From Escherichia coli (GTDB lineage: Bacteria > Pseudomonadota > Gammaproteobacteria > Enterobacterales > Enterobacteriaceae), in NCBI RefSeq assembly GCF_011045215.1, contig NZ_CP049201.1: a stretch of 64,000 bases of DNA. One strand, given 5' to 3'. Both the position numbers and the translations under genes were made by a program. This document shows, one piece after another, positions 1 to 64,000 of the stretch. The notes under the pieces were generated by a model. It was not told the DNA's origin. It saw nothing but the letters and a program-made list of their open reading frames with translations, and did not search any database. How positions within the stretch are numbered: position 1 is the stretch's first letter; the number at the start of each line of letters is the position of its first letter.

Positions 1-187
1 TGTTCTGGCAATTACCCTGGCAATGTCTCTGAGTGCCTGTTCTAACTGGTCTAAACGGGACCGCAACACCGCAATCGGCGCGGGTGCAGGGGCATTAGGC
101 GGTGCAGTACTGACCGATGGCAGTACGTTGGGTACATTAGGTGGCGCAGCTGTCGGTGGTGTTATTGGTCACCAGGTCGGTAAATAA
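1..187 (+). CDS. osmB: OsmB osmotically inducible lipoprotein, C-terminal part (5' end outside window)
   Basis: Frame from nt 2 reads ...LAITLAMSLSACSNWSKRDRNTAIGAGAGALGG...GHQVGK then stop at 185-187; matches recalled OsmB and its position next to yciH. Confidence 0.85.
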   Translation, partial: VLAITLAMSLSACSNWSKRDRNTAIGAGAGALGGAVLTDGSTLGTLGGAAVGGVIGHQVGK

Positions 188-283
188 TCGTAAATAAATG
201 TCGATTATCGACTCGTAATTATAATACGCTTGATTCTGTTCAGTACGAAATAACTGAATAATACACACAGTAAAATATTCGAA

Positions 284-309
284 AGCCACGGATATATCCG
301 TGGCTTTTT
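284..309. terminator. Bidirectional rho-independent terminator between osmB and yciH
   Basis: Hairpin AGCCACGG..CCGTGGCT followed by TTTTT; sits between convergent genes. Confidence 0.6.
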
Positions 310-312
310 ATG

Positions 313-639
313 TTAACCGCCTGCGAGTTTTACCTTCATCCCTTTCGCTTCAAGTAGTGATTTTAATAAATCACGCTTATCGCCCTGGATTTCAATAACT
401 CCATCTTTAACTGCTCCGCCGCAGCCGCATTTTTTCTTCAGTTCCGCTGCAAGTTTTGTCAGTTCGGCATCATCGAGATCGATACCGGTAATCAGGCAAA
501 CGCCCTTACCTTTACGTCCACTGGTCTGACGCTGAATACGCACCACACCATCGCCTTTAGGGCGTACTGGGGCCGCTTTGGGCTCATCAATACGCCCGGT
601 TTCTGTCGAGTAGACCAGACGGCTGTTGGAATCACTCAT
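313..639 (-). CDS. yciH: YciH, SUI1-family translation initiation factor homologue
   Basis: ORF track 313..642; protein [21 protein letters not shown]... matches recalled YciH; start taken at second Met (alternative start 642). Confidence 0.85.
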   Translation of the reverse strand: MSDSNSRLVYSTETGRIDEPKAAPVRPKGDGVVRIQRQTSGRKGKGVCLITGIDLDDAELTKLAAELKKKCGCGGAVKDGVIEIQGDKRDLLKSLLEAKGMKVKLAGG

Positions 640-1376
640 CATGCACTCCGCTGTAAAGAGGCGTTGATCGCTTTCAGTGTTTGCGCTGGATCTACCGATT
701 GCGTTACCGGGCGACCAATCACCATATAATCAACACCAGCCGCCAACGCCTGTTCTGGCGTCATAATGCGGCGCTGGTCACCTGCTTCACTCCCCTGCGG
801 ACGAATGCCCGGTGTAACCAGTTTGAACTCCTGACCGAATACCTGTTTAAAGCGCACAGCTTCCTGAGCAGAACACACCACACCATCAAGGCCACATTTT
901 TGCGTCAGTGCCGCCAGACGTTCTGCATAATCTGCAGGTGACAGTGTCACGCCAAGATCGGCCAGGTCGCTGGCTTCCATGCTGGTCAACACTGTCACAG
1001 CAATCAAAAGCGGTGCATCTTTGCCATACGGAACCAGTGCCTCACGCGCTGCGGTCATCATACGCGCCCCACCAGAGGCATGAACATTCACCATCCACAC
1101 GCCTAAGTCAGCTGCAGCAGCGACAGCGTGCGCTGCAGTGTTAGGGATATCGTGGAATTTCAGGTCAAGAAAGATATCAAAACCACGCTGTTGAAGTTCG
1201 CGCACAAACTGTGGCCCAAACAATGTAAACATCTCTTTGCCGACCTTCAGACGACAATCGCGTGGGTCGATCTTGTCGACAAAGGCCAGCGCGGCATCAC
1301 GATTATGATAATCAAGGGCAACAACCACAGGAGAATTCGTAACAGCGCGGGAAGAAGATGAAGCAGTTAACGTCAT
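639..1376 (-). CDS. pyrF: Orotidine 5'-phosphate decarboxylase
   Basis: ORF track 639..1436; recalled PyrF begins [23 protein letters not shown], giving ATG at 1376 (245 aa). Confidence 0.95.
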
Positions 1377-1568
1377 GACCAGACCTTCTTGATGATGGGC
1401 ACCGGAAGTGGCGCGAAACAGGTAAACGGCGAGCATTCTACCCGTGGAAATAAAAAATTAACAGTTGCGATTTCTCCCCTGGCAGGCTTTTTCTGCGCTG
1501 TCGTTGCCGGAGCACAATGGGACATCAATAACTAGTATGTTGTAACTAAAGTCGGTTTTTTTAAAAAA

Positions 1569-2738
1569 TTACAGGCCATCAAGACCGCGAATCGGTTTAA
1601 TAGTTGACCAGGCACGACAAGACGGACAATGCCAGTAGAGGGTGTATGCGGTAAAACCACATTTCTGGCAGCGATAACGAGGCTTACTACGTACCTTCTC
1701 GCCAACCATGTCACGCAGCACCATCAGGCTCTCTTTGGCACGCCCTTCTTCCGCTTCATTTAAGTGGTAATCCATTAACTTATGGAACACACGCATGGTC
1801 GGATGACGCTGAAGCTGGCGCGTAATATAGACCTGTGCGGCCTCACTACCGTCGCGCGCTTCGATGATATCAGCAAGCATCAATTCAGCATCGGCACCGG
1901 TGTTCTCTTCCACCGCGCGTTGCAGGAATTCTGCCCATTCGGCAGTTTTACCCAACTGCTGATAGCAGGTTTGCAGCATTTCCAGCGTTTCGCTGACCAG
2001 TTCTCTGTCCTGGGATATCACGCGTTGCAAACTTTCGACGGCTTTGGCGTATTCTCCTTTCGCCATAAACACGCGTCCCATCATGATGGATACGCGGGCG
2101 CTGTTTTTATCTGCCGCCGCCCCTTTTTTTAGCAAGGTCATGGCACGATCGAGATCGTCGCTGGCCATATGCTGCAGGGCTAACTCACAGTAGAAATGGG
2201 CAATTTCGACGCGCTGTTTATCTTTACCCAGCTTCACCAGGCGTTCGGCAACATCAATTGCTTTCTGCCACTCACTGGTAGCCTGGTAGATTTGTAGCAA
2301 CTGTTGCAGCGCGCCAATGCGGAAGTCAGTTTCATCGGTCAGCTGATTGAACATGTCTTCCGCGCGGTCATATAACCCGGCGGCCATGTAATCACGCCCC
2401 AGTTGTTGAATCGCCAACAGACGCTGTTCATAGGTCAGCGAGGCGCTTTCCATTAGGGTCTGATGGATGCGAATAGCGCGATCAACTTCGCCACGCGAAC
2501 GGAACAGGTTTCCGAGCGTAAGGTGGGCTTCAACGGTGCCTGTATCCTCTTTAAGCATATCGAGAAACAGGTCTACCGCTTTATCCTGTTGATTACTAAG
2601 CAGGAAGTTAACCCCCGCTACGTAATCACGCGACAAGCGGTTGGCTTCATCTTGCTTGTTTTGTTGCGCACTTCTGCGGCCCATATACCAGCCATAGGCA
2701 GCGGCTACAGGCAAAAGCAGAAACAACAACTCCAGCAT
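1569..2738 (-). CDS. lapB: LapB (YciM) lipopolysaccharide assembly protein, TPR repeats plus C-terminal rubredoxin-like zinc finger
   Basis: 389-aa ORF; N-terminal membrane anchor, TPR-like repeats, C-terminal CQKCG...CPSC motif. Confidence 0.95.
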   Translation of the reverse strand: MLELLFLLLPVAAAYGWYMGRRSAQQNKQDEANRLSRDYVAGVNFLLSNQQDKAVDLFLDMLKEDTGTVEAHLTLGNLFRSRGEVDRAIRIHQTLMESASLTYEQRLLAIQQLGRDYMAAGLYDRAEDMFNQLTDETDFRIGALQQLLQIYQATSEWQKAIDVAERLVKLGKDKQRVEIAHFYCELALQHMASDDLDRAMTLLKKGAAADKNSARVSIMMGRVFMAKGEYAKAVESLQRVISQDRELVSETLEMLQTCYQQLGKTAEWAEFLQRAVEENTGADAELMLADIIEARDGSEAAQVYITRQLQRHPTMRVFHKLMDYHLNEAEEGRAKESLMVLRDMVGEKVRSKPRYRCQKCGFTAYTLYWHCPSCRAWSTIKPIRGLDGL

Positions 2739-2744
2739 AGAAAG

Positions 2745-3053
2745 TTATTCCTTCGCCGCTGACGAGTGCTGCACTACAGCCACGTCAGTCGCGGGTGAAA
2801 GCTGGTTTTCCAGTCGCTTTATTTTACGTTCAGCGCGCACCAGGGAAACACGAACTCGCAGCCAGAACAGGCCACAAATCAACCAACCGATAGCAAAACC
2901 CGCAGCAAACAATACCGCCAGCAATGTGGAAATACGGTACTCCCCTTGCGCTAACAGATAATTAAACGTCACCTGTTGATCGTTCTGCGCACCCAACGTG
3001 ACCGAAATCACAAAGATCGCTAACACCAGTAAGAAAATGAGTAAATATTTCAC
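2745..3053 (-). CDS. lapA: LapA (YciS) inner-membrane protein
   Basis: 102-aa ORF directly upstream of lapB, two hydrophobic segments; matches recalled LapA. Confidence 0.9.
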   Translation of the reverse strand: MKYLLIFLLVLAIFVISVTLGAQNDQQVTFNYLLAQGEYRISTLLAVLFAAGFAIGWLICGLFWLRVRVSLVRAERKIKRLENQLSPATDVAVVQHSSAAKE

Positions 3054-3201
3054 ATTACTTCCCGTTATGTGGTTAGAGCGAATAAATTATGGTCAACTTA
3101 CCGCAATAGCCCTTTAAAGTACCATTTTCGCGCCGTCTGCGAAATGGCATCCACGCGCATTGTTGATGATTTAAGGGCTAAATTCGGAAAATCAACCAGC
3201 G

Positions 3202-3966
3202 TTAACTTTCTTGTTCTCGTTGCGCTATTTCGCGATTTTCTTCCGCAGGTGGTGTTAATGGCCCACAAATTCGTTGCGCAAGCCACGTTGCCACCGCCAC
3301 CAGCGCCCACGAAATCAACGTAGCTACTACCAGATCGCGTGGCCAATGCATCCCGAGCAGCAGGCGGCTTCCCATGACTCCAGTTGCCCAGACCAACAAG
3401 ATAGCAATGGTTAACGTTCGCCGACGCGGCCACAGCAAACCAACGGCCAGCAGTGCCCAACTGGCAGCAAACATCGTGTGACCGGAAGGAAAGGCAAACC
3501 CCGTCTCTTTCTGCCAGTGTGAACGCAAATATTGTGGGATATTTTTCTCTTCAGCCAACTGTTCTTTCACTAGATTTCCGCGTTCTGCTCGCTTTAAAGT
3601 GTAGAACTCATCAACCGGAATATGATGTGTTTTTTCCAGCCAGATAACAAAAGGTCGTGGTTCCTGGACTTTGTCTTTGATCCAGGATTTAACGCCTTGT
3701 CCCACAAGGATTGCCGCCGCCAGAATGGCAAATAATACAAAGGCAGCCTTAATGCGAAAACGCAGACACCAGAGAAACCAGCCGAATAAAATCAAATGTG
3801 TAATGACGCCCCAGGGCTGGGTGACAGTTTCAGTAACCCAAAAAGCCGCTTTTAGTAGCCAACTTTGTTCTCCAGGTTGCCAACGCCAGCCAGAAATCCA
3901 TACGGCTACTGGCATAACAAGCAATAGTGCAGCTCCCACTGCGGTACGTCGGGCAATCGAACGCAT
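3202..3966 (-). CDS. pgpB: Phosphatidylglycerophosphatase B (PAP2 family)
   Basis: 254-aa ORF, multi-pass membrane protein with PAP2 motifs (PSGH, SRLLLGMH); conserved position. Confidence 0.95.
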   Translation of the reverse strand: MRSIARRTAVGAALLLVMPVAVWISGWRWQPGEQSWLLKAAFWVTETVTQPWGVITHLILFGWFLWCLRFRIKAAFVLFAILAAAILVGQGVKSWIKDKVQEPRPFVIWLEKTHHIPVDEFYTLKRAERGNLVKEQLAEEKNIPQYLRSHWQKETGFAFPSGHTMFAASWALLAVGLLWPRRRTLTIAILLVWATGVMGSRLLLGMHWPRDLVVATLISWALVAVATWLAQRICGPLTPPAEENREIAQREQES

Positions 3967-4135
3967 GGCCTCTCCTTTTTGATAAGTCCCACAATCATAA
4001 CTGAAAATGCCAGTTCCAGGAAAAATTGACAGATTTGTGCCATTCCGTGAACGATCGACGCGTCGTGATTAGGTGAACCCCTTCTCGTTATGGCAAAATA
4101 AGCCAATACAGAACCAGCATTATCTGGAGAATTTC

Positions 4136-4726
4136 ATGCAGCTTAAACGTGTGGCAGAAGCCAAACTGCCAACCCCATGGGGCGATTTCCTGATGGTGGG
4201 ATTTGAAGAACTGGCAACCGGACACGATCATGTCGCGCTAGTCTATGGCGATATTTCCGGGCATACCCCGGTACTTGCGCGCGTCCATTCCGAATGTCTG
4301 ACCGGTGACGCCCTGTTCAGCTTGCGCTGCGATTGTGGCTTCCAGCTCGAAGCGGCATTGACGCAAATTGCCGAGGAAGGCCGTGGTATTTTGCTGTATC
4401 ACCGTCAGGAAGGTCGTAACATTGGTCTGCTGAATAAAATCCGCGCTTACGCACTGCAGGATCAAGGTTACGATACTGTAGAGGCTAACCACCAGTTAGG
4501 CTTCGCCGCTGATGAGCGCGACTTCACTCTTTGCGCTGATATGTTCAAACTCCTTGGCGTCAATGAAGTCCGCTTGTTAACCAATAACCCGAAAAAAGTC
4601 GAAATTCTGACCGAAGCAGGGATTAATATTGTTGAACGCGTACCATTGATTGTAGGTCGTAACCCCAATAACGAACATTATCTCGATACCAAAGCCGAGA
4701 AAATGGGCCATTTGCTGAACAAATAA
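4136..4726 (+). CDS. ribA: GTP cyclohydrolase II
   Basis: ORF track 4073..4726; recalled RibA begins [21 protein letters not shown] at 4136 (196 aa). Confidence 0.95.
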
Positions 4727-4748
4727 CCCTCTTGCATTGTGTAATTCA

Positions 4749-4783
4749 TTTGCTTGCCGGAAGCAAAATAACCGGCAAGCAAA
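4749..4783. terminator. Bidirectional terminator between ribA and acnA
   Basis: Inverted repeat TTGCTTGCCGG..CCGGCAAGCAA between convergent genes. Confidence 0.6.
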
Positions 4784-4789
4784 TACTTG

Positions 4790-7465
4790 TTACTTCAACA
4801 TATTACGAATGACATAATGCAAAATGCCGTCGTTCTGGTAGTAGGTCAACTCCGTCGCGGTGTCGATACGACAACGGCAGGGTACGACTTCCTGGCTACC
4901 ATCCGCGCGCGTAAGCGTCACCGGAACCGTCGCGCCGGGTTGTAGGTTTTGCAGATCGCCAATATCAATCTTCTCTTCCCCGGTTAGCCCTAACGTTTTA
5001 CGCGTTACGCCTTGCGGAAATTCCAGCGGCAGGATGCCCATGCCAATTAAATTCGAACGGTGAATTCGTTCAAACGATTCGGCAATCACCACACGAATAC
5101 CAAGCAGACGCGGACCTTTTGCCGCCCAGTCACGGCTGGAGCCTGATCCATACTCTTTCCCGGCAATCACCGCCAGCGGCGTTTGCTCCTGCTTATAGCG
5201 CATCGCAGCATCATAAATAGAGACTACGTCGCTGTCAGGTAAATGCCGCGTCATCCCCCCTTCAACGCCAGGCACCATTTCATTACGGATGCGAATATTG
5301 GCGAAGGTGCCGCGCATCATCACTTCATGGTTACCACGCCGCGAACCGTAGGAGTTAAAGTCTTTTCGCTCAACACCCCGACCTTGTAGGTATCGACCCG
5401 CTGGGCTGTCGGGCTTAATACTGCCCGCCGGAGAGATATGGTCAGTGGTGACTGAATCCCCCAGCATTGCGAGGATCCGCGCACCGTGAATATCTTCCAC
5501 AGGTGCTGGTGTTGCCTGCATTTCATCAAAGAAAGGCGATAAACGAATATAGGTTGAATCCTCCTGCCATCCGTAGGTATCGGATCGTGCGACGTTAATT
5601 TCTTTCCACTCTGCAGTGCCTTCAAAGACTTCTGCGTACTCTTTGCGGAACATTTCTGTGGAGACTTGTTCTACCGCACGGGCAATTTCTTGTGCCGATG
5701 GCCAGATATCTTTCAGATATATTGGATCGCCTTTACGATCATGACCAATAGGCTCAGAAGCCAGGTTGATATTCATATTTCCCGCCAGCGCATAAGCAAC
5801 CACCAGCGGCGGCGAGGCCAACCAGTTGGTTTTAACCAGCGGATGGATACGGCCTTCAAAGTTACGGTTGCCGGACAGCACTGCACCGACGGTTAAATCG
5901 CCTTTTTTGATTGCCGTTTCGATAGGATCGGGCAGCGGCCCAGAGTTACCAATACAGGTGGTACAACCGTATCCCACAAGGTTAAACCCCAGTTCGTCGA
6001 GATACGGTGTAAGTTTCGCTTTTGCCAGATAATCAGAAACGACTTTCGAACCCGGTGCCAGCGACGCTTTGACCCACGGTTGCCGCTTGAGGCCCAGAGT
6101 TACGGCTTTTTTCGCCAGCAAGCCTGCGGCCATCAGCACACTTGGGTTAGAGGTGTTGGTGCACGAGGTTATCGCAGCAATGACCACAGCGCCATCAGGT
6201 AACTGATACTGATGTCCGTTCATAACATAATCGACCGGCTGGCGATCTTTATGCGTGGCATTCACTTCCAGTTCGTTACTGGCGGCAAATGCTTTTGGTA
6301 CATCGGGCAGTGCAACGCGATCCTGTGGGCGTTTAGGCCCTGCCAGGCTCGCTTCAACGTCATTCATATCCAGTTCTAACGTACTGGTAAAAATCGGTTC
6401 ATCGCCCGGGTTACGCCACATGCCCTGCGCTTTGGCATATTTTTCGACCAACTCGACCTGATCTTCGCTGCGCCCGCTTAAACGCATGTAATCGAGGGTT
6501 ACAGCATCGATTGGGAAGAAGCCACAGGTGGCACCATATTCTGGCGACATATTGGCAATGGTGGCGCGATCCGCCAACGGTAGTGAATCCAGACCATCAC
6601 CATAAAATTCGACGAATTTCCCCACCACGCCATGTTTGCGCAGCATTTGGGTAACAGTGAGAACCAGGTCTGTAGCGGTAATACCTTCACGTAATTTTCC
6701 GGTAAGTTTAAAGCCCACTACGTCCGGGATAAGCATGGAAACCGGCTGGCCTAACATTGCGGCTTCTGCTTCGATGCCACCCACGCCCCACCCCAACACG
6801 CCAAGGCCGTTTATCATAGTGGTGTGCGAGTCAGTACCAACGAGTGTATCCGGATAAGCAATCCATTCACCGTCCTGCAATTCGCTCCACACTGCTTTGC
6901 CGAGATATTCGAGGTTAACCTGATGGCAAATGCCTGTGCCTGGCGGCACGACGCTAAACCGACTGAACGCCTGCTTTCCCCATTTCAGGAACACATAACG
7001 TTCGTGGTTGCGCTCCATTTCCAGGCGTACGTTTTCTTCAAATGCCTCATCATCACCAAAACGATCGACGGTCACCGAGTGGTCAATGACCAGGTCGACC
7101 GGTGAGAGCGGGTTAACCTTTGCAGTATCGCCGCCGAGGCGTTTAACCGCTTCGCGCATTGCAGCGAGATCAACAACGGCAGGTACGCCGGTAAAGTCCT
7201 GCATCAGCACCCTTGCCGGGCGGTAGGCAATTTCACGGTCAGCATGGGCATTTTTCAGCCATCCCGCCAGCGCGTGGATATCCTCTTCGGTAACCGAGTT
7301 ACCATCCTGCCAGCGCAGCAGGTTTTCGAGCAAAACTTTGAGTGACTTGGGTAGACGGGTGATATCGCCCAGTGATTTGGCAGCAAGCGGCAGGCTGTAG
7401 TAGTGGTAAGTTTTATCTTTGGCCTGCAACGTGTCCTTACTGGCTTCTCGTAGGGTTGACGACAT
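4790..7465 (-). CDS. acnA: Aconitate hydratase A
   Basis: 891-aa ORF with aconitase-family motifs; matches recalled AcnA. Confidence 0.97.
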
Positions 7466-7837
7466 AGCTCCTCCTTAATGACAGGGTTGCGAAGCCCTGA
7501 TTCTCTTCAGGGTGAATATTAAAGATAACACAAACATCGCGTAACGATTTGATAACAACCCAAATTGATAAAAGAGGAGAAACCTTGTGGCAAAGCAAAT
7601 GACAACCCCGCCGCAGCGGGGTCAAGGATCAGTGAGTAATGATCCAGAGGAGTTCGGCCCAGAAGAGCATCGACAGAGAAAACGCGCCCATCCAGGACCA
7701 ATATTTCATATTTGTGTTGATCATAGGCTACACCCTTAACGGTTATTACTTTGTGTTGAGATAACTCAACCTGTTATTGCTGCGGTGTATTAAAAGCCCT
7801 GTAATTCATTAAAAATGGGTAATAAGAATGATGATAA

Positions 7838-8005
7838 TTATTGTTTCGGCTGATCATCTTCAGCAAACAGTTCTATAAAGGCTTGCTGCTGCGATGTTAG
7901 TTGCCAGTCGTCTGGAATAACGACGGAACATTCCCGTTTCGTTTCTGGTTCATTGTCACTATGCTGGCATAATGGTGACGACTCCAGTTGCTCCTGACCA
8001 ACCAT
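7838..8005 (-). CDS. yciX: Small protein YciX
   Basis: ORF track 7838..8026; MVGQEQLESSPLCQHSDNEPETKRE...; position between acnA and cysB as in E. coli; start assignment uncertain. Confidence 0.5.
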   Translation of the reverse strand: MVGQEQLESSPLCQHSDNEPETKRECSVVIPDDWQLTSQQQAFIELFAEDDQPKQ

Positions 8006-8007
8006 AG

Positions 8008-8136
8008 TTATCCCCACACTTTCCAAATCAGCAGTGCGACAACCACCCAGAAAAGTGCAGAACCAAGAAAAACCGCCAGCCAGGCTTTACGTTTTAATTC
8101 AGGATCGCGGCGGGGTTCCTGATTTCCAGAAGGCAT
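8008..8136 (-). CDS. ymiA: Small membrane protein YmiA (42 aa)
   Basis: Hand-translated minus-strand ORF MPSGNQEPRRDPELKRKAWLAVFLGSALFWVVVALLIWKVWG; below ORF-track length cutoff. Confidence 0.5.
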   Translation of the reverse strand: MPSGNQEPRRDPELKRKAWLAVFLGSALFWVVVALLIWKVWG

Positions 8137-8420
8137 TGCTAACCTCATATAATCGCCATCACTTATCAGCAAGACGTTGAACGATTGGTGTAATTAATCA
8201 TACGATGAGACAAATCCTAAAGAAACTTTAGTCAAAAATCCAGCGAATTTACGAATCGTCTTCAGTGAATAATTCAATCTTTTGACCTGAAATAGATATT
8301 TGAAAACTGGAGTTTGCGAGGCGGGTAATTAGACACTACTTTACAGGTAATTTACCCTATAAATATGAGGGATAAAATATTGTGCACGATATACAAATAA
8401 GTAACAAAAGAAAATATATT

Positions 8421-8449
8421 TCGGCACCTTCGCTACAAAAAAGGTGCCG
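8421..8449 (-). terminator. Probable cysB terminator
   Basis: Perfect 9-bp inverted repeat CGGCACCTT..AAGGTGCCG just downstream of cysB stop, T-rich flank on minus strand. Confidence 0.5.
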
Positions 8450-8465
8450 AAAATAACGCAAGAAA

Positions 8466-9464
<999 letters not shown>

Positions 9465-9600
9465 TCAGAACATCGTTTTTTCGTCACACCTGGCGGGTGA
9501 CTAATACGATTTAATAATAAAAAAGGTGCTAACTATAACCACTATATCATTTATAGCCTTAGTGTATAGGTGTGAAGAAAAAATAATATGCAATAAAAAA

Positions 9601-9618
9601 GGGCCGCTTTCGCGCCCC
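9601..9618 (-). terminator. Probable topA terminator
   Basis: GC-rich imperfect hairpin GGGCCGC-TTTC-GCGCCCC followed by T-run on the minus strand, 30 nt after topA stop. Confidence 0.45.
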
Positions 9619-9649
9619 TTTGTTTATAAAAACCTGACAGAATTAAAGG

Positions 9650-12247
9650 TTATTTTTTCCCTTCAACCCATTTGCCATCAACATAAAATGCTGACCAGCC
9701 AGTCGCCTTTCCGTCTTTTTCCGAAGAGACATATTGCTGTTTGGTTTTACGGCTAAAGCGAACCATAGTCTTATTACCTTCCGGATCCTGCTGCGGCGCA
9801 TCGGCCAGATAACGCAGTTTTTCCGGCAGACGATCGCGGAAGCGATACAGCTCTTCCACCAGCGGCGCACGCGTTTCACGCGATTTCGGGAAGGTATTGG
9901 CCGCCAGGAACACACCGGCAGCACCGTCACGCAGCACGAAATAGGCATCTGATTTTTCGCACGGCAGCTCCGGTAATGGTACCGGATCTTCTTTCGGTGG
10001 AGCCACTTCGCCGTTACGTAAAATCTTACGCGTGTTTTTACACTCTTCGTTGGTGCAGGCCATATATTTACCGAAACGCCCCATTTTCAGGTGCATTTCA
10101 GAACCACATTTTTCACACTCAACGATCGGGCCGTCATAACCTTTAATGCGGAATTCGCCCTCTTCGATCTCGTAACCGTCGCAGGTTGGGTTATTACCAC
10201 AGACATGCAACTTACGTTTCGGATCGATGAGATAGCTGTCCATCGCCGTGCCGCATTTCGGGCAACGACGTTTTGCGCGCAGCGCGTTGGTTTCAGCGTC
10301 TTCGCCTTCCAGCACGTTCAGCACTTCGTTTTCCGGCACCAGGTTAATGGTGGTTTTGCAACGCTCTTTCGGCGGCAGCGCATAGCCAGAACAGCCAAGG
10401 AATACCCCGGTGCTCGCTGTGCGAATACCCATTTTGCGACCACAGGTCGGGCAGTCGATGCTGGTCAGAACCATCTGGTTCGGACGCATACCCCCCTCTT
10501 CCGGATCTTTTTCAGCTTTATCTAACTGCTGAGTGAAATCCGAGAAGAAGTGATCCAGTACAGCTTTCCACTCTGCTTCGTGATTTGCCACCTGGTCGAG
10601 GCTGTTTTCCATCTGCGCGGTGAAGTCGTAGTTCATTAACTCGCGGAAATTCTCTTCCAGGCGATCGGTGACGATTTCGCCCATTTTTTCCGCATAGAAA
10701 CGACGGTTTTCTACACGCACATAGCCACGGTCCTGAATGGTCGAAATGATCGACGCATAGGTAGACGGACGACCGATACCGCGTTTTTCAAGCTCTTTAA
10801 CCAGCGATGCTTCACTGAAACGGGCTGGCGGTTTGGTAAAGTGCTGGGCTGGTGTCAGTTCAACGAGCGTCAGAGCATCGCCTTTATCGACTGCCGGTAA
10901 GATACGATCTTCATCGCCTTTACGCAGTGCAGGCATCACTTTTGTCCAGCCATCAAAGCGCAAAATACGACCGCGTGCTTTCAGGCGGAAATCGCCCGCA
11001 CCAACGGTCAGCGTCGTGGAGTCATATTTCGCTGGGGTCATCTGGCAGGCAACGAACTGACGCCAGATTAACTGGTACAGTTTCTGAGCATCTGCTTCCA
11101 TATCCTTCAGCGATTCCGCCATCACATTGACGTCAGAAGGACGAATCGCTTCGTGCGCTTCCTGTGAGTTTTCTTTGCTGGCGTACTGATTCGGACTTTC
11201 CGGCAGATATTTCTTACCAAAATTATCGCTGATATAACCGCGAACCATATTTACCGCGTCCTGACTCAGGTTAGTGGAGTCGGTACGCATGTAAGTGATA
11301 TAGCCTGCTTCATACAAACGCTGCGCCATCATCATGGTTTTTTTCACGCCAAATCCAAGACGGGTGCTGGCAGCTTGTTGCAGCGTAGAGGTAATAAAAG
11401 GAGCGCCAGGTTTACTGGTTGTCGGTTTGTCTTCACGTTCCAGCACGCTGTAGCGCGCTTTTTCCAGCAGACTTACCGCAGCCTGAGTTTGTTCTTTGTT
11501 GACCGGACGGAACGGTTTGTCGTTCTGATGAGTCACCTGCAACGCCAACGCTTCACCAGATGGCGTGGTCGTGCTGGCATCGACTTCCCAGAACTCCTCC
11601 GGCACGAACGCTTTAATTTCACGCTCACGCTCGACCACCAGGCGAACTGCCACCGACTGCACACGACCGGCAGACAGACCACGAGCGATCTTTTTCCATA
11701 GCAGCGGCGAAACCATATACCCCACCACGCGGTCCATAAAGCGACGCGCCTGCTGGGCATTAACACGATCAATATTCAGCTCACCCGGTTTGTTAAACGC
11801 CTGGCGGATCGCGTTTTTAGTAATTTCGTTAAACACCACTCGGCTATAGCGCGCATCATCACCCCCAATAACTTCCCGCAGGTGCCATGCAATGGCTTCC
11901 CCTTCGCGGTCAAGGTCGGTTGCGAGATAGATGTGATCGGCTTTTTCAGCCAGTTGTTTCAGTTCAGAGACGACCTTCTCTTTACCAGGCAACACTTCAT
12001 AGTGCGCCTCCCAATTGTGCCACGGGTCAACCCCCATACGGTTGACGAGAGCGCCACGTTCATCCTTTTTAGGCTTTTTAGCCGTCTTGGTGGAGGTAGA
12101 GTCGGCACTCTTTTTGGCAGCTGAGCCACTGGTCGGCAAATCGCGGATGTGACCGACGCTGGATTTAACCACGTAGTCACTACCCAGATACTTGTTGATC
12201 GTTTTGGCTTTTGCCGGGGACTCAACGATGACAAGAGCTTTACCCAT
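9650..12247 (-). CDS. topA: DNA topoisomerase I
   Basis: ORF track 9650..12289; recalled TopA begins [25 protein letters not shown] at 12247 (865 aa); C-terminal zinc ribbons. Confidence 0.97.
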
Positions 12248-12626
12248 ATTCACCTTACCTAATTTGATTCTTCCAGGAATGCGTCGCACGTTGAAAAACC
12301 TTCCACTGGCAACGAGTTACCGATATGGACTCGTTCTCTGCGGATATCAACCCCTTGTCGTGACTCTGTTCACGAAAATTCAGGTGACTGAGTTAACAGG
12401 TCTTGGCCTACAGGCGCTATAGCACGACGGAATTTTGGTCGAATGTCAAGCAAATCTATTGCCAGATTGACGAAAGCGTCACACTGTACCTGATAAAATC
12501 CGATACGCAACTTTATTAGCATGCAAAATCCAAAGTTGCCAGTAAGGCGCTCTTGCCACCAGCGTGGTATATTTGTCTGCAAGCCATGCCTGGCGTAGAC
12601 TAATGTCCTTGTTTAAGGAGTAAATA

Positions 12627-12878
12627 ATGAACAAAGAGACACAACCCATCGACCGCGAAACGCTGTTGAAAGAGGCCAACAAAATCATTCGTGAGCATGA
12701 GGATACGCTCGCAGGGATTGAAGCCACCGGCGTCACGCAGCGTAATGGCGTGCTGGTATTTACCGGCGACTACTTTTTAGATGAACAAGGATTGCCAACA
12801 GCCAAAAGCACCGCGGTGTTTAATATGTTCAAACACCTGGCCCATGTGCTTTCAGAAAAATATCACCTGGTTGATTAA
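12627..12878 (+). CDS. yciN: YciN, uncharacterised protein
   Basis: 83-aa [29 protein letters not shown]...; conserved position between topA and sohB. Confidence 0.9.
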
Positions 12879-12882
12879 AGCA

Positions 12883-12908
12883 AAACGCGAGGTCTTACCC
12901 TCGCGTTT
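12883..12908. terminator. Bidirectional terminator between yciN and sohB
   Basis: Inverted repeat AACGCGAGG..CCTCGCGTT between convergent genes, T-run after. Confidence 0.6.
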
Positions 12909-12913
12909 GTCTT

Positions 12914-13963
12914 TTACATCAATGGCTTTTGCCCCCGCTGCCACCAGCGTAACAACAATCGATCGGCGCTCTCTGCCGCGCTGCCGGTGAATCGGTCAAT
13001 GAGTCGTTTACGCTGCATATAGCGTACATTGACCACTTCACGGCCTTCCATCAGGCTAAGAATAACTTCATCACTGGTGTTGATTTCATCAACCAGGCCT
13101 TTCTCTACCGCCTGTTGTCCGTACCAGTGCTCACCCGTTGCCACCTGTTCAATATCCAGAGACGGACGCATACGCTTCACAAAATCTTTAAATAACTGAT
13201 GCGTTTCGTTCAACTCTTCGCGGAATTTCTCCCGCCCTTCTTCGGTATTTTCACCCAGCAAGGTCAGCGTGCGCTTATACTGCCCGGCGGTGTACAGTTC
13301 GATATCAATATCTTTGCTTTTCAGGAAGCGGTTAAAGTTGGGCATTTGCGCAACCACGCCAATGGAACCCACAATAGCAAACGGTGCGGAAACAATTTTG
13401 TCCGCCACACAGGCCATCATGTAACCGCCGCTGGCAGCGACTTTGTCTACCGTAACAGTTAAAGGAATGTTTTTATCACGCAGACGCTGCAGCTGCGAAG
13501 CCGCCAACCCGTAACCATGCACCATGCCACCAGGGCTTTCCAGACGGAGCACAACCTGATCCTGCGGTTTGAATGCTGCGAGTACAGCCGTTATCTCTTC
13601 ACGTAGCGAGTTCACTTCATGGGCGTCCATGCTGCCTTTAAAATCCAGCACCCAGACGCGGGGTTTACTGTCAGTTGCCACCTCGCCCAGTTTGGCTTTC
13701 GCTTTTGCTGCTTTCGCTTCTTGCTTGTGCTTTTTCTTCTGCGCTTTGTGCCACTGTTTTTGCTGATGTGAGTCCATCAGCGCCGCGGCCAGTTCTTCTT
13801 TCATCTCCTTATACTGTTCGCTGAGATTGTTGACCCGTAACTCGCCACGCTGGCGTTTATTACGTTGAGCAACATTGACAATAATGGCGGCAATCGCCGC
13901 AATCGCTAGCACAACGGTAACGATTTTCGCCAAAAACAAACCATATTCAGACAACAATTCCAC
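12914..13963 (-). CDS. sohB: SohB, S49-family periplasmic serine peptidase
   Basis: 349-aa ORF, N-terminal TM segment, ClpP/S49 peptidase core. Confidence 0.95.
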   Translation of the reverse strand: MELLSEYGLFLAKIVTVVLAIAAIAAIIVNVAQRNKRQRGELRVNNLSEQYKEMKEELAAALMDSHQQKQWHKAQKKKHKQEAKAAKAKAKLGEVATDSKPRVWVLDFKGSMDAHEVNSLREEITAVLAAFKPQDQVVLRLESPGGMVHGYGLAASQLQRLRDKNIPLTVTVDKVAASGGYMMACVADKIVSAPFAIVGSIGVVAQMPNFNRFLKSKDIDIELYTAGQYKRTLTLLGENTEEGREKFREELNETHQLFKDFVKRMRPSLDIEQVATGEHWYGQQAVEKGLVDEINTSDEVILSLMEGREVVNVRYMQRKRLIDRFTGSAAESADRLLLRWWQRGQKPLM

Positions 13964-14182
13964 GAGTCCCCACCTTGGTTAAACAACGCTTTGGCTCACA
14001 GTTTACAACAGGCATGTTAAGCCGTCTCGCAGAGATGTTATTGCAGCGAAAGTATGACAAAGTATCCATTTTGCGGTGTTATCGCCCCAGGCTGATTGAA
14101 ATGCCCTTCTGTTTCAGGCATAAAGCCCCAAAGTCATAAAGTACACTGGCAGCGCGACAGACAACGTCGTTGAGGAGTAGCC

Positions 14183-14941
14183 ATGCATTACCAGCCAAAA
14201 CAAGATTTACTCAATGATCGCATTATCCTGGTGACGGGAGCCAGTGATGGTATTGGTCGTGAAGCCGCGATGACGTATGCACGCTATGGTGCGACAGTGA
14301 TTCTGTTGGGCCGTAATGAAGAAAAATTACGTCAGGTAGCCAGCCACATAAACGAAGAAACTGGGCGTCAGCCACAGTGGTTTATTCTCGATTTGCTGAC
14401 CTGCAGGTCCGAAGATTGCCAACAACTGGCACAGCGCATTGCCGTTAATTATCCGCGTCTGGATGGTGTTTTGCATAATGCCGGATTGCTCGGCGATGTT
14501 TGTCCAATGAGCGAACAAAATCCACAGGTCTGGCAGGACGTCATACAGGTCAACGTTAATGCCACCTTTATGCTCACCCAGGCACTGCTTCCTTTATTAC
14601 TCAAATCGGACGCTGGTTCTCTGGTCTTTACTTCATCAAGCGTTGGACGTCAGGGACGAGCCAACTGGGGCGCATATGCAGCGTCGAAATTTGCCACCGA
14701 AGGGATGATGCAGGTACTGGCCGATGAATATCAGCAGCGCCTGCGCGTCAACTGCATTAACCCAGGCGGTACGCGCACCGCAATGCGTGCCAGCGCCTTC
14801 CCGACCGAAGATCCACAGAAACTTAAAACACCCGCTGATATCATGCCGCTCTACCTCTGGCTGATGGGCGATGACAGCCGCCGTAAAACCGGCATGACCT
14901 TTGACGCCCAACCGGGCCGTAAACCAGGAATTTCCCAATGA
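14183..14941 (+). CDS. yciK: YciK, short-chain dehydrogenase/reductase
   Basis: 252-aa ORF with Rossmann motif TGASDGIG and SDR catalytic Y-x3-K. Confidence 0.9.
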   Translation: MHYQPKQDLLNDRIILVTGASDGIGREAAMTYARYGATVILLGRNEEKLRQVASHINEETGRQPQWFILDLLTCRSEDCQQLAQRIAVNYPRLDGVLHNAGLLGDVCPMSEQNPQVWQDVIQVNVNATFMLTQALLPLLLKSDAGSLVFTSSSVGRQGRANWGAYAASKFATEGMMQVLADEYQQRLRVNCINPGGTRTAMRASAFPTEDPQKLKTPADIMPLYLWLMGDDSRRKTGMTFDAQPGRKPGISQ

Positions 14942-15528
14942 GTGATGAACGCTACCAACAGCGTCAGCAGCGAGTGAAAGAAAAAGTAGATGCTCGTGTG
15001 GCCCAGGCCCAGGATGAACGCGGTATTATCATCGTCTTTACCGGCAATGGAAAAGGCAAAACCACCGCGGCATTTGGTACGGCAACACGCGCAGTTGGTC
15101 ACGGAAAAAAAGTGGGCGTCGTGCAGTTTATTAAAGGCACCTGGCCTAATGGCGAACGCAATCTGCTGGAGCCACATGGCGTTGAGTTTCAGGTGATGGC
15201 AACGGGCTTTACCTGGGATACACAAAACCGCGAGTCTGATACCGCCGCCTGCCGCGAAGTCTGGCAACATGCAAAGCGGATGCTTGCTGATTCCTCACTG
15301 GATATGGTTTTGCTTGATGAGCTGACTTATATGGTGGCGTATGACTATTTGCCACTGGAAGAAGTGGTGCAGGCGTTAAATGAACGTCCACATCAACAGA
15401 CGGTGATTATCACGGGTCGAGGCTGTCATCGGGATATTCTTGAACTGGCGGATACGGTGAGTGGGTTGCGCCCCATCAAACATGCGTTTGATGCCGGTGT
15501 AAAAGCGCAGATAGGGATCGATTATTAA
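14938..15528 (+). CDS. btuR: Cob(I)alamin adenosyltransferase
   Basis: 196-aa ORF overlapping yciK stop (ATGA); P-loop GNGKGKTTAAFG; matches recalled BtuR/CobA. Confidence 0.95.
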   Translation: MSDERYQQRQQRVKEKVDARVAQAQDERGIIIVFTGNGKGKTTAAFGTATRAVGHGKKVGVVQFIKGTWPNGERNLLEPHGVEFQVMATGFTWDTQNRESDTAACREVWQHAKRMLADSSLDMVLLDELTYMVAYDYLPLEEVVQALNERPHQQTVIITGRGCHRDILELADTVSGLRPIKHAFDAGVKAQIGIDY

Positions 15529-15539
15529 TCTGTAAAAAT

Positions 15540-15562
15540 GCCGGATATGACGTCCGGCATAC
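15540..15562. terminator. Hairpin between btuR and rluB
   Basis: Inverted repeat TGCCGGA..TCCGGCA between convergent genes. Confidence 0.55.
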
Positions 15563-15567
15563 TTTGA

Positions 15568-16443
15568 TTAACCGTTATTATTACGTCCGCCAGAACGACG
15601 ACCGCCGCTCACCTGACTGTGACGTTTCACCGCACGACGAATCTGATTCGCCTTCATGCGACGACGGTCTTTTTCTACAGCGACTTTAGAGCTGGTTTCT
15701 GGCGGTAGCTCCACCAGTTCGCGCAGATAGTTAGTCTGGGCGAGGTCCAGCTCCGTCCAGCCACCGCGTGGCAGACCTTTTGGCAGTGGGATATCACCGT
15801 AACGAACACGGATCAGGCGGCTCACCTGCACACCAACCGCTTCCCACAGACGACGAACTTCACGGTTACGGCCTTCGGTCAGAGTCACGTTGTACCACTG
15901 GTTGATCCCTTCGCCGCCGCTGAACTTGATGGTTTTAAAAGCTGCCGGACCATCTTCCAACTGCACGCCACGACTCAAATCACGCAGTTTCGCGTCGTCA
16001 ACCTGACCAAATACACGCACGGCATATTCACGTTCAACTTCACGGCTTGGGTGCATTAAACGGTTTGCCAGTTCACCATCGGTGGTGAACAGCAGCAGAC
16101 CACAGGTATTAACGTCCAAGCGACCCACGGCAATCCAGCGTGCGCCACGTAGTTTTGGCAGACGGTCAAACACCGTTGGACGTCCTTCCGGATCGTTACG
16201 GGTACACAACTCACCTTCCGGTTTGTAATAGGCCAGAACGCGACAAATTTGTTCAGCGGACTCACGTACCGAAATCAGGTGACCATCGATACGGATTTTC
16301 AATCCAGGGGTAACTTCAACGCGATCGCCGAGTTTAGCAATTTTGCCATCAACACTCACACGACCGGCTTCAATAATAGATTCGATTTCACGGCGAGAAC
16401 CGTGGCCGGCACGCGCCAGCACTTTCTGTAGCTTTTCGCTCAT
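15568..16443 (-). CDS. rluB: 23S rRNA pseudouridine synthase RluB
   Basis: 291-aa ORF, S4 domain plus RsuA-type pseudouridine synthase core, Arg/Gly-rich C-terminus. Confidence 0.95.
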
Positions 16444-16655
16444 AGAGCTTCCTTTTGGTGTCGCCTTCCCAGGCGTCTGATATGCTTTTGTGCAACAGTG
16501 AGTCAGAACTTACATCTGACTCACTGATAGTAAAGTCTGTTTGAACTCTTCAGGCCTTAAGTAAACGACTCGACGTTTTAACTGGCCTGGCTTTGAGGCG
16601 CAACATACTACACTATCTTTATGGTTAAAGCTTGTTTCGATTAACATCAGCTTAA

Positions 16656-18551
16656 TTACCAGCCACCACCGCCTCCGCCACCCGCGCCGCCGCCAGAACC
16701 ACCACCGGAATAGCTCCGCCCCAACAAACTGGTATAGGCCCCGCAACTCAGGTGCGTCTGTAATGAGAATAAAACGCCACTACGGGCAATTTCCGGGGCG
16801 CTAACAGCCGCTGTGAGTGATGGGGTGATACGTGCTGCCCATTCTCTTCCAAGATTTGCTGAGACTGCCCAACCTAGCAACGCGTAATCCAGTTTCCGTG
16901 TTTCCCCTTTCCGCCGCCGCCCACTGTGTGTTGCCGCCTCTTTACGCGCAAGATAGTTAACGATAGCTTCACCGTGGGCATAACGTTGCTGCCCAGTTTG
17001 GGTAAACTTTGGCAGAAAAATATACCCCATACCAGTGAGATAACCGGTCAGGAAAACAGCGCTAAAATAACCCGCTGACATATACCAGTAAAAGAATACA
17101 TCTCCGACATTGATATAGAGAGAATAAAAGGCCACGCCTGAACAAATCAGCGGTAAAAACAAAGTGATGATTACACGATTAACGCAAGGCTTGTCATCAT
17201 CGCGGGCAAACAAAAGCTCAAGGGAACAAAATAAAAAAGGAAGAAGCCAGCAGATCATAATAAACATATCGCCCACCAGACTCATTCCTGCCCAGCCTAC
17301 AGGACTCAGGTTACCGTAGAGAATGACCGCCAATATTGCCAGTCCACCCCATTGCAAAAACATATCAGGCCGGTAAAACGAAGACTTTTTACGCGGCAGA
17401 TAAAATTTCTGCATTCGTAAAAATGCCCTGCGTAACACTCTGTTTCGCCCACCGCTCAGAATAACCTTATCGCTTTTGCGAAATAACGCGTCCAGCAATA
17501 ACTGCTCTGCGGGCAGTAATTCAGCATTATTTCTGGTCGCGCCTTCATTAACACGAATTAGGGTTTGCTGGTTCTTGTCATACTGATCTTCCAGATGAAT
17601 TTTTCCTTTCACAATCAGATTTACGATATCAGCACAAAAACCTTTATCGTCATAAACCAGCTTCGCATCGAGACGTAACATGCCGGGCGTGTAATCGGGT
17701 GGAATGACATCAGTTTCCATCACTTCCACCGGCGTAAATTGCGGCCTGCGCTTCCAGAGATATAACCATCCACACGCCAGGAACAGGCACGGAAACCAAA
17801 TTAACAACGATGACGTAGAAGGTAAAAGAAGATGGCTGAAAATATTCGTCGTTTGTGGTACCGGGGCATTACCAAGTAAAGCGTGAGGCCAGCGGTAGAG
17901 TACCGTGAAATCTTCACGATAAAACGGATCGCGGGATTCAATTCTTCCGTCCTCAAGGATGCGGCCATTTCGATATGTGTCGCCCTCTTCTCCAGTAAAG
18001 AGATCGATTTCGCTAAATGGATTACCCGCGATATCAGGGAACTTGAGTGAAAATCGGGTCTTATAGATTTCAAACGGCCAGTGGTTACCAGTCACGTTCC
18101 AGATTAACAGATCTGAATCTCCCTCACGCTGGAAAGCATTTTTAACCTGATAATGAATTTGATAATGATAGTCGCCTTGAGGCAAGAAACGTTGTTTATC
18201 GCCCACGACAATACTCATTAACCCGATATGCCAGTCATGATGCCAGGGTTCAGGAATACCATCACGGGTGACGCCAACAATATGATAGTTCAGCAGTGCA
18301 GCGTCCCCATTAGGCTGCATCCATAGTCGTGGTAAATCACGATAAAATCCGTGCTTAATCTGCTGATTTCGCGCCTGAAAATGAATGTTCTCTTTGATGT
18401 CGAGCACCCCATCCGGTTGCAGAGTGGCTTCAACATCAAAGAGCGAGATCCCTTCTTCATAAGAAGGCATCTCCGTGTTTTTCGCATAACTTAACGAAGA
18501 GAAAAAAAGCCCAACTATCAATAGCAAAATGCAGCGAAACTTCCCTGCCAT
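16656..18551 (-). CDS. yciQ: YciQ, large membrane protein with glycine-rich C-terminus
   Basis: 631-aa ORF, signal peptide, several TM segments, C-terminal GGGSGGGAGGGGGGGW. Confidence 0.9.
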   Translation of the reverse strand: MAGKFRCILLLIVGLFFSSLSYAKNTEMPSYEEGISLFDVEATLQPDGVLDIKENIHFQARNQQIKHGFYRDLPRLWMQPNGDAALLNYHIVGVTRDGIPEPWHHDWHIGLMSIVVGDKQRFLPQGDYHYQIHYQVKNAFQREGDSDLLIWNVTGNHWPFEIYKTRFSLKFPDIAGNPFSEIDLFTGEEGDTYRNGRILEDGRIESRDPFYREDFTVLYRWPHALLGNAPVPQTTNIFSHLLLPSTSSLLIWFPCLFLACGWLYLWKRRPQFTPVEVMETDVIPPDYTPGMLRLDAKLVYDDKGFCADIVNLIVKGKIHLEDQYDKNQQTLIRVNEGATRNNAELLPAEQLLLDALFRKSDKVILSGGRNRVLRRAFLRMQKFYLPRKKSSFYRPDMFLQWGGLAILAVILYGNLSPVGWAGMSLVGDMFIMICWLLPFLFCSLELLFARDDDKPCVNRVIITLFLPLICSGVAFYSLYINVGDVFFYWYMSAGYFSAVFLTGYLTGMGYIFLPKFTQTGQQRYAHGEAIVNYLARKEAATHSGRRRKGETRKLDYALLGWAVSANLGREWAARITPSLTAAVSAPEIARSGVLFSLQTHLSCGAYTSLLGRSYSGGGSGGGAGGGGGGGW

Positions 18552-18578
18552 AGTCTTCCATCCGTGGAACGCAATTTG

Positions 18579-19199
18579 TTATAAGAAAGGCTTCACATCA
18601 CCTACGCCTTCACGCACCACGACCGGCGTATCATCGGTAAGATCAATAACCGTTGTTGGTTTCTGCCCGAGATAGCCACCGTGAATAATCAAATCCACCT
18701 GTTTTTCCAGACGGTCTTTAATTTCTTCCGGGTCCGATTCGGTAAATTCGCTGCCTGGCAGCATTAGCGAAGTGGAAAGCATCGGTTCGCCCAATGCTTC
18801 AAGCAACGCCTGCGCAATCGGGTTAGAAGGCACACGCATACCGATGGTTTTGCGTTTTTCCTGCAACAGACGGCGTGGCACTTCTTTCGTCCCTTTCAGG
18901 ATGAAGGTGTAGTTACCCGGCGTGTTGTTTTTCATCAAACGAAACGCAACGTTATCGACAAATGAATAGGTCGAGAGTTCAGAAAGATCGCGACACATCA
19001 GGGTAAAGTTGTGACCGTCCGGCAGCTGGCGAATACGACAAATACGCTCCATGGCGTTTTTATCTTCAATTTTACAGCCGAGCGCATAGCCGGAATCAGT
19101 TGGATAAACAATCACCCCGCCTTTGCGCACGATCTCCACCGCCTGGTTGATCAGACGTTGCTGTGGGTTATCTGGATGAATATAAAAAAACTGGCTCAT
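18579..19199 (-). CDS. yciO: YciO, YrdC/Sua5-family protein
   Basis: ORF track 18579..19235; recalled YciO begins MSQFFYIHPDNPQQRL, ATG at 19199, ATGA overlap with trpH stop. Confidence 0.9.
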   Translation of the reverse strand: MSQFFYIHPDNPQQRLINQAVEIVRKGGVIVYPTDSGYALGCKIEDKNAMERICRIRQLPDGHNFTLMCRDLSELSTYSFVDNVAFRLMKNNTPGNYTFILKGTKEVPRRLLQEKRKTIGMRVPSNPIAQALLEALGEPMLSTSLMLPGSEFTESDPEEIKDRLEKQVDLIIHGGYLGQKPTTVIDLTDDTPVVVREGVGDVKPFL

Positions 19200-20077
19200 A
19201 ATTCCCTCTCTGTGGTGTTCTGCGGCTGTTCCCATAGCTGCCAGACGCCTTCAACGCCTGCGGGCAGCCAGAGTTTACGACCCAGTTCGATCCACGGGCA
19301 TGGCTGATGAAAATCAGATCCTTGTGATGCCCATAAATGATGCTGACGCGCAAGTGTCGCCAGCTGGGTGCGTTCATTGGGCGATTGCTGGCACTGCGCG
19401 ACTTCCATCGCGTCGCCGTCGTGTTCGGCAAAATGCGCAACCAATCTTTTCAGCCATTTAGCACTAAGATTGTACCGCCCAGGATGAGCTAGCACCGCCT
19501 TACCGCCAGAATGATGAATGACATCAATAGCTTGTTCTATTGTACACCACTGTGGCGGAACGTATCCGGTTTTCCCGCGCGCCAGATACTTTTTAAAGAC
19601 ATCCGCCATTGAACTGGCTTTGCCGCACTCAACAAGGAAACGCGCAAAATGACCGCGCGTCACTGCGCCGCCCTGCGCCAGTCGTTGTGCGCCTTCCAGC
19701 GCCCCAGGTATTTGCGCTTTTTCAAGTCTTTCGGCAATTTGCTGCGCCCGCTGATTGCGCCGTTCTGTCTGCTGCGCGAGGAACTCACACATTAGCGGAT
19801 GAGTAATATCAATATTCAGCCCGACAATATGAATTTCATGATTTTCCCAGACCGTGGAAATTTCCACGCCGGGAATAAGATTCAGCGCCAGTCCCGAACG
19901 TGAAATTTCCTCTCTTGCTGGCGCGATTGCAGCTGTGGTGTCATGGTCGGTGATCGCCAGGGTGCCGACGCGCATCTCGACTGCACGGTGCACCAATGCT
20001 TCTGGCGTCAGGCAGCCATCGGAAGCTGTGGTATGGCTATGCAGATCGTAAATCACTGCGTAATTCGTGTCGCTCAA
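19196..20077 (-). CDS. rnm: TrpH/YciV PHP-domain 5'-3' exoribonuclease (RNase AM)
   Basis: 293-aa ORF, PHP metal-binding motifs (HSHTTASDG, ITDHD); divergent from trp operon as in E. coli. Confidence 0.9.
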   Translation of the reverse strand: MSDTNYAVIYDLHSHTTASDGCLTPEALVHRAVEMRVGTLAITDHDTTAAIAPAREEISRSGLALNLIPGVEISTVWENHEIHIVGLNIDITHPLMCEFLAQQTERRNQRAQQIAERLEKAQIPGALEGAQRLAQGGAVTRGHFARFLVECGKASSMADVFKKYLARGKTGYVPPQWCTIEQAIDVIHHSGGKAVLAHPGRYNLSAKWLKRLVAHFAEHDGDAMEVAQCQQSPNERTQLATLARQHHLWASQGSDFHQPCPWIELGRKLWLPAGVEGVWQLWEQPQNTTEREL

Positions 20078-20149
20078 GGCGCACTCCCGTTCTGGATAAT
20101 GTTTTTTGCGCCGACATCATAACGGTTCTGGCAAATATTCTGAAATGAG

Positions 20150-20190
20150 CTGTTGACAATTAATCATCGAACTAGTTAACTAGTACGCAA
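20150..20190 (+). promoter_or_regulatory. trp promoter with TrpR operator
   Basis: -35 TTGACA 20153-20158, -10 TTAACT 20176-20181, operator palindrome ACTAGTTAACTAGT overlapping -10. Confidence 0.85.
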
Positions 20191-20214
20191 GTTCACGTAA
20201 AAAGGGTATCGACA

Positions 20215-20259
20215 ATGAAAGCAATTTTCGTACTGAAAGCTTGGTGGCGCACTTCCTGA
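20215..20259 (+). CDS. trpL: trp leader peptide (14 aa, tandem Trp codons)
   Basis: ATG AAA GCA ATT TTC GTA CTG AAA GCT TGG TGG CGC ACT TCC TGA; reads [14 protein letters not shown]. Confidence 0.9.
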   Translation: [14 protein letters not shown]

Positions 20260-20301
20260 AACGGGCAGTGTATTCACCATGCGTAAAGCAATCAGATACC
20301 C

Positions 20302-20329
20302 AGCCCGCCTAATGAGCGGGCTTTTTTTT
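20302..20329 (+). terminator. trp attenuator (3:4 terminator hairpin)
   Basis: AGCCCGCCTAATGAGCGGGCT followed by TTTTTTTT, between trpL and trpE. Confidence 0.9.
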
Positions 20330-20350
20330 GAACAAAATTAGAGAATAACA

Positions 20351-21913
20351 ATGCAAACACAAAAACCGACTCTCGAACTGCTAACCTGCGAAGGCGCTTA
20401 TCGCGACAACCCGACTGCGCTTTTTCACCAGTTGTGTGGGGATCGTCCGGCAACGCTGCTGCTGGAATCCGCAGATATCGACAGCAAAGATGATTTAAAA
20501 AGCCTGCTGCTGGTAGACAGTGCGCTGCGCATTACAGCTTTAGGTGACACTGTCACAATCCAGTCCCTTTCCGGCAACGGCGAAGCCCTGCTGACACTAC
20601 TGGATAACGCCCTGCCTGCGGGTGTGGAAAATGAACAATTACCAAACTGCCGTGTGCTGCGCTTCCCCCCTGTTAGTCCACTGCTGGATGAAGACGCTCG
20701 CTTATGCTCCCTTTCGGTTTTTGACGCTTTCCGCTTATTGCAGAATCTGTTGAATGTACCGAAGGAAGAACGAGAAGCCATGTTCTTCGGCGGCCTGTTC
20801 TCTTATGACCTTGTGGCGGGGTTTGAAGATTTACCGCAACTGTCAGCGGAAAATAACTGCCCTGATTTCTGTTTTTATCTCGCTGAAACGCTGATGGTGA
20901 TTGACCATCAGAAAAAAAGCACCCGCATTCAGGCCAGCCTGTTTGCTCCGAATGAAGAAGAAAAACAACGTCTCACTGCTCGCCTGAACGATCTTCGCCA
21001 GCAACTGACCGAAACCGCGCCACCGCTGCCGGTGGTTTCCGTGCCGCATATGCGTTGTGAATGTAACCAGAGCGATGAAGAGTTCGGTGGCGTAGTGCGT
21101 TTGTTGCAAAAAGCGATTCGCGCTGGAGAAATTTTCCAGGTGGTGCCATCTCGCCGTTTCTCTCTGCCCTGCCCGTCACCGCTGGCGGCCTATTACGTGC
21201 TGAAAAAGAGTAATCCCAGCCCGTACATGTTTTTTATGCAGGATAATGATTTCACCCTGTTTGGCGCGTCGCCGGAAAGTTCGCTCAAGTATGACGCCAC
21301 CAGCCGCCAGATTGAGATCTACCCGATTGCCGGAACACGTCCACGCGGTCGTCGTGCCGATGGTTCACTGGACAGAGACCTCGACAGCCGCATCGAACTG
21401 GAAATGCGTACCGATCATAAAGAGCTTTCTGAACATCTGATGCTGGTGGATCTCGCCCGTAATGATCTGGCACGCATTTGCACCCCCGGCAGCCGCTACG
21501 TCGCCGATCTTACCAAAGTTGACCGTTACTCTTACGTGATGCACCTGGTCTCCCGCGTGGTCGGTGAGCTGCGCCACGATCTCGACGCCCTACACGCTTA
21601 CCGCGCCTGTATGAATATGGGTACGTTAAGCGGTGCGCCGAAAGTACGCGCTATGCAGTTAATTGCCGAGGCTGAAGGTCGTCGCCGCGGCAGCTACGGC
21701 GGCGCGGTAGGTTATTTCACCGCGCATGGCGATCTCGACACCTGCATTGTGATCCGCTCGGCGCTGGTGGAAAACGGTATCGCCACCGTGCAAGCCGGTG
21801 CTGGCGTAGTCCTTGATTCTGTTCCGCAGTCGGAAGCCGACGAAACCCGTAATAAAGCCCGCGCTGTACTGCGCGCTATTGCCACCGCGCATCATGCACA
21901 GGAGACTTTCTGA
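20351..21913 (+). CDS. trpE: Anthranilate synthase component I
   Basis: 520-aa ORF; matches recalled TrpE. Confidence 0.97.
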
Positions 21914-23508
21914 TGGCTGACATTCTGCTGCTCGATAATATCGACTCTTTTACGTACAACCTGGCAGATCAGTTGCGCAGCAATGGGCATAACGTGGTGA
22001 TTTACCGCAACCATATTCCGGCGCAAACCTTAATTGAACGCCTGGCGACGATGAGCAATCCGGTGCTGATGCTTTCTCCAGGACCCGGTGTGCCGAGCGA
22101 AGCTGGTTGTATGCCTGAACTGCTTACCCGCCTGCGCGGTAAGCTGCCTATTATTGGCATTTGCCTCGGTCATCAGGCAATTGTCGAAGCTTACGGGGGC
22201 TATGTCGGTCAGGCGGGCGAAATTCTCCACGGTAAAGCGTCGAGCATTGAACACGACGGTCAGGCGATGTTTGCCGGATTAACAAACCCATTGCCGGTGG
22301 CGCGTTATCACTCGCTGGTTGGCAGTAACATTCCGGCAGGTTTAACCATCAATGCCCATTTTAATGGCATGGTGATGGCAGTACGTCACGATGCGGATCG
22401 CGTTTGTGGATTCCAGTTCCATCCGGAATCCATTCTTACTACCCAGGGCGCTCGCCTGCTGGAACAAACGCTGGCCTGGGCGCAGCAGAAACTAGAGCCA
22501 ACCAACACGCTGCAACCGATTCTGGAAAAACTGTATCAGGCACAGACCCTTAGCCAACAAGAAAGCCACCAGCTGTTTTCAGCGGTGGTACGTGGCGAGC
22601 TGAAGCCGGAACAACTGGCGGCGGCGCTGGTGAGCATGAAAATTCGCGGCGAGCACCCGAACGAGATCGCCGGAGCAGCAACCGCGCTACTGGAAAACGC
22701 CGCGCCGTTCCCGCGCCCGGATTATCTGTTTGCCGATATCGTCGGCACCGGCGGTGACGGCAGCAACAGCATCAATATTTCTACCGCCAGTGCGTTTGTC
22801 GCCGCGGCCTGTGGGCTGAAAGTGGCGAAACACGGCAACCGTAGCGTCTCCAGTAAATCTGGTTCGTCCGATCTGCTGGCGGCGTTCGGTATTAATCTTG
22901 ATATGAACGCCGATAAATCGCGCCAGGCGCTGGATGAGTTAGGTGTTTGTTTCCTCTTTGCGCCGAAATATCACACCGGATTCCGCCACGCGATGCCGGT
23001 TCGCCAGCAACTGAAAACCCGCACCCTGTTCAATGTGCTGGGGCCATTGATTAACCCGGCGCATCCGCCGCTGGCGTTAATTGGTGTTTATAGTCCGGAA
23101 CTGGTGCTGCCGATTGCCGAAACCTTGCGCGTGCTGGGGTATCAACGCGCGGCGGTGGTGCACAGCGGCGGGATGGATGAAGTTTCATTACACGCGCCGA
23201 CAATCGTTGCCGAGCTGCACGATGGCGAAATTAAGAGCTATCAGCTCACCGCAGAAGACTTTGGCCTGACACCCTACCACCAGGAGCAACTGGCAGGCGG
23301 AACACCGGAAGAAAACCGTGACATTTTAACACGCTTGTTACAAGGTAAAGGCGACGCCGCCCATGAAGCAGCCGTCGCGGCGAACGTCGCCATGTTAATG
23401 CGCTTGCATGGCCATGAAGATCTGCAAGCCAATGCGCAAACCGTTCTTGAGGTACTGCGCAGTGGTTCCGCTTACGACAGAGTCACCGCACTGGCGGCAC
23501 GAGGGTAA
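21913..23508 (+). CDS. trpD: Anthranilate synthase component II / anthranilate phosphoribosyltransferase
   Basis: 531-aa ORF, glutamine amidotransferase N-domain plus PRT C-domain. Confidence 0.97.
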
Positions 23509-24870
23509 ATGATGCAAACCGTTTTAGCGAAAATCGTCGCAGACAAGGCGATTTGGGTAGAAGCCCGCAAACAGCAGCAACCGCTGGCCAGTTTTCAGAA
23601 TGAGGTTCAGCCTAGCTCGCGACATTTTTATGATGCGCTACAGGGTGCGCGCACGGCGTTTATTCTGGAGTGCAAGAAAGCGTCGCCGTCAAAAGGCGTG
23701 ATCCGTGATGATTTCGATCCAGCACGCATTGCCGCCATTTATAAACATTACGCTTCGGCAATTTCGGTGCTGACTGATGAGAAATATTTTCAGGGGAGCT
23801 TTGATTTCCTCCCCATCGTGAGCCAAATCGCCCCGCAGCCGATTTTATGTAAAGACTTCATTATCGACCCTTACCAGATCTATCTGGCGCGCTATTACCA
23901 GGCCGATGCCTGCTTATTAATGCTTTCAGTACTGGATGACGACCAATATCGCCAGCTTGCAGCCGTCGCCCACAGTCTGGAGATGGGTGTGCTGACCGAA
24001 GTCAGTAATGAAGAGGAACTGGAGCGCGCCATTGCATTGGGGGCAAAGGTCGTTGGCATCAACAACCGCGATCTGCGCGATTTGTCGATCGATCTCAACC
24101 GTACCCGCGAGCTTGCGCCGAAACTGGGGCACAACGTGACGGTAATCAGCGAATCTGGCATCAATACTTACGCTCAGGTGCGCGAGTTAAGCCACTTCGC
24201 TAACGGCTTTCTGATTGGTTCGGCGCTGATGGCCCATGACGATTTGCACGCCGCCGTGCGTCGGGTGTTGCTGGGCGAGAATAAAGTGTGTGGCCTGACG
24301 CGTGGGCAAGATGCTAAAGCTGCTTATGATGCGGGGGCGATTTACGGTGGGTTGATTTTGGTTGCGACATCACCGCGTTGCGTCAACGTTGAACAGGCGC
24401 AGGAAGTGATGGCTGCGGCACCGTTGCAGTATGTTGGCGTGTTCCGCAATCACGATATTGCCGATGTGGTGGACAAAGCTAAGGTGTTATCGCTGGCGGC
24501 AGTGCAACTGCATGGTAATGAAGATCAGCTGTATATCGATACGCTGCGTGAAGCTCTGCCAGCACACGTTGCCATCTGGAAAGCATTAAGCGTCGGTGAA
24601 ACCCTGCCCGCCCGCGAGCTTCAGCACGTTGATAAATATGTTTTAGACAACGGCCAGGGTGGAAGCGGGCAACGTTTCGACTGGTCACTATTAAATGGTC
24701 AATCGCTTGGCAACGTTCTGCTGGCGGGGGGCTTAGGCGCAGATAACTGCGTGGAAGCGGCAAAAACCGGCTGCGCCGGGCTTGATTTTAATTCTGCTGT
24801 AGAGTCGCAACCGGGCATCAAAGACGCACGTCTTTTGGCCTCGGTTTTCCAGACGCTGCGCGCATATTAA
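23509..24870 (+). CDS. trpC: Indole-3-glycerol phosphate synthase / phosphoribosylanthranilate isomerase
   Basis: 453-aa ORF beginning [16 protein letters not shown]. Confidence 0.97.
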
Positions 24871-24881
24871 GGAAAGGAACA

Positions 24882-26075
24882 ATGACAACATTACTTAATC
24901 CCTATTTTGGTGAGTTTGGCGGCATGTACGTGCCACAAATCCTGATGCCTGCCCTGCGCCAGCTGGAAGAAGCTTTTGTCAGCGCGCAAAAAGACCCTGA
25001 ATTTCAGGCCCAGTTTAACGACCTTTTGAAAAACTATGCCGGACGCCCAACCGCGCTGACCAAATGCCAGAACATTACGGCTGGCACGAACACCACGCTG
25101 TACCTGAAGCGTGAAGATTTGCTGCACGGCGGCGCACACAAAACCAACCAGGTGCTCGGTCAGGCTTTGCTGGCGAAGCGAATGGGTAAAACCGAAATCA
25201 TCGCCGAAACCGGGGCTGGTCAGCATGGCGTGGCCTCTGCCCTTGCCAGCGCCCTGCTCGGCCTGAAATGCCGCATTTATATGGGGGCCAAAGACGTCGA
25301 GCGCCAGTCACCCAACGTTTTTCGTATGCGCTTAATGGGTGCGGAAGTGATCCCGGTGCATAGCGGTTCCGCAACGCTGAAAGATGCCTGTAACGAGGCT
25401 CTGCGCGACTGGTCCGGCAGTTATGAAACCGCGCACTATATGCTGGGTACCGCAGCCGGCCCACATCCTTACCCGACTATTGTCCGTGAGTTCCAGCGGA
25501 TGATTGGCGAAGAAACCAAAGCGCAGATTCTGGAAAGAGAAGGTCGCCTGCCGGATGCCGTTATCGCCTGTGTTGGCGGCGGTTCGAATGCCATCGGTAT
25601 GTTTGCAGATTTCATCAACGAAACCAACGTCGGCCTGATTGGTGTGGAGCCTGGTGGTCACGGTATCGAAACTGGCGAGCACGGCGCACCGCTAAAACAT
25701 GGTCGCGTGGGCATTTATTTCGGTATGAAAGCGCCGATGATGCAAACCGAAGACGGGCAGATTGAAGAATCTTACTCCATCTCCGCCGGACTGGATTTCC
25801 CGTCTGTCGGCCCACAACACGCGTATCTTAACAGCACTGGACGCGCTGATTACGTGTCTATTACCGATGATGAAGCCCTTGAAGCCTTCAAAACGCTGTG
25901 CCTGCACGAAGGGATCATCCCGGCGCTGGAATCCTCCCACGCCCTGGCCCATGCACTGAAAATGATGCGCGAAAACCCGGAAAAAGAGCAGCTACTGGTG
26001 GTTAACCTTTCCGGTCGCGGCGATAAAGACATCTTCACCGTTCACGATATTTTGAAAGCACGAGGGGAAATCTGA
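24882..26075 (+). CDS. trpB: Tryptophan synthase beta chain
   Basis: 397-aa ORF, PLP-enzyme motifs. Confidence 0.97.
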
Positions 26076-26881
26076 TGGAACGCTACGAATCTCTGTTTGC
26101 CCAGTTGAAGGAGCGCAAAGAAGGCGCATTCGTTCCTTTCGTCACGCTCGGGGATCCGGGCATTGAGCAGTCATTGAAAATTATCGATACGCTAATTGAA
26201 GCCGGTGCTGACGCGCTGGAGTTAGGTATCCCCTTCTCCGACCCACTGGCGGATGGCCCGACCATTCAAAACGCCACTCTGCGCGCCTTTGCGGCAGGTG
26301 TGACTCCGGCACAATGTTTTGAAATGCTGGCACTGATTCGCCAGAAACACCCGACCATTCCCATTGGCCTGTTGATGTATGCCAATCTGGTGTTTAACAA
26401 AGGCATTGATGAGTTTTATGCCCAGTGCGAAAAAGTCGGCGTCGATTCGGTGCTGGTTGCCGATGTGCCTGTTGAAGAGTCCGCGCCCTTCCGCCAGGCC
26501 GCGTTGCGTCATAATGTCGCACCTATCTTCATCTGCCCGCCAAATGCCGATGACGACCTGCTGCGCCAGATAGCCTCTTACGGTCGTGGTTACACCTATT
26601 TGCTGTCACGAGCGGGCGTGACCGGCGCAGAAAACCGCGCCGCGTTACCCCTCAATCATCTGGTTGCGAAGCTGAAAGAGTACAACGCTGCACCTCCATT
26701 GCAGGGATTTGGTATTTCCGCCCCGGATCAGGTAAAAGCAGCGATTGATGCAGGAGCTGCGGGCGCGATTTCTGGTTCGGCCATTGTTAAAATCATCGAG
26801 CAACATATTAATGAGCCAGAGAAAATGCTGGCGGCACTGAAAGCTTTTGTACAACCGATGAAAGCAGCGACGCGCAGTTAA
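26075..26881 (+). CDS. trpA: Tryptophan synthase alpha chain
   Basis: 268-aa ORF beginning [28 protein letters not shown]; 1-nt overlap with trpB stop. Confidence 0.97.
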
Positions 26882-26888
26882 TCCCACA

Positions 26889-26915
26889 GCCGCCAGTTCC
26901 GCTGGCGGCATTTTA
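26889..26915 (+). terminator. trp operon terminator
   Basis: GCCGCCAG-TTCC-CTGGCGGC hairpin followed by TTTT immediately after trpA. Confidence 0.8.
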
Positions 26916-27261
26916 ACTTTCTTTAACGAAGCCGGAAAAATCCTAAATTCATTTTATATTTATCTTTTTACCGTTTCGCTTACCCCTGTCGAACGTCAAC
27001 TTACGTCATTTTTCCGCCCAACAGTAATATAATCAAACAAATTAATCCCGCAACATAACACCAGTAAAATCAATAATTTTCTCTAAGTCACTTATTCCTC
27101 AGGCAATTGTTAATATATCAAGAACGTTCCTCATAATATATTTTCCCACTTTCTTCTCGTTACGCTTAATTTGACTAATTCTCATTAGCGACTAATTTTA
27201 ATGAGTGTCGACACACAACACTCATATTAATGAAACAATGCAACGCAACGGGAGAAATAAC

Positions 27262-27441
27262 ATGGCCGAACATCGTGGTGGTTCAGGAAATTTCGCCGAA
27301 GACCGTGAGAAGGCATCCGACGCAGGCCGTAAAGGCGGTCAGCATAGCGGCGGTAATTTTAAAAATGATCCGCAACGCGCATCTGAAGCGGGTAAAAAAG
27401 GCGGTCAACAAAACGGTGGTAATAAATCAGGTAAATCCTGA
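27262..27441 (+). CDS. yciG: YciG, KGG-repeat stress protein
   Basis: ORF track 27205..27441; start taken at MAEHRGGSGNF (ATG 27262) with RBS GGAGAAATAAC; KGG repeats. Confidence 0.85.
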   Translation: MAEHRGGSGNFAEDREKASDAGRKGGQHSGGNFKNDPQRASEAGKKGGQQNGGNKSGKS

Positions 27442-27526
27442 TTCACCGTTAATTATTAATATCAGCTGATAAAGATAATTGCATCTGCGGGCCGTATGGC
27501 TCGCAGTGATTCCACTGGAGAAAAAT

Positions 27527-28027
27527 ATGAATATGAAGACCATTGAAGATGTATTTATTCACCTGCTTTCAGATACCTACAGCGCAGAAAAACAATTAAC
27601 CCGGGCACTGGCAAAACTCGCAAGAGCAACATCAAACGAAAAATTAAGTCAGGCTTTTCATGCGCACCTCGAGGAAACACATGGACAGATTGAACGTATT
27701 GATCAAGTTGTGGAATCAGAATCGAATCTGAAAATTAAGCGCATGAAATGTGTGGCAATGGAAGGTCTTATTGAAGAAGCTAATGAGGTCATCGAAAGTA
27801 CCGAGAAAAACGAAGTGCGTGATGCCGCACTGATTGCCGCAGCACAGAAAGTCGAGCACTATGAGATTGCCAGTTACGGGACATTAGCGACGCTGGCTGA
27901 ACAATTAGGTTACCGTAAAGCAGCGAAGCTTCTGAAAGAGACCCTGGAAGAAGAAAAGGCCACCGACATCAAACTGACTGATCTGGCCCTTAATAACGTA
28001 AATAAGAAAGCCGAAAATAAAGCCTGA
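27527..28027 (+). CDS. yciF: YciF, ferritin-like stress protein (DUF892)
   Basis: ORF track 27479..28027; recalled YciF begins MNMKTIEDVFIHLLSDTYSAEKQ, ATG at 27527. Confidence 0.9.
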   Translation: MNMKTIEDVFIHLLSDTYSAEKQLTRALAKLARATSNEKLSQAFHAHLEETHGQIERIDQVVESESNLKIKRMKCVAMEGLIEEANEVIESTEKNEVRDAALIAAAQKVEHYEIASYGTLATLAEQLGYRKAAKLLKETLEEEKATDIKLTDLALNNVNKKAENKA

Positions 28028-28072
28028 AATATGAACTTTAACTTTTAGTCATTTTATAAAGAGGACATTTTC

Positions 28073-28579
28073 ATGAATCGTATTGAACATTATCATGACT
28101 GGTTACGTGACGCCCATGCAATGGAAAAGCAAGCCGAATCTATGCTTGAATCCATGGCCAGCCGTATAGATAATTATCCTGAACTACGTGCTCGTATTGA
28201 ACAACATCTTAGTGAAACCAAAAACCAGATTGTTCAACTGGAAACTATTCTTGATCGTAATGACATTTCACGTTCAGTCATTAAAGATTCCATGAGTAAA
28301 ATGGCTGCGCTTGGGCAGTCAATCGGTGGTATATTCCCTTCTGATGAAATAGTCAAAGGCTCTATTAGCGGATATGTCTTCGAGCAATTTGAAATCGCCT
28401 GTTACACCTCTCTATTAGCAGCAGCAAAAAATGCCGGTGATACAGCCTCAATTCCGATCATCGAAGCGATTTTAAATGAGGAAAAGCAAATGGCCGACTG
28501 GCTGATTGAGCATATTCCGCAAACAACTGAGAAATTTTTAATTCGATCTGAAACTGATGGCGTAGAAGCGAAGAAATAA
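28073..28579 (+). CDS. yciE: YciE, ferritin-like stress protein (DUF892)
   Basis: 168-aa ORF MNRIEHYHDWLRDAHAMEKQ; paralogue of yciF. Confidence 0.9.
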   Translation: MNRIEHYHDWLRDAHAMEKQAESMLESMASRIDNYPELRARIEQHLSETKNQIVQLETILDRNDISRSVIKDSMSKMAALGQSIGGIFPSDEIVKGSISGYVFEQFEIACYTSLLAAAKNAGDTASIPIIEAILNEEKQMADWLIEHIPQTTEKFLIRSETDGVEAKK

Positions 28580-28603
28580 TACCCTTTATGCCATGTCCTT
28601 ATT

Positions 28604-28630
28604 GACCCCGTATATTACGGGGTCGTTTTT
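28604..28630. terminator. Terminator after yciE
   Basis: GACCCCGTA-TATTA-CGGGGTC hairpin followed by GTTTTT. Confidence 0.6.
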
Positions 28631-28638
28631 GTGCGGAA

Positions 28639-28764
28639 TTAAAAACGATATCCTGCTGAGAACATAAACACCCACGGATCGAGGCGTACGCTATCGTGTT
28701 GCTGTGCACCGCCCAGCTTATAATTGGCGGTGGTATCGATATCCATGTACCAGACTGACATGTT
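28639..28764 (-). pseudogene. ompW: 3' fragment of ompW (last 41 codons only)
   Basis: Minus-strand reading MSVWYMDIDTTANYKLGGAQQHDSVRLDPWVFMFSAGYRF-stop matches recalled OmpW C-terminus; in-frame stop and unrelated sequence immediately upstream. Confidence 0.8.
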
Positions 28765-28948
28765 TTAAAAAATGAAATAAGACATTGTATCTGAAAGAAA
28801 AAACAGGATTTTGAGGCGCTTTTTTATACCGTTTCTCCGTGTTTTTAACTGCCTGATTTTATTGAAATCTTTTTTAGTTTTGCAGAAAGGATTTTTTGCT
28901 CGATCGTTTTAATTTTATACATTCCTGATAACGGAAATTTTTTTGCCG

Positions 28949-29061
28949 TTGACAGTTTTTGTTCTCCGGGGCTATATTCCTCACACAACCGCAAAATCGG
29001 TTGTCGGGATTGGCGTCCCGGATGTTTACGGAGCGATATAAGACGCGCCCGCGTCTTTTTT
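28949..29061 (+). ncRNA. Candidate small RNA: sigma70-like promoter, about 75-nt structured transcript, intrinsic terminator
   Basis: TTGACA 28949-28954, 18-bp spacer, TATATT 28973-28978; two internal hairpins (CAACCG..CGGTTG, CGGGA..TCCCG); terminator AGACGCG-CCC-GCGTCT + TTTTT at 29041-29061. Confidence 0.3.
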
Positions 29062-29224
29062 CATATCGTTTGCACAGTCACATTCGCGATTTATGGCGGG
29101 CTGTGTGGGGGAGCCGAAAGGCTCGCCGGTTTCCGTACCCGGTTACGCCAACCCTGCACAGTTCGCCACCAGTTCGATTGGCGTCGTCGGTGGCGATAAT
29201 TTCCAAATGTACGGAGTTATCGTT

Positions 29225-29788
29225 ATGACCACTCAGATTTCTGTCGAAACTCTTTCCCCGATTACACACAATCAAATTCCCGTTATCACTACCGAGTTGC
29301 TGGCGCAGCTTTATGGCACGGACTCAGATAACATCAAAAAGAATTATTCGCGCAACGCAGATCGCTTTTGTGAAGGTAAGCACTTTTACAAGGTGATTGG
29401 CGATGAACTAAAGAATTTGCGGGTGACTTTAAGTCACTCACAAAATCCCATCTCTCCCAAAACTCGCTCCCTCATCCTCTGGACAGAACGCGGCGCAGCC
29501 CGCCATGCCAAAATGCTCGAAACCGATCAGGCGTGGGAAGTGTTCGAAAAACTGGAAGACTGTTATTTCAGCCATAAACAACCACCAGCAACACAAAACT
29601 CCCCCACCCCAAATGATGGATGCGCATTACTGATCCACTTCGATAAACACGGGCAGGTCGAGTTCACGGAAAAAGTCCCCGCCGATGCGATGGTATGCAC
29701 TCTGGAACGGTTTAAATTTTATCTGGAGCAACATGGGTGGATCGTTGCCCGTAAAGAACAATTGGTAGAAAGGTTGATGCGGTTTTAA
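29225..29788 (+). CDS. ORF6N-domain (KilA-N-like) protein
   Basis: ORF track 29093..29788; start taken at MTTQISVETLSPITHNQIPVITTELLAQLYG (ATG 29225); motif typical of ORF6N/antirepressor-like family. Confidence 0.6.
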   Translation: MTTQISVETLSPITHNQIPVITTELLAQLYGTDSDNIKKNYSRNADRFCEGKHFYKVIGDELKNLRVTLSHSQNPISPKTRSLILWTERGAARHAKMLETDQAWEVFEKLEDCYFSHKQPPATQNSPTPNDGCALLIHFDKHGQVEFTEKVPADAMVCTLERFKFYLEQHGWIVARKEQLVERLMRF

Positions 29789-29794
29789 TGAATG

Positions 29795-29828
29795 CAAAAC
29801 CCCGGATGATCACCGGGGTTGATTTTAT
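29795..29828. terminator. Bidirectional terminator between ORF6N gene and tail fibre assembly gene
   Basis: AACCCCGG-ATGATCA-CCGGGGTT hairpin flanked by A/T runs. Confidence 0.5.
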
Positions 29829-30403
29829 CGAGGATGATTGCCGCTAATCGTCATCTCTCTGATTGAGAGTAAATCATCCAAGTTATTCAGCTCTTGCTTC
29901 ATCTCCCGCTGGCGGCGATAAATCTCGTCATTGCGATCGACCTGCGCCTGAACCATTGCAGTAAGCAGCTCATCCAGTTGTTGCATTGACAACTTTACCT
30001 GCTGATTTTCCGCATCGCGCCATACCATGGTTTTCCGTGCCGTGACTGATTTTGCTGATATCACCACCGGGTAAAGACGGGCCATCGAATCCGGTCCCCC
30101 GTTCCAGCTATGACCGTTCCATTCAAAAATGAATGGCTGCGCCTCCTGCTCTGTACGCCATGCTTCAATTTCCCGGCGTTTGGCTGCTTTTGCTGCTTCC
30201 AGCATCTCTGGCGTGACGGTGAACGGCGTTATTTCTCCCCACTTGCCGCTTTGCAGTTCCTGCCAGACTCGCTGCCCTGTCTCTGCTGTATCCGTGGCAG
30301 TTGCCGTATACGGAACCGGTTCATCCATGCCATCAAACAACACCCCGCAGTCAATCGCGCCATTTTCAAGATAACGCGCATTTTCGATGCGTTTTATTTC
30401 CAT
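29825..30403 (-). CDS. Putative tail fibre assembly chaperone (Tfa-like)
   Basis: ORF track 29825..30436, start at MEIKRIENARYLENG (ATG 30403); immediately downstream of a fibre gene. Confidence 0.55.
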   Translation of the reverse strand: MEIKRIENARYLENGAIDCGVLFDGMDEPVPYTATATDTAETGQRVWQELQSGKWGEITPFTVTPEMLEAAKAAKRREIEAWRTEQEAQPFIFEWNGHSWNGGPDSMARLYPVVISAKSVTARKTMVWRDAENQQVKLSMQQLDELLTAMVQAQVDRNDEIYRRQREMKQELNNLDDLLSIREMTISGNHPR

Positions 30404-30410
30404 AAAACAC

Positions 30411-31835
30411 CTACGCAATACGTATGAACAAACCAATCATGACACTGGCTGACCCGGCAGACCCGAGTTCATCGCCTGACAGTGCACGATATGACCCCGG
30501 CATACCACCACCAGAACCCCGCACATATACGGAAACGCTGCCGTTATATCCAACCCCGCTACCGGTCGTGCCGTAACACATAAATTCAACCGCACTCAGG
30601 CGTGACCCCGGATAACTGTAACCGCGCTTTATCCGGCGGTCGGTGTCTGCGTCTCCCTTACCGTTATAAGCCGCCAGTACAAGACTGCCTGCACCGTACC
30701 AGCCGTCCGTGGTACCGGGAGCAATACCGGACAGAAGAGAGATAATGTCCTGTGAGGTAATCTTCAGATTTTCCCAGCCAGTCAGATAACCATTACCTGT
30801 TGTCCAGTAGCGGCTGTAATAAACATCGCCATTGATACCGTAGAAAATAATGGCCTTTGGTGTATATCGCGGTTCCGGTGGATTATTGCGTGCCTCAACC
30901 CACCGGATGCTGACCACCCCGTTAAACAACACACCTCCGGATATGATTTTACTGCCACCCTCAACAAAATATTCACCCGGCGTCGCATTCCTTACCCATG
31001 CCAGAAAATCATCCTCTGTGTTAAAACGGATGCGTTCTGCGGGCAGAAAAATATGCCCAAAACCAAATGCGCCAGGTGTCGCCAGACGGCCTTCAGTCCG
31101 GTCGCGAATGTCGCTCTGTGGCGTCATTGTGGCTGCGCTTTTCAGTCCAAGATTATCACGGGATTCCTGCTGAGCCTCTTCACCTTCATCAGCCAGCTCT
31201 GATAAACGATTCGCCGTTTTCAGTGTCGCAGATAACGCGGTGTCAATATCCTCCCTGACATGCTCTGCATCAGATGCAGCCTGTTTAGCAGCTTCAGCGT
31301 CCTTTTTTACCTCCTCGGCGGCATTCTCAACCTGTGAGACCAGATTTTCGGCCTGTTGTTTACCCTCCGCAACCGCGTCGGCGTTCTGCTGAACACCTTC
31401 CGCCAGTTTTTTTACCTCTTCTTTTTCCCGAGCGGCAGCGTCTGCATGTTGCCCTGCCTGTCGTTCGCTTTCTGTTGCAGTTTCCGCGCTCTGCTGCGCC
31501 TGCGCCACCAGTTCTTCGAACCGCTTAACAACATCCGGCTTCAGGTCGCCTTCATCGAGGGCAGTCAGAAAGTCGTTCAGCGTGCCAGGCTTTGAGTCGT
31601 CGTAAACCGAAATATCACCGACACAGTATTCCCTTTCAATACACGACCGAAGATAAACGTCATATTTTCCGGTCTGAGCTTCAAAAGCATATTCTCCTGC
31701 CGGACCTGTCACCACTGTCGCCACCGTTCTCATGACCACTGCGGATGTATTCTGTCTGGCTTTCAGAATAATATGGTATCCGGACATGGGGAGTCCCGCG
31801 CCATCCGTCAGCACACCCGAAATTAATACAGACAT
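30411..31835 (-). CDS. Side tail fibre (Stf-like): prophage tail-fibre N-terminal domain, Ala/Glu-rich coiled region, distinct C-terminal domain
   Basis: N-terminus ISGVLTDGAGLPMSGYHIILKARQNTS...SVYDDSKPGTLNDFL resembles recalled StfR/StfE N-domain. Confidence 0.7.
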   Translation of the reverse strand: MSVLISGVLTDGAGLPMSGYHIILKARQNTSAVVMRTVATVVTGPAGEYAFEAQTGKYDVYLRSCIEREYCVGDISVYDDSKPGTLNDFLTALDEGDLKPDVVKRFEELVAQAQQSAETATESERQAGQHADAAAREKEEVKKLAEGVQQNADAVAEGKQQAENLVSQVENAAEEVKKDAEAAKQAASDAEHVREDIDTALSATLKTANRLSELADEGEEAQQESRDNLGLKSAATMTPQSDIRDRTEGRLATPGAFGFGHIFLPAERIRFNTEDDFLAWVRNATPGEYFVEGGSKIISGGVLFNGVVSIRWVEARNNPPEPRYTPKAIIFYGINGDVYYSRYWTTGNGYLTGWENLKITSQDIISLLSGIAPGTTDGWYGAGSLVLAAYNGKGDADTDRRIKRGYSYPGSRLSAVEFMCYGTTGSGVGYNGSVSVYVRGSGGGMPGSYRALSGDELGSAGSASVMIGLFIRIA

Positions 31836-31859
31836 TTTTATTTCCTGATTCAGAAAACA

Positions 31860-32936
31860 TTAACCAAAATAATTGACGCCTTTTTTCTTGCCACTGGCTT
31901 TCCCCTTTGCAGAAATATCCGTGGCCAGCGACAGATTCAGCGAAAATCCCTGCACCGGTGACAACGAAAATTCCACTGACTCTGCCTGCCAGTTATGGTC
32001 CTCCCGTACCCCGAAGCCCCGTGTGATAAAGCGCACTTCCGCCCCCGCTTTCAGCAATACCGGTCGGCAGGGCAGCGTTATCGTCATCTGACGCCCCGCT
32101 TTCTGCACCCGCTTTACCTTCGACTGTGCACAATGTTCTGCCGTGCCCTGGTCTGGCTGGGTGAAGGGATGACGCTTGTCTGTGGACTCCACATCCACTT
32201 TAAGTTCACGCGTGCGACCATCAGACGGAGTAAAGTACCTGACACCAACCTTTCCCCCTTTTCCGCCTCCGGATGCCCCCTGCCGATCGCCCTCCCGGTA
32301 ATCCCAGTCTGACACCATATCCGGTGTGATAGTCATCACAGGGGCATCCCTGCCTCCGGTACTCTGCGACGCACCATACTCCAGAAATAACCAGTAACCG
32401 TTCGTCGGTTTACTGGTGGCACCGTACATCCCTGCAAGCCGGGAAAGCAGGGACGCATCCGACTCAGATGACTGCATCACCCACGGAATACGAATTTCCT
32501 CCAGTACCGGAGATACCCGCGCCACCAGATTATTTTCAGTGGCGATCGTTTTTACCAGGTCACCCAGCGTGACATCGCTGAAGGCGCGGGTTTTCAGTGC
32601 AGTCACATCTGCACCATGCCTGGACGCATTCATGGGGGCTGCGGTGGCATAAATGGTGATCCGGCGGGGAGGGCCACCGCTTGCCACCTGACAGACAGTA
32701 AAGCTACCCTTATTCACCAGACGTCCGTTAAACCCCAGCCCCAGCGTTAATACTGCGCCTTTCGGTGGCAATGCCAGCGTTTCACTGAACAGCGTTATCA
32801 TTAACTCATCAGCCCGCTTTGTGGCAGCACCATTATCGGTATAACGCAGTTCAGCCAGTCCGCGTTTTATTGCTTTCGTGATATCCTCGCCTTCCACCGT
32901 CAGACTGAAATCCGGCTGATATTCATTCAGTCCCAT
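31860..32936 (-). CDS. P2 gpD-like tail protein (late control D)
   Basis: 358-aa ORF downstream of U/X in a P2-like order. Confidence 0.75.
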   Translation of the reverse strand: MGLNEYQPDFSLTVEGEDITKAIKRGLAELRYTDNGAATKRADELMITLFSETLALPPKGAVLTLGLGFNGRLVNKGSFTVCQVASGGPPRRITIYATAAPMNASRHGADVTALKTRAFSDVTLGDLVKTIATENNLVARVSPVLEEIRIPWVMQSSESDASLLSRLAGMYGATSKPTNGYWLFLEYGASQSTGGRDAPVMTITPDMVSDWDYREGDRQGASGGGKGGKVGVRYFTPSDGRTRELKVDVESTDKRHPFTQPDQGTAEHCAQSKVKRVQKAGRQMTITLPCRPVLLKAGAEVRFITRGFGVREDHNWQAESVEFSLSPVQGFSLNLSLATDISAKGKASGKKKGVNYFG

Positions 32937-33145
32937 AACTGAAACGTCTCCTTCTCTTCCGGCTCATATGTCCAGTCCGGTAACACAATTTCCACCCCGG
33001 ACGGATACACCGGACCAAGGTCAGCCAGCCCGGGATTGGCTTCCAGTACCGCCGCCAGTGACTGGTTGAGCCCGGCGCTGCCGTAGTGTCTCTGACAGAT
33101 ATCATCCAGCATATCGCCGTCAGTGGTCCGCCAGTTTTTCGCCAT
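32927..33145 (-). CDS. P2 gpX-like tail protein (LysM-like)
   Basis: 72-aa ORF; DDICQRHYG...LEANPGLADLGPVYPSGVEIVLPD resembles recalled P2 X. Confidence 0.7.
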   Translation of the reverse strand: MAKNWRTTDGDMLDDICQRHYGSAGLNQSLAAVLEANPGLADLGPVYPSGVEIVLPDWTYEPEEKETFQLWD

Positions 33146-33614
33146 AGTATTTCAGCTCCAGTGTGAACGTTTTGTTTTTCGGCGCACCGCCGGGAAGAAA
33201 GGACGTGGTGTTATCTGAATAGGCGGTTACAACAAAATACCCCATCACATCCCCCGTCCCGGAAACCAGCAGATGCGGCGCAGGATTTTTATCCACCATC
33301 TGAACCAGCGTATCAAGGGCATCCATCCCCACACCGTCACGAAATCCCGCATGAACCATCCCTTCAAGGCTTATCGTTCTGGCCCCCTTACCGGTATACT
33401 GCAGCAGATCATTTTTTCCGATTAACTGCTGCTCATCCCATCGCCATTCCATGGTGCGCTTCATGGCGTTATACGCCGCTGAATCAATACTGAACTCAAA
33501 CTCACCAAACGACAGCATGACCCGCGAGGCCACATCGGTTAATGAACCAATCCTGTCCCATGCCCTGCGCTCAATCATGTTTGCGCCAAAGCCAACAAAA
33601 TCCACCATCATCAC
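33120..33614 (-). CDS. P2 gpU-like tail protein
   Basis: 164-aa ORF beginning MMMV, between tape measure and X. Confidence 0.65.
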   Translation of the reverse strand: MMMVDFVGFGANMIERRAWDRIGSLTDVASRVMLSFGEFEFSIDSAAYNAMKRTMEWRWDEQQLIGKNDLLQYTGKGARTISLEGMVHAGFRDGVGMDALDTLVQMVDKNPAPHLLVSGTGDVMGYFVVTAYSDNTTSFLPGGAPKNKTFTLELKYYGEKLADH

Positions 33615-35266
33615 CCCCAGAATGCATAACTGTCGGTCATGCTGGCCCGCTGGCCAAAATCAATATCACCCAGATTTTTCGTCACCCTGTCTGCCAGCTG
33701 TCCGGCATCCTCGCCGGGCTTCTGGGTGAGGTTAAATTCAGCCCGTATCTGATACGTGGGTTTTACTTCCACCTGGCTGATACTGCCCGGAACGTAGTGA
33801 AGCGCAGAAAGAGGATCCGTTTTTTCCTGCCCCTGTTTTGTAGCGGGTGGGGTGTCATACTTCGCGAGGACATCAAGCGCTTTCTTTTCCCATCCGTCAA
33901 AGTCCGGATCGTCTTCTGGCCCCAGAAAAGGCTCGAGGGACGCCTCAAATTTTTTATCGTCATCACTCAGGAAACCGCGTGTGTCTGTATACGCCTTCAC
34001 AACCTGCTTCGTCAGATCGGGATTTTTTTTAAGCTGATCATCAAACCATTTATCCTGCCCGTTCCTCTTCGCCACTGCCCTTGCCAGCTCTGGCGAGCCT
34101 GTTTTTGCCAGATATTCCAGCACCTCACGCCGGTCACTCCGTGGATCTTCAGCCAGCCCCCACTCGATGGCCTTTTCAGTGAGCCCGGCAATGACTTTTC
34201 CAAAATTCCACGCCCAGGCCGTCACCTTGATCAACATCGGCAGCGCGTCCTCTCTGATAAATGTATTGATTTTTTCCAGCCCGCCGTTTTTAAACCAGTC
34301 CGCCAGGTCGTCCGTGACCTGCTGAATATTCGGTGCCAGCTCTTTCCCCAGCTGTCCACAGATTTCATCAATGGACGAACCCAGAACACCGGTGAGGTTT
34401 GAGACGGCGATATGTCCCCGGACGGCACCATCCGCCCCTTCCCTGGTCACCAGGTTATAGCGCTTCTGCTCCTCAATAAGCTCCCGGTAAGTTTTTCCTG
34501 ACAGACGCATCCAGGTCAGGATCTTATTACCCTCACCACCAAACAATGCATCCGCCATCCCGGCAGCCTTTTGTTCATCCTTCACCTGCAGCAATCGGTC
34601 AAAAAGAAATTCAACCTGCTCCTGGTTGTTTTTTCCCGCCATCGCCCCGGCTTTCAGCCCCAGCGCCCCGAAGACCTGCTGTATGGCACCTTTATCCGAT
34701 GCGCCATTATCATCATCAAAAACCTTGTTGCGGTACTCCTCAAACAGATCCCCGAAGTTTTCCCCGTTCAGCCCCATCTGCTTACCCAGCGAATCCCACG
34801 CTGCATACGTCTCATAATCCACACCGTAACTCCGGGCTATCCCTGCCCGCTCTGCAGTTTCACTGTTCCGGCTAAATGCTGCACCGGCAGCGCCTGCCAG
34901 TGTCAGTCCTGCCCCGACCGAAAGCCCTAACCCCGCTTTCAGAGCGGTCTTTCCACGCCCTTTCCAGCGTTCCAGACGTTCCGCACGTGCCAGCTTACGG
35001 TTAAATTTATCCTGCTCTCCGGTGGCATCATGAATTTTTTTGCCCAGCTTTTCATACTGCTTTCGCAGTTCAGTAATATCCTGCCCTGCCAGTACGCCAG
35101 CCTGAATTTTTCGTTTCAGTACATCCTGCTGGCGAGTCAGGCGAGCCACTTCCTGCGTTGCCCCTGATAATCCGTGCTTCAGTCCATCAACCGATTTTTT
35201 CCACGACGGATCTATCGTGCCGCCGATCCTGATATTCGCTTTCAGGTTATCGCCCACCGTTGCCAT
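33611..35266 (-). CDS. Tail tape measure protein (551 aa)
   Basis: Long Ala/Gly/Lys-rich ORF following the E/E' chaperone pair; start MATVGDNLKANIRIGG. Confidence 0.7.
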   Translation of the reverse strand: MATVGDNLKANIRIGGTIDPSWKKSVDGLKHGLSGATQEVARLTRQQDVLKRKIQAGVLAGQDITELRKQYEKLGKKIHDATGEQDKFNRKLARAERLERWKGRGKTALKAGLGLSVGAGLTLAGAAGAAFSRNSETAERAGIARSYGVDYETYAAWDSLGKQMGLNGENFGDLFEEYRNKVFDDDNGASDKGAIQQVFGALGLKAGAMAGKNNQEQVEFLFDRLLQVKDEQKAAGMADALFGGEGNKILTWMRLSGKTYRELIEEQKRYNLVTREGADGAVRGHIAVSNLTGVLGSSIDEICGQLGKELAPNIQQVTDDLADWFKNGGLEKINTFIREDALPMLIKVTAWAWNFGKVIAGLTEKAIEWGLAEDPRSDRREVLEYLAKTGSPELARAVAKRNGQDKWFDDQLKKNPDLTKQVVKAYTDTRGFLSDDDKKFEASLEPFLGPEDDPDFDGWEKKALDVLAKYDTPPATKQGQEKTDPLSALHYVPGSISQVEVKPTYQIRAEFNLTQKPGEDAGQLADRVTKNLGDIDFGQRASMTDSYAFWG

Positions 35267-35686
35267 AACGTCGCCGCCTCTCTTCCGATTCCTCCAGCAT
35301 CATTGACACAAAATCTGCATACGGCAGCGCCATCACATCTCCGGGAGACCACCCGAACCAGGCACCGGCGCGCCGTATCGCTGTCAGGATGCTGTCTTCT
35401 TCCGCCTGACCGGCGGCAGCAAAAAAACATTAAACTGCCGCTCCAGGGCCAGGTAATCACACGCTTCCATATTCATCATGTCCGCCGCATCCATTCCGCA
35501 CAGGCCGGCTATCATATCCAGATCGGCTTCTGCTTCCGGCTTGGTACTCCGGCGATGTAACAGACGATCGCGGACGGTGGGTGCACGCATGGTGACATGC
35601 GAGATTGTCTGACCTGACGCAGTGACATACGGCACGGATAACACAATCTCCACGCTGCTGCAGGGAATACTGTTTATCTCTGGCAT
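35247..35686 (-). CDS. Tail assembly chaperone E+E' fusion via putative -1 programmed frameshift
   Basis: Slippery site G-TTTTTTT-G at 35421-35427 (minus strand); the -1 frame stays open for 58 codons and ends at 35247, overlapping tape-measure start. Confidence 0.55.
35384..35686 (-). CDS. Tail assembly chaperone (P2 gpE-like)
   Basis: 100-aa ORF between tube and tape measure; contains slippery T7G run near its 3' end. Confidence 0.7.
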   Translation of the reverse strand: MPEINSIPCSSVEIVLSVPYVTASGQTISHVTMRAPTVRDRLLHRRSTKPEAEADLDMIAGLCGMDAADMMNMEACDYLALERQFNVFLLPPVRRKKTAS

Positions 35687-35746
35687 ATTGATTTCCTCTT
35701 AAAAAGAAAAGGCGGCCTGAACCGCCTGAATGACCACTTCTCCGGA

Positions 35747-36265
35747 TCACACCCGGATAATTTTTTTCAGATCCGACAGCACATTCACACCGTTAATGCG
35801 CCGTACAAACTGCTCCGGAATAATGCAGATGGTCTCCAGTCCATCGACAGCCTGGCGGTAATAACTCAGTGACATTTCCACCGACACCGCTGCTTCTGCC
35901 TGCGAGGTGGACGGACGCGCATCCGGCGTGATACTGGTGATCATCCCCTGAAGGGTTTCCACCAGACCGCTTGTTGCACCGCCCACCTGATACGCCTGAC
36001 GGACAACAATTTCTGGCGAATAAATCCCTGCCTGCAATCCCAGCAGAGTCAGTATGGCCACGTCGTATCCGTAAATTTTAAACGAGCAGGTCAGCGCCTC
36101 CATACCGTCATCCACTGACACCGGCGCATCCATCGCACCGGTTTTGATGTCCACCTTCGTGATATTGATGGCCGGAGGCGTGTACTCATGTGCCCCCTGA
36201 AGGCGAATACCACCCGGCAGAAAGAGCGCCCATGCCCGTAGCAGTTTTTTTTCGCACGACATCAT
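35747..36265 (-). CDS. Tail tube protein (P2 FII-like)
   Basis: 172-aa ORF directly after sheath, ATGA overlap. Confidence 0.75.
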   Translation of the reverse strand: MMSCEKKLLRAWALFLPGGIRLQGAHEYTPPAINITKVDIKTGAMDAPVSVDDGMEALTCSFKIYGYDVAILTLLGLQAGIYSPEIVVRQAYQVGGATSGLVETLQGMITSITPDARPSTSQAEAAVSVEMSLSYYRQAVDGLETICIIPEQFVRRINGVNVLSDLKKIIRV

Positions 36266-37737
36266 ACTGTCAGTTCCTCCTGTGCCAGTTTATTGTTGAT
36301 CATTGTACGCAGCGTCAGGCGTTCCAGTGGTGACTTCGGCCCGAAGTCATAGTCGATATACAACTGCCCGGCAGCCAGGGTTTCTGCTGTATTCAGTTCG
36401 TCGTTCAGCCATGCGCTACCACCGTGGATCGCGCCCAGATTTTTAAGCTGGCGCATGTAGGCATTAATACTGCCGAGAATATCGTCCGCAACATCCCGAT
36501 CAATCGGACGGTCAACATAAGGCAACATGGATTCCTGAACACTGTCTTCAATCACATCAGCCGTACGGCGCACGGACTCAAAGCGCAACTGGCTATGAGA
36601 TGTGCACAGGCGGTTACCCCAGTGTTTAAAACCGTCATGACGAATAATGGTGGAGATGTTTTCCATGTTCAGCAGATTTGCCGTGCAGTTCTGCTCCCCG
36701 AGAATAAATGTATCCACCTGCTCAAGACCGGTGATATTCATCACGTCCTGATTTGATTTGGACCACCACCATCCTTTTTCATAATCAATACGGGCACGCA
36801 GTCCGGCAGCGCGTGCCGAATACGGGCGAAACACTGTTTGTCCGCTGTCATCCGTCACCGACACGCGCGGACGAAGCAGTTCAACACGCCCACCAAATAA
36901 CGTCCGGCGCTGAACCACATCCTGCGGCGTTACCATTGAGGGGGAGTCAATATAGGCAACAGCCCGCAGTTTCGCGGCATACGTTTCCAGCGCCTTTGCC
37001 ACACCATCATCCTCGCTGTAGCCAGTGGCGACAAGAATACGCGGCTGGTAGCCTGTTACGCCTTTGCTCTTCGTCAGAGCTTCCATGGCCTTAATCACTG
37101 CGGCACGCTGTTCTGCCTCCTTCGCTTTCGGTTTGCTTTCCGCACGTACCACAATCACCAGCGCACCGGTCTGGTCAAAAATATCACGCAGGGCAGGATA
37201 CAGCGTTCCGGAAGCCCCCAGCTTTCCGGCCTGCGTGAGTGCCCCCGCCACCACCACCGGCGTATTAACCGGAAATGCCTCATCCTCACCGCCGGACAAC
37301 GTCAGGGTAAAGGGAGATACCACTCCTTCCCCGACAGAATCTGCATTCAGCATGCTGGTATCGGCCATCACCGGTGAATCCTCCAGCGCATTCACAACCT
37401 CCTTCACACGTGACGCAGTGGCATTCGTCTCACCATGTTCATCTGTGCCCAGTGTGATCGTCAGGGTGTTTCCCTCCAGAGCCGCGGTTGTCTCTGCGTT
37501 TTGCTGCGTGCTTCCGTTGGCCACAACTGAAATCTCATTGCCGGACCGCCCGGCTTTTTTCGCTGTAAAATCCAGCGCGGAACTCAACAACCATGATCCG
37601 GCAGTACCGGAAGCACACACACCGCCGGAGGCGTCCGGCGCTGTCCCCACGAGGCCAATCACTGCCGTGGAGACGGTCTGCACGGCCACCGTGCCTGTCG
37701 TCAGTTCAATGGTTTCCACACCATGTAGTCCGGACAT
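36262..37737 (-). CDS. Tail sheath protein (P2 FI-like) with enlarged central region
   Basis: ORF track 36262..37824; start taken at MSGLHGVETIELTTGTVAVQTVSTAVIGLVGTAPDA (ATG 37737, RBS GGGAGAAA); C-terminus LYIDYDF..PLERLTLR resembles recalled P2 sheath. Confidence 0.8.
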   Translation of the reverse strand: MSGLHGVETIELTTGTVAVQTVSTAVIGLVGTAPDASGGVCASGTAGSWLLSSALDFTAKKAGRSGNEISVVANGSTQQNAETTAALEGNTLTITLGTDEHGETNATASRVKEVVNALEDSPVMADTSMLNADSVGEGVVSPFTLTLSGGEDEAFPVNTPVVVAGALTQAGKLGASGTLYPALRDIFDQTGALVIVVRAESKPKAKEAEQRAAVIKAMEALTKSKGVTGYQPRILVATGYSEDDGVAKALETYAAKLRAVAYIDSPSMVTPQDVVQRRTLFGGRVELLRPRVSVTDDSGQTVFRPYSARAAGLRARIDYEKGWWWSKSNQDVMNITGLEQVDTFILGEQNCTANLLNMENISTIIRHDGFKHWGNRLCTSHSQLRFESVRRTADVIEDSVQESMLPYVDRPIDRDVADDILGSINAYMRQLKNLGAIHGGSAWLNDELNTAETLAAGQLYIDYDFGPKSPLERLTLRTMINNKLAQEELTV

Positions 37738-37792
37738 ACATTTCTCCCATAAAAAAACCGCCCCTGAGGCGGTCAGTTGATTTACTTCTTTT

Positions 37793-38338
37793 TCAGGTGT
37801 TTTGTGGAGGTACTGGCCACTCAATGGCGTTATATGAGGTTTTATCAGTGATGGTGCTGAAATCCATCGCCTGCAGCGATTTCGCGTAAATGCGGTACGC
37901 TTTCAGCTTTTCCCTGTCCTCGTCGCTGATTAATCCCAGCAACAGGTCTTTTTCCCATTCGCTGGTCATTATACTGACCTGTTTTAACAGGGCATCACGC
38001 TCGTCTTCCGCTTTAAGTTTGTAGTCGAAAACAAATTCATCATTGCGGTAAAACCAGTAGCCTGATGCTTCAATGCGACGATTAGCGGTAATATCCGGCA
38101 ACTCAATCACGCTTTTATTTTCCGGGCAGATTGAGGTGATGTCTTTTCCGACCCAGACCACTTCGCCAGTTTCAACATAAATAACTTTCAGGGTGTCTGG
38201 TAGAAATTTTTCCTGGGCTTCGTGCCATTCCTGTCCATCATCTGAGAACAGCCACAATAAAAATTTATGCTGTCGCGCCAGCTGGTATTGCTCAATTGTT
38301 TTAGGGTTTTGTACCGTAATATTTTTTAAGTGCATCAT
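37793..38338 (-). CDS. Tail fibre assembly chaperone (P2 gpG / Tfa family)
   Basis: 181-aa ORF directly after fibre gene; C-terminus ...NAIEWPVPPQNT typical of Tfa. Confidence 0.75.
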   Translation of the reverse strand: MMHLKNITVQNPKTIEQYQLARQHKFLLWLFSDDGQEWHEAQEKFLPDTLKVIYVETGEVVWVGKDITSICPENKSVIELPDITANRRIEASGYWFYRNDEFVFDYKLKAEDERDALLKQVSIMTSEWEKDLLLGLISDEDREKLKAYRIYAKSLQAMDFSTITDKTSYNAIEWPVPPQNT

Positions 38339-38340
38339 GA

Positions 38341-39714
38341 TTACAAACTCGCTACATTTCTCCAGACGCCATTAATCAGAACCTGCACCGGGCGTGCATT
38401 GGCCCAGTCCACACTTTCACCGCCATCAACACCACTCAGTAAATGACCTGATGGCGCATTTCCCCCGCGTCCAATACCAATGGCGCTTCCCAGACGTACA
38501 TCCTGCACGCCGCCTGTTTTGGTCTGATAGCGGGCATCAAAGTTTCCGTAGTTTGATGGAGTTATCTGCCCATTTACAGCGAATGTGACGCTACCGTCTG
38601 TATTTCTCTGACTGTAGAAATGCCAGCCGGAATCATCACCAAGCTCTGCAACTACAGGTCTGGATGGATTACCCCATAAATTAAACCCTACGTTCTTCGT
38701 GGAGCTGTTGGAGCTGGATAGCGTGAATTTTTTACTATCCCCGGCCTGAACGTTTTTAAAAGCAATAGCAACTCCATTCTGAAAGCGAAATACGCGCTGA
38801 TTATTAGCATAAACATCCAGAATGCCGTCGCCGTTTTGTTTTATACCTGTATCGTTATCACCGAGAGTAATAGAATTACCACCCAATGCGTTATTCGTAC
38901 CAAGCGCCAGCCCACCATCAATTTTTGCACCGTGGCTGACTGATATAGCGCCTGTTCTCAGATTTATAGCAAATGGCCTTAATGGGCCGATATCACCGTT
39001 TTCGCCCCGTCCTTCAGACGTCGGGATAAAATGAAGATATTCTTCCGAACGACGAAAAATCAGGCCAAAAGCATCGTCGAAAATTCGCAGCGCATTCACC
39101 GTGCCAATTTTCAGCTCCCCGGTCATGGTGTCACCACCGCGCTGAACGGCATTTTTCGCTTTATCCACCGTAGGTTTTAATCCGAGGTTATCAACCGCTT
39201 CATCTTTATCTTCCACATCGGCAAGATTCTCGCCGATGCGCAGATAGCGTTTATCTCCGGCCTCCTGCGTGATAATCGCCCTGTGAGGATCCACCTCCAG
39301 CGTCACACTCTGTGTATGTGTAAGCGCAAGAACCAGTGTCAGTATCACCTCCTTGATAACGGAATCCGTCTGTGCCGGTAAATACGTATCCGGATAACGA
39401 CCATACGCAATCAGCGTGCCACGGCGACTCACCATCCCCAGCTCGCGCAGGGTCTTTCCCGGGTATGACTGACAGTCAATGACAATATCCCCGCTGATAA
39501 AACCTTCGTCCACCACGCCGCCTGAAAAGGGCTCCCGACCAAACTCACCACACAACATGACCATCGCCGCCATCTCATCCGGCGTTGAGGGCAGTGTTTT
39601 CCCGCCCCCGTCACCAATCATCACCTGACTGATGGTCACCACCTCACCGGCATGATATGCAGCTTCAATTTCGGCTGCCCCGGCTGTTGTCAAAACTAGT
39701 CCATGCATACCCAC
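38341..39714 (-). CDS. Tail fibre protein (P2 gpH-like)
   Basis: 457-aa ORF; C-terminal half (NNALGGNSITLGDNDTGIKQNGDGILDVYANNQRVFRFQNGVAIAFKN...) closely resembles recalled P2 H. Confidence 0.8.
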   Translation of the reverse strand: MGMHGLVLTTAGAAEIEAAYHAGEVVTISQVMIGDGGGKTLPSTPDEMAAMVMLCGEFGREPFSGGVVDEGFISGDIVIDCQSYPGKTLRELGMVSRRGTLIAYGRYPDTYLPAQTDSVIKEVILTLVLALTHTQSVTLEVDPHRAIITQEAGDKRYLRIGENLADVEDKDEAVDNLGLKPTVDKAKNAVQRGGDTMTGELKIGTVNALRIFDDAFGLIFRRSEEYLHFIPTSEGRGENGDIGPLRPFAINLRTGAISVSHGAKIDGGLALGTNNALGGNSITLGDNDTGIKQNGDGILDVYANNQRVFRFQNGVAIAFKNVQAGDSKKFTLSSSNSSTKNVGFNLWGNPSRPVVAELGDDSGWHFYSQRNTDGSVTFAVNGQITPSNYGNFDARYQTKTGGVQDVRLGSAIGIGRGGNAPSGHLLSGVDGGESVDWANARPVQVLINGVWRNVASL

Positions 39715-39717
39715 AAC

Positions 39718-40299
39718 TCACTCCACCCACTCATCCCGGATACCCCGGGTATCATCAGCACTGATACCACTGACTTTTTCTGTTGCCATCACATAACCGT
39801 AACCAAAAATACGCCCCCTGCTGTTTCCGTAAAGATGAACACTGAACCAGCTGCGCAGATTTTTGGCACGGAGCACCGCATGCTTCAGATCCTGATAGTC
39901 ATTCATCTGTACCGGTAAATCCTTCTGCTCCACATTCAACCGGAAGGTATAGGGTTCACCTGGTGGCGTCTGCTCATACCACTCCACAATCTGTGACCGG
40001 AACGGGCTGTCTGTCAGTGATTCGTTCAGAGCGGCTTTTGTTCCCCGGTGACGATGGATATAAGCGGCACGTTTTATCGCCGCTCTTTTTTCCGCCTCCG
40101 TCCAGTGTTCATTCCAGGCGTCCACCGACATTTCCCAGGCCAGCCATGGCAGCAATTCCGTCGGACATAAATCGGGATTTTTTACATAGCGGATCAGACA
40201 GACCGCGATTTCCGCCAGCATATCACCGGCGGTACTGTCCACCACCCGCTCTGCCCGGCTGGCGCTGACAGGAAGTATGCTTCTGATGATGTCATTCAT
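39718..40299 (-). CDS. Baseplate protein (P2 gpI-like)
   Basis: 193-aa ORF; LLPWLAWEMSVDAWNEHW motif resembles recalled P2 I. Confidence 0.75.
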   Translation of the reverse strand: MNDIIRSILPVSASRAERVVDSTAGDMLAEIAVCLIRYVKNPDLCPTELLPWLAWEMSVDAWNEHWTEAEKRAAIKRAAYIHRHRGTKAALNESLTDSPFRSQIVEWYEQTPPGEPYTFRLNVEQKDLPVQMNDYQDLKHAVLRAKNLRSWFSVHLYGNSRGRIFGYGYVMATEKVSGISADDTRGIRDEWVE

Positions 40300-41206
40300 C
40301 GGTTGCCTCCACCTTGTTCAGTGTGACTGAGCGACACCATGGAGCCTGTCCCATCGCCGGAACAATATCACTGGCCGGCGATTTCAGTGCCACCGTAATC
40401 ACCCCCGTCTGATGCAGGGCTCCGTCCATACCGGAGCAGGACGCCACAGAACCAATCCGGTGAACACTGTCAGTGTATGTCTGCAGCGCCTGACGGGCAT
40501 TTTTCATCACCAGTTCACCATCCAGCCCGTAGGGAATATGAATATCTGCAACCACATCGTAGAGAATAATTTCTGCCGCACGGACACTGACAAAATCCGT
40601 CAGAGGTCGAATTTCATCATCATTGACTGACGCTGCCACCTTATCCAGCAGGGGTTGCGATGCCGTACCGTTTCCGGTTCGCGATAACACATAAAGAAAA
40701 ACACGCCCTTCCTGTGAATGCGTTTCCGGCCCGTAGGCTTTCACATCCAGCACATCAGGATCAGCACTCTGTGCAAAATAATGGTAAGCATTTTTCGCAC
40801 CGGCTGTACTGAGTCGCGCCCACGACAACTGAATACGCTCACGAAAGGCATCATCCCCTTCATACACCGCCGGTGTGGGCGGGATAGTGCTGTCATCTGC
40901 CGGAGTAATCACCAGACGTTGCACCTGAAAATTCGCACCAATCTGATCCAGATCGTTCCTGCGGGCACTGGCAAGCAGTACAGCCCGGACTGCATCATTG
41001 ACCTGCTGGCGCATCAGCGCCACCCGAAAAGCAAGCGCCTCCGCCCATTTATACGCCGGATCTGATTCCACCAGGGCCGAAAACAACGTGTCCAGTTCCT
41101 GATATTTCGCCACTATCTGAGTGACCAGCACAGCGGTGTCCGGCACCTCCACCGCATCCGGTACAGGTATCGCGGACAAATCAATAATGGCCTGAGACGT
41201 TGTCAA
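40292..41206 (-). CDS. Baseplate assembly protein J (P2 gpJ-like)
   Basis: 304-aa ORF; ...ITPADDSTIPPTPAV... identical stretch to recalled P2 J. Confidence 0.8.
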   Translation of the reverse strand: MTTSQAIIDLSAIPVPDAVEVPDTAVLVTQIVAKYQELDTLFSALVESDPAYKWAEALAFRVALMRQQVNDAVRAVLLASARRNDLDQIGANFQVQRLVITPADDSTIPPTPAVYEGDDAFRERIQLSWARLSTAGAKNAYHYFAQSADPDVLDVKAYGPETHSQEGRVFLYVLSRTGNGTASQPLLDKVAASVNDDEIRPLTDFVSVRAAEIILYDVVADIHIPYGLDGELVMKNARQALQTYTDSVHRIGSVASCSGMDGALHQTGVITVALKSPASDIVPAMGQAPWCRSVTLNKVEATDE

Positions 41207-41537
41207 TTCTGATTTCCTCCAGACGAATTGTTTCCTGTGTTTCGTTATTCACGCCCAAAAGCGTCAACATGACATTTCCCTCACCGCCGAAGCTCACCTC
41301 CACACGGCGGATCGTCAGTCTCGGTTCCCAGCGTTCAAGAGCGGTAACCGTCTCACGGACAATCCTCACCCGTGTGAAATCATCCTGCGGGTTATCAAGC
41401 AGACTGAACAACCTGCTGCCGTATTCCCTGAGAAGTACCCGGCTGCCGACTGGTGTTGACAAAATATCGGTGACGGACTGACGCAGATGTTCGTTACCGT
41501 GCAGATATCTGCCGGTGGCGGAATCAATACCAATCAT
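41181..41537 (-). CDS. Baseplate protein W (P2 gpW / gp25-like)
   Basis: ORF track 41181..41627; start taken at MIGIDSATGRYL (ATG 41537); SVTDILSTPVGSRV resembles recalled P2 W. Confidence 0.75.
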   Translation of the reverse strand: MIGIDSATGRYLHGNEHLRQSVTDILSTPVGSRVLLREYGSRLFSLLDNPQDDFTRVRIVRETVTALERWEPRLTIRRVEVSFGGEGNVMLTLLGVNNETQETIRLEEIRIDNVSGHY

Positions 41538-41571
41538 GAAATTTTTCCGAAAAAAAACGCCGGTGCGGCGT

Positions 41572-42195
41572 TCACATTTCCTGGTTAGGTTTACGGGTGG
41601 TTCCCCCGCTGTCGCCAGGGTGATCATGAGTATTATAAATTTCGCGAATTTTACTCATGCTGCCGGTTTTATCGGTGATCTCCTGTGAGGCACCGATATT
41701 GCCCAGAACCTGCGTATCGGCATTAATCTTCGTTTCTCCCTGCACAGTCAGGGTATCCGTGATTTCCACCGGACCGTCCAGCGTTCCCCTGCCGGTGATT
41801 TTATAGCTGCCGCTTTCAGCCAGCGTGATGGACAGGGCATTGGCTTTACGGTCGTAACGGATTTCCGTTCCGGTATCAAACAAAATAACATGCTCGTGTT
41901 CACTGCCCGCCGGTACAGGAATGGCGTCAATATTCGCCCCCGGATACACACGACCGTTACGCAGATCGCCCGCCTCCGATATCACCGTGACCGCATCTCC
42001 TGGTGCCGGGTAATTACTGACCTGCATGTAACGCCCGGACTGCATCTGAATCCAGGGCAACGGCGGCGAAAGCACATCTCCGATATCCACCCGAACCATC
42101 ACCGGGTTACCCGGGATCACCTCTTCCACCACGCCGCGACGGATCATGTCCGCCACCCTGCGGCGTAACTCTGCCACTTCATCCGCCAGACTCAT
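41572..42195 (-). CDS. Baseplate spike protein V (P2 gpV-like)
   Basis: ORF track 41572..42354; start taken at MSLADEVAELRRRV (ATG 42195); C-terminus HDHPGDSGGTT as in P2 V. Confidence 0.8.
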   Translation of the reverse strand: MSLADEVAELRRRVADMIRRGVVEEVIPGNPVMVRVDIGDVLSPPLPWIQMQSGRYMQVSNYPAPGDAVTVISEAGDLRNGRVYPGANIDAIPVPAGSEHEHVILFDTGTEIRYDRKANALSITLAESGSYKITGRGTLDGPVEITDTLTVQGETKINADTQVLGNIGASQEITDKTGSMSKIREIYNTHDHPGDSGGTTRKPNQEM

Positions 42196-42339
42196 CGCCG
42201 GTGCCCTCCGCTTTCCAGATAAGACGATAATCCTGCACATGCTTTTTACCGGTTTCCGGTACTTTACCCAGCCAGACTTCCTGTAACGGCACACCTGCCG
42301 GAGCCGCAAACGGATCTTCGCCGACCGGAATGTCCTGTT
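42179..42339 (-). pseudogene. 3' fragment of a tail-completion gene (P2 gpS-like position), separated from its 5' part by the inserted element
   Basis: Open frame ...FSFEQDIPVGEDPFAAPAGVPLQEVWLGKVPETGKKHVQDYRLIWKAEGTGDESGG-stop with no upstream start (in-frame stop at 42398-42400); ATGA overlap with gene V. Confidence 0.55.
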
Positions 42340-42348
42340 CAAAAGAGA
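42340..42348. repeat. Left copy of 9-bp direct repeat CAAAAGAGA (putative att core)
   Basis: Identical 9-mer at 53493-53501; both copies sit in the same reading frame of the split gene. Confidence 0.5.
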
Positions 42349-42760
42349 AAGCAAACAAACAAGATAATAAGTTGAATTTAAAGGAATAAAAAAGGCATCA
42401 TTTTTGCTTTTGGTACAAATTCTAGTCCGTATAAACGCGGAAAAATCCGCTAAATTAAGATAAAAAAGATGCTTAGATAGTTACTATGTTTAGCTTCATG
42501 GCTACGGGGAGTAAGTTTGCTCTTTGCTTAATCTCGGTTATGGAAATCCCCATATCGGCATCATGCCCACCAGCGTGACGCATTTTTTTTAATTTCGCGG
42601 GTATAAAAATTTGACGAGGCGGGCGGTCCCATAAGCAATGGGGTGTAGGGATTCCGATCCCCCTGGGGGGGGTATTAAACACCCACCCTATTTAAATACC
42701 GTCTTTTTTGTCACTGTGTGTCACTGGTTGTCACTCTCCGTCACGGTATGCCACCATAAG

Positions 42761-43075
42761 TTAACGTCGTAACCGCTCCGGCTTCTTCCAGTGGTAAGTA
42801 ATTTTTTCTTTCTCCTGGTACATCTGCACGCGGCGACGGTATGACAACATCTCCAGAACTCTGGTGCGTATATTGCGCATATCCACGCCGTTAAGCTCAA
42901 TACCGTCACGGCGCATCACCTCAGCCACCACACGCGCGTAATTTTCGGCTATCACGCTGTCCGGCTGCGTGGCCTCCTGTTTGCCTGCTGGTGGTCTGAT
43001 TCCGGCAGCACGGCGAATCATTTTGAGCATTTCGGCTTCGGTCATTGTCATGGCCTCCGTGGTGATGGAAAACAA
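42761..43075 (-). CDS. Hypothetical protein downstream of element terS
   Basis: 104-aa ORF, no recognised motif; start uncertain (Met at 43075, 43051 or 43045). Confidence 0.4.
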   Translation of the reverse strand: MFSITTEAMTMTEAEMLKMIRRAAGIRPPAGKQEATQPDSVIAENYARVVAEVMRRDGIELNGVDMRNIRTRVLEMLSYRRRVQMYQEKEKITYHWKKPERLRR

Positions 43076-43310
43076 TGCCGTAATTGTGGCGGGTCCTTCC
43101 TGGAAAATGAAACACCGGGGGTGGCCATACGCGCAATTCTTAACTGTTTATGAAAATTTTTCGGGAAAAGTCAGATCCGTTCTTCTTCTCTGTAACTCAT
43201 TGTTTAATGGTAAAATCATCAAAAAAAGAAAGGATCTGGCAGTGGTCATTCTGGGCCCAAAATGACGTTATCAGATCCTTTCTCAGTTTTGTTCAATAAT
43301 TGCGCGGTTG

Positions 43311-43895
43311 TCACTCAGCTCTCTGTTGCCGTAACTTCTCCGGCACGTTTCCGGTTGTTTCCATCAGATAATCTTCCAGAATGCGGGGCAGGTTATCGGC
43401 AGTTTTAGCGCACGCATTACAGGCGCGTGCTGTTTCCCTCCTCAGGCCATCGATCATTGCCGGAGTCATCGCGGGAAACTGCCTTTGCATCGTAAGGGGC
43501 AAGCTATTCATGATGGTTGAAATCTGTTGCGCCAGTTTAGACAGTGCATACATACAAAAGCCGGTATCTATAACCTCTCCTGTCTCCCTGGCGTTCTTCA
43601 GTTCCTGCCCGTCAGCCTGTGCTTTAGTGAGACGGTATCGTTCGTACTCTGTTGTGCCTGGCTGTAAATCTGATTCACCAACGGCACGTAAATCATCAAG
43701 CTCACTGCGGAGTTTTTCTTTTTCGATCTCCTTCTCCCTCTGTACATACCATTCGATCACCTGTGAAGAGTCGAAAGTCACCTCCATACCTTTTCCGCCA
43801 CCAGATACATGGGGGAGCCCTTGCATCTGCCAACGTTCAATTGTGCGCGGATCAACACCGAAAATCTCTGCCAGTCTCTTTTTGTTAACATTCAT
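43311..43895 (-). CDS. Terminase small subunit, lambda Nu1-like (element copy)
   Basis: N-terminus MNVNKKRLAEIFGVDPRTIERWQMQGLPHVSGGGKGMEV resembles recalled lambda Nu1 winged HTH; C-terminal half similar to the prophage TerS at 62051..62560. Confidence 0.8.
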   Translation of the reverse strand: MNVNKKRLAEIFGVDPRTIERWQMQGLPHVSGGGKGMEVTFDSSQVIEWYVQREKEIEKEKLRSELDDLRAVGESDLQPGTTEYERYRLTKAQADGQELKNARETGEVIDTGFCMYALSKLAQQISTIMNSLPLTMQRQFPAMTPAMIDGLRRETARACNACAKTADNLPRILEDYLMETTGNVPEKLRQQRAE

Positions 43896-44039
43896 TTATC
43901 AAATCCTCATCAAAAACCACCTCCGACATGAAACGCCTGAAAAACGGGATTTTCCGGCGTTATGGTGTCGTATGTTTATTATAGTTAATTTAAATAAAAA
44001 CATAATGTTACATGCAAGAAGTACCGACATGCTTTTTCC

Positions 44040-44115
44040 CTGAAAAATTTTCATAAATAGTGAAAATCTGCGCGTCTGCCGCCCCGCGGTGTTTCTGATT
44101 CTGGAAAGGACCCGT
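44040..44115. other. Lambda-like cos site of the element
   Basis: GAAAAATTTTCATAAATAG ... GCGCGTCTGCCGCCCCGCGG ... GGAAAGGACCCG; reverse complement resembles the lambda cos junction (CGCTATTTATGAAAATTTTCC, GGGCGGCGACCT, GGGTCCTTTCC); about 185 bp upstream of terS. Confidence 0.6.
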
Positions 44116-44194
44116 GAAAATTGGGGCGATCACCACCGTTCCGGATACAAAAAAAATCGCGAGACCTTGCCAGCCTCGCGAACGTTCATTTCAG

Positions 44195-44620
44195 TTACTT
44201 AACAGACAGCAACAGCTTTTCATCTTCGGTCAGTCCGGCGTTGCCATCACCGGCTGCTGGCCCAACACATTTCGGGCTGTGCTTTTCCATGTACGCTTCA
44301 AACAGAAAAGCCGTTTTCTTTTCCTGCATCATTGCCTGGGCATCCACGGCAGCCAGTAACGTTTGTGCATAGGTTACTGTCATTACTTCAGAACCACACT
44401 CAATCAGCTTACTGGTGAACTCAGGGTATTTTGATGCCAGCGGTAACGCCTTGATACCCTCTATGCGCTGTTTATCACTCTCAGCCTTTGCAGTAAGCAC
44501 CGTTCGGGCTTCTGTCAGTGATGCGCCATTATTTGCGAGATTTTCCGCAAGCGTCGGGTATTTCTGCGCCTCAGGCAGTGCCATGATCAATGCTCTGGTT
44601 GAATTTGCTTTCTCAGTCAT
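44195..44620 (-). CDS. Hypothetical head-module protein (possible scaffold)
   Basis: 141-aa ORF between decoration-like gene and cos; no recognised motif. Confidence 0.45.
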   Translation of the reverse strand: MTEKANSTRALIMALPEAQKYPTLAENLANNGASLTEARTVLTAKAESDKQRIEGIKALPLASKYPEFTSKLIECGSEVMTVTYAQTLLAAVDAQAMMQEKKTAFLFEAYMEKHSPKCVGPAAGDGNAGLTEDEKLLLSVK

Positions 44621-44634
44621 AAATCACCACAAAA

Positions 44635-44964
44635 TTATTGCCCTAAAGGCTGCACGGAAATACCGGAACCAACAAAAGACGACACTTTTTTCTCGAACGT
44701 GTCCGCTGTATCAGGCCAGTTAATTTCATCGATATTAAAAACCCCGCACTTATAAACCTGTGCGCGGTTTTTTGTGGCCGTGTTAATGTCCGATATGGTC
44801 AGATACACCGCCTTACCGGGTGTACCGTCCCACTCAACCATCAGGCCCGCGCCGTTCTGCATCAGCGGAGTTCTCGCTTTAATTTCTCCGGCACTGGCAA
44901 AACAGGCCAGCGTGCTGACCAGTTCCTGCGTGCCGGAAAGGAATTGCGTGTAAGGTGTTGGCAT
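44635..44964 (-). CDS. Head decoration protein homologue (lambda gpD-like, element copy)
   Basis: RTPLM..VEWDGTPGKAV...YKCGVF..INWPD...FVGSGISV parallels the gpD pattern TPLM..VAWDG...YKSGTF...WP..AF.GTAIS. Confidence 0.65.
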   Translation of the reverse strand: MPTPYTQFLSGTQELVSTLACFASAGEIKARTPLMQNGAGLMVEWDGTPGKAVYLTISDINTATKNRAQVYKCGVFNIDEINWPDTADTFEKKVSSFVGSGISVQPLGQ

Positions 44965-44974
44965 ACGATCCCCT

Positions 44975-46030
44975 TTATTTCACTTCGACGGTAACAAAGC
45001 GACCAATATCCACGGGTACTGGCTGCGGGGCGCTGTGCGTCTGCACGTATTCAATCGCCGGATCGCCCGGTACGATATAATTTTTCGGGTAGTACATCCC
45101 CTCAGAAAATCCCTCGCGTGCCGCGTCCTGATCCATGATGGCACCATAAGCAACAAGGCCTTTATTTTCGGTATTGCCGAAAACCATCATGTTTTGTTTC
45201 AGGAAATATTGCTGCTGCCCGTTTTCGTCGTCATAACGACCGGAATAAACCACGATCGCCACATCACCGAGATACCCCTTGAAGCTGACAACGCCGCCCA
45301 AATCTTTTAGCGCAAGTTCAAGTGACGAGTTTGAACCGCGACGCGTGTCCATTAGTTCGCGGAATCGACGGAACGAGCGCAAAATACGCCAGGCTTCGCC
45401 ACCCATGACGATAATATTTACCGTACCTTCGGAAAAATCAGCGTAAGCCTCAATGTCGCTTATCGGATCAAACGTTTCGGCATCCTGTTTTGACCATTCT
45501 TTCCCGCCAGCCTGCGTAATATGATTGGTTTCGGGTAATCCCCAGTCAATTTCATAACGCTCAATGCCTTCGCCCTCAATAACGTTACGGCCTGTTGTGA
45601 TGGCATTGACCGCCAGCCATTCAACACGCGCTTTGATGGCAGCAAGCTGTTTTTTCTGGCTGTCGTGAACCATTTTTACGCGGCGTAGTGCCGGGGAAGA
45701 CTGACCATTGCCGATCTGTTCTCCAGGCATGCGCATGATTGTTTTGGTGGGATCAATAACGTGTTTGGGCTTCATATAACCCGGCGTGAACGTGTTCGTT
45801 GTGAAACCTTTGTCACGCATAACCTGGCTGCCTGACATTGGAGAACAAAACGGACTCATGACCACGTTTTCAATATCCAGCGTATCAAGTGCAATATCTC
45901 TGGTGCTGAAAGTAGCGACGTTCGGAAAGAACAACGTAGTAAAGAGTGGATTAAATTTAAATTCCGGCACATCTTCGCGCCCGATATTTTTCAGTAGCGT
46001 TGGTGTGCTTACCAGTTGCGGCGCTGTCAT
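44975..46030 (-). CDS. Major capsid protein homologue (lambda gpE-like, element copy)
   Basis: 351-aa ORF; TPGYMKPKH, NHITQAGGKEWSKQDAETFDP, KELMDTRRGSNSSLELALKDLGGVVSFKGY align with the prophage gpE at 55439..56467. Confidence 0.8.
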   Translation of the reverse strand: MTAPQLVSTPTLLKNIGREDVPEFKFNPLFTTLFFPNVATFSTRDIALDTLDIENVVMSPFCSPMSGSQVMRDKGFTTNTFTPGYMKPKHVIDPTKTIMRMPGEQIGNGQSSPALRRVKMVHDSQKKQLAAIKARVEWLAVNAITTGRNVIEGEGIERYEIDWGLPETNHITQAGGKEWSKQDAETFDPISDIEAYADFSEGTVNIIVMGGEAWRILRSFRRFRELMDTRRGSNSSLELALKDLGGVVSFKGYLGDVAIVVYSGRYDDENGQQQYFLKQNMMVFGNTENKGLVAYGAIMDQDAAREGFSEGMYYPKNYIVPGDPAIEYVQTHSAPQPVPVDIGRFVTVEVK

Positions 46031-46266
46031 TACTCACCCCCATGAGGCTGATTCATACCAAGCGCAGCGCGTAAATGGCTGCGTACCATCCAGCCGACTG
46101 ACGGCTTCACCAGGCACAACGGATCAAGGCCGATTTTTTTTCCTGCCTCTGCGTTCTCCTCAAAGCGCGCATTAAGTGCGGCGATAATATCGGGGCTGAT
46201 GTACACGGATACACCGCCCGGCTTCTGTGTTCCCATAAATGAGATTCCTCTTTGACTAAAAAACAA
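46030..46266 (-). CDS. Hypothetical protein upstream of capsid homologue
   Basis: 78-aa ORF, start uncertain; no recognised motif. Confidence 0.35.
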   Translation of the reverse strand: MFFSQRGISFMGTQKPGGVSVYISPDIIAALNARFEENAEAGKKIGLDPLCLVKPSVGWMVRSHLRAALGMNQPHGGE

Positions 46267-46457
46267 ACATAACGAAAAGTCATGTCATGATTTTAATTAT
46301 CGTTGCACTTTTTGCAATATAATTGACTATTGTTGCGAATAATGAAATCATTATGTCGTGGTTTTAATCCTTGTACCACAGAGTTGTTTAGCATTAATCA
46401 CGTTAGCGGCGTGAAATCCCCCGGAACCTCATCCCGGGGGATTTTTTTGCGCACAAA

Positions 46458-46482
46458 AAAGCCGGGAAAAATCCCGGCTTCT
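46458..46482 (-). terminator. Terminator after element ssb
   Basis: AGCCGGGA..TCCCGGCT hairpin followed by TTTTTTGTG on the minus strand, just after ssb stop. Confidence 0.5.
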
Positions 46483-46494
46483 GTCACTCGTTGC

Positions 46495-46917
46495 TTAAAA
46501 CGGTATTTCATCCCCGTACGGATCATCATTTCCCGCCTGTTGTTTTGCTCTGCTCAGTGCATCAGTAGCCTGCCCCTGTTGGCCTTTTTTGCCGCCCGGT
46601 CGCGCCGTTCTGGCACTGATTACACTGTCTGCGATAACCTGCCAGCTCTGCCGCGTTTCGCCGTTCTGGCCTGTCCACTGGCTTACCTGCATGTTACCCG
46701 CCACGCTCACCAGTTCGCCTTTGCGGTGTTTTGCCAGTGCGTCGGCCTGTCTGCCAAACGCCAGGACGGATAACCACATCGTCGCCGTTCCGTCATCTGC
46801 CTGGCTGCACGGCAGGGGAACCGCCATACTCGCCATCGCCATTTGTGTTCCCTTGCTGGTGGTCTTTAACTGCGGGTCAGCCACCAGCCGCCCGTAAGCT
46901 GCTATCTGTGCTGTCAT
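46495..46917 (-). CDS. Single-stranded DNA-binding protein (SSB-like) with acidic C-terminal tip
   Basis: 140-aa ORF; C-terminus ...NDDPYGDEIPF resembles the SSB tail ...DFDDDIPF. Confidence 0.7.
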   Translation of the reverse strand: MTAQIAAYGRLVADPQLKTTSKGTQMAMASMAVPLPCSQADDGTATMWLSVLAFGRQADALAKHRKGELVSVAGNMQVSQWTGQNGETRQSWQVIADSVISARTARPGGKKGQQGQATDALSRAKQQAGNDDPYGDEIPF

Positions 46918-47165
46918 GCTGTCTGCTCTCCGGTTTTAACGTTGATGGTTGTCACCTGTTCCGCTTCGGCAATCTCCCGCTCTGTCAGCGTGGCAAAGTT
47001 TGCCGCCGCTGTGGTCATGAATGCGCTTATCAGTTCGGGATGTGCTTTTGCGTATCCTTCTCCGGCATGGCGGTCTATTGTTCTGATTGCCACCTTTAAG
47101 GCGTGCTCTGTCATGTCTAACGCTTTATATTTTGGCGCTGTCTTATCTCTGGTTTTTTTGGTCAT
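46914..47165 (-). CDS. Hypothetical protein
   Basis: 83-aa ORF, ATGA overlap with ssb start. Confidence 0.45.
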   Translation of the reverse strand: MTKKTRDKTAPKYKALDMTEHALKVAIRTIDRHAGEGYAKAHPELISAFMTTAAANFATLTEREIAEAEQVTTINVKTGEQTA

Positions 47166-47370
47166 TTCTCACTATTCCCCACTTTTTCGCCTCACTTTTT
47201 AAGCTCCCAACATGATTTCCAACCTTGTTTTTTTGTGATTCTAATATGTTGTTTTTCAATGTGTTTTTTATTCCTCACTTTTGAGCCTATATACAGGTTG
47301 AAAAGTGAGGGGCGCGGTTGCTTTTTGTTCAGTTTCTGCTATCCCCTCACTTTTGTGCCTCACTTTTTAC
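47165..47370. repeat. Iteron array with AT-rich core (candidate replication origin of the element)
   Basis: CTCACTTTT at 47191, 47274, 47346, 47361 and inverted AAAAGTGAGG at 47301, flanking an AT-rich stretch (47225-47275), directly downstream of the helicase gene. Confidence 0.55.
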
Positions 47371-48782
47371 AGTGGGCGCACATCATCACCGTCAATAGTG
47401 ATAACGCCGTCTCTTTCCAGCTTGTACAGCCAGCGCCGAAAGTTTTTCATCTCATACCCCAGCTTTTTCATATCATCACGCAATAACGGGATAGTGCATT
47501 TATCGCCGCGCTGTGTGCGTGAACGGATACAGCCCCATAGCGCGGCGTGATTCTCCGTCTTGTTTCCGGCCTCCTCAATGCGCTCCAGTTCAACAGGTGG
47601 GCGCGGCTTATCCACTACCACCAGCGACGTGATTAACTCCTTGTCAGCGTCGATAAAAAGCTCCACCACGCGTAAATCGTATGCGGCCTCTTTCAGTTCC
47701 TCTGCGTCCTTCATTTTGGTGCAGGAGATAACCAGGGCTTCACTGTCTGCACCTTCCCGGCGAATACGGTATTCAGCGTCCAGAGATGCACGAAATGCAC
47801 TGGAACCACGCGCCCCCTTTGTTTCATCCTTGCCGGAATGGTGAACCACCAGTACCGTGGCCCCTGTGCGTCGTTTCAGTTCGTCACATCCACGGATAAA
47901 CGCCCCCATATCCCGCGCGTCATTTTCATCATTACCGCCAAAACACCGCGCCAGCGTATCCAGAATAATCATGCGTACCGGTTTACCCGTTTCCCTTTCA
48001 ACCTGGCGGGAAGCGATGACCATTTCATCAATATCAAACTGTGCTGCCGGAAAAATCGGGCGGTTTACCAGGTACAGATTTTTCACCCGTTCATCATTAA
48101 CGATTTCCCATGCTTTGATACGACGAGGGACACCAATGCCACCTTCACCGACGACATACATCACCGAACCATGCGCCACCCTGCGGCCTCCCCAGTGGCG
48201 ACCCGTGGCAACATGACACGCCCAGGAACACGCGAGGAATGATTTATAGGAACCGCTCGCGCCGTATGTGCTGCACAACGAATTAGCCGGAATCACGCCC
48301 TTAACGACATAATCAAGCTGTGTGTCGTACCCTGCAGATCCAATACTCATTGGTAGCGTGGTTTTTCGCTGGTCGTTTTTTTCTTCCTCCGGTATCTCTC
48401 CGGACCGTCTTTTCTGGCGCTCTCGTTCCAGATATTCGCGCCACCCCTCCCGCTTCTGGCTGTGCATTCCCTCAGGGTAATAATTCGCATCCCGTACACC
48501 TGCCGCTGCCAGCTTTTGCCCGATGGCATTAATATTTGACGGCTTGATGTGGCCTGCCTTGTACAGCCGGACACAATAGCGACCATCGTCGATAATTTTC
48601 AGGTCAGCCAGTTCGTCAAGATGGCTGTCTCCAAGCCATACAGGCGGAACATTGTCGCCAGCAAGTCGCCCGTCCTGCTCCTGCCATTGTTTCGCGTGCG
48701 CCCAGGCATCACTACCCGCAAAAATAATGACTTCGGTCATTTTGTCGTGCGGCTGTTTTTTTAAGTTCGGTGCCAGTTTCAT
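47367..48782 (-). CDS. Replication protein, RepA/DnaB-like P-loop helicase
   Basis: 471-aa ORF with Walker A GASGSYKS and RecA-like core; C-terminal winged-helix-like region. Confidence 0.7.
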   Translation of the reverse strand: MKLAPNLKKQPHDKMTEVIIFAGSDAWAHAKQWQEQDGRLAGDNVPPVWLGDSHLDELADLKIIDDGRYCVRLYKAGHIKPSNINAIGQKLAAAGVRDANYYPEGMHSQKREGWREYLERERQKRRSGEIPEEEKNDQRKTTLPMSIGSAGYDTQLDYVVKGVIPANSLCSTYGASGSYKSFLACSWACHVATGRHWGGRRVAHGSVMYVVGEGGIGVPRRIKAWEIVNDERVKNLYLVNRPIFPAAQFDIDEMVIASRQVERETGKPVRMIILDTLARCFGGNDENDARDMGAFIRGCDELKRRTGATVLVVHHSGKDETKGARGSSAFRASLDAEYRIRREGADSEALVISCTKMKDAEELKEAAYDLRVVELFIDADKELITSLVVVDKPRPPVELERIEEAGNKTENHAALWGCIRSRTQRGDKCTIPLLRDDMKKLGYEMKNFRRWLYKLERDGVITIDGDDVRPL

Positions 48783-49078
48783 TTTTTACCCCTGAATGCG
48801 TTAATCATGTTTTTCATTTTCTGAATGTTCGCCCGTGCCTTTGCGTTGCTGGTGGGCTGTTTGCATGGCGTGGCCTGTATCAGTGAAAAATCACGCCGGA
48901 ACTGATAAACAGGCATCACGCAGTCATAGCCGTACCCATCACGGCGGTAAGTAACGCACCGTCCCGCCACGCTTTTAATCGTTACCGTGCCGCCGTAGTT
49001 ATCCCGGAAAATATCGCCGGGGCGGATTTCAGGCCGAGCGGGGCCGCTGGCAGTAAAGCCAGAAATTTTCTGTTTCAT
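48779..49078 (-). CDS. Hypothetical protein
   Basis: 99-aa ORF, ATGA overlap with helicase start. Confidence 0.4.
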   Translation of the reverse strand: MKQKISGFTASGPARPEIRPGDIFRDNYGGTVTIKSVAGRCVTYRRDGYGYDCVMPVYQFRRDFSLIQATPCKQPTSNAKARANIQKMKNMINAFRGKK

Positions 49079-49286
49079 GGTTTTTATTCCTCTGCGCGGG
49101 TCTTGTTGTGTATTTCCATAACCGCGTTTAATTCATCAATAACCGGGGTTAACAGAGTGCTGAAAGCAGAAAATAAATCCCCCCCCCTGTTCGGCATGAA
49201 CTTCGGTTAATTTAATTAATACCGCTTTCATTTCCAGTGCCCGGTTTAATGCATTCTCAGAATGAATAAGAACATCGAAAGGGATT

Positions 49287-49520
49287 TTATCCATGGCTTA
49301 CATCCTCCGGGAATTTTCTTCTGTAACGCGCCTCTGCAACATATTCCGCATAGTCCGACGCAATATTGAGAATCTCCACACCCTCTGACCTGTAGCCACT
49401 GGTACTGATAAGAAAAAATGCGGCTTTCATCATGTCGGCAACGCATAACAACGCATCGCCTGTATGTTCCGGTGCGCCATCAAATTCCTGTTTCAGGGCA
49501 TTAAAACGATCATCACGCAT
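49287..49520 (-). CDS. Hypothetical protein (may be the 3' part of one gene frameshifted at a C9 tract)
   Basis: 77-aa ORF; begins inside poly-C/G tract 49523-49531. Confidence 0.3.
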   Translation of the reverse strand: MRDDRFNALKQEFDGAPEHTGDALLCVADMMKAAFFLISTSGYRSEGVEILNIASDYAEYVAEARYRRKFPEDVSHG

Positions 49521-49753
49521 AACCCCCCCCCATTTTCACAATCAGTAATCAGGATGGCTTTAGCCTCATTCAGTGCCATATCAGCACTAAATTGCATAAC
49601 AGCCAGTGAGTGAGGAACGAAATCCCCGGCATATTCTGTTTCGCTGGTGGCGTGCTTATGTGCCCTGTCCGCGATAACAGAAATATCAATCAGCGCGTGC
49701 ATCAGCGTTTTGATGGCTTCGGCGGCTGCGTCCTGACGGGTGTTATTGCACAT
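49493..49753 (-). CDS. Hypothetical protein (may be the 5' part of one gene frameshifted at a C9 tract)
   Basis: 86-aa ORF ending just after poly-C/G tract. Confidence 0.3.
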   Translation of the reverse strand: MCNNTRQDAAAEAIKTLMHALIDISVIADRAHKHATSETEYAGDFVPHSLAVMQFSADMALNEAKAILITDCENGGGLCVMIVLMP

Positions 49754-49949
49754 GGCGCACCTCCTGACGAATACGGGCGGCGAATACCATCACGCAGCCA
49801 TCAGGAGATTGCTGACGCGCTTCCTGTTCGTTGGTGGCCTCAATGGTAATCACGCGCGGTTGTGCCGTGCTCAGGGCGATAAAACGCCAGATGTATTTAT
49901 TCAGGTTGTGCGAGTCCCGCCCTTGCGGGTGTGTGGTATGATTTAACAT
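49743..49949 (-). CDS. Hypothetical small protein, divergent from the RHH gene
   Basis: Start taken at MLNHTTHPQ (ATG 49949, RBS GAGGTA); long upstream extension in ORF track rejected. Confidence 0.4.
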   Translation of the reverse strand: MLNHTTHPQGRDSHNLNKYIWRFIALSTAQPRVITIEATNEQEARQQSPDGCVMVFAARIRQEVRHVQ

Positions 49950-50043
49950 AGCTACCTCGATAATCTTGCTATCGTTGGTGGTTAGACGCCCTGCATGTGT
50001 ACCACCACTGCGGGGCGTTGCGTTTTTTGATGTGCACGTGTTA

Positions 50044-50088
50044 AGGTGTACACCTAACGAACCAAAACATAACGCCATAGGTGTACAC
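50044..50088. promoter_or_regulatory. Two palindromic operator-like sites GTGTACAC in a divergent promoter region
   Basis: AGGTGTACAC at 50044-50053 and 50079-50088, second abutting the RHH start codon. Confidence 0.5.
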
Positions 50089-50283
50089 ATGTCAACAGTT
50101 ATTAAGCGCGATAAAAAACAAAAAGGCACAGGAAAGGCCCCACCATTCCATATGCGTATAGTCCCTGAATTGAAGGAGCAGTTTGATAACGAAGCCAGTA
50201 ACGATGGAGTAAGTCTTGCCAACTGGCTTAAAGAGTTAGGGCGCAAAGAACTGCTACGGCGCGGAATTGAACCAAAGGGATAA
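50089..50283 (+). CDS. Ribbon-helix-helix (Arc/CopG-like) DNA-binding protein
   Basis: ORF track 49966..50283; start taken at MSTVIKRDKKQKG (ATG 50089); APPFHMRIVPELKEQFDNEASNDGVSLANWLKELGRK fits the Arc-type RHH pattern. Confidence 0.6.
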   Translation: MSTVIKRDKKQKGTGKAPPFHMRIVPELKEQFDNEASNDGVSLANWLKELGRKELLRRGIEPKG

Positions 50284-50340
50284 CTATCACTAATGTCGCA
50301 ACCAGAGGAGTTGCGACTCCGAAGATTACATAGGAAATTA

Positions 50341-50823
50341 ATGATTATGGGATTCGTCATTTTCATTGCGATCGTAATTTTATCCATTTACGTTCTTACC
50401 AAATTATTTATTTCAGAAAATTCACACGACAAAATTAGAGCCGAGGCATCCAGAAGAATTGCACAAGAAGAGGCCGAACGGGCTAAGTTGTATGAAGAGA
50501 GAAAGGAATCATCTGATAATCCTGTTAATAAACAAAAACGAATAACAACACACGAAGATCATTTTTATATGGATATTCATGGTGGTCACAAATATATATG
50601 TGTTGATGCTAAGTTAGTTTTTGAATATGCAAATTTAAAACACAACTATTTTCTTCACGCCTCTCACTATTTCCCTGAGTTAGAGTATGTTTATGGAAAA
50701 AACGAACATGGGAAAATAGTTAGAGTAGATTTGTACGATAAAAAAATTCAAGCTATTAACCCCGATACTGGCGAAAAAATACCTGGTGTGAGACGTTATC
50801 TACGACAGCACAAGATAAAATAG
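50341..50823 (+). CDS. AT-rich membrane-anchored protein of unknown function
   Basis: ORF track 50293..50823; start taken at MIMGFVIFIAIVILSIYVL (ATG 50341, RBS AGGAAA); single N-terminal TM helix; markedly lower GC than neighbours. Confidence 0.5.
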   Translation: MIMGFVIFIAIVILSIYVLTKLFISENSHDKIRAEASRRIAQEEAERAKLYEERKESSDNPVNKQKRITTHEDHFYMDIHGGHKYICVDAKLVFEYANLKHNYFLHASHYFPELEYVYGKNEHGKIVRVDLYDKKIQAINPDTGEKIPGVRRYLRQHKIK

Positions 50824-51238
50824 CCCACCGGAATTTTTTTCCGGTTACGCTTTGCCCACCAGCCGCAAATGTGGCATTGTTGGCTATGCTCATGCGTTGG
50901 GGATAACGCGCAATTAGTGTTGAAGGGCCACCGTAGCGGGTGGCCTTTGTTTTGCCTGTTATCCGGCAATTGTGGCGCTTCGCCACACGGTTGATATAAT
51001 CCTCCTGCACAGATTCATTTTTTGCGCAGCAGGTTAATTGTTCGCAAGGGCGCTCCGGCAACTGGGCGCTTTTTGTTTTTACCCACCAGCACAATAAAAA
51101 TCTTCATTTTCCATTTTTGCAAAATTTCATGCTTTCCGGACGACTGGCCATATGTCATTTTTTAGCAGAAGATTTTGCCTTGCTGGTGGGTAGCTTCCCG
51201 GTTAACACGATGTACCGTATAATCAGCACCGCACGCGG

Positions 51239-51820
51239 TTACTGAATACGCTCACCAAAGTAAAACTCAGGCTGATATTCACGTATCAGCCTTTTTTCTT
51301 CTTCCTCCAGCTCACGCTTTTTGCGCTTACATGCCTGTAGTTCCCTCCCCTTCTCGCTGGCACTTATCTGGTATTGCTCTTTGCGACGGGAAAAATCCTG
51401 TAATGCGCCCCACGGGATACCATAAGCCCCCGTTTTTCTGATACCCGGTATCACATTTCTGAATACCCAGTTACTGAAACGATGGGCGAACGTGCCAGGA
51501 GTAGCAGCTTTTCGACTTCTGGCAATCAGCTTGTAAAAACCAGATTCAGAAACGACGCTATGATTTGGATTTCCGCGAATACCGTAAGTTAAAGTTACGG
51601 TATTACTTTCATCATCATCCAGAGCTTGCAACGCCATGCGTGAATTAGTCAGTTCCAGCGCAGCGCAGACATCCTTTGCAACAAACCACGGATCGCCGTT
51701 CAGATACACCACGCGAACGTTCACACTATCAAAGCGCAGAACGACCAGATCACGAATATCACAGAATTTTTTCACTGGACGTGCGTCACCCTTGCCAGTC
51801 ACGGCAATATTTTTATTCAT
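51239..51820 (-). CDS. Bro-N domain protein (antirepressor-like)
   Basis: DIRDLVVLRFDSVNVRVVYLNGDPWFVAKDVCAALEL...GFYKLI..S....A..F..WV fits Bro-N. Confidence 0.7.
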   Translation of the reverse strand: MNKNIAVTGKGDARPVKKFCDIRDLVVLRFDSVNVRVVYLNGDPWFVAKDVCAALELTNSRMALQALDDDESNTVTLTYGIRGNPNHSVVSESGFYKLIARSRKAATPGTFAHRFSNWVFRNVIPGIRKTGAYGIPWGALQDFSRRKEQYQISASEKGRELQACKRKKRELEEEEKRLIREYQPEFYFGERIQ

Positions 51821-51870
51821 CGCTTTTTACCTCACATACAAAAAACCCCGCATTGCGCGGGGTATATCAA

Positions 51871-52080
51871 TCATTGACGATATTCATTAGCTTGTTTTCG
51901 TTGTCTTTCCAGCCACGATGCAACATCATCACGATGCCATGCGTTGCGTCGCCCAATCTTAAAGGGGCGTGGAAATTTATTTTTTTCATCATTCATGAAA
52001 GCGTAAAATGCACTCATTGCACCGTAGCGAAGCTCTGCCATCACGTCTTTGGTAAATAGAATATTGCCGTTAGTGCTCAT
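51871..52080 (-). CDS. AlpA-family regulator / excisionase-like protein
   Basis: 69-aa ORF immediately downstream of integrase, HTH-like core. Confidence 0.65.
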   Translation of the reverse strand: MSTNGNILFTKDVMAELRYGAMSAFYAFMNDEKNKFPRPFKIGRRNAWHRDDVASWLERQRKQANEYRQ

Positions 52081-52086
52081 ATTGCC

Positions 52087-53319
52087 TCACATATTCACTA
52101 CTTTTAGCCCCTGATGACCACCAGAACGACGGATAATTCCCTTTCTGGCATCATCAACAAAATCACCAATCCATTGCATCATGATCTTACGTTGCTCAAA
52201 ATATTTTGAGCGATTATAAATATCACGAATAGCATCGCCGCTTTTATGGGCTAATGCTGCCTCAATAACATCTGGGTTAAACCCTTCTTCGTTGAGTAAC
52301 GTACTCCACATAGCCCGGAATCCGTGGGCAGTTGCAATACCATAAAATTGTCCATCTTTGAAACACTTATGACGCAACACGCTTGATATAGCTTTCCCCG
52401 GATTCTTTGGAGAAAAAAATATATAGCTACCACATTTTATTTTATTCATTTCATTTAAAATATCCACGGCTTGCCGTGAAAGCGGAACTACGTGTTCACG
52501 TCCACACTTCATTCTTTCAGGGGGAATTGTCCAGATACAATTTTCTAAATCAATTTCCTCCCATTTTGCCTCCCTTGCTTCACATGGTCGTACCATAGTG
52601 AAAATCTGGAACAAAAGAGAGCATCTTATAGAGATATTACTTGTAGTATCCCACCAGTTCAAAAATTCTGATAACAGTTCAACTGGTAATGCCTTTAATG
52701 GGGTATGTTTTTTTGTTGCAAATGCATTTCTTATTGTTGATAGCGGGTTATTTTTAATTACTCCAGAGTTAACACAGTAATTCATTATTTCATTAATTTT
52801 TGAAATAATTTTATCCAATACAGAATTACGATCAGAAAATTGATTAAGCAATGGTATGACCACAGGCGCGGTCATATCATGTATGTACACATTTCCAAAT
52901 ACAGGGATTATATGTCTGTTCAATAACTCTTCTATTGTCTGTAAAGTCGACAGTCGCAAATCACCTTTTTTCTTAAAATTAAACCATTCAATTGCAATAG
53001 CACCAAACGTCTGTAAGTGCTTTCTTTTAGCCTCGAGTCGTTTTTCTGCCCGGTATGATAACGGATCTATATCCCGTGCCAACAATCTGCGCAGATTATC
53101 GCGTTCTTCTCTGGCTTCAACCAGCGTGAAATCGGGGTATCGCCCTATAGTGTATGTTTGCCGCTTCTTCGTAAAAGGTTGTACATAACGAAAACGCCAC
53201 GATTTACTACCGGCTTTTGACACATAAAGCAAAAGCCCAAACCCATCATATAGAGCGTAATCTTTCTCTCGTGGCCTGGCGCTTTTTACCTCTGATGCAG
53301 TAAGAGGCTTCACCGACAT
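52087..53319 (-). CDS. Tyrosine recombinase, P4-type integrase
   Basis: ORF track 52087..53418; start taken at MSVKPLTASEVKSARPREKDYALYDGFGLLLYVSKAGSKSWRFRY (ATG 53319); C-terminal catalytic region with HGFR and Y. Confidence 0.85.
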   Translation of the reverse strand: MSVKPLTASEVKSARPREKDYALYDGFGLLLYVSKAGSKSWRFRYVQPFTKKRQTYTIGRYPDFTLVEAREERDNLRRLLARDIDPLSYRAEKRLEAKRKHLQTFGAIAIEWFNFKKKGDLRLSTLQTIEELLNRHIIPVFGNVYIHDMTAPVVIPLLNQFSDRNSVLDKIISKINEIMNYCVNSGVIKNNPLSTIRNAFATKKHTPLKALPVELLSEFLNWWDTTSNISIRCSLLFQIFTMVRPCEAREAKWEEIDLENCIWTIPPERMKCGREHVVPLSRQAVDILNEMNKIKCGSYIFFSPKNPGKAISSVLRHKCFKDGQFYGIATAHGFRAMWSTLLNEEGFNPDVIEAALAHKSGDAIRDIYNRSKYFEQRKIMMQWIGDFVDDARKGIIRRSGGHQGLKVVNM

Positions 53320-53492
53320 ACAAGCACTCCAATACAAATTTTTTCTAGTCCATGCGCTGGTTCCTTTTGCCAGAATACTGGCGATAAAAAAGCGAAAAAC
53401 AAGGAACAATGCACACAATGAAAAAACCGCAACTTATTGAATAAGAAGAAAAACAAAAAGAAACGGTAACGAAAGATAATGATTGCATAGTC

Positions 53493-53501
53493 CAAAAGAG
53501 A
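53493..53501. repeat. Right copy of 9-bp direct repeat CAAAAGAGA (putative att core)
   Basis: Identical to 42340-42348; about 170 bp from the integrase start. Confidence 0.5.
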
Positions 53502-53898
53502 CACGGAAAACGATGTAGTCGTCCAGCAGTCGGTCGAAGGTATCCACCTCAGCATCAATAAAAACCGCCGGATCAACGTTATCCAGCCCGAACGTGGCTC
53601 CATCAATCCAGTCAGATAAATCCATTGCCAGACAGCGGGCAAATATCTGCGGTTTTGGCACGTTTTCCGTCTTTCCGGCCCGATCAGTCACCACAAACAG
53701 ATCGCATTTCAGCGTGACCCGTGTCTGCCCGTCGGCAAACTGAGCCTTGTCCCAGCCGGGTACATCCACAAACACGGCAGGCGTCACCAGTTGCGTCACT
53801 TTTTCCGGGTACTCATCGGCATCTTCCACCCAGGGAATTTGTTTCAGACTGTCAATCACTGCCTGATGCCAGGTTCCCATCATCAATGGTTCCATCAT
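53501..53898 (-). pseudogene. 5' fragment of the split tail-completion gene
   Basis: ORF 53434..53898 reads a coherent protein to ...DDYIVFRVSF then a hydrophobic nonsense tail (GLCNHYLSLPFLFVFLLIQ) encoded by element sequence; frame at the junction matches the fragment at 42179..42339. Confidence 0.55.
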
Positions 53899-54617
53899 TC
53901 CATCCCCTTAAATACCCGGAATTTCAGTTCATGCTCAAAATTTTTCAGGATCAGTGCTTCCGCATCAGGGAAAACAAAATCCTCTATACGGTTCAGCATG
54001 GCTTCATAAATATCAATTTCCGCTTCGCGCACCCTTCGTCGTCCGGATGCCTGCCGGACCAGTACCGTCTTACGTCGTGAAATGCGTCCGCGCCGGTTTT
54101 CAGACTCAAACTCATTAACAAAAGCCTCGTCACCTGACCAGGTGGTGACCGGTATTGCCTCCCCGGCGGGCTTAAAACGTATCTCCGGCGCTTTCCTGCG
54201 ACGGGAAGCCGGTGCAAAACGCCCCCGTTCATCACGCAGCTGATGGCGTTCACCGCGTCGCCCCCCACTGATGCGTCCGCGCAGATCACGCACTTTGATG
54301 GCGTTCAGGCCGAACCACACCTTTACCTCATCAAACTCATCGCCATTTCGACGAATGATAAAAGCATTCAGGACACGTTTTTTGATCATTTTCTGGCTGC
54401 GTGGCGCAACCTGTTTTTTAAACTCTGCCATGGCCTTCATCCGCAGTGCGGACGCGGCTCTTTTCAGCGCCACGCCCCAGGCTTTACGGATCTGGCTTTT
54501 TGAACCACCCAGTTTAGCGATAATTTTCAGCACATCATCCTCGTCAATATCGACGACGAGGTTTCGTGCCAGCCGTCGCTGCCGGACAGTGCTTCGTTCA
54601 TGCTCTCTGACTGTCAT
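53895..54617 (-). CDS. Putative head-tail joining / virion morphogenesis protein
   Basis: ORF track 53895..54677; start taken at MTVREHERSTVRQ (ATG 54617); between FII-like and tail-completion genes; family not recognised. Confidence 0.45.
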   Translation of the reverse strand: MTVREHERSTVRQRRLARNLVVDIDEDDVLKIIAKLGGSKSQIRKAWGVALKRAASALRMKAMAEFKKQVAPRSQKMIKKRVLNAFIIRRNGDEFDEVKVWFGLNAIKVRDLRGRISGGRRGERHQLRDERGRFAPASRRRKAPEIRFKPAGEAIPVTTWSGDEAFVNEFESENRRGRISRRKTVLVRQASGRRRVREAEIDIYEAMLNRIEDFVFPDAEALILKNFEHELKFRVFKGME

Positions 54618-55005
54618 AACGTTTACTCGGTCGGACAGGGGCGGCGGGTGTACTTCTTCCGGGTTCTCCCCGCGCAAGAGTAATGGTAATCACACCATGA
54701 CCCGCAGTGCCTGACTCATCCCAGCCAGGATCGACCACCTGGTAGGGTTCGCCGTGGATCATGACCCTGTCATATTTTTTCAGTCCGGCAACCCATGCGC
54801 TCCGGGTAAATAACACCGGTGCAGTATCACGAATTTCGCCGCTGCCAGTGTTCATCCCGGTGTTATCTGCCGGGGCATCAAAAACAGCACGGATTTTTCT
54901 TTCCGTGCCGCCCGGATATATGCTGATTTCCGTCCCCATCGTATCCAGGATGATGTCATCCGCATCACTCATGGCCTGATCGAACAGATTATCGGACATC
55001 ATCAC
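54598..55005 (-). CDS. Head-tail joining protein (lambda FII-like)
   Basis: 135-aa ORF; NLFDQAMSDADDIILDTMG resembles recalled lambda FII N-terminus; ATGA overlap with FI. Confidence 0.65.
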   Translation of the reverse strand: MMMSDNLFDQAMSDADDIILDTMGTEISIYPGGTERKIRAVFDAPADNTGMNTGSGEIRDTAPVLFTRSAWVAGLKKYDRVMIHGEPYQVVDPGWDESGTAGHGVITITLARGEPGRSTPAAPVRPSKRYDSQRA

Positions 55006-55388
55006 TCCCGGATTTTTTCTGCCAGACCATCCGCCAGCAACGCAGGAACTGTGGCTTCATTAACCAGCACAACACTGGAGGCCCGGGCGAACATCAACAT
55101 TTTGCCCGTCACCGCATCACGGGACGGCATATGTGCCGTTTTCAGCATGCGCACCCGAACGAGTCCCCGCTCAGAATACACCTCATTACGGGCATCCCCT
55201 CCGGATGCATCACGCTGTTCATCATGCACATCATCCTGTTCTGTCCCTTCCCCATCGAATCCGGCGGCCTCCTCTTCCCATTCCGCCAGGCGCTGTTCAA
55301 GATCGGCTTTTGAACCTGAAATATCTGCTTCACGCCCCAGAATCTCTGCCAGCTCCTGCAGGCGTTCAGTCATCTGCTCTTTTGTCAT
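55002..55388 (-). CDS. DNA packaging protein (lambda FI-like)
   Basis: ORF track 55002..55520; start taken at MTKEQMTERLQELAEILGREADISGSK (ATG 55386-55388); resembles recalled lambda FI. Confidence 0.65.
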   Translation of the reverse strand: MTKEQMTERLQELAEILGREADISGSKADLEQRLAEWEEEAAGFDGEGTEQDDVHDEQRDASGGDARNEVYSERGLVRVRMLKTAHMPSRDAVTGKMLMFARASSVVLVNEATVPALLADGLAEKIRE

Positions 55389-55438
55389 CACATTTCTCCC
55401 GTGCGATAAAGAAAAAGGCGGGAATATCCCGCCTGACC

Positions 55439-56467
55439 TTATTTCACCTGAACCACCACAAACGCGTCCGGATCCGGCAACACCATCAACGGCGCAGACT
55501 GCGTCATGGTATATTCGCACCCCGGGTCCCCCACCTCTAACCAGTGTTTCGGATAACGAATTGCAGAGGTGATCCCTTCACTCAGCGCCTGGTTATCCTG
55601 GATTGCGCCATAACAACGGACACCCTCCACCTGAGTGTTTCCAAGAATCAGTGTGCCTTCCGGCAGATAACGCTGCTCATCCCCGTTTTCATCAACATAC
55701 GTTGTTTTCGCCACCATGATGGCCAGATCACCGTAATAACCTTTAAAAGAAACCACGGAACCCAGATCTTTCAGCGCGGTTTCCAGTTCAGATTTTGAGC
55801 CACGGCGGGTATCCAGTTTTTCACGAAACAGCTTAAAACCGTTCAGCATACGCCAGACAGTACCGTCCATAATCGCAATATTGATGGTACCGGAAGCAAA
55901 ATCGCAGTACGCATCCAGATCATGCGTCGGATCAAAGGTGTCAGCATTCTGTTTTGACCATTCGCGTCCCCCTGCCTGCGTTATGTTATTGGCGGCAGAA
56001 CGTCCAAAATCCACTTCCACCGTCTCAAACTGTTCACCGCTCATGGTGTACTTACCCTGCAGAACAGCGCTGACCGCCTGCATTTCTTCCACCTGCACAA
56101 TCGCCTGCTCTTCCTGTTTCAGGTTATCAGTCAGAATACGCAGGCGACGGTAGGCCGGGTCATTAAGACGGGCCGGATCTTCCCCCGGAAGACGCTCCAC
56201 CGCCTGCTGATAATCCAGCCGGTGTTTTGGTTTAACATAGCCGGGGCGTAACACGCGGGTTTCACCACCACGACTGCGCAGTACCTTACCTGACACAACC
56301 GGAGACACATATGCCGCAACCGGTGTTTTTCCGGTGATTTTATCCAGCATCACTTCCTGAGTATGGAAAGTGACCGTACGACGAAAAAACAGCTCCAGAA
56401 ACAGCGCACGGAATTTCACTTTCTGCTCGGTGTAGCCGAGCAACTGACGCGTGGTAAATAACCCCAT
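55439..56467 (-). CDS. Major capsid protein (lambda gpE-like)
   Basis: ORF track 55439..56506; start taken at MGLFTTRQLLG (ATG 56467, RBS GGAAAG); long stretches match recalled lambda E (PIVSG.V.RSRGG, PGYVKPKH, VEEMQAVSAVL.GKYTM.GE.F, KLDTRRGS.SELETA.KDLG). Confidence 0.9.
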   Translation of the reverse strand: MGLFTTRQLLGYTEQKVKFRALFLELFFRRTVTFHTQEVMLDKITGKTPVAAYVSPVVSGKVLRSRGGETRVLRPGYVKPKHRLDYQQAVERLPGEDPARLNDPAYRRLRILTDNLKQEEQAIVQVEEMQAVSAVLQGKYTMSGEQFETVEVDFGRSAANNITQAGGREWSKQNADTFDPTHDLDAYCDFASGTINIAIMDGTVWRMLNGFKLFREKLDTRRGSKSELETALKDLGSVVSFKGYYGDLAIMVAKTTYVDENGDEQRYLPEGTLILGNTQVEGVRCYGAIQDNQALSEGITSAIRYPKHWLEVGDPGCEYTMTQSAPLMVLPDPDAFVVVQVK

Positions 56468-56537
56468 AATTGACTTTCCTTTAAAAACACAAACGAACCG
56501 CATCACGACCCGTTTTTTTCAGTTAATCACTTCACCA

Positions 56538-56873
56538 TCAGGCGTGGCTGATGGCACTTCCCACAAACGCGTTGGCTTTTTTCACCGCATCCACCGAATC
56601 CGGCCAGACCAGCGATTCGGTGGCAAACGTACCGCTTTTGTAGTACGTCAGTGTGGGCTCGGTCCCGGCCAGCGCCAGTGCCAGTACCCCCACAGCCGTT
56701 CCGGCTTTCTGACCATCCCATGCCACCAGTTTTCCGCTGGCGTCATCCAGCATCAGTGGCGTCAGTGAAGGCGTGGCAACACTGATACCGCTGGTACCTG
56801 TTGCGGTATACACCGGATCGCTTCCGGCAAAAATGCGCCCGTCCGCACGCTTTTCTGTGGTGGTTTTAATCAT
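56538..56873 (-). CDS. Head decoration protein (lambda gpD-like)
   Basis: ORF track 56538..56903; start taken at MIKTTTEKRADG (ATG 56873); TPLMLDDASGKLVAWDG...YYKSGTF...WPD matches recalled lambda D. Confidence 0.85.
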   Translation of the reverse strand: MIKTTTEKRADGRIFAGSDPVYTATGTSGISVATPSLTPLMLDDASGKLVAWDGQKAGTAVGVLALALAGTEPTLTYYKSGTFATESLVWPDSVDAVKKANAFVGSAISHA

Positions 56874-56913
56874 TTTCTCAGTCTCCTGATTTATCTGAAT
56901 CACGGATCCCCGC

Positions 56914-58395
56914 TTACGGCATACTCATCAGCAGTTCTTCTTCCCCGTTCCCGGCAGTTCCGCCACCGGAAACGGCACTGGCGGCATGCTGTGCCATGAA
57001 GCGCTCAAAAAGTGTTACCTGTGACGGTTGCGATACTGATGGCGCAGCTGCCAGCAGTGTTTTCGCCTGGTCCACTGTCATTCCCGGCTGTTCAGCCAGC
57101 GCCTGTGCCAGTTTTTCGCGTCCTTTTGCTTCCGGAAGTGCCATTATCTGCTCGCCGGTACTTGCCGCACCGGTTGCCGGTGCCGCTGCCAGTAACATTT
57201 TCGCCTGTTCCACCGTCATTCCCGGCTGTTCAGCCAGCGTCCGTGCCAGTTGTTCACGCCCTTTTGCTTCCGGAAGTGCCACAATCTGATCGCCAGTACT
57301 GTCAGTACCGGCAACCGGTGCCGCTGCCAGTAACGTTTTCGCCTGCTCAACTGACATTCCCTGCTGACCTGCCAGCATCTGCGCCAGTTTTTCGCGTCCT
57401 TTCGCCTCCTGACAATTCAGGATCCCCATCACGCGCTGATTTTCCTGGGACACCGCTTCAGCAACGGTGAGATTTTTTGTTGTCATCGTATTCTCCTGTG
57501 TAACAGAGTCGTTCAGAGCAGAAACCATTACATCAACGGCATCTGCAGCATTAATCAGTTGATCAGCCAGGCCTGTATCAATGCCTGCCTGACCGTCATA
57601 AACGGCAGCCTCGGTATTCATCACCACCTCTGAACTCAGCCCCGTATAAAGTGCCACCTTGTCGACAAACATCCGGCGGGCCTCATCAATACGGCGCTGA
57701 AAATCCGCACGCACACCTGTCGGCAACGCCTGAATACTGTTGCCGTCAACCTTGTGCTGCCCGGAGTAAATCAGCGTGATATCCACCCCTTCCTGTGCCA
57801 GTTGTTTCTCATAACTGATGTGCGCCATCATCACACCAATCGAACCAATTTTTGCCGTCTGCGTGACCAGCCGACGCGTACAGGCTGCCGCCAGCAACAT
57901 GGCGGCTGAACAGGCCATGTCATTACACAGCGCCCACACGGGCTTCTGTTCCCGCAGACGGTAAATCATGTCAGCACAGTCAAACGCCCCGGCAGCCTGA
58001 CCGCCAGGACTGTCGATATCCAGCAAAATACCGCGCACATCCGGATCATTCACCGCCAGCTGAAGACGGGCGGTAAGACCGTCATAGCCTGTCATGCCAG
58101 AGTAAGGCCTCAGGGTACCCATTTTATGTACCAGCGTGCCGCTCACCGGCAGAATGGCGATGCCATTTTTCACCTGATAGCATTTTTCAGGACGCCGGCC
58201 ACCAGACATATAGTCCGCCACCGCCAGTTGCATACCGTCGGCATCAAGCTGAACATCCAGTTGCGGAACGGAAAGACTGCCCGCCCCCATCTCCTTACCC
58301 AGCGCGCAAAAGAAAACCCGCGCATAGGCGGGTTCCAGTAAAAGCGGTTCATTAAATGCCATGGCGGCAATATGCGATAAATTACGACGCATCAC
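56914..58395 (-). CDS. Head maturation protease / scaffold (lambda gpC-like, S49 peptidase) with triplicated C-terminal repeat
   Basis: N-terminus ...NLSHIAAMAFNEPLLLEPAYARVFFCAL matches recalled lambda C; C-terminal region has three tandem copies of an ~46-aa unit. Confidence 0.85.
   Translation of the reverse strand: MMRRNLSHIAAMAFNEPLLLEPAYARVFFCALGKEMGAGSLSVPQLDVQLDADGMQLAVADYMSGGRRPEKCYQVKNGIAILPVSGTLVHKMGTLRPYSGMTGYDGLTARLQLAVNDPDVRGILLDIDSPGGQAAGAFDCADMIYRLREQKPVWALCNDMACSAAMLLAAACTRRLVTQTAKIGSIGVMMAHISYEKQLAQEGVDITLIYSGQHKVDGNSIQALPTGVRADFQRRIDEARRMFVDKVALYTGLSSEVVMNTEAAVYDGQAGIDTGLADQLINAADAVDVMVSALNDSVTQENTMTTKNLTVAEAVSQENQRVMGILNCQEAKGREKLAQMLAGQQGMSVEQAKTLLAAAPVAGTDSTGDQIVALPEAKGREQLARTLAEQPGMTVEQAKMLLAAAPATGAASTGEQIMALPEAKGREKLAQALAEQPGMTVDQAKTLLAAAPSVSQPSQVTLFERFMAQHAASAVSGGGTAGNGEEELLMSMP
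57040..57406. repeat. Tandem repeat, about 138 bp x 2.7, inside the gpC-like gene
   Basis: Protein units EAKGRE(K/Q)LA..LA.Q.GM(S/T)V(E/D)QAK.LLAAAP...STG.QI.ALP repeated; DNA motif ...GTGCCAGTTTTTCGCG..TTTTGCTTCCGGAAGTGCCA recurs at about 138-bp period. Confidence 0.7.
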
Positions 58396-59953
58396 CTTTT
58401 TCTCCCGTTGTCTGACGGATCTGCTGCTGAAACGCGTCCTTTATCCAGACCGGACGCGGAAGACCGGCAGCCTGTCGCTCCTGAGTTTCCCGTAGCTGCT
58501 GGCGGAAAATCTCCTGATAGTCATCCCCCATCAGGGCCAGCTCTTTCTCGTATGTACTCAGGCCGCCTTCAATGCGCATCACCGCTTCCTGCACTTCCTT
58601 AAGGCCATCAATCGCCATACGACCGGCACCAATCCACTCGGCACGGCACCACCCGGAACGGGCCTCCCAGAATGAGAAACGGGATTTCGGCGGACGGATC
58701 ACACCACGAATAAGGGCTTCCTCCAGCCAGCAGGCAAACATCTGTGACGCCAGGCGACTGGCCACAAATTTTCGTTTTCCCATAAAATACCGCCACGACT
58801 CATTGGCGGATGCCCTGGCACTGGAATAACTGACCTGTGAATAATCACGGGAAAGCTGCTCATAGGACACGCCCAGTCCGGCAGCTATGTAACGTAACAG
58901 CGCCTTTTCCAGTTCAGAAAAACCATTATCCGCATTCTGGGCTGTCTGCAGATTCAGTGAATCTCCCGGGTAAAGATGCGGAATACGGACCCCGCCCAGT
59001 TTTACCGTATTGGTGGCGTAATAACGCGCGTAGCCTTTCATGATGGTGTTCAGGGGATTTTTACCTCCATCTCCCACTCCGGCGATATATTCAAACGCTT
59101 TTTCCGAATCCAGTGTGGATTCAATCGTCGCGGCGTACATCGCCCGCACCACCGCCGACTGCAGTTGCGTGGCCTGCAGTGTGTCGAGCATCTTGAGACG
59201 CTCCATGACGGAATAAAACTGGTTGGCCCCGCGCGTCTGCCCGTCTTCCTGTGGCTGAAACACATGGATCATTCCCGGTCTCCCGGAAGGCAGTGTTGCC
59301 GTAATTCGTGTCCATTTACTGACACCGTAGCCGGGCCAGCCATCATCCTGAACATGGTAGGCCAGCGCTTTTCCGTGTCGGTTTATTTCCACCCCGGCAC
59401 GCATAAAACGATCGCCGGTACCATAACCGGGTGTACTGACACGCTTCGGGCTGATGGTTTTGAATTTCGTCCGGAATAATGACGTGGATTCCGCATCCCA
59501 TACGGGCTGGACAAAAATTTCACCGTTAAACGTATGGACCCCCACCCCTTCACGAATGAATTCGGTAAACGAACGACGTCCTTCCACATCCATCGTACCA
59601 AACACCGGATCGCAGTATTCCATCCACGCAGCCTCAACATCTTCAATAAAAGCATGTGAATCTGCTTCCGACATCCCCAGCCAGCGCCAGTTGGGACGGT
59701 AACTCAGACGAAACATGTGCCCGACAATATGATCCTTATGAATTTCCACTGCATTCGATGCAATACCGTTGTTACGGACCAGATCATCCGCGCGGGCGTT
59801 ACCCAGATGAATGGAAGGTAAGAGCGCCACGTCGGCACTTTCCGGTGCAGGCAGCCATTCTGCCATTTGCCCACCGAACCCGGAACCACCACCAGAATAT
59901 CCCATGCTTTGCCGTAAAGGCTGCCCATGAATATCCACCAGTTCCCCGTTCAC
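58382..59953 (-). CDS. Portal protein (lambda gpB-like)
   Basis: 523-aa ORF; GGGSGFGGQ, LPGDSLNLQTAQ.DNG, LLRYIAAGLGVSYEQLSR, GRMAIDGLKEVQEAVM match recalled lambda B. Confidence 0.9.
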   Translation of the reverse strand: MNGELVDIHGQPLRQSMGYSGGGSGFGGQMAEWLPAPESADVALLPSIHLGNARADDLVRNNGIASNAVEIHKDHIVGHMFRLSYRPNWRWLGMSEADSHAFIEDVEAAWMEYCDPVFGTMDVEGRRSFTEFIREGVGVHTFNGEIFVQPVWDAESTSLFRTKFKTISPKRVSTPGYGTGDRFMRAGVEINRHGKALAYHVQDDGWPGYGVSKWTRITATLPSGRPGMIHVFQPQEDGQTRGANQFYSVMERLKMLDTLQATQLQSAVVRAMYAATIESTLDSEKAFEYIAGVGDGGKNPLNTIMKGYARYYATNTVKLGGVRIPHLYPGDSLNLQTAQNADNGFSELEKALLRYIAAGLGVSYEQLSRDYSQVSYSSARASANESWRYFMGKRKFVASRLASQMFACWLEEALIRGVIRPPKSRFSFWEARSGWCRAEWIGAGRMAIDGLKEVQEAVMRIEGGLSTYEKELALMGDDYQEIFRQQLRETQERQAAGLPRPVWIKDAFQQQIRQTTGEKGDAS

Positions 59954-60159
59954 AGCCCCACTCCTGCCGGGCCACGACGCCGTCCGGATACACCCAGCGC
60001 ACTTTCCAGCTCTTCAATATACTGACGCAGTTCACCAATCGTCGCACGCGAATACTGAACCTGCCGTCCGTTCCTGCCGACAGAAACCACAGCACGCCCG
60101 ATCATCAGTTCATGTAATGCCCGACGCGCCTCGCAAAGCATTTCATGCGTATAAACCAT
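59950..60159 (-). CDS. Head-tail connector (lambda gpW-like)
   Basis: 69-aa ORF; ARRALHELMIGRAVVSV..GRQVQYSRATIGELRQYIEELE...RRRGPAG resembles recalled lambda W. Confidence 0.8.
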   Translation of the reverse strand: MVYTHEMLCEARRALHELMIGRAVVSVGRNGRQVQYSRATIGELRQYIEELESALGVSGRRRGPAGVGL

Positions 60160-60162
60160 CCT

Positions 60163-62079
60163 TTATCCTCCACTCAGTGCAGCCGCGATCTCTTCCATGC
60201 TCATATCATCCTCATCCTGCTCATCTCTTCGTGCCCTCGCCAGCGCTTCAAGGTCCAGTTGCCACCGCTGTACCGAAACGCGCAGGGCGGCATAAGCATA
60301 TACCAGGCAGTCGAGGGCTTCGTTGCGTCGCCCTTTTTTATCCCACAGCAGTTTCACCCTGCCGTTAACCACCTTTTCCACCAGTTCTTCCGCTACGATT
60401 TGACGCGCCTCTTCTTCCGAAAAAATGTCCGGGTTATCCGGAAAACGGAAGGTATACGGGGCTGCTTCACTTGCAGAAACCACCGGCAGGGCAAAACGCG
60501 CATACAGCATTTCCTTGACGGTATCGGAGCCCACCTCACACAAAAACACACCACGCTGGTTGCGCTTTTTGGGCATGGTGATCACCGGCTTGCCATACAC
60601 CGATGCCCCTTTTATGGGAAGCACAAAAAAAGTGCCGTGTTTCCTGGAACGCTGATACACAATGTCCTGGTCGATACCACCGGTATCCCAGCAGACGCGG
60701 GAAATGGAAATTTCAGTACCGTCAGCATGGCGGTATTTTTTCCGGATCACCGCATCAACACGTTTAAGGGTGTCCTCGTCCTCCGGTCGCCCCATGATAA
60801 TTTGCTTGTCAATCAGAAAGGCTTCTTCGCCGGGAGCCCAGCCCCAGACATAAATTTCATAGCGATCTTTCTGGGAGTCGATCCCGGCAGTCAGGTAAAC
60901 CACCCGCAGGGGAACCTGCGCATCATAGTGGCAGACTTTTTCCAGCAACAACTCAAAGCTCAGTTTTTCTGCCACGGCCTCTTCATAGGGCTCCCCGAGC
61001 GTGGTGTTAATAAACGTCTTGACACCGTTCGGATCCTTCAGCGCATCCAGCCAGTCATAAACAATCTGTACCCAGGTGGTGAACGGACTGTACGCTGTCC
61101 ACACGTGGTACGTGATTGAGCGCGGTGGCGGCATCTCCTCATCACCGGCGCTGTAAAATGCCAGGCCGTCACGCGTCCACATCCCGGTATTGTCACAAAT
61201 CCAGCGCCCGTCGGTCTGGTCAAGCTCCGACTGCCGGATCACACAGCCATTATGTTCACACAGGTAATACACCGTTTCCGGTTTACCCTTCTCCCATTTC
61301 AGGCCAAAGGTTGTCGCATCATCGCCAAACTTAAGATACTGGGCTTCACCACAATGAGGGCATGGCACATAAAACCGCATAAAATGTGCAGATTCGTTCG
61401 CGGCTTTTTCAATCTGACAGGAACCTTTAATTTTTGGCGTTGAGCCGCGTATGGATTTAGGCCATACCGAACCTTCGATACGTTTATCGCCAAGCAGCGT
61501 TGGCGAGCCTTCCTTTTCCACATCCGGTTCAAACGAGGAGAGTTCGTCATAGCAGACCACATCCACTGATTTTTCACGGTAGTTTTTAGCAGCGGCACCC
61601 CCCAGGCACCAGAACCCCACGCCGGAGGAGAAACGCTTCAGGGTGAGTGTGTTGTCACGATGTTTTCTGCCCAGCCATGGCGATAACGCTTTAAGGCTGG
61701 GGACATCCCGGAGCGTTGCTTCCACATGCGCTTTCATAAAATCTTCAGCTGCGGAATCTGTCGGCTGGAAGAGCAGGCTGTTACGGGATTTATGCTCAAT
61801 AAAATACCCGACCACGCCCAGCAGCATTTTGGTGTAACCCACACGCGCCGATTTAATCAGATTAACAGTGCGGATCCTGTCGTGCCCCATGCTGTTCATA
61901 ATGGCGACCTGGAACGGCAGTGTTTTCCATTCCCCATCACCGTATGACGATTCTTTAGGCAGATAATAATTTTGATCAGCCCATTCAACTGCCGTCATCG
62001 GTACAACCCTGACCAGAGGCTGCAGCGCAACTGAAACAGCAGCCATCATATTATTCAGCTGTAGTTCGGATATATTCAT
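60163..62079 (-). CDS. Terminase large subunit (lambda gpA-like)
   Basis: ORF track 60163..62115; start taken at MNISELQ (ATG 62079); extensive match to recalled lambda A (TAVEWAD.NYYLPKES, KRIEGSVWPKSIRGSTPK, WTAYSPFTTWVQIV). Confidence 0.95.
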   Translation of the reverse strand: MNISELQLNNMMAAVSVALQPLVRVVPMTAVEWADQNYYLPKESSYGDGEWKTLPFQVAIMNSMGHDRIRTVNLIKSARVGYTKMLLGVVGYFIEHKSRNSLLFQPTDSAAEDFMKAHVEATLRDVPSLKALSPWLGRKHRDNTLTLKRFSSGVGFWCLGGAAAKNYREKSVDVVCYDELSSFEPDVEKEGSPTLLGDKRIEGSVWPKSIRGSTPKIKGSCQIEKAANESAHFMRFYVPCPHCGEAQYLKFGDDATTFGLKWEKGKPETVYYLCEHNGCVIRQSELDQTDGRWICDNTGMWTRDGLAFYSAGDEEMPPPRSITYHVWTAYSPFTTWVQIVYDWLDALKDPNGVKTFINTTLGEPYEEAVAEKLSFELLLEKVCHYDAQVPLRVVYLTAGIDSQKDRYEIYVWGWAPGEEAFLIDKQIIMGRPEDEDTLKRVDAVIRKKYRHADGTEISISRVCWDTGGIDQDIVYQRSRKHGTFFVLPIKGASVYGKPVITMPKKRNQRGVFLCEVGSDTVKEMLYARFALPVVSASEAAPYTFRFPDNPDIFSEEEARQIVAEELVEKVVNGRVKLLWDKKGRRNEALDCLVYAYAALRVSVQRWQLDLEALARARRDEQDEDDMSMEEIAAALSGG

Positions 62080-62560
62080 CGAGTAACTCCGGCAATTTAT
62101 CCCCTGTCCGCGCACACTGATTCGCGCCTTTTGCGATAAGGGTTTTCAGATAATCGATATGACGCGGGGTTAAATCCGGGAACTGTCGCTGCATGGATAA
62201 AGGAATGGAATCAAGCGTACTGGACAATGCCATCGCCAGTTTGCTGAGAGCGAAAACGCAGAACCCAGAATCAATGAGCTTGCCTTCGGTTACCTGATTT
62301 TTTAATTGCTGTGCTATTGCCTGTTCTTCAGTCAATTTCCATCTGGCGATAAGTAATTTTTCTTCGTAATCGCTATTTCCATCGTCATCAGTATCGCTTC
62401 TTCCTTTGCGTTTAAGGTATGAAATATAAAAATATCGCCAGGCATCAATATCGTATTCACCACGCTTTCGATTTTTTGGCGCTCCCGGGTGCTTCTGAAG
62501 ATCCCGCAACCAGCGTTCAGTTATACCAAGATGCTCGGCTACCTCCGCCTGCGTTGCCAT
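62051..62560 (-). CDS. Terminase small subunit (Nu1-like, prophage copy)
   Basis: 169-aa ORF upstream of terL; C-terminal half similar to the element TerS; N-terminal domain distinct. Confidence 0.8.
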   Translation of the reverse strand: MATQAEVAEHLGITERWLRDLQKHPGAPKNRKRGEYDIDAWRYFYISYLKRKGRSDTDDDGNSDYEEKLLIARWKLTEEQAIAQQLKNQVTEGKLIDSGFCVFALSKLAMALSSTLDSIPLSMQRQFPDLTPRHIDYLKTLIAKGANQCARTGDKLPELLDEYIRTTAE

Positions 62561-62699
62561 ACACCCTCTTTAGCTGTTCACTTTACACTCAACTCCGTTT
62601 TTGCCGCTATTTTCCCACAAACTGGTCGGACTTCCGGTTTTCTTGATAACTAAAAACAATATAATCAATTGGTTAGATAATTAAAAAACCGGAAGTGGA

Positions 62700-62776
62700 A
62701 CTCGAAAAATTTTCATAAATAGCGCGTTTTTGCGCGTCCTACGACCCCCGGTGTTTCAGATTCCGGAAAGGACCCG
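62700..62776. other. Lambda-like cos site of the prophage
   Basis: CTCGAAAAATTTTCATAAATAGCGCG ... GCGCGTCCTACGACCCCCGG ... GGAAAGGACCCG; reverse complement parallels the lambda cos junction; about 180 bp upstream of Nu1-like gene. Confidence 0.65.
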
Positions 62777-63421
62777 CGCAAATGAGAGCATTTATCATTA
62801 ACATTTACAGATAAGATGACGTACATCATTGCAACGCCATTCAGCCATATACCTGTGGCATTCGTTGTTGCACTCCGTAACCCTGCGACTAAAGTTGAAA
62901 GCATGGCCATCTTTTGCCACCGGCAAATCTTCAATGGATTTCCCCTGCCGGTTTTTTATTTTCGTCGATGCATAACATTGCATTTACATCAATACCGTCT
63001 ATTGTCATAAGTATGTTGTACCGATGCTCGGGTGATATTGGCGGTCTTCGCCAGCCGGTTCTGTGTAGCTGCTCCCTGTGACCGGTTTTTTATTTCTCAC
63101 ATTATCGCAGCCCCTCACTGAAGGGCTGCTGTAATGCCTGTTACTCACAAATCAAACGAACATGCTGACCACTCATTTCAATGCGTAAGTATTGTGGCTT
63201 GCCGTCAATCAACGCGGTGATTAACTTGTCACCTGTAGGTTTCCACATAATTTTCTCCTGTTTTAATGCCCCTTGCCGCCGGGCAGTTGATCAAAGTTCA
63301 TCTTGATTCGACAAGATTTAGAATGAATAAGATAAAATTGGCACAAGCAGCAGAATTTCATGCTTTCTGGACGCTGGCGCACCCTTCATTTTTCAGCAAA
63401 ATATTCTGCTCTTACAGGCGA

Positions 63422-63646
63422 TCAGTTCTGCATACACTGCCGAACACCGTCGACAATTTCACAGACCTGAGAAGCTGTATCGAAAAGCTGGCGCGCCTTA
63501 TCCAGGCTGACGCACCCCACCAATAAAAAAGGCACCAGTATCGCTACCAGTGCCCATTTCGCCGCCGTTCGCGGCATTCTGTGTGTCCAGTGTTTTCGGC
63601 TCATGTCACCACCACCTGACCGCACTAACCAACTGTGCAATACCAT
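63422..63646 (-). CDS. Putative small lipoprotein
   Basis: Hydrophobic leader ending in lipobox-like LLVGC; start uncertain; function unknown. Confidence 0.35.
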   Translation of the reverse strand: MVLHSWLVRSGGGDMSRKHWTHRMPRTAAKWALVAILVPFLLVGCVSLDKARQLFDTASQVCEIVDGVRQCMQN

Positions 63647-63821
63647 ACAAACACAAGCAAAACGCTCCAGCCTTGATTAACCAGGCGGTAGCTACACTGA
63701 TTTCGCTCGTCACCGGAGCTTTCAGTTCAGGGCCGTTTTTCATTGTCAACCTCAGCAGTATTCTTTTATACTTTCCCACGAGGATTTTTTCCGTATTCAC
63801 TGAGCACAATTTCCTTTTCAT
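63606..63821 (-). CDS. Hypothetical small protein with C-terminal hydrophobic segment
   Basis: 71-aa ORF overlapping the lipoprotein ORF in another frame. Confidence 0.3.
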   Translation of the reverse strand: MKRKLCSVNTEKILVGKYKRILLRLTMKNGPELKAPVTSEISVATAWLIKAGAFCLCLYGIAQLVSAVRWW

Positions 63822-63838
63822 CGCGTGATAACTAAAAA

Positions 63839-63875
63839 CCCCGGACTGTTCCAGCAGCCGGGGTTTTATTTTTTT
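63839..63875. terminator. Bidirectional hairpin terminator
   Basis: CCCCGG..CCGGGG stem with flanking A-run and T-run, immediately after the stop of the partial gene at the window end. Confidence 0.5.
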
Positions 63876-64000
63876 ATTTACTGGTATGAGTGCGGCATCG
63901 GGCTATTTCATTCCGGGCCTTACTGTCACCGCGACAGATGCAACGCACCGTATCGCCGTTCAGTGTGGTAATGTAAGCCTCATCCTCTTTTTCTACCGGA
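63874..64000 (-). CDS. 3' end of a gene continuing beyond the window (Cys-rich C-terminus)
   Basis: Minus-strand frame ...VEKEDEAYITTLNGDTVRCICRGDSKARNEIARCRTHTSK-stop; start outside window. Confidence 0.3.
   Translation of the reverse strand, partial: PVEKEDEAYITTLNGDTVRCICRGDSKARNEIARCRTHTSK

Follow-up and report, generated by a model that had tools for sequence, protein, structure and literature searches.

What does the inverted repeat between yciQ and rluB in Escherichia coli do: is it a site for a protein on the DNA, the end of the yciQ transcript, or a part of the rluB mRNA? We addressed this question in an E. coli window of 64,000 nucleotides, by which we mean the whole stretch of DNA that was analysed. 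An earlier note on this DNA had described the repeat, here termed P1, as CAGTGAGTCAG-N9-CTGACTCACTG. This sequence is found in the window as written, and its placement also holds, both genes lying on the minus strand with the repeat downstream of yciQ and upstream of rluB. The span of 16493-16525 given for it was off by about 3 nt, a repeat being indeed present there with true limits of 16496-16526.

A repeat finder returned perfect arms of 12 nt (16496-16507 and 16515-16526) that are 100% complementary and separated by 7 nt. We scanned the window for perfect inverted repeats, counting loop sizes of 3-12 nt, and found three with arms of at least 12 nt, compared to a mean of 0.045 in 200 dinucleotide-preserving shuffles, and seven with arms of at least 10 nt, compared to 0.6 in the shuffles. 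Most of the remaining long perfect repeats of the window are shaped like terminators, with an A-run, a GC-stem and a T-run, and P1 is unlike them. The 31-mer of P1 is present in one copy in the window, even when three mismatches are allowed, and is identical in K-12 MG1655 (NC_000913.3, 1326769-1326799). Folded as RNA, P1 reaches -19.4 kcal/mol (z = -5.4 against shuffles) with a stem GC content of 50%, and the whole yciQ-rluB spacer folds better than all of its shuffles (z = -4.6). On the transcribed (minus) strand, P1 is separated by 129 nt from the yciQ stop codon on its 5′ side and by 52 nt from the rluB ATG on its 3′ side; directly after the stop codon, the fold contains a separate small hairpin. 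The features of the region are collected in Table 1.

Table 1. Features of the yciQ-rluB region in window coordinates, ordered from 5′ to 3′ on the transcribed strand.
Feature	Position	Strand	Description
yciQ (DUF2207), accessory gene	16656..18551	-	one haplotype block with its leader version
Promoter-like element	16597..16610	-	-10-like TAGTAT followed by the GC-rich discriminator GUUGCGCC; promoter role inferred
Upstream leader hairpin	16551..16590	-	CCAGGCC...GGCCUG with apical AAACG/CGUUU stem; variable; from the fold
P1-linker-P2 module	16458..16531	-	match to our own covariance model, 73.4 bits, E ~1e-13
P1 (inverted repeat)	16496..16526	-	rluB-sense RNA CAGUGAGUCAGA-UGUAAGU-UCUGACUCACUG; 12-bp perfect stem, 7-nt loop
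Linker from P1 to P2	16478..16495	-	UUGCACAAAAGCAUAUCA; ~18 nt, A/U-rich, single-stranded in the fold
P2 invariant box	16459..16477	-	GACGCCUGGGAAGGCGACA; 5-bp stem CGCCU/AGGCG, GNRA tetraloop, A·A mismatch, closing G-C
Spacer and Shine-Dalgarno	16444..16458	-	CCAAAAGGAAGCUCU; directly before the rluB AUG
rluB CDS (23S rRNA pseudouridine-2605 synthase)	15568..16443	-	gene served by the leader

Several observations point to P1 lying in the untranslated leader of rluB. The pattern TAnnnT followed by (A/G)(C/T)GCGGCC recurs upstream of rluB in many genera, examples of the -10-like hexamer with its discriminator being TATACTACGCGGCC, TAGTATGTGCGGCC and TATAATAGCCGGCC, with TAGTATGTTGCGCC in the E. 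coli that carry yciQ. In Erwinia/Pantoea-type loci the -10-like hexamer belongs to a full sigma-70 match (GTTACA-17-TATAAT), and no canonical -35 was found in the E. coli rluB leader. We infer that this conserved element is the putative rluB promoter; in the window it is located 133 nt upstream of P2 and some 80-110 nt upstream of P1. The row "yciL -51" of Mendoza-Vargas 2009 was rejected as a start of rluB, because its -10 box maps 9 kb away, at window positions 7518-7533. At the other end of P1, the MazF-regulon table lists a cleavage of the rluB mRNA by MazF 49 nt upstream of the start codon (PMC5001579). This site corresponds to the ACA at 16489-16491, in the linker and 3-5 nt after P1, and the cleavage at -49 indicates that at least the 3′ flank of P1 forms part of the 5′ UTR of rluB transcripts in MG1655. 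Judged from these sequence features and from the comparisons below, P1 is most likely a stem-loop of the untranslated rluB mRNA leader, a conserved mRNA element of an ordinary kind.

Conservation of the P1 helix

Next we examined how the region 5′ of the P2 box varies among rluB loci. A hairpin of -8 kcal/mol or lower ending 8-28 nt before P2 is present in 59 of 83 loci, and unrelated hairpins occupy this same position in yciQ-less E. coli, Citrobacter, Enterobacter, Serratia and others. The E. coli P1 arms, ATCAGTGAGTCA...TGACTCACTG (that is, ATCAGTGAGTCAGA...TCTGACTCACTG), align with the hairpin of a "long-leader" group, in which every P1 homologue is followed by the same type of linker and then by P2. 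The arms read ATCAGTGAGTTA...TAACTC(G/A)TTG in Kosakonia, Leclercia, Cedecea, Erwinia mallotivora, Yersinia and Pluralibacter, and ACATGGCGTTAG...TAGCGTCATGT in the P1 homologue of Klebsiella. Our own covariance model of the module, built from the alignment of 23 leaders described below, gave exactly one match in each locus for 72 of the 82 sources, and every match is on the rluB-sense strand.

Pairing in the P1 helix was tested on two alignments. In a plain MAFFT alignment of 23 leaders, scored over the 10 basal pairs, 90% of the cells of the helix are paired and six of the 10 pairs change on both sides. The 17 compensatory cells of this alignment, compared to 3.3 expected, are reached by none of 500 shuffles, in which phylogenetic relatedness stays; slid controls, with the partner moved by 1-3 columns, pair at 31-48%. 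When the alignment is fitted to the structure (71 distinct sequences), all 10 pairs covary, with 179 compensatory cells compared to 53 expected. Furthermore, the helix contains 29 G·U pairs that are valid only on the rluB-sense strand, where 90.0% of the positions pair compared to 77.7% in antisense. Of the two kinds of element that had been suggested for the repeat, the arms that covary and the strand-specific G·U pairs bear out the one acting at the RNA level.

Variation within Escherichia follows the same pattern. P1 is the same as in the window in 2,645 of 3,977 E. coli records, and 108 carry a SNP in the loop. About 1,190 records (e.g. ATCC 25922 and clone D i14) have CATTG in place of CACTG, which converts a G-C pair into G·U, so that approximately 30% of the E. 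coli that carry yciQ have a site that is asymmetric as DNA. The rare variants have extra loop bases or an opened loop-closing pair, and no disruption of the middle of the stem was found among the E. coli variants fetched, which were sampled from the 3,977 records. The divergent Escherichia locus L004, the only divergent Escherichia version of the yciQ-type hairpin in our set, carries CAGTGGGGCAGG-TGATAAA-TCTGCCCCACTG, in which an A-U to G-C and a U-A to G-C change are compensated, one A-to-G change gives a G·U pair and the loop is different; no yciQ-type leader among complete E. coli genomes is closer than 81.7% to this version. The apex of the upstream leader hairpin is deleted in the same locus, according to the alignment.

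Conservation outside this strain, by which the earlier note proposed that the palindrome be judged, is found both for the sequence, in 3,976 E. coli genomes, and for the structure, across Enterobacterales. The alignments show that P1 is conserved as a structure rather than as a sequence, at a set distance from P2 across Enterobacterales. The perfect palindrome of the window is one allele of a structure that tolerates wobble pairs on one strand, as would be expected of an RNA helix but not of a DNA operator. In Erwinia/Pantoea-type loci, a strong promoter is located near P2 and P1 is reduced or missing; since these loci do without it, P1 is not indispensable.

Roles considered for P1

We then considered which roles such a hairpin could have, starting with termination. 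The earlier note had excluded a classical terminator on the ground that a T-run is missing, and rightly so: there is none on either side of the repeat, and a scan of 16300-16800 returned 0 terminator-like sites. The tail after P1 is UUGCACAA on the sense strand, with 2 U in 8, and AUAGUAAA on the other strand. K-12 Term-seq tables (PMC7815308) contain no 3′ end in the yciQ-rluB spacer (coordinates 13267xx/13268xx), where low expression could hide a weak end, and do contain the terminator of rluB (1327761) as well as a Rho-dependent site within yciQ (PMC7815308). An intrinsic terminator was accordingly rejected, the stable stem-loop being present and both the U-tract and an in vivo 3′ end being absent. 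P1 could still be an attenuator of transcription in E. coli, namely a hairpin-dependent pause site or weak terminator restricting the transcription that reads through from yciQ and from the leader promoter. This would agree with the location of P1 downstream of a conserved promoter-like element, with the UUUUU that follows the homologous hairpin in Kosakonia, Leclercia, Klebsiella, Enterobacter and a Salmonella-labelled genome, and with the scan, which called the Kosakonia hairpin terminator-like; like the intrinsic terminators and 5′-UTR attenuators (PMC7815308), P1 is a stem-loop in the leader between the promoter and the start codon. Unlike them, however, E. coli P1 has no U-tract, a stem of only 50% GC and no listed K-12 3′ end. 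The tail with 2 U in 8, without a match in the scan or a 3′ end in the Term-seq data, makes attenuation by E. coli P1 unlikely. Furthermore, the versions of Yersinia, Serratia and Citrobacter are without a U-run, so that termination cannot be the conserved role. The Escherichia stem is also stronger (-19 to -25 kcal/mol compared to -10 to -16 elsewhere), and UUGCAC replaces the U-run. With the U-run gone and the stem longer and fully Watson-Crick, termination does not appear to be the present role in Escherichia. Going by their sequence, the homologues that do bear a U-run (e.g. in Kosakonia) probably act also as leaky attenuators, the hairpin of some genera thereby doubling as a leaky terminator.

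The same hairpin could serve the gene on its other side, protecting the 3′ end of the yciQ (rnm-yciO-yciQ) transcript as a barrier to 3′ exonucleases once Rho-dependent termination or cleavage has occurred, in the manner of REP elements. P1 follows yciQ, is a very stable hairpin free of a U-tract and has a cleavable ACA and an A-rich stretch behind it, and protection of this kind would be compatible with a role in the leader, as a second effect of the same structure. We nonetheless hold it to be improbable. The hairpin keeps its place relative to rluB, 8-28 nt from P2, and occurs also with unrelated upstream genes or with none (yciO, oprB, Klebsiella cargo), whereas it is 129 nt away from the yciQ stop, which has another small hairpin directly after it, and no stable 3′ end was detected there in K-12. 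In the Salmonella-labelled genome, the upstream oprB has, by eye, a terminator-shaped hairpin of its own approximately 380 nt upstream of rluB, indicating that P1 belongs to the rluB leader. P1 as the terminator of yciQ was rejected for the related reason that the distance to P2 is kept whatever gene is upstream.

The two remaining alternatives take the symmetry of the DNA itself as their starting point. A palindrome bound by a dimeric regulator of rluB or yciQ would explain the perfect dyad symmetry in the window strain and its location in a regulatory spacer. This reading of the repeat as a protein-binding palindrome, which had been raised at the outset, nevertheless fails on the comparative data and is in our judgement extremely unlikely. 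What is conserved is the pairing and not the half-site sequence: the arms covary, 29 G·U positions that pair in the sense RNA only are asymmetric in DNA, and the site itself is asymmetric in about 1,190 E. coli genomes, or approximately 30% of those with yciQ. The site is moreover some 80-110 nt downstream of the putative -10, and by eye no likeness to LexA, TrpR, TyrR or Cra-type boxes was noticed. P1 might also have no function, being a quasi-palindrome left by an ancestral terminator and kept perfect by template switching during replication. Template-switch mutation can keep palindromes perfect without selection, as in the quasipalindrome correction of E. coli. In favour of such a relic, the Escherichia 3′ arm departs from the inter-genus consensus exactly where a wobble becomes a Watson-Crick pair, as template-switch correction would leave it, the U-run has been lost, and Erwinia/Pantoea-type loci lack a strong P1. 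However, most genera retain hairpins at this site whose sequences are unrelated, the variation in the 3,977 E. coli records is confined to the loop, the wobble and the loop-closing pair, and homogenisation of the DNA is contradicted by the common G·U variant; the absence of a function is therefore very unlikely.

Known classes of element were compared as well. REP/BIME and ERIC (IRU) elements are likewise palindromes in transcribed intergenic regions and can protect the upstream mRNA, whereas P1 is single-copy and its CTTACAT is a likeness to the ERIC core of 7 nt only; a repeat of this type was rejected, the 212-nt spacer and a 66-nt core each matching a median of one place per genome. A genuine ERIC-like element is found in one Klebsiella locus (L088), elsewhere in the spacer. 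No Rfam family matches window positions 14000-19000 at E <= 10 (Rfam 15), and at the gathering threshold nothing was found in the rluB leader of 16 other loci, Trp_leader and RprA being matched elsewhere only. Coding potential was rejected on two counts: a 78-aa ORF (16510-16746, minus strand) with its end in the repeat is disrupted by an indel of 2 nt that distinguishes the window from K-12, and an AUG-UAA at the apex of the hairpin is not kept in L004. An RNase III site was rejected because P1 has 12 bp only, compared to the approximately two helical turns (~20 bp) of double-stranded RNA. The literature yielded no published link of rluB to yciQ or to a leader element, nor of RNase III cleavage of rluB mRNA.

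We favour a role in the leader instead: P1 is probably a cis-acting stem-loop of the 5′ UTR that stabilises or insulates the rluB mRNA, a reading for which the details are held less firmly than the overall role as RNA. The order of the leader would be the -10-like element with its discriminator, a variable leader, P1, the linker, P2, the Shine-Dalgarno sequence and the AUG. P1 would fold as soon as it is transcribed and form a stable structural block, which may shield the linker, P2 and the ribosome-binding region from base pairing with the upstream leader or with read-through sequence of yciQ. It may also hinder RNase E from scanning from the 5′ end, and exonucleases from entering at cleavages in the linker. 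The pattern of the Erwinia/Pantoea-type loci agrees with an insulating role whose importance is greatest in long leaders. There is a precedent in the 5′ hairpin of ompA and the scanning model of Richards and Belasco, where stem-loops in 5′ UTRs are said to act as stabilisers and as obstacles to RNase E scanning. P1 shares with stabilisers of the ompA type a stable hairpin in the 5′ UTR, an A/U-rich single strand downstream and a structure that is kept while its sequence is free; unlike them, it is probably located away from the very 5′ end of the mRNA in the yciQ haplotype. The succession of P1, linker, P2 and Shine-Dalgarno sequence represents an order-wide and uncurated leader architecture for rluB, a gene of ribosome biogenesis.

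The P2 box and the substrate of RluB

The module ends with P2, a 19-nt box, GACGCCTG(T/G)GAAGGCGACA, that is found 14-18 nt before the AUG and 5 nt upstream of the Shine-Dalgarno sequence. Apart from the N of its loop, the box is identical in all E. coli loci examined and in the whole set of 80 Enterobacterales loci, which ranges from Escherichia to Yersinia, Serratia, Erwinia and Pantoea. Of 5,426 complete E. coli genomes, 5,422 contain the box, as a single copy. Its helix is 100% paired in the alignments and never varies, and the box is conserved more strictly than RluB itself. The sole variable base is the N of the tetraloop, the loop being GGGA in the window and GUGA elsewhere. A search of 241 million metagenome records for versions with a GAGA or GCGA loop gave 51 matches, of which 0 adjoin an rluB homologue; as all of them are away from rluB homologues, the free N of the tetraloop gains no extra support. 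A search for RluB homologues aimed beyond Enterobacterales returned only relatives of at least 86% identity. A CsrA site, formed by the GGA of the P2 loop and the GGA of the Shine-Dalgarno sequence, is possible in E. coli and was rejected as a conserved feature, taxa with a GUGA loop being without the first GGA.

A small hairpin near the Shine-Dalgarno sequence, in front of a gene for a protein that binds a hairpin of rRNA, is what P2 shares with autoregulatory leaders that mimic an rRNA target, such as that of S4 in the alpha operon and that behind the autogenous translational control of ksgA. To our knowledge, feedback of such kind has been described for no pseudouridine synthase. The substrate of RluB is helix 93 (H93) of 23S rRNA, which we take to be GAACGUC-GUGA-GAC(A)GUUC. 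This agrees with the residues named in PMC3919597, where the loop is GUGA, with its first G in contact with Arg17 of the S4 domain, and the closing pair G2588-C2606 adjoins the target pair A2589-U2605 (PMC3919597). When P2 is drawn as GACGCCU-G(U/G)GA-AGGCGAC, the two hairpins are alike in their 7-level stem, their G-N-G-A tetraloop, their closing G-C and a 5′ A at level 2. They differ in the interior of the stem, and the bulged A2602 of H93 contrasts with an A·A mismatch in P2 that is one level further down; P2 carries an A at the position matching the target U2605.

On this comparison of two hairpins, P1, the linker and P2 together are a tentative candidate for an autoregulatory operator of rluB, with P2 as a decoy of H93 that cannot be modified and to which free RluB would bind so as to repress its own translation. 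We regard this as a rather unlikely arrangement. Under it, RluB would repress its own mRNA when the pre-50S substrate is scarce, and P1 would hold the operator in a defined context. Autoregulation by RluB through P2 is possible, with a resemblance between the hairpins that is partial, and P2 is in this respect a concrete candidate for the feedback control of an rRNA-modifying enzyme that is open to experiment.

Variation between yciO and rluB

The region had been described as a core-genome intergenic region, and this description does not stand. Among 5,426 complete E. coli genomes, 3,976 contain the 212-nt yciQ-rluB spacer and 1,446 lack yciQ together with its version of the leader, as do all 80 other Enterobacterales species sampled. 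In the 1,446 E. coli genomes without yciQ, which include strains of O104:H4 and O111:H8, yciO is joined to rluB by a different spacer of 100 nt that has a different leader hairpin. The two haplotypes rejoin only at GACGCCTGGGAAGGCGACA, 34 nt before the AUG, and the length of the leader is 133 nt with yciQ compared to 53 nt without it. Two leaders that segregate in E. coli are a natural experiment in which the structure of the leader can be set against the expression of rluB.

The GC content of yciQ is 44-47%, compared to 52-55% in its flanks. Among the 80 other Enterobacterales species retrieved by the RluB search, 0 have yciQ within 3.5 kb upstream of rluB. Genomes of the Klebsiella oxytoca group have a YciQ homologue, 50-56% identical, at the same site, and other genera have different cargo or nothing between yciO and rluB. 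The varied cargo among genera marks the yciO-rluB junction as an insertion hotspot. In one further locus (L091), the YciQ variant is 77% identical and the spacer is identical to that of the window.

Sequence elements of the rluB leader

Just 5′ of the Shine-Dalgarno sequence of rluB lies a box that we term P2, of sequence GACGCCTG(G/T)GAAGGCGACA, which is unchanged apart from the (G/T) position in the 80 Enterobacterales species compared and is found as one copy per genome in 5,422 of 5,426 E. coli genomes. The box folds into a hairpin with a GNRA cap, and this hairpin bears a partial resemblance to helix 93 (H93) of the 23S rRNA, the substrate of RluB. It matches no Rfam family, and a metagenome scan for GAGA and GCGA loop variants turned up none adjoining rluB.

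About 15-25 nt upstream of the P2 box in loci L031-L034, L044, L053, L054, L062, L064, L065, L068, L074, L077 and L078, we found the motif TAAnnnRTTGAWWWW, which corresponds to the 3′ arm and tail of P1, the inverted-repeat stem-loop of the leader. This motif is kept even where a convincing 5′ arm is lacking, and it may have a separate, sequence-specific role of its own. The apex of the upstream leader stem is a hairpin, AAACGUCGAGUCGUUU, whose 7-mer AACGUCG also occurs in the 5′ strand of 23S helix 93. The match is probably a coincidence, since a deletion has removed this apex from the divergent Escherichia locus L004 and none was seen in other genera.

An element of the form TAnnnT followed by GCGGCC/GCGCC is conserved upstream of rluB in most genera, with no clear -35 accompanying the -10-like hexamer in Escherichia, Citrobacter and Enterobacter. 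We take this arrangement to be reminiscent of the stringently controlled ribosomal promoters.

Positions of sequence features in the window and in locus L088
Feature	Position	Strand	Remark
P2 box, 19 nt	16459-16477	-	5′ of rluB Shine-Dalgarno sequence
Apical hairpin of upstream leader stem	16563-16580	-	
-10-like hexamer with GC-rich discriminator	16597-16610	-	also L005, L023, L053, L062 and others
YciQ glycine-rich C-terminal tail (...GGGSGGGAGGGGGGGW)	16659-16700	-	
Inverted repeats, A-run/GC-stem/T-run	282-307, 8419-8452, 12883-12908, 46414-46444		bidirectional terminator form
Inverted repeats without this form	4748-4784, 51578-51604		
ERIC-like element	L088, around 5165-5200		Klebsiella oxytoca group

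Variable gene content between yciO and rluB

E. coli exists in two forms at this position (window 16444-18578; 1435-1534 of the yciQ-less locus L002): 3,976 genomes carry yciQ and a 133-nt rluB leader, and in the 1,446 without yciQ the leader is 53 nt long, with a hairpin, AAUGGCGC-UCUACU-GCGCCAUU, that differs from that of the yciQ form. The GC content of yciQ is lower than that of its flanks. Throughout Enterobacterales (L003-L097), the junction between yciO and rluB is a hotspot for insertions, the gap measuring about 100 nt at its shortest and more than 3.4 kb at its longest. The cargo comprises five genes in K. pneumoniae, an OprB porin gene in a Salmonella-labelled genome, and a yciQ homologue, an 87-aa ORF and an ERIC-like element in the Klebsiella oxytoca group.

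In the long leader type, a segment located about 60-130 nt upstream of the P2 box, CCACGAATCATTGTGTGTGACAGCTTGTGTGACA...GCCATGCTGTGTACCATGAA, is near-identical among L018, L024, L025, L037, L048 and L052, which comprise loci labelled Kosakonia, Enterobacter, Cedecea and Erwinia together with two MAGs. Such near-identity hints that the leader and upstream cargo may have spread horizontally together.

On an ENA contig, the single 451-aa gene call P0097 combines a YciO domain (PF01300) with RluB domains, and represents a genuine yciO-rluB fusion or else a read-through called in error.

Published transcript ends and other repeats

A supplementary row of Mendoza-Vargas 2009 gives 'yciL' (= rluB) a TSS at -51 (clone B1276-2). 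We rejected it as the rluB start, the label being wrong: its -10 box maps 9 kb away from that gene, to 7518-7533 (-), a site that probably lies 5′ of acnA. Term-seq tables (PMC7815308) place a Rho-dependent 3′ end inside yciQ (K-12 NC_000913.3, 1325258, +) and an antisense Rho-dependent 3′ end in the 5′ part of rluB (1326939, -).

Besides P1, the window contains six inverted repeats whose arms match perfectly over 10-13 nt. At the DNA level, the YciQ glycine-rich tail shows up as a 15-nt direct repeat, GCCACCACCGCCTCC / GCCACCCGCGCCGCC.

Follow-up and report, generated by a model that had tools for sequence, protein, structure and literature searches.

A glycine-to-alanine variant of the Escherichia coli trp leader peptide that creates a HindIII site

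The trp leader of Escherichia coli K-12 is the described system with which the attenuator analysed here is most directly compared. The K-12 leader and that of the window (the whole 64,000-nucleotide stretch of E. coli DNA under analysis, taken from contig NZ_CP049201.1 of assembly GCF_011045215.1) have the same promoter/operator, 14-codon open reading frame (ORF), Trp codons, stop codon, attenuator regions 2–4 and terminator; K-12 differs in having G at leader nucleotide (nt) 52, glycine at residue 9 of the leader peptide, no HindIII site and two fewer predicted base pairs in stem 1:2. In the strains that carry the leader peptide WP_001386774.1 (O104:H4, O145:H28, ATCC 8739 and others) the leader itself is the same as in the window, which is set apart from them solely by the mosaic of its flanking haplotypes. 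Other Enterobacteriaceae (Salmonella, Citrobacter, Enterobacter, Atlantibacter, Cedecea and Mangrovibacter) share the WWRTS-stop end of the ORF, a conserved 18-mer (TGGTGGCGCACTTCCTGA) and the terminator architecture, and for most of them folding likewise predicts a pair between the equivalent of nt 52 and the distal end of region 2. They differ in the N-terminal part of the peptide and carry Gly, Ser, Arg or Lys immediately before the Trp pair, never Ala. Attenuators of this kind also give rise to products that act in trans, the sRNA rnTrpL and the peptide peTrpL of E. coli and Sinorhizobium meliloti. The terminated transcript of the window, 140 nt long, corresponds to the molecule that a review describes as E. 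coli rnTrpL and reports to act with Hfq on the dnaA, sanA and mhpC mRNAs (PMC12612679).

By analogy with K-12, a ribosome translating trpL in the window would sense charged tRNA-Trp at codons 10 and 11. A ribosome stalled at these codons would cover region 1 and favor the 2:3 antiterminator, with transcription continuing into trpE; a ribosome reaching the stop codon would instead allow hairpins 1:2 and 3:4 to form, with termination as the outcome. The variant described below leaves the Trp codons, the stop codon, regions 2–4 and the promoter/operator of this device unchanged.

Codon 9 of trpL in the window is GCT (20239–20241), and the corresponding codon of K-12 (MC4100, locus L002) is GGT, just as an earlier note on this DNA had given it. 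That note had proposed that a Gly9Ala substitution in the leader peptide creates a HindIII site, and the sequence, its translation and a pattern search all bear this out. Its placement of AAGCTT two codons before the Trp pair needs correction: no codon separates codon 9 from the tandem Trp codons, and Trp codon 10 begins with the final T of the HindIII site. This restriction site is most simply seen as an accidental by-product of the substitution, because the ancestral AAGGTT differs from AAGCTT by a single base. In a 2.9-kb alignment with K-12, base 20240 is the sole difference across positions 20061–20409. The coordinates of the variant and of the surrounding elements are collected in Table 1.

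Table 1. Features of the trp promoter, leader and attenuator in the window.
Feature	Coordinates	Strand	Description and basis
trp promoter	20153–20181	+	–35 TTGACA (20153–20158), 17-nt spacer, –10 TTAACT (20176–20181); overlaps the TrpR operator palindrome
Inferred transcription start (+1) of the trp leader RNA	20189	+	From K-12 numbering; the –10 hexamer ends 7 nt upstream
trpL leader-peptide ORF	20215–20259	+	14 codons plus stop (20257–20259); translated directly
Trp operon leader RNA element	20236–20329	+	Attenuator regions 1–4; Rfam RF00513 Trp_leader
HindIII recognition sequence AAGCTT	20237–20242	+	Pattern search; K-12 has AAGGTT
Polymorphic base C (K-12: G)	20240	+	Leader nt 52, second base of codon 9, Gly>Ala; alignment and SNP matrix
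Tandem Trp codons 10 and 11 (TGGTGG)	20242–20247	+	Sensing codons of the attenuator; read directly and translated
Leader nt 93–94 (GC)	20281–20282	+	Predicted partners of C52 and G51; ViennaRNA folding
Intrinsic terminator, hairpin 3:4	20302–20329	+	AGCCCGCC/GGCGGGCT followed by a run of 8 T; terminator scan
trpE	20351–21913	+	First structural gene under the attenuator; collinear with annotated trpE in loci L001 through L005

The stretch that we take, from established knowledge of the K-12 sequence, to be the trp promoter/operator is identical to its K-12 counterpart in the alignment. A generic σ70 promoter scan does not call the trp promoter because its –10 element matches TATAAT at only three of six positions, and the promoter coordinates therefore rest on the identity with K-12. 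The leader numbering is likewise adopted from K-12, where the AUG occupies nt 27–29; with the inferred start at 20189, the AUG of the window takes this place too and the variant base falls at nt 52. As a separate observation on the same stretch, ATCC 8739 (L004) carries two substitutions at the equivalents of positions 20168 and 20188, a C>T in the spacer/operator and a C>A at –1. Both are absent from the window and from the other four reference genomes used in this analysis, and they might affect TrpR binding or promoter strength.

Downstream of the promoter, the Rfam model RF00513 is matched over its full length (model positions 1–100 of 100) with a score of 91.4 bits against a gathering score of 41 (E = 7.3e-20). 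The terminator scan describes the stem at 20302–20322 as seven pairs, six of them G-C, and RNA folding agrees. Folding also predicts mutually exclusive hairpins: 1:2 and 3:4 form in the free RNA, and 2:3 forms when nt 42–72 are masked as a mimic of a ribosome stalled at the Trp codons. A precomputed match to Pfam PF08255 (Leader_Trp) exists for the 14-residue gene in L103 and L104, two C-allele loci that are 99.95–99.97% identical to the window (L103, 99.95%). The ORF is short, carries its tandem Trp codons near the end and stops just before region 2, as is expected of an attenuator, and the element lies between the trp promoter/operator and trpE, the position required of the trp attenuator. 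The locus is a canonical ribosome-mediated trp attenuator with every testable defining feature in place, and from its identity with K-12 at all positions but one we infer that it supports tryptophan-dependent termination.

To count the two alleles we used megablast with an exact 28-base word, under which a 31-mer centered on the variant matches only genomes with the same central base. The C allele (GCT) occurs in 325 of 5,426 complete E. coli genomes and the G allele (GGT) in 5,064, the two together covering nearly all of the 5,421 complete genomes in which the region is present; the resulting C frequency of ~6% is not an unbiased population frequency, as the collection over-samples outbreak lineages such as O104:H4 and O145:H28. 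The comparison with other E. coli lineages that the earlier note had recommended finds GCT in O104:H4 outbreak strains, 55989, O145:H28, O169:H41 and ATCC 8739. Carriers come from humans, cattle, pigs, poultry, dogs, a rodent, wild animals, fish, food, sea water and waste water, and the note's leading suggestion, a natural strain polymorphism, is well supported by these 325 genomes from many hosts. An identical 301-bp promoter-leader stretch is found in O104:H4, 55989, O145:H28, O169:H41 and many animal isolates.

At the protein level, the Ala9 peptide is the RefSeq entry WP_001386774.1, common to O145:H28, ATCC 8739 and O104:H4, which are unrelated lineages; the peptide of K-12 and STEC276 is WP_001700591.1. 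Searches of the literature for the Ala9 peptide string and for trpL polymorphism retrieved no paper discussing this variant. The allele is nonetheless already known, since it is catalogued in RefSeq and the element is a textbook one, and the absence of papers on the polymorphism reflects its ordinariness, not novelty. Taken together, we consider it very likely that the variant is a natural G>C single-nucleotide polymorphism in the trp attenuator, that the HindIII site is accidental, that the allele originated in E. coli, and that the leader functions as in K-12 with a change that is probably neutral.

The direction of the change follows from the distribution of residues at this position in related species. 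Scanning one genome per species for the conserved 18-mer yielded 47 genuine enterobacterial trp leaders. Of these, 33 have Gly immediately before the Trp pair, 6 have Ser, 5 have Arg and 3 have Lys; none has Ala. The codon GGT is present in E. albertii, E. whittamii, Escherichia sp. MOD1-EC7003 and the E. coli representative. As the outgroups carry Gly, Gly is the ancestral state and Ala arose within E. coli; judged from these sequences, the codon-9 position is one that tolerates change. A side observation from the same survey is that many Citrobacter trp leaders (L007, L009, L014, L019, L027, L041 and others) contain a second possible start, an in-frame ATG further upstream from which the peptide would run to ~20 residues (MKKVSEMKA...), and the longer ORF may be an artefact of picking the most distant in-frame ATG.

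To place the allele in its chromosomal context, the window was compared with five reference genomes, K-12 (MC4100), STEC276, O145:H28, ATCC 8739 and O104:H4 (C227-11). Among complete RefSeq genomes of E. coli, identity to the window backbone does not rise above about 98.6%, and the lineage of the window seems to be missing from the complete-genome set. In a sliding-window comparison many segments are nearly identical to O145:H28. A patch in trpB (25000–25500) shows 39 differences per 500 bp from each of K-12, STEC276, ATCC 8739 and O104:H4 and only 8 per 500 from O145:H28; yciQ (16500–19000) shows 13–41 mismatches per 500 bp against the five references; and trpD (22000–22500) shows 21–23 per 500 against all five. 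The TrpD protein of the window is identical to a very common sequence, so the divergence in trpD is synonymous, and six loci with the same TrpD, 96.4–98.2% identical to the window, carry G at the variant position. The pattern of divergence in yciQ, trpD and trpB is that of a recombination mosaic. Apart from its place in this pattern, yciQ (DUF2207; 16656–18551, minus strand) is intact in the window, encoding 631 residues; the STEC276 annotation treats it as a pseudogene containing an internal stop, and that of O104:H4 C227-11 lists no such gene between rluB and yciO. It looks like a gene that is dispensable and evolves fast.

The immediate flanks of trpL show the same shuffling. In the 2.9-kb alignment a set of distinctive SNPs in rnm is common to the window and O145:H28, and in a block of trpE (20561–21100) the window has 0–2 differences from O145:H28 and ATCC 8739, compared with 16–18 from K-12. 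This trpE haplotype is wider than the C allele: 494 genomes match it at ≥99%, and a 31-mer marker for it is present in 766 genomes, including those of O157:H7, which carry G. O104:H4 carries C on flanks that are largely K-12-like, both upstream (19053–20060) and downstream (20410–20416 and 20564–21100). The simplest history that these alignments suggest is a single origin of the C allele followed by recombinational shuffling; the allele arose within E. coli and circulates on several flanking haplotypes across unrelated lineages, a distribution that fits the regional recombination mosaic.

An alternative history, in which G>C occurred several times rather than once with subsequent recombinational spread, draws its support from O104:H4, whose C allele stands on K-12-like flanks with no linked markers between 20061 and 20409. 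In the window, O145:H28 and ATCC 8739, however, C is joined to one and the same distinctive haplotype of trpE, and O104:H4 is itself patchy, with several haplotype switches within 2 kb of the kind that recombination would produce. G>C transversions are moreover among the rarer spontaneous changes, and we regard recurrence as unlikely.

In the folding predictions (ViennaRNA), C52 lengthens hairpin 1:2 at its foot by two pairs, G51:C94 and C52:G93, with pairing probabilities of 0.70–0.91 for C and 0.00–0.05 for G and a predicted stabilization of 0.6–2.8 kcal/mol depending on context. Regions 1 and 2 taken alone (nt 45–100) fold with –20.6 kcal/mol for C and –17.8 kcal/mol for G, and the full 141-nt leader with –47.6 and –46.9 kcal/mol, respectively. 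In the ribosome-free RNA the probability of hairpin 1:2 is ~0.94–0.95 for both alleles and that of 2:3 is near 0; with nt 42–72 masked, both alleles give an identical 2:3 antiterminator of –16.8 kcal/mol. The Rfam RF00513 consensus places the variant at model position 5, which is unpaired; the equivalent of nt 52 is predicted to be paired in 32 of 36 distinct leaders of other species, with a median probability of 0.79. Both alleles fall within the span of stem energies of the other enterobacterial leaders, –15.5 to –23.6 kcal/mol; Escherichia leaders with G lie at its weak end, those with C in the middle.

The two extra pairs at the foot of hairpin 1:2 are the only effect predicted for C52, and through them termination in tryptophan excess could become very slightly tighter. 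Basal read-through under these conditions might be marginally lower with C, at most. The response to starvation would be unaffected, since a stalled ribosome covers nt 52. The peptide change is probably neutral too, as residue 9 varies naturally among Gly, Ser, Arg and Lys in related genera. Our reading, drawn from these predictions and comparisons, is that the Ala9 allele is probably near-neutral, with little or no regulatory effect. Two observations pull the other way: the stabilization of the isolated hairpin, which reaches 2.8 kcal/mol, is not trivial, and no other species in the sample has Ala before the Trp pair.

The opposite reading holds that C52 is adaptive, either by strengthening the foot of hairpin 1:2 (the anti-antiterminator) and so lowering basal read-through of the trp operon where tryptophan is plentiful in the habitat, or by altering the trans activity of rnTrpL or of the leader peptide, and that selection, in place of drift and hitch-hiking, aided its recombinational spread across phylogroups. 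It gains from the strong contrast in predicted pairing at 51:94 and 52:93, from the tendency of other genera to pair the nt-52 equivalent where Escherichia G leaves the stem at the weak end of the family, from the presence of C on more than one flanking haplotype in unrelated lineages, and from the report that the E. coli leader transcript is an Hfq-dependent sRNA (PMC12612679). Against this, hairpin 1:2 already dominates the ribosome-free RNA of both alleles and the alleles become identical once the ribosome footprint is masked, which leaves little room for an effect; the full-length leaders differ by only 0.6–0.7 kcal/mol; the curated Rfam consensus leaves the position unpaired; and the frequency of C is modest, its flanks belonging to a general recombination mosaic in which spread needs no selection. 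We regard an adaptive role as unlikely. Duplex prediction with ViennaRNA for rnTrpL and dnaA returned only full-length duplexes, the method ignoring intramolecular structure, and was discarded.

The surroundings of C52 are ordinary chromosome. Around the site, 29.2 kb of the window align collinearly with the chromosome of E. coli, in the gene order cysB, topA, yciN, sohB, yciK, cobO, rluB, yciQ, yciO, rnm, trpL, trpEDCBA and yciGFE seen in annotated E. coli. As the earlier note had remarked, the flanks bear no cloning scars: the rnm-trpL-trpEDCBA region is plain chromosome without a vector, linker or unnatural junction. An exact-protein lookup with the YciQ of the window identified 13 contigs, and the five loci compared (L102–L106) all carry C and are 99.94–100% identical to window positions 6656–28551, over up to 21.9 kb. 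They derive from two draft assemblies (GCA_013049485.1 and GCA_910665095.1) and three sequencing runs (SRR11014969, ERR3329136 and SRR8297619), and one independent run is 100% identical to the window over 21.9 kb. Five independent loci so nearly identical indicate that the lineage of the window has been sampled repeatedly and independently.

A search of a plasmid collection for vector-borne copies of the region returned only chromosomes or chromosomal fragments filed as plasmids. Several of the PLSDB records that match the trp region (H167, H168 and H171) are 4.8–4.9 Mb long and evidently chromosomes filed as plasmids, and such misfiled chromosomes probably explain the few places described as plasmid in the E. 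coli searches. The number of HindIII sequences in the window was also compared with dinucleotide-preserving shuffles: AAGCTT occurs 6 times where 17 ± 4.4 are expected, and at least 6 copies are present in 100 of 100 shuffles. The sequence is therefore under-represented, not enriched, and the HindIII site at trpL carries no statistical signal.

The earlier note had allowed that the site could mark an engineered construct, and had itself named a GCT codon common among natural isolates as the observation that would speak against this; the codon is indeed common in them. The idea that cloning left the HindIII site as a scar, or that it was placed on purpose and marks an engineered trp promoter-leader construct or strain, can be dismissed as extremely improbable, for the coincidence of a classic cloning enzyme's site with a classic regulatory element (the sole point in its favor from the sequence, beside the historical use of the trp promoter in expression vectors) is outweighed by an allele found in natural complete genomes of many hosts, countries and serotypes and not confined to laboratory strains, by the near-identical surveillance-type assemblies and runs, by a collinear chromosome with natural synonymous variation, by the purely chromosomal matches in the plasmid collection, by the scarcity of HindIII sites in the window and by a change of one base with no linker or other added sequence.

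The finding of a natural polymorphism is thus an ordinary one, and it removes a possible false flag for genetic engineering. The textbook K-12 leader represents the majority allele only, as ~6% of sequenced E. coli carry Ala9 and the HindIII site, and restriction maps or PCR-RFLP schemes based on K-12 will meet an extra HindIII site in C-allele strains. With the G and C alleles, nature supplies a ready comparison of how a more or less stable lower 1:2 stem affects basal attenuation; should the allele prove to tune attenuation or the activity of rnTrpL, it would be a modest case of a model regulatory RNA that varies in nature.

Beyond the trp region, the chromosomal backbone of the window ends at ~29200, just after yciE at the ompW locus, and gives way to prophage-like DNA. 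In related genomes ompW is annotated as a truncated remnant adjoining phage tail genes. The prophage-like DNA of the window is 77–85% identical to a prophage of STEC276, and a search of a phage collection with positions 29000–53000 returned weak matches, the best being to the tail-fibre genes of phiP27 (82% identity over 8% of the query).

Follow-up and report, generated by a model that had tools for sequence, protein, structure and literature searches.

The window analysed here is a stretch of 64,000 nt from the Escherichia coli contig NZ_CP049201.1, and its left half is E. coli chromosome carrying acnA, topA, trpLEDCBA, yciG, yciF and yciE, with a backbone that is 99.4% identical to the best complete-genome match. 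An STnc180 sRNA and the trp operon leader (7595-7797 and 20236-20329) are found at their usual chromosomal spots and are ordinary. Everything past position 28764 is phage DNA, in the order antirepressor module, contractile tail, embedded satellite and lambda-like head genes, and this prophage runs off the window end at 64000. The features with which the following paragraphs are concerned are these:

28073-28579, plus strand: yciE, the last chromosomal gene ahead of the junction; an ORF with annotated yciE at the equivalent spot in C5, SA53-3 and K-12
28603-28635, plus strand: intrinsic terminator hairpin and T-run between the convergent yciE and ompW; a 10-pair stem TGACCCCGTATATTACGGGGTCG, then TTTTTGTGCG, identical in K-12; the hairpin alone is 28603-28625
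28639-28764, minus strand: native ompW 3' end, apparently displaced; codons 172-212 and stop, from comparison with K-12
28730-28757, minus strand: 28-nt identity block CAGT(C)TGGTACATGGATATCGATACCAC, common to native and phage-borne copies in the attL/attR/attB comparison
28765-28971, minus strand: phage P arm of the attachment site, by homology to the right end of PPompW_132418
28877-28888, in the P arm: candidate integrase arm-type site TTTCTGCAAAAC, the sole match in the window with at most 1 mismatch
28972-29788, plus strand: antirepressor module at the prophage right end, by Rfam matches above the gathering score and by PHROG for ant
28972-29024, plus strand: c4-a1b1 target (Rfam)
28985-29061, plus strand: isrK-like Hfq-binding RNA (Rfam)
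29089-29173, plus strand: C4 antisense RNA (Rfam)
29225-29788, plus strand: ant gene (phrog_2379 anti-repressor, E 3.9e-89)
29825-42348, minus strand: contractile-tail module with tail fibres, gpD-like tail protein, tape measure, tube, sheath and baseplate, by PHROG, collinear with the SA53-3 and C5 prophages
42349-53489, minus strand: 11.1-kb satellite resembling helper-embedded PICIs, inside a prophage late gene, seen as an insertion relative to the C5 prophage
53490-64000, minus strand: head and packaging genes (cognates of lambda Nu1, A, W, B, C, D, E, FI and FII) and the start of the lysis-proximal region, by Pfam, the annotation of relatives and ORFs

The minus-strand ORF at 28639-28761 translates as MSVWYMDIDTTANYKLGGAQQHDSVRLDPWVFMFSAGYRF. 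When the K-12 ompW gene was compared with the window by blastn, 28639-28764 on the minus strand was found to correspond to ompW nt 514-639 with 125/126 nt identical (E 2.7e-60), and a tblastn search of the window recovered OmpW residues 172-212 at 41/41, the ompW stop codon being 28639-28641. The sole mismatch to K-12 is a synonymous G>C change at 28753. The same blastn search detected none of ompW nt 1-513 elsewhere in the window, and, together with a repeat search, neither a second att copy nor an intact ompW inside it. The K-12 segment running from yciE through the terminator to the ompW 3' end aligns without gaps to 27998-28764 at 98.4%, and this alignment ends exactly at 28764. An earlier note on this DNA, made from the sequence alone, had placed the last 41 ompW codons on the minus strand right after the yciE terminator, with the rest of the gene absent and phage DNA following; its count is exact, its statement on the missing part holds, and the nucleotide match to ompW, on which it had staked its reading, stands. 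The span of 28639-28770 that it gave starts correctly and overshoots by 6 nt at the other end, where homology stops at 28764. Judged from these comparisons, 28639-28764 reads as a pseudogene remnant of ompW that comprises the B' arm and the core of an attR.

The window junction was aligned with the empty site of K-12 and with both junctions of two relatives, SA53-3 (NZ_CP076279.1) and 08-00022. Only the 28-nt block at 28730-28757 is shared by all of the native and phage-borne copies that were compared. The block sequence CAGTGTGGTACATGGATATCGATACCAC is present at the phage-proximal end of the fragment with one change, the synonymous C at 28753, which is also found in attL of SA53-3, EFF60 and CRE287. 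In 08-00022, the junction on the phage side already has the bases of the phage at fragment positions 4 and 7, and the integrase-side junction is phage-specific from fragment position 36 on, indicating that strand exchange occurred within fragment positions 8-35, which are 28730-28757 of the window. On this alignment the 28-nt block must hold the integrase crossover, and any exact exchange point inside it is one that we infer; the G/C difference at position 12 gives no clear finer placing, since each of its alleles could come from the host or from the phage. In annotating this region, one would label the 126-nt remnant an ompW pseudogene fragment marking attR and set the prophage boundary at 28757-28764.

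Directly past 28764 lies an AT-rich arm of about 200 nt. Lambda-like prophages in ompW (PPompW) with 121-bp attL/R have been described, along with a survey of complete genomes (Nakamura et al., 2021, PLoS Pathog, PMC8112680), and the window fragment together with about 130 nt of the P arm is 216/249 (87%) identical to the right end of one of them, PPompW_132418. The distance from the core to the arm motif CTGCAAAAC is 123 nt in the window, SA53-3 and C5 (NZ_CP010122.1), and CTCTGCAAAAC occurs in relatives as three tandem copies after the ompW stop, on the integrase side; the candidate arm-type motif is found on both arms. We take the TTTCTGCAAAAC and CTCTGCAAAAC motifs to be putative arm-type integrase sites. 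The arm is followed by features of a P1/P7 immI-type module, with Rfam matches to RF01695 (77.6 bits), RF03163 (48.6 bits) and RF01394 (75.2 bits) and then ant. A near-consensus promoter-like site (28949-28978) and a terminator-like site (29040-29057) are also seen at the antirepressor module.

The occurrence of this junction was examined in 5426 complete E. coli genomes. With window 28400-29100 as the query, consisting of the yciE end, the fragment and 336 nt of the phage arm, at least 80% of the query was found in 191 of the 5426, and PGAP labels the fragment in junction-sharing genomes as 'OmpW family outer membrane protein, incomplete, missing N-terminus'. With a query made of the 3' half of ompW plus the 3' end of the integrase, again at least 80% covered, ompW was found directly next to the cognate integrase in 1708/5426 genomes. 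The site is filled in roughly a third of the complete E. coli genomes, Shiga-toxin phages included, and few prophage sites in E. coli are used as heavily as ompW. A prophage in the ompW 3' end is a very common and already published integration, and the present junction, being of the same kind as PPompW, is already known and means little as a discovery.

The genomes sharing the junction include relatives in which the whole layout can be followed. SA53-3 is the closest overall, with 87-90% of the window phage DNA covered at 90-93% identity; onward from there its prophage carries lysis genes, subAB, stx2a, Q, replication, immunity, exonuclease, xis and an arm-type integrase. An intact ompW lies beside the integrase and excisionase, 60.8 kb from the junction, and the stop of this full-length ompW is about 45 nt past the integrase gene, followed by yciC. 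The prophage of 08-00022, which is 48.9 kb long and has no satellite, shows the same junction and layout, with an intact ompW and int-xis at its far end. C5 is the closest at the junction itself (98.9%). The C5 prophage has been split. Beyond the ompW fragment its phage DNA continues for about 2 kb before tRNA-Ser and the hya operon begin; its tail and head genes are found 318 kb away, beside a Mu-like prophage. To judge from this arrangement, the C5 break is consistent with an inversion between prophages. An exact-protein look-up with the TerS of the window phage gave only relatives that are 92-99% identical and have no satellite, and the tail-fibre protein has no entry on record.

With a probability of about 0.93, window 28639-28764 is in our view the attR (P-O-B') junction formed by a lambdoid prophage of the PPompW type described in the literature. 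Integration into the ompW 3' end, which the earlier note had proposed, is borne out by the same junction in the 191 genomes, by the full layout in relatives, by the matching PPompW record and by the published site. One could suppose that the ORF of 40 codons, which opens with an in-frame ATG, is a chance frame or an independent small gene and no ompW fragment at all; however, this ATG is Met173 of OmpW, no promoter-like site was found on the minus strand ahead of the ORF, and 125 of 126 identical nucleotides, with the E value mentioned above, rule such a supposition out. The missing 5' part of ompW might also suggest that the gene was cut by a deletion or another non-integrative event and that phage DNA came to lie beside the remnant by chance. 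This is very improbable, and a simple deletion was rejected, because ompW is broken in the very range of nucleotides that the published PPompW attachment repeat occupies, because the adjoining phage DNA is homologous to PPompW right arms and because the identical breakpoint recurs in as many as 191 genomes.

A somewhat less remote alternative accepts the attR as genuine and supposes that a later inversion, or recombination with a second lambdoid prophage, has rearranged the prophage and that its far end does not abut ompW and the integrase. It draws support from C5, the best junction match, where the phage DNA gives way after about 2 kb and the remaining phage genes lie 318 kb off, and from reported inversions between ompW and ydfJ prophages (PMC8112680). 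We nevertheless consider it improbable for the present genome, because the window contains 35 kb of phage DNA that is collinear, from the Ant module through tail and head to terS, with the intact prophages of SA53-3 and 08-00022. Under the preferred reading, an attR of an ompW prophage, an intact ompW at the far prophage end of this genome is very likely, and the expectation stays short of certain because in C5 an inversion between prophages appears to have parted the two ends. We infer that the far-end architecture resembles that of the relatives, with an intE-type integrase, excisionase and intact ompW beyond the window. Since the 11.1-kb insertion is added to a prophage of about 49 kb, the far junction is expected at about 88-90 kb in window coordinates, about 25 kb past the window end.

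The arrangement would arise as follows. A lambda-type tyrosine integrase with an arm-binding domain would recombine attP with a site inside ompW codons ~174-183, and the native last 41 codons would be pushed to the far side of the prophage, where they would lie without a promoter, flanked by the right arm of the phage and the terminator of yciE. The 5' three quarters of the gene, at the opposite junction, would be joined to a phage-carried 3' end, followed by arm-type sites, int and xis. The phage would thereby supply a substitute for ompW codons ~184-212, so that ompW would stay intact. That an integrating phage can replace the 3' end of its target gene and keep the gene intact is a principle already stated in PMC10111431 and known for icd and tRNA targets. 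The intact ompW is completed by a diverged phage-borne copy in all lysogens that were examined, and full-length OmpW is kept in the lysogens of 6 relatives; that of SA53-3 has 212 aa and 7 substitutions. The description of the ompW 3' end as duplicated, given in the earlier note, is therefore loose: a second copy is indeed present in lysogens, but it has diverged and shares with the native fragment an identical block of only 28-40 nt.

Three replacement variants were distinguished across six attL sequences: ASYKFNGTPVKD, AKYKSGVTTVKD and AKYKSDGRKLAKGSYSDN, the last being 5 residues longer, and native OmpW has ANYKLGGAQQHD at this site. The amino-acid changes are confined to residues 185-194, where 7 of 10 differ, and codons 195-212 (beta-8) have only synonymous changes. 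In the usual topology of an 8-stranded barrel, the segment ahead of the last strand is extracellular and should be surface loop L4, and OmpW is the receptor of colicin S4. OmpW has been solved as an 8-stranded barrel (2F1T, 2MHL). It is conceivable, and in our view rather unlikely, that the replacement ends rewrite the OmpW segment between the last two beta-strands, probably loop L4, and that lysogeny amounts to a lysogenic conversion of this receptor. If true, the window fragment would preserve the ancestral OmpW loop. In a non-exhaustive search of the literature, we found no description of OmpW loop rewriting by lysogeny. A by-product of modest interest is that the phage-supplied and native ends of ompW differ just in what is probably a surface loop.

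Another by-product concerns the satellite at 42349-53489. It is an insertion relative to the C5 prophage, which is 98.8-99.8% identical, and there is a 12-nt overlap at the junctions. The insertion splits a 183-aa late gene (phrog_1072; N-part 53434-53898, C-part 42179-42358) that is intact in C5; this gene is uncharacterised and sits between a neck/tail-completion gene and baseplate V. Because a late gene is interrupted, the prophage may make no virions unless the satellite excises first. Genes for an integrase, Bro-N, primase-helicase, SSB, major capsid, decoration, a scaffold-like protein and a small terminase were assigned in the satellite, and none for a large terminase, portal or tail; the key genes are all on the minus strand, co-oriented with the helper late operon. 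For the integrase, NCBIfam gives only a sub-threshold match to PRK09692. A 69-aa ORF at the AlpA position has no profile match, and the unassigned satellite ORFs have no match in PADLOC or NCBIfam. On the plus strand at 50095-50823, opposite to the rest of the satellite, there are two ORFs, one of 62 aa and one for a 176-aa protein predicted to be membrane-anchored. No PHROG, PADLOC or NCBIfam match was obtained for either, and both are in the variable zone, a part of satellites that frequently holds accessory genes. The same insertion is found in three complete genomes and four draft contigs (the contigs 87-98% identical), and the satellite core is also seen in many strains at chromosomal sites, combined with other integrases.

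The satellite and its helper share two stretches, 44042-44121 with 62704-62783 (81%) and 51119-51178 with 63350-63409 (75%). Since the first is found just ahead of the small-terminase gene in satellite and helper alike, we propose 44042-44121/62704-62783 as a candidate shared cos/packaging site. The helper S49 peptidase/scaffold gene contains three tandem 138-nt repeats (57041-57454, 66-100% identity), and a related 36-nt stretch (44349-44384) is located in the 141-aa scaffold-like gene of the satellite, which has a PHROG match to the C-terminal end of a head maturation protease.

Among known systems, the satellite resembles the helper-embedded PICIs (Tommasini, Mageeney and Williams, 2023, PMC10111431) in its integrase, Bro-N, replication genes, captured late genes and an att identity of about 10-12 nt. 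A doubled TGTATTGC attP motif has been reported as unique to that clade (PMC10111431); no doubled TGTATTGC / tgTGTATTGCantgTGTATTGCa motif flanking an attP centre was found in the whole window with up to 3 mismatches. By its gene content and position, the satellite appears to fit the helper-embedded PICI configuration without the doubled motif of the clade. Its target also differs, being an uncharacterised 183-aa gene by contractile-tail baseplate genes, which the main text of PMC10111431 does not mention. A prophage satellite lacking the motif reported for the described clade is again of modest interest.

For the prophage as a whole, the Stx2a/subtilase-cytotoxin prophage of SA53-3 shares with the window its junction, its tail and head modules and its satellite, inserted at the identical position, with 87-94% coverage at 90-95% identity. 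It differs in being only 90-95% identical and in carrying stx2a and subAB in its early region, the counterpart of which is beyond the window.

The PPompW prophages of STEC O145:H28 share with the window the ompW 3' site, the 28-nt block, a homologous right arm with CTGCAAAAC and the native end beside yciE. Excision and attP formation have been shown for PPompW in O145, with excised circles detected by PCR (PMC8112680). The deposited PPompW records (GenBank LC567818-LC567841) and the older P-EibA match the fragment and P arm at about 87%. The GenBank record of PPompW_132418 gives a 121-bp 'duplication due to insertion', which starts at the same CAGT; its two copies have 25 differing positions, and their only uninterrupted identity is the same 28 nt. 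The ompW identity in the window runs 7 nt (AACATGT) further into the phage side than in PPompW_132418. The O145 PPompW prophages have a lambda-like non-contractile tail and T3SS effector genes, whereas the window phage has a contractile tail, which shows weak DNA matches to the phiP27 tail-fibre genes (8% of the query, 82%), and the heads are lambda-like. The 21-bp attB-in-PP_1 site of O145 PPompW (GTCATGCAGTTAAAGTGGCGG) is absent from the window.

Phage 21 and e14 integrate in icd, and the ompW prophages resemble this type in that attP provides a surrogate 3' end, the gene is kept intact and the native remnant is left at the other junction. They differ from it in that the target is ompW and in that the surrogate end alters the protein, at 7 of the 10 residues of 185-194, with one variant extended by 5 residues.

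Follow-up and report, generated by a model that had tools for sequence, protein, structure and literature searches.

A probable PICI-type satellite inside the tail-terminator gene of a lambdoid Escherichia coli prophage with a contractile tail

At the ompW locus of an Escherichia coli chromosome (NZ_CP049201.1), lambda-type head genes and P2-type tail genes lie in one long run, which raises the question of whether a single phage genome or more than one element occupies the site. We analysed a stretch of 64,000 nucleotides (the window), the end of which falls inside the prophage, the early region of the latter lying beyond position 64000. The locus is very probably a composite of a lambdoid helper prophage and a Gram-negative PICI-type satellite of about 11.15 kb, which sits inside the helper's tail-terminator gene, carries an integrase of what looks like a late-gene-targeting lineage and would work as proposed below.

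A lambda-type head and a P2-type tail in one prophage

The chromosomal end of the composite is marked by an ompW remnant that ends at 28761, so that the left boundary near 28765 given in a preliminary description of this DNA is correct. In the adjacent prophage-end module, c4-a1b1, isrK and C4 antisense RNAs were matched at Rfam gathering scores; Ash and Rha are annotated in the SA53-3 counterpart of the module, and its Rha/antirepressor region shares 79% nucleotide identity with the ant gene of Stx phages. All late genes of the prophage are on the minus strand (Table 1).

That a lambda-type head and a P2-type contractile tail occur in one prophage, as first described, is borne out by both gene orders. 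PHROG assignments follow the lambda order Nu1-A-W-B-C(Nu3)-D-E-FI-FII with a cos site upstream of Nu1, and the database comparison called for earlier gave about 75% nucleotide identity of the head genes to lambda and phage 21 types and P2 namesakes for 11 tail proteins (V, W, J, I, H, G, FI, FII, U, X and D, each at 23-50% identity by BLASTP). No BLASTP similarity was detected between E and T and the E and T of P2; these two were identified by position, PHROG matches and the frameshift signal, the E/E' slippery run being P2-like (TTTTTTTG at 35427-35420). The proposed tail order V-W-J-I-H-G-FI-FII-E/E'-T-U-X-D is present, except that a location of X between U and D is not that of P2, where the gene belongs to the L-X-Y-K operon. 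The orders V-W-J-I-H-G and FI-FII-E/E'-T-U-D and the -1 frameshift run are shared with P2, whereas the sheath has 491 aa against 396 in P2, an extra distal fibre gene pair is present (its fibre gene region being about 80% identical in nucleotides to the tail-fibre genes of phiP27) and the P2 head, lysis and replication genes are absent. The 551-aa tape measure ORF was confirmed and, P2 gpT having 815 aa, the earlier prediction of a tail shorter than that of P2 is reasonable. Classification as a P2-like phage (Peduoviridae) was rejected, the tail operons being P2-type but the head lambda-type and X displaced: the tail works like a P2 tail and the phage is not a peduovirus.

An uninterrupted prophage of the same type and gene order is found in E. 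coli C5 (98-99.8% identity) and TUM9812, and in both strains the head, neck and tail genes overlap as a single operon. The upstream DNA of TUM9812 includes a complete lambdoid early region; the C5 copy is truncated and lies beside a Mu-like element. Since this uninterrupted form exists, and since about 76 of 5,426 complete E. coli genomes have the helper tail-terminator gene, the mosaic is a genuine one but not an oddity: it is a recurrent, already sequenced and ordinary prophage type. Related phages have also been isolated: Citrobacter phage Chris1 likewise combines early genes of lambdoid type and homologues of gpA and gpB with a contractile tail, but has a ClpP-capsid fusion head and the tail order V-sheath-tube...D-W-J-I-H; the sheaths of Chris1 and of Hafnia phage yong2, the latter known from this match alone, are 61-62% identical to that of the helper. 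We conclude that the helper is a lambdoid prophage in ompW, in which two neck genes connect a lambda-type head and packaging module with a contractile tail of P2 type.

Table 1. Features of the composite prophage, in window coordinates.
Feature	Position	Strand	Basis
ompW 3' remnant (last 40 codons)	28639..28761	-	ORF translation; partial OmpW at same position in SA53-3 annotation
Prophage-end module: c4-a1b1, isrK and C4 antisense RNAs, then Rha/antirepressor gene (29093-29788)	28972..29788	+	Rfam; SA53-3 annotation; nucleotide identity
Second tail-fibre gene (30411-31835) and DUF4376 chaperone-like gene (29825-30436), downstream of gpD	29825..31835	-	RefSeq annotation of SA53-3 homologues
P2-type contractile tail module, V to D	31860..42195	-	PHROGs; BLASTP to P2; slippery site; relatives' annotation
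D	31860-32936	-	BLASTP to P2, PHROGs
X	32927-33145	-	BLASTP to P2, PHROGs
U	33120-33614	-	BLASTP to P2, PHROGs
Tape measure T, 551 aa	33611-35266	-	Position, PHROGs
E (E' by -1 frameshift at 35427-35420)	35384-35686	-	Position, PHROGs, frameshift signal
Tube (FII)	35747-36265	-	BLASTP to P2, PHROGs
Sheath (FI)	36262-37737	-	BLASTP to P2, PHROGs
G	37793-38338	-	BLASTP to P2, PHROGs
H	38341-39714	-	BLASTP to P2, PHROGs
I	39718-40299	-	BLASTP to P2, PHROGs
J	40292-41206	-	BLASTP to P2, PHROGs
W	41181-41537	-	BLASTP to P2, PHROGs
V	41572-42195	-	BLASTP to P2, PHROGs
Terminator 3' fragment, last 53 codons, overlapping V start	42179..42348	-	99.8% alignment to intact C5 gene; mapped from L002 28826-28995
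att core copy, satellite distal end	42340..42348	.	Junctions vs C5 empty site
Satellite, helper-embedded PICI-type (probable), ~11.15 kb	42349..53489	-	Clean insertion vs C5; gene content; GC
Small terminase subunit, Nu1-type, 194 aa	43311..43895	-	phrog_57
Satellite cos: cosQ-like GGGTCCTTTCC, cosN-like core, CTATTTATGAAAATTTTT	44039..44114	-	Comparison with helper and lambda cos
Satellite capsid kit	44195..46030	-	PHROGs; identity to helper proteins
141-aa protein resembling Nu3/scaffold part of gpC	44195-44620	-	34% identity to helper C residues 365-490
Decoration protein, gpD-type	44635-44964	-	PHROGs; 36% identity to helper D
Major capsid protein, lambda gpE-type	44975-46030	-	PHROGs; 46% identity to helper E
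Replication zone	46495..49078	-	PHROGs; RefSeq annotation of SA53-3 homologue
SSB	46495-46917	-	PHROGs
phrog_1231 protein	46914-47165	-	PHROGs
RepA/AAA_25-type primase-helicase-like protein	47367-48782	-	PHROGs; RefSeq annotation of SA53-3 homologue
DUF4222 protein	48779-49078	-	PHROGs
Bro zone	49246..51820	-	PHROGs; NCBIfam
Icd-like/repressor-like small ORFs	49493-49753; C-terminal part of 49743-50387	-	PHROGs; NCBIfam Icd-like match
176-aa ORF in Bro zone	50293-50823	+	ORF
Bro-N antirepressor-like gene	51239-51820	-	PHROGs
AlpA/excisionase-like HTH protein, 69 aa	51871..52080	-	phrog_66; weak Pfam Phage_AlpA match, E = 6e-4
Tyrosine integrase, 410 aa; Arm-DNA-bind_3, Phage_int_M, Phage_integrase domains	52087..53319	-	Pfam
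Terminator 5' fragment, first 130 codons	53490..53883	-	Empty-site comparison with C5
att core copy, integrase end	53493..53501	.	Junctions vs C5 empty site
Neck gene and lambda-type head/packaging module	53895..62560	-	PHROGs; nucleotide identity to lambda/21-type phages and, at 98.9%, to C5
Neck1/tail-completion	53895-54617	-	PHROGs
FII-like	54598-55002	-	PHROGs
FI	55002-55388	-	PHROGs
E	55439-56467	-	PHROGs
D	56538-56873	-	PHROGs
C protease/scaffold	56914-58395	-	PHROGs
B portal	58382-59953	-	PHROGs
W	59950-60159	-	PHROGs
A TerL	60163-62115	-	PHROGs
Nu1	62051-62560	-	PHROGs
Helper cos site	62701-62776	-	cos comparison

Foreign DNA in the tail-terminator gene

The head and tail modules had been described as joined, with no lysis cassette between them, in one structural operon continuous over 35 kb. 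The lack of a lysis cassette is literally true, but an embedded satellite, which that reading missed, sits there instead: 11.15 kb of foreign DNA with its own integrase and replication genes interrupts a tail gene and brings a second capsid, decoration and TerS gene. Positions 41000-42348 and 53490-56000 align to contiguous C5 DNA at 99.8% and 98.9%, with an overlap of 12 bp, and the core CAAAAGAGA stands at both junctions, the distal copy giving 11/12 matches when extended over 42337-42348. In C5 and TUM9812 the interrupted gene is found intact, with the neck gene on one side and V on the other. It then encodes 183 aa; here its ORF is cut after residue 130 and runs on into 19 foreign codons (ORF 53434-53898). 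An AF2 model of the intact protein (pLDDT 91) was matched by Foldseek to the pyocin R2 collar (E = 4e-7), the Mu terminator (E = 8e-7), lambda gpU and T5 p142, and the split gene is accordingly predicted to encode the tail terminator, the cognate of lambda U and P2 R.

These junctions bear directly on whether the locus could be one continuous mosaic phage genome, the 11 kb being duplicated head genes, morons or an internal replication module. The shared orientation of the genes and the presence of capsid, decoration and TerS proteins of the helper's own families would suit such a genome, which we nevertheless regard as highly improbable because it is contradicted by the empty-site comparison: the 11 kb are precisely missing in C5 and TUM9812, both of which have the split gene as a single intact ORF, and about 74 further genomes among the 5,426 carry the terminator gene without an adjoining integrase. 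Direct repeats bound the segment next to the integrase, and it is distinguished by a cos of its own, a lower GC content (46.8% versus 53.0% in the helper late genes) and relatives at unrelated chromosomal sites.

It is also unlikely that two or three decayed remnants (a lambda-like head, an integrase-bearing element and a P2-like tail) lie side by side here and form no working pair of helper and satellite. Many helpers of helper-embedded PICIs (HE-PICIs) look truncated (PMC10111431), as does the C5 prophage, and the helper's early region is outside the window. Against decay stand the single overlapping operon of C5 and TUM9812 and the complete early region of the latter, the absence of both P2-type head genes and lambda-type tail genes, and the visible structural ORFs, all open except the split gene; moreover, the same satellite/helper junction recurs in two unrelated strains at 98.5-98.7% identity. 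A satellite at the terminator gene is absent from C5, TUM9812, Chris1 and yong2 (for yong2 judged from the sheath match only), although TUM9812 has a related one in gpA.

The insert among known satellites

The size of the insert (11.15 kb, in the 10-15 kb class), its int, alpA and primase/replication genes and its helper-like cos are those of a Gram-negative PICI, and no portal, protease, TerL, tail or lysis genes were found in 42349-53489 by PHROG, Pfam and NCBIfam scans; by this organisation the insert fits a helper-embedded PICI as described in 2023 (PMC10111431). Many E. coli genomes have PICI-like islands at chromosomal sites to which it is extensively similar. The genes assigned in the insert point the same way as the gene that it interrupts; the 176-aa ORF, for which no Pfam, PADLOC or NCBIfam match was obtained, is on the opposite strand. 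The capsid protein shares 57% identity with its counterpart in a catalogued HE-PICI, and TerS is 38% identical to helper Nu1, the C-terminal (TerL-binding) half being best conserved. The satellite and helper cos sites agree at 60/76 positions and lambda cos is also similar; the downstream cosB sides are unrelated.

As in HE-PICIs such as Eco567.11capE in the lambda-like prophage 50icd (PMC10111431), a late gene is split by an element whose attP holds no replacement sequence, the zones Integration, Bro, Replication and Late follow one another in this order with int, alpA (the AlpA match being weak) and primase co-oriented with the interrupted gene, and the element has its own lambda E-type capsid gene, a decoration gene and a helper-resembling cos. 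The HE-PICI catalogue comprises 14 sites in nine genes, cognates of lambda A, B, C, E, H, J, L, T and V (PMC10111431), whereas the target here, the U cognate, is outside these nine, and the core was not found among the HE-PICI sites and att sequences listed. Two further differences are the contractile P2-type tail of the helper and the full-length Nu1-type TerS of the satellite, 11capE having no terS.

The Gram-negative cos PICI EcCICFT073 (PMC6092414, PMC6739421) likewise has int, AlpA, primase/replication genes, capsid and decoration homologues, lambdoid helpers and a lambda-like cos with divergent cosB, but is chromosomal and not inside its helper. Its packaging is redirected by Rpp, a short mimic of the TerS DNA-binding part that heterodimerises with the phage TerS (PMC6739421); the satellite described here instead has a complete TerS with a conserved TerL-binding half, and a separate Rpp was not recognised in scans that included no Rpp profile.

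Membership of another satellite family is highly improbable. Capsid, decoration, scaffold-like and TerS proteins partly recall capsid-forming PICIs (cf-PICIs), but these, according to the abstract of the cf-PICI preprint and to general knowledge, encode every protein needed for their own capsids, and the satellite gave no portal, protease or TerL match in PHROG scans. The P4-type domain architecture of its integrase, 32% identical to that of P4, could point to a P4-like element; PHROG scans, which use family profiles and not the P4 proteins themselves, however gave no sid-, psu-, delta- or alpha-type family, and the helper head is lambda-type and not P2-type.

Proposed working of the composite and the integrase lineage

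The satellite integrase is shown to have recombined the attP overlap CTCTTTTG with the same sequence at about codon 130 of the terminator gene, which was split without being supplied with a replacement 3' end. In the working that we propose for the helper-embedded PICI from there on, with the satellite in place the helper would have no functional terminator, so that its tails could not be finished. Upon induction, helper replication would passively copy the satellite, and Q-antiterminated late transcription from the head genes would enter int and alpA and lead to excision; strong terminator-like hairpins follow both alpA (51863-51845, terminator scan) and the scaffold gene, so that late read-through would need antitermination. 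[quoted passage not shown] Excision would here rebuild the terminator gene and yield a satellite circle with the attP junction ...GCTTTCTCTTTTGGACTATGC..., which may then replicate through its own primase-helicase and SSB. The satellite TerS, with its diverged DNA-binding half and conserved TerL-binding half, may steer the gpA-type TerL of the helper to the satellite cos, of which the cosN/cosQ side resembles that of the helper and the cosB side does not. The gpE-, gpD- and Nu3-like proteins would build or re-size shells on the helper portal and protease, and these shells would receive helper tails.

It is possible, though doubtful, that the same element makes no small capsids and is packaged in helper-sized heads as a concatemer of about four units, its capsid, decoration and scaffold genes serving interference or being dispensable. 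Four units are calculated to measure 44.6 kb (4 x 11.15), which lambda-type cos packaging limits take in. Deletion of the capsid or decoration gene of EcCICFT073 does not relieve interference (PMC6092414), and a capsid knockout is noted as tolerated in the HE-PICI study (PMC10111431). On the other hand, SaPIbov5 forms small capsids by means of a capsid-protein homologue, small heads occur in lysates of PmCI172 (PMC6092414), and the scaffold-like gene kept beside the capsid and decoration genes suggests a role in assembly.

The integrase sets the satellite apart from the HE-PICIs catalogued so far. It is 27% identical to the HE-PICI reference (Eco6058.11.E_Phage_cap_E_80, 11capE-type) at 92 bits, whereas Tommasini, Mageeney and Williams (2023) searched with a cut-off of 400 bits to the 11capE integrase (PMC10111431), and it is closer to the P4 integrase (198 bits); none of 120 homologues exceeded 119 bits to the 11capE-type integrase. 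The HE-PICI attP has a doubled motif, TGTATTGC(N4)TGTATTGC (tgTGTATTGCantgTGTATTGCa), on either side of the core, at about 81 bp upstream and 132 bp downstream (PMC10111431); tgTGTATTGCantgTGTATTGCa is absent from the window at up to 3 mismatches, and the satellite att arms were unmatched in the published HE-PICI attL/attR files. A candidate arm motif of the satellite is GGACTAGAA, at about -80 and +150. Judged by bit scores and identity, the lineage stands apart from the HE-PICI clade as published.

This exact integrase is rare, being present in 4 of the 5,426 complete genomes of E. coli, and every one of the relatives sampled, at 42-99.5% identity and from several enterobacterial genera, lies directly downstream of a phage late gene. 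In TUM9812 and AREA_492 a 94.6%-identical integrase is embedded in gpA at an FHIW motif; between gpA-targeting and terminator-targeting elements the attP arms are conserved and the overlap differs, and only 22 amino-acid changes in the integrase accompany this switch of target. Eleven further clusters of homologues (42-89%) have the same orientation as phage late genes that lie immediately upstream of them, comprising a truncated gpA, a TerL N-terminal fragment, a truncated capsid gene, a portal 3' end, Pa193_gp24 and DUF6651 (upstream truncation being checked in clusters other than P0022, P0050 and P0080). The lineage thus looks like a second clade of late-gene-targeting integrases, one that had not earlier been linked to the helper-embedded lifestyle.

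The prophage and its two structural modules

The first ~28.6 kb of the window consist of E. coli core chromosome (acnA ... trpEDCBA, yciGFE), which matches essentially all complete genomes of the species at 95-99% identity, and carry two chromosomal RNA elements, the STnc180 sRNA and the trp operon leader. The left prophage boundary proposed in the preliminary description, 28765, is correct, since only the last 40 codons of ompW remain and all DNA thereafter is of prophage origin, with nearly every gene on the minus strand; the right limit of this region, at 64000, is the end of the window and not a prophage edge, and the early region of the prophage lies beyond it. The distal end of this lambdoid prophage (hereafter the helper), adjoining the ompW junction, carries c4-a1b1, isrK and C4 antisense RNAs in tandem (Rfam), directly upstream of and overlapping a Rha/antirepressor gene. 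The Ant protein gives weak matches to PADLOC PDC-S05, and the module looks like a P1/P7-style C4-Ant immunity module carried by a lambdoid prophage as an accessory region.

The lambda-type order described for the head and packaging genes is borne out by the PHROGs assignments (Table) and by ~75% DNA identity of the block to lambda, phage 21 and their relatives. Within the Nu3/scaffold-like C-terminal part of the protease/scaffold gene gpC we observed a 138-bp (46-aa) tandem repeat in 2.5 copies (83% match). The gpC genes of E. coli C5 and SA53-3 are 135 bp longer than the window copy, which suggests that the copy number of this scaffold repeat varies between strains.

For the tail, the genes claimed to follow the P2 order are present. 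The placement of X between U and D does not reproduce that order, as X of P2 belongs to the L-X-Y-K operon. BLASTP identities to the P2 reference were 28% for V, 38% for W, 41% for J, 34% for I, 50% for H, 35% for G, 37% for FI, 23% for FII, 32% for U, 48% for X and 38% for D; E and T gave no match in the same search. The E gene contains a TTTTTTTG run near its 3' end and its -1 frame reaches the start of T, as in P2 E/E'. The tape measure T counts 551 aa as compared to 815 aa in P2, whose tail is ~135 nm long. With this length assumed, a simple 551/815 proportion makes a helper tail shorter than that of P2, of ~90 nm, plausible. Besides the P2-type H/G pair, the prophage has a second tail-fibre gene ("prophage tail fiber N-terminal domain") downstream of gpD, accompanied by a DUF4376 gene. 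The DNA of this second fibre gene is ~80% identical to the fibre genes of phage phiP27 and its product varies in length (474 aa in the window, 667 aa in SA53-3).

A megablast comparison of the tail half with phage genomes returned matches limited to the tail-fibre and ant genes. The tail thus has no close sequenced phage relative at this level, and relatives had to be sought with protein sequences. Among sequenced phages, the sheaths of Hafnia phage yong2 and Citrobacter phage Chris1 came nearest (61-62% identity). Chris1 combines lambdoid early genes and gpA and gpB homologues with a contractile tail, whereas the likeness of yong2 is known here from its sheath match alone. The lambda-head/P2-tail mosaic highlighted in the preliminary description is therefore real and at the same time an ordinary, recurrent E. 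coli prophage type: its tail terminator gene (see below) occurs in ~76 of the 5,426 complete genomes. The mosaic is in line with the modular exchange that is well known among lambdoid phages; a literature search on lambda-like heads with P2-like tails returned no report specific to this prophage type. In strain TUM9812 the same prophage has a full lambdoid early region (Q, RusA, replisome organiser, repressor-like genes, dicB, recE). Copies of this type are not all intact. That of C5 (locus L002, 1-17900 and 41000-46995) is itself truncated, and is flanked by another tail module and by a Mu-type transposable prophage (Mu transposase, AAA ATPase).

Features of the window, in window coordinates
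Feature	Position	Strand	Basis or remark
STnc180 sRNA	7595-7797	-	upstream of prophage
trp operon leader	20236-20329	+	upstream of prophage
ompW remnant	28639-28761		last 40 codons
c4-a1b1, isrK, C4 antisense RNA and Rha/antirepressor gene	28972-29788	+	RNAs by Rfam
Second tail-fibre gene and DUF4376 partner	29825-31835	-	
Split gene, 3' part	42179-42348		last 53 codons; P0141, 59 aa
Junction sequence GTTCAAAAGAGA	42337-42348		
Satellite	42349-53489	-	~11.15 kb
Candidate arm site GGACTAGAA	~42428	-	
Satellite cos	44039-44114		
Terminator-like hairpin 2	44181-44157		
141-aa scaffold-like ORF	44195-44620		PHROG
176-aa ORF	50293-50823	+	
Two further terminator-like hairpins	50923-51073		follow the 176-aa ORF
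Terminator-like hairpin 1	51863-51845		
Candidate arm site GGACTAGAA	~53340	-	
Split gene, 5' part (ORF)	53434-53898		130 codons plus 19 foreign codons
Junction sequence GTCCAAAAGAGA	53490-53501		
FII-type head closure	54598-55005		PHROGs
FI	55002-55520		PHROGs
gpE-type capsid	55439-56506		PHROGs
gpD-type decoration	56538-56903		PHROGs
gpC protease/scaffold	56914-58395		PHROGs
gpC tandem repeat	57060-57409	-	
Portal	58382-59953		PHROGs
gpW-type adaptor	59950-60159		PHROGs
gpA-type TerL	60163-62115		PHROGs
Nu1-type TerS	62051-62560		PHROGs
Helper cos	62701-62776		

A satellite inside the predicted tail terminator gene

Head and tail modules had been taken to form a single continuous structural stretch, and here the preliminary description does not hold: the 11 kb between V (which ends at 42195) and the neck genes (from 53434) belong to neither module. 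The flanks of this segment are nearly identical to the prophage of C5 (99.8% for window 41000-42348, 98.9% for window 53490-56000), and the two matching C5 segments overlap by 12 bp, with a single GTTCAAAAGAGA in C5 at the place of the two window junctions. The same prophage type thus lacks the 11 kb in C5, so that the head-tail architecture is contiguous elsewhere and interrupted in the window. C5 and TUM9812 carry between the neck gene and V an uninterrupted 552-bp gene that overlaps the start of V; the window copy is severed after codon 130, its 5' part runs on into foreign codons, and its 3' end lies 11 kb away. The insert differs from the helper late genes in GC content (46.8% versus 53.0%). 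A discrete element of ~11.15 kb therefore interrupts the prophage.

The 183-aa product of the split gene had no family in Pfam or NCBIfam, no named PHROG and no similarity by BLASTP to P2 R and S. Since Pfam and NCBIfam gave nothing, its function could be approached solely by structure prediction and fold search. Homologues were collected, 73 were aligned, and the resulting model (pLDDT 91, pTM 0.77) was compared to the PDB using Foldseek. The matches were to the pyocin R2 collar (E = 4e-7), the phage Mu terminator (E = 8e-7), many chains of the lambda gpU tail terminator, T5 p142 and other tail terminators, and we therefore take the gene to encode the helper tail terminator. The cut falls within a predicted beta-strand and removes three further secondary-structure elements, which makes a loss of terminator function likely; such disruption should block the final step of tail assembly while the satellite remains. 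The orphan 3' end of the gene is listed publicly as an independent "hypothetical protein" (in SA53-3, locus L001 26360-26539), which is an annotation artefact of the satellite insertion.

In SA53-3, the closest relative, RefSeq annotates the insert with an integrase, an HTH protein, a Bro-N protein, Icd-like proteins, DUF4222, a RepA-family helicase, SSB, and second versions of the major capsid protein, the head decoration protein and the small terminase; PHROG scans of the window's own ORFs were consistent with this content. The zones follow each other as int, an AlpA-like gene, a Bro zone, a replication zone and a late zone. Many E. coli genomes also carry portions of the insert within PICI-like islands located at chromosomal sites. 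The organisation is that of a Gram-negative PICI. No portal, TerL, protease, tail or lysis gene was found in the insert by PHROG, Pfam and NCBIfam scans. Readings of the region as two adjacent prophages, as a cf-PICI or as a P4-like element were all rejected. For the P4-like reading, PHROG scans assigned no satellite gene to a sid-, psu-, delta- or alpha-type family, and the helper head is lambda-type.

The satellite late genes resemble their helper counterparts: its capsid protein is 46% identical to E, its decoration protein 36% to D, and its scaffold-like protein, which matches the C-terminal (Nu3/scaffold) part of head-protease profiles, 34% to the Nu3 part of C. This 141-aa protein also aligns to the repeat units of helper gpC. 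The satellite TerS shares 38% identity with helper Nu1 and is most conserved in the C-terminal half, which in lambda TerS is the TerL-binding region (PMC6739421). The satellite and helper cos sites are identical at 60 of 76 positions, the likeness covering the cosQ-like and cosN-flanking segments of lambda, whereas the cosB side is unrelated. PADLOC detected no known defence gene among the unassigned satellite ORFs, and Rfam, at gathering and relaxed thresholds, no C4/isrK-type immunity RNA in the satellite (one sub-threshold hit was at chance level). A 176-aa ORF on the strand opposite to the rest of the satellite, for which PHROGs, NCBIfam, PADLOC and Pfam gave no match, may serve the Bro zone in an accessory or immunity role.

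Integrase lineage and published counterparts

PICIs nested in a late gene of their helper have already been described as helper-embedded PICIs, or HE-PICIs (Tommasini, Mageeney and Williams 2023; PMC10111431). The integrases of these elements form one clade, collected with a cut-off of 400 bits to that of the founder Eco567.11capE, and the 491 further HE-PICIs occupy 14 sites in cognates of nine lambda late genes, A, B, C, E, H, J, L, T and V (PMC10111431). Like them, the window satellite is embedded, co-oriented, without replacement sequence and arranged in four zones. With the catalogued HE-PICI Eco6058.11.E_Phage_cap_E_80 it shares 57% identity in the capsid protein. Unlike theirs, its integrase is only distantly related (27% identity, 92 bits to that same HE-PICI) and lies nearer to the P4 integrase (32% identity, 198 bits). 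Further differences are the tail terminator, which is outside the published target genes, the contractile tail of the helper, and a full-length Nu1-type TerS, the founder being described as without terS (PMC10111431). A doubled TGTATTGC motif flanks the HE-PICI attP at -81 and +132 (PMC10111431); this motif was absent here with up to three mismatches allowed, and the satellite core and arm sequences were absent from the attL/attR files of that study. Elements of this kind have been known since 2022-23; the nested satellite is a variant that differs in integrase lineage and in the tail type of its helper, and its target gene is new.

Among complete E. coli genomes, just four contain the satellite integrase. 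In SA53-3 and CFIAFB20180511 it is found at the identical terminator-gene junction (98.5-98.7% identity). TUM9812 and AREA_492 carry a related satellite inside the gpA-type TerL gene, which is split at its FHIW motif with both gpA halves visible. The integrase of that satellite is 94.6% identical, and its 22 substitutions cluster at residues 144-240 and 289-328. The attP arms are common to both satellite types and the 8-bp overlap differs, the layout being GCTTT-CTCTTTTG-GACTATGC at the terminator gene and GCTTT-CA[CT]ATCTG-GACTATGC at gpA. A search of the window's own gpA gene for the alternative gpA-type attB (CATATCTGGAC with its 27-bp context) gave no match. Each attP arm has one copy of the 9-mer GGACTAGAA, ~80 bp upstream and ~150 bp downstream of the core, and a related GGACTATGC adjoins the core. 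These positions resemble those of the HE-PICI motif, whose sequence differs, and the downstream copy (GGGACTAGAA) is kept in the distant relatives at loci L007, L008, L012 and L013. GGACTAGAA is a candidate arm-type integrase site, a lone 9-mer repeat being near chance expectation.

We sampled the genomic context of eleven more distant homologue clusters, a small and non-systematic set in which late-gene truncation was verified in all but three cases. Clusters of 89, 71, 70, 65 and 59% identity (Salmonella, Enterobacter, Klebsiella, Buttiauxella and Salmonella) lie directly downstream of gpA truncated at ~330-375 residues, the fragment terminating in FH[IV]WSA in Enterobacter and Buttiauxella. 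Another cluster at 59%, from E. coli, is preceded by a DUF1441-type TerS and an uncalled gap of 1.1 kb. Upstream of the 50-51% clusters lies a Terminase_1-like TerL fragment of 96 residues, a capsid (PF09950) fragment of 153 residues or Pa193_gp24, and those of 42-43% adjoin the 3' end of a Phage_portal_2 gene (Yersinia) or follow a DUF4055 portal, a Mu_F gene and DUF6651. In all sampled clusters the integrase is co-oriented with the late genes and PICI-type genes come next. In comparison with the 11capE-type integrase, the 120 retrieved homologues scored 119 bits at most. With identities of 42-99%, the sampled members span Escherichia, Salmonella, Klebsiella, Enterobacter, Buttiauxella, Raoultella and Yersinia, and their targets include gpA, Terminase_1-type TerL, major capsid, portal and tail terminator genes. 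We lean slightly towards regarding them as a second clade of P4-type tyrosine integrases that evolved independently, is broad in its host taxonomy and habitually enters prophage late genes. Distant members at loci L019 (a vOTU contig), L013/L014 and L021 sit among the head genes of another type of phage (Phage_portal_3 or DUF4055, Mu_F, Pa193_gp24, PF09950 capsid), and some of these satellites have a second, faint Phage_integrase-like ORF of ~290 aa in the Bro zone.

Proposed working and significance

Site-specific insertion, disruption of the terminator gene and co-orientation are shown at the level of the sequence. In published HE-PICIs the composite excises and replicates after induction and the satellite excises afterwards (PMC10111431). 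By analogy, helper induction would replicate the composite, and Q-dependent late transcription would run from the head genes into int and alpA and past terminator-like hairpins 1 and 2. Satellite excision would restore the terminator gene, with a repaired junction expected to read ...TTCCGTGTCTCTTTTGAACAGGAC... and a circle junction ...TTTGCTTTCTCTTTTGGACTATGC..., so that completion of the helper tail would be delayed until the satellite is gone. The satellite TerS would then bring the helper TerL to the satellite cos, and the satellite shell proteins would assemble on the helper portal and protease into particles that receive helper tails. The least secure step of this mechanism concerns what the shell genes do. 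Capsid homologues have been tied to small capsids in SaPIbov5 and probably in PmCI172, and deletion of the capsid or decoration homologue of EcCICFT073 left interference unrelieved (PMC6092414); packaging of ~4 tandem satellite copies (44.6 kb) into full-size heads is a live alternative to assembly on satellite shells.

For annotation, an apparent single long structural operon turns out to be a prophage harbouring a parasite, and this accounts for the second set of capsid, decoration and TerS genes as well as for the 59-aa orphan ORF and the "missing" tail terminator. Earlier work linked helper-embedded satellites to a single integrase clade, recovered through similarity to its founder, and to siphovirus-type lambda cognate genes; the present case follows the same strategy with a different integrase lineage, a myovirus-tailed lambdoid helper and a tail-terminator target. 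The 94.6%-identical integrases of the terminator-gene and gpA sites offer a natural, tractable pair for studying the retargeting of tyrosine integrases and the evolution of their specificity. If late-gene tropism holds across the clade, routine screening of prophage late operons for nested satellites would be advisable and late-gene targeting would represent a recurrent evolutionary solution. If the second clade is real, the helper-embedded lifestyle would be convergent and commoner than the single published clade implies.

Follow-up and report, generated by a model that had tools for sequence, protein, structure and literature searches.

An IsrK-family small RNA at the ompW-proximal end of an Escherichia coli prophage and its probable role in a P1/P7-type C4 cassette controlling an ORF6N antirepressor

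Introduction

Expression of ant in phage P22 is limited by an antisense RNA, sar, and the prophage RNAs AgvB and AsxR mimic a target to titrate a regulatory RNA. In phages P1 and P7, the immI region reportedly comprises the c4 antisense RNA, the site pairs a1 b1 and a2 b2, and the genes icd and ant, an arrangement said to have been described by Citron and Schuster in 1990. C4 is also said to be released from its precursor by RNase P in these phages, a result attributed to Hartmann et al. in 1995. IsrK, from the Salmonella prophage Gifsy-1, was reportedly described by Padalon-Brauch in 2008.

The GenBank record of P1 gives the order promoter P1c4, a1, b1, c4 RNA, a2, b2, icd and ant. The a′ site of P1 (CUGUCAA) lies in a single-stranded junction of C4, and a1 and a2 both read UUGACAG. 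The b′ site, UCACUAAC, forms the loop of C4 hairpin 2; b1 and b2 are GUUAGUG(C/A), and b2 runs into the Shine-Dalgarno (SD) sequence of icd.

IsrK has been shown experimentally to be a small RNA of Gifsy-1 (Hershko-Shalev 2016, PMC4825925). Two RNAs arise from the Gifsy-1 isrK promoter, a short one that is terminated and an isrK–orf45–anrP mRNA that results from read-through and is translationally silent; the former acts on the latter. Supplied in trans, short IsrK raises anrP translation more than 100-fold; the variants IsrK-G28A and G31A lose this activity and are suppressed by C162U and C159U, respectively, and translation of orf45 is coupled to that of anrP (PMC4825925). The same work demonstrated pairing in cis of the segments called a1 and a′ below, within "structure A," and reported a stable RNA of ∼80 nt, STnc1160, that is processed from the read-through transcript. 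In addition, orf45 was found to be conserved in its nucleotides and not in its amino acids, a pattern to be expected from a constraint acting on RNA. The isoforms, Hfq binding and trans-activation of an antirepressor are known for IsrK only in Gifsy-1 (PMC4825925). Its authors themselves likened IsrK to the seqA/CI system of phage P4; a term search of that paper gave no occurrence of Citron, phage P1 or RNase P, and a 2025 review gives IsrK and c4 separate entries. Here we describe an IsrK-family RNA in an E. coli prophage and compare its surroundings with these systems.

Results and Discussion

Position of the Cassette Next to ompW at a Prophage End

The window, by which we mean the whole 64,000-nt (64-kb) stretch of E. 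coli DNA that was analyzed, contains the host genes trpA, yciG, yciF and yciE, followed by a remnant of ompW:

28639-28761, − strand: ompW 3′ fragment, last 40 codons; the ORF ends in ...SAGYRF and is annotated by PGAP as partial OmpW

E. coli genomes with an intact ompW align to the window only as far as 28764. Thus, prophage DNA starts at ∼28765 (host/prophage junction ∼28764/28765), and the promoter described below lies 185 nt inside the prophage from this junction. Neither the 5′ part of ompW nor an att repeat of at least 12 nt was found in a search of the 64-kb window; the other half of ompW and any att repeat are outside it.

Beyond the cassette, the minus strand carries from 29825 to ∼48800, in order, tail fibre and assembly genes, a gpD-like tail protein, a tape-measure-like protein, a sheath gene and a primase-helicase. 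An integrase gene (52087-53418, −) and then lambda-like head and terminase genes (53434-62115, −) follow. The stretch 29825-62560 looks like either two tandem elements or a mosaic. In the host part, Rfam models matched the enterobacterial sRNA STnc180 (7595-7797, −; 200 bits) and the trp operon leader (20236-20329, +; 91 bits).

A Near-Consensus Promoter Precedes an IsrK-Family RNA

The first part of the cassette consists of a promoter and a short, terminated RNA:

28949-28978, + strand: sigma-70 promoter of the module, with −35 TTGACA, an 18-nt spacer and −10 TATATT (consensus scan, 11/12)
28985-29061, + strand: IsrK-family small RNA of 77 nt, made up of hairpin 1, hairpin 2, a linker and an intrinsic terminator (Rfam RF01394)
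28985-29004, + strand: IsrK hairpin 1, 7 bp, loop GCAAAAUC (fold; Rfam isrK consensus)
29005-29020, + strand: IsrK hairpin 2 (fold; Rfam isrK consensus)
29040-29061, + strand: intrinsic terminator with a 7-bp GC-rich stem, a 4-nt loop and U6 (−9.3 kcal/mol)

The promoter (−35 hexamer at 28949-28954, −10 hexamer at 28973-28978) is the sole sigma-70 match of at least 11/12 on both strands of the 64 kb, where Markov simulations give an expectation of ∼0.6. Its TTGAC and TATA(T/G)T align with the corresponding elements of Gifsy-1, VT2-Sakai, APSE-7, pPE4 and the P1c4 promoter of P1. The isrK model matched 28985-29061 with 75.2 bits (GA threshold 50; E 2.7e-15) over model positions 1-77 of 77. The start at 28985 was assigned by homology with the mapped start of Gifsy-1 IsrK, which gives 77 nt to the end of the T run.

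A sequence-only reading had proposed a phage-borne small RNA here from a TTGACA-18-TATATT promoter, two internal hairpins and a strong terminator with TTTTTT. All of these are present. Both internal hairpins belong to the Rfam isrK consensus, and the family has been shown to be an sRNA in Gifsy-1. The proposed fold is also conserved in relatives: hairpin 1 has compensatory changes in six of its seven pairs, and the terminator (AAGACGC-GCCC-GCGUCUU plus T6) recurs as a hairpin with a T run between b1 and C4 in 13/13 reference loci and in 83 of 88 modules from IMG/VR. Conservation of the terminator was scored per sequence, as hairpin plus T run, because indels misalign it in the MAFFT alignments, where RNAalifold shows 49% paired.

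The A-rich loop of hairpin 1 (GCAAAAUC) is strongly conserved, and its stem co-varies. No complementary partner of this loop was found in C4 or the leader; Hfq or another protein might bind it. A 32-aa ORF at 28943-29041 was rejected as a conserved protein gene, its start codon being upstream of the assigned transcription start. By Rfam, the 64-kb window contains no second copy of the IsrK–C4 module.

A C4 RNA and Its Target Sites Fill the Antirepressor Leader

The ∼160 bp before the ORF6N start codon (ATG 29225), in which the earlier reading had noted no start codon, in fact hold a C4 RNA, target sites and an ATG at 29093. The elements of this part, together with the IsrK sites that correspond to them, are as follows:

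29010-29016, + strand: a1, UUGGCGU, on the loop/3′ side of IsrK hairpin 2; complementary to a′
29027-29033, + strand: b1, UACGGAG, single-stranded, in the linker of IsrK; complement of the C4 b′ loop and mimic of the ORF6N SD region
29089-29173, + strand: C4 antisense RNA, a long outer stem enclosing two hairpins (Rfam RF01695)
29130-29138, + strand: b′, UUUCCGUAC, loop of C4 hairpin 2; placed by alignment with the annotated sites of P1
29145-29151, + strand: a′, ACGCCAA, in the single-stranded C4 junction
29178-29184, + strand: a2, UUGGCGU, directly 3′ of C4; an exact repeat of a1
29189-29196, + strand: GGUGGCGA, in the leader; complement of 29163-29170 in the C4 3′ strand
29209-29216, + strand: b2, GUACGGAG, in the leader over the ORF6N SD sequence GGAG (29213-29216)
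29225-29788, + strand: ORF6N-domain antirepressor gene, 187 aa, homologue of Gifsy-1 AnrP (by identity and PHROG)
29798-29820, + strand: terminator-like hairpin closing the cassette (terminator scan)

The C4 model matched 29089-29173 with 77.6 bits (GA 45; E 1.7e-14), and c4-a1b1 (RF03163) matched 28972-29024 (+) with 48.6 bits against a GA of 46.7. The isrK, c4-a1b1 and C4 matches are all above the curated Rfam thresholds, in the expected order and on one strand. The minimum free-energy structure of C4 from RNAfold equals the Rfam consensus, its outer stem is 99.9% paired with eight compensatory pairs, and its 3′ end, ...CACCA, is conserved in the 13-module alignment. In the window, a2 pairs with a′ over 7 bp and b2 with b′ over 8 bp (seven Watson-Crick and one G-U), the latter covering GGAG, 8 nt 5′ of the ORF6N ATG. 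The IsrK copies of these two C4-recognized leader sequences sit 11 nt apart. We conclude that 28985-29061 is a genuine small RNA gene of the known IsrK family and that it forms the a1-b1 part of an immI-type C4 switch.

The ORF6N protein shows 54% identity to the equally long STM2616 (Gifsy-1 AnrP; E 7e-65) and matches PHROG 2379, anti-repressor (3.9e-89). No icd gene is present between C4 and the antirepressor, which is the first ORF after b2, and therefore the window antirepressor itself carries the masked SD sequence. The consensus scan found no other promoter-like site between the terminator and ORF6N; hence C4 and the antirepressor most probably depend on read-through of the terminator.

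The ATG at 29093, in the C4 5′ strand and corresponding to the start of Gifsy-1 orf45, is in frame with ORF6N with no intervening stop, giving 231 aa. Among the 13 reference loci, this upstream ORF spans 14-231 aa (14-123 aa, in varying frames, in the 12 besides the window); its length and frame are not conserved, and we rejected it as a conserved protein gene. A short upstream ORF ending at the antirepressor start, as in orf45-type coupling, was not found in the window. Because the 29093 frame has no stop and the upstream ORF is not conserved, the coupling step of Gifsy-1 cannot act unchanged here. Masking of the antirepressor's own SD sequence by b′, unlike the upstream ORF, is conserved.

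An alternative fold involves the 3′ end of C4. The 3′ strand of its outer stem (29163-29170, TCGCCACC) is complementary to the leader at 29189-29196 (GGTGGCGA), and the resulting hairpin could present a2 in its loop and compete with the base of C4. An inverted repeat of 7-10 bp, usually TCACCACC/GGTGGTGA, occupies this position in 79/88 IMG/VR modules, and the window has a compensatory G-C where the IMG/VR modules have A-T.

The a and b Sites Co-vary with C4

The a and b sites were taken from the GenBank annotation of P1 and transferred to the window through an alignment of 13 modules (window, Gifsy-1, P1, VT2-Sakai, phiV10, SfV, Ayreon, APSE-7, pPE4, phiSTEC1589, phi349, Stx2c_2409 and Aeromonas LPM4). 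These reference loci were not selected for complementarity. They contain seven a-types and ∼10 b-types, each matched three ways. A complementary a1:a′ run of at least 7 nt is present in 13/13 loci and an a2:a′ run in 12/13; the mean run is 6.5 nt for cognate b1:b′ and 7.5 nt for cognate b2:b′, compared with 4.2 and 4.8 nt for the respective non-cognate combinations.

A pattern scan of IMG/VR, anchored on the conserved flanks and not on the a/b sites, returned 120 loci representing 100 unique modules. In 90 of the 100 modules, the C4 junction contained the a1 7-mer as an exact reverse complement, and in 88 an exact repeat of the a1 7-mer stood just 3′ of C4, the pattern spanning 13 a-types. In the 88 modules, 42 different b′ zones occur. 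For cognate runs, the median is 8 nt with b1 and 9 nt with b2, versus ∼4.6-4.7 nt for non-cognate ones, and in nearly all 88 modules b2 abuts or overlaps the SD sequence 5-12 nt 5′ of the ATG.

The helices themselves were assessed in a 57-sequence alignment, where IsrK hairpin 1 and the C4 helices have 92% of cells paired and 28 pairs with compensatory changes; with the partners slid by one to three columns, pairing in the same helices falls to 36-46%. The a1:a′ and a2:a′ pairings on this alignment (98.5% paired, five compensatory pairs each) are inflated figures, biased because its IMG/VR rows were pre-selected for exact a-site matches; the unbiased values are those given above for the 13 reference loci and the 100 IMG/VR modules. 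In addition, isrK is followed by C4 25-30 nt later in 10 of 10 other phage loci examined. The window RNA belongs to the IsrK family, the module has the anatomy of its relatives, and a′ and b′ are complementary to both sets of sites, a complementarity that is kept by co-variation.

The cognate IsrK(a1-b1):C4 duplex has a mean of −34.1 kcal/mol, compared with −28.6 kcal/mol for leader(a2-b2):C4, a stronger mean that fits a competitor role, and in the cross-matrix of duplex energies the cognate pair is usually the best. Longest-run statistics were preferred, since conserved CCGG stems add noise to the energies. When whole sequences were submitted to RNAduplex, IsrK × C4 was matched by 18 of 500 shuffles and leader × C4 by 62 of 500, only modestly better than shuffled sequences; the program gave long, permissive duplexes, and segment-level and exact-run analyses were used instead. 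Direct pairing between IsrK and the leader was rejected, because IsrK × leader was matched by 140/500 shuffles and is no better than chance.

Comparison with Gifsy-1, P1/P7 and Other Phage RNAs

When Gifsy-1 is numbered from its mapped start, G28 and G31 fall in a1 (nt 26-32), and C159 and C162 fall in a′ (nt 158-164). Since the pairs G28-C162 and G31-C159 thus lie inside a1 and a′, the published Gifsy-1 "helix b-I" is a1:a′. STnc1160 occupies the position where Rfam puts C4 in Gifsy-1, and the Gifsy-1 type locus scores 79.3 bits for isrK, 69.0 for C4 and 48.1 for c4-a1b1. The window shares with Gifsy-1 the three-hairpin 77-nt RNA (75.2 versus 79.3 bits), the promoter hexamers, the a-type UUGGCGU/ACGCCAA, and a C4-like RNA followed by a 187-aa antirepressor with the 54% identity given above. 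The two differ in b-type (UACGGAG in the window, UCACCG in Gifsy-1) and in the orf45 frame, which is open into ORF6N in the window, whereas in Gifsy-1 it ends in an AUGA overlap. Their settings also differ: the window cassette lies at a prophage end, by tail-fibre genes and the ompW junction, whereas that of Gifsy-1 is beside the antQ antiterminator gene.

The window also has the P1/P7 arrangement of promoter, a1, b1, terminator-like hairpin, C4, a2 and b2 on the SD sequence, with the same C4 fold, two-site recognition and a ribosome-binding site masked at b2. It differs from P1/P7 in the a and b sequences, in having no icd and in its antirepressor, which is of the ORF6N/AnrP type instead of Ant1/2; moreover, the isrK model is below threshold on P1. 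The P4 CI RNA with its seqA and seqC sites resembles the window cassette in having complementary sites both upstream and downstream of an antisense RNA that is processed, putatively so in the window. However, P4 CI acts, according to the literature, by premature transcription termination of replication genes, unlike the mode proposed for the window cassette, and a search with Rfam models found only C4, and no match to a P4-specific model, in the window. The remaining phage RNAs are more distant: AgvB and AsxR act by titrating sRNAs of the host, and the RNA that IsrK would titrate is its own phage's C4; sar is encoded on the strand opposite its target, unlike C4 and IsrK; and none of the three has a sequence relationship to IsrK. 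We conclude that the IsrK and P1 c4 literatures describe one device.

Distribution and Annotation

Related modules are present in 295 phage records, mostly of Stx phages, where they adjoin ant, and in 2636 of 5426 complete E. coli genomes, at up to six places per genome. The cassette adjoins tail-fibre genes in the window prophage and in phiV10. Elsewhere, it is found in the nin region of VT2-Sakai, after cro in SfV and, in a P2-like phage of Aeromonas, between gpT and gpU. Across these many genomic positions, the cassette behaves as a self-contained mobile unit with its own promoter and terminator. In the annotation of APSE phages, the two RNAs adjoin each other and precede a BRO antirepressor-like gene.

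None of the E. coli matches listed has an ncRNA annotation. RefSeq/PGAP instead often has CDSs over C4, named "hypothetical protein" or "ash family protein" (in L001 at 6394-6474, and in the E. coli matches), and these look like protein calls on an RNA gene. Because the ncRNA feature is missing and CDSs lie over C4, a cassette carried by about half of E. coli genomes goes unseen, also in most Stx phages, where it adjoins the antirepressor gene.

A Model for Antirepressor Control and Its Alternatives

Our preferred reading, to which we assign a probability of roughly 0.8, is that 28985-29061 is the IsrK of an immI-like cassette of the P1/P7 type that controls an antirepressor at the prophage end next to ompW. 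By analogy with the described systems, C4 would block translation of the antirepressor and IsrK would compete for C4. The constitutive-looking promoter would produce transcripts most of which stop at the terminator, giving the 77-nt IsrK, and some of which would read through into a long RNA that serves as ORF6N mRNA and yields C4 by excision. C4 would then pair, by way of its a′ and b′ sites, with a2 and b2, hiding the SD sequence and blocking ribosome entry, and the prophage would stay quiet. The a1 and b1 sites of IsrK, closely spaced mimics of this target, would compete for C4 in cis in the long RNA and in trans in the short one. As the short IsrK accumulates, the antirepressor would be translated and induction favored. 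For the window locus, we infer the short RNA, the read-through and the processing of C4 by analogy.

The principal competitor of this model is a pure cis leader or attenuator, in which the terminator sets the level of read-through, a1 and b1 act only within the long transcript and the 77-nt RNA is a by-product. Such a device is consistent with there being no other promoter before C4 and ORF6N and with the a1:a′ pairing shown in cis for Gifsy-1 (PMC4825925). The co-variation of a1 and b1 with C4 would fit it as well as it fits action in trans, and because co-variation cannot separate the two, the cis-only device keeps some weight. Nevertheless, in Gifsy-1, IsrK acted in trans on anrP by more than 100-fold and the G28A and G31A variants were inactive (PMC4825925), and a strong terminator is kept in essentially every module, which suggests that the short form is selected. 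We therefore consider a purely cis-acting device unlikely. The same evidence bears on the earlier statement that the unit is "not simply a leader." Its sRNA part stands, and its exclusion of a leader role does not, given that the Gifsy-1 promoter yields both forms: the IsrK unit is both sRNA and leader. Because that promoter makes both RNAs, read-through into ORF6N is expected and would not refute the sRNA.

IsrK could, alternatively, be a trans-acting, Hfq-dependent sRNA with mainly host mRNA targets, its linkage to ORF6N being incidental. The Rfam isrK family is labelled Hfq-binding, the RNA has the usual sRNA layout of a terminator hairpin and U tail, and the C4 model leaves the conserved A-rich loop of hairpin 1 unexplained. 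However, the phage-variable a1 and b1 track their own C4 and leader and not a fixed host sequence, and the gene order is constant in phages of Escherichia, Salmonella, Shigella, Hamiltonella and Aeromonas. Host mRNA targets appear to have no specific support, and since it is the C4 of the same phage that the variable parts follow, we regard a host-targeting sRNA as very improbable. Least probable of all is a chance juxtaposition of promoter-like and terminator-like sequence in the AT-rich DNA of a prophage end. Consensus scans do give many false positives, with ∼5.5 promoter-like sites per 3 kb expected at 9/12, but chance is at odds with the Rfam E value of 2.7e-15, with the sole promoter of at least 11/12 in 64 kb, with the compensatory changes in hairpin 1, and with homologous modules in 2636/5426 E. 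coli genomes and 295 phage records, and we consider it negligible.

Implications of the a/b Diversity

On its own, the window copy is of little importance; it adds a further example to an RNA family already described. What is of further value is that the IsrK and c4 descriptions can be brought together and that the a and b sites are combinatorially diverse. Joining the two literatures yields a simple model, open to testing, of the way in which prophages gate the synthesis of antirepressors and, possibly, of the influence of co-resident prophages on each other's induction.

Approximately 50 combinations of a with b occur among the 88 modules. The window prophage combines a rarer b-type with the commonest a-type, the one found also in Stx phages and Gifsy-1, and about half of E. 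coli genomes carry from one to six modules. We tentatively raise the possibility, which we hold to be somewhat doubtful, that the a and b sites form an independently assorting, two-key RNA address code, such that, between co-resident prophages, the IsrK and C4 of one could activate or silence the antirepressor of another. If so, the window prophage would be a node in an inter-prophage induction network and IsrK a general "anti-antisense" decoy. Such a code would go beyond both the published P1/P7 heteroimmunity and the Gifsy-1 model, in which IsrK is not linked to C4.

Phages with Two Modules and Other Neighbors

Two IsrK–C4 modules are present on some IMG/VR phage contigs (L077, L102 and L025). 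The modules of L077 (2307-2518 and 3311-3523) share their b-type and have different a-types, and those of L102 (5519-5732 and 6367-6580) share their a-type and have different b-types. This sharing of one key suggests that both sites are needed for specificity.

The APSE paper describes sRNA-Xcc1 adjoining an ORF6N protein. No sRNA-Xcc1 match was found in the window by Rfam; in phiSTEC1589-Stx1c (2048-2138), a match of 68.6 bits lies just downstream of the module's antirepressor gene. Finally, the record of "Actinobacillus phage vB_Apl-pPE4" (PP818812.1) contains, at 1501-1855, a module that is 91% identical to that of the window prophage, with the window's b-type and a different a-type. The recorded host is Actinobacillus pleuropneumoniae, and either this attribution or the history of the module looks odd.
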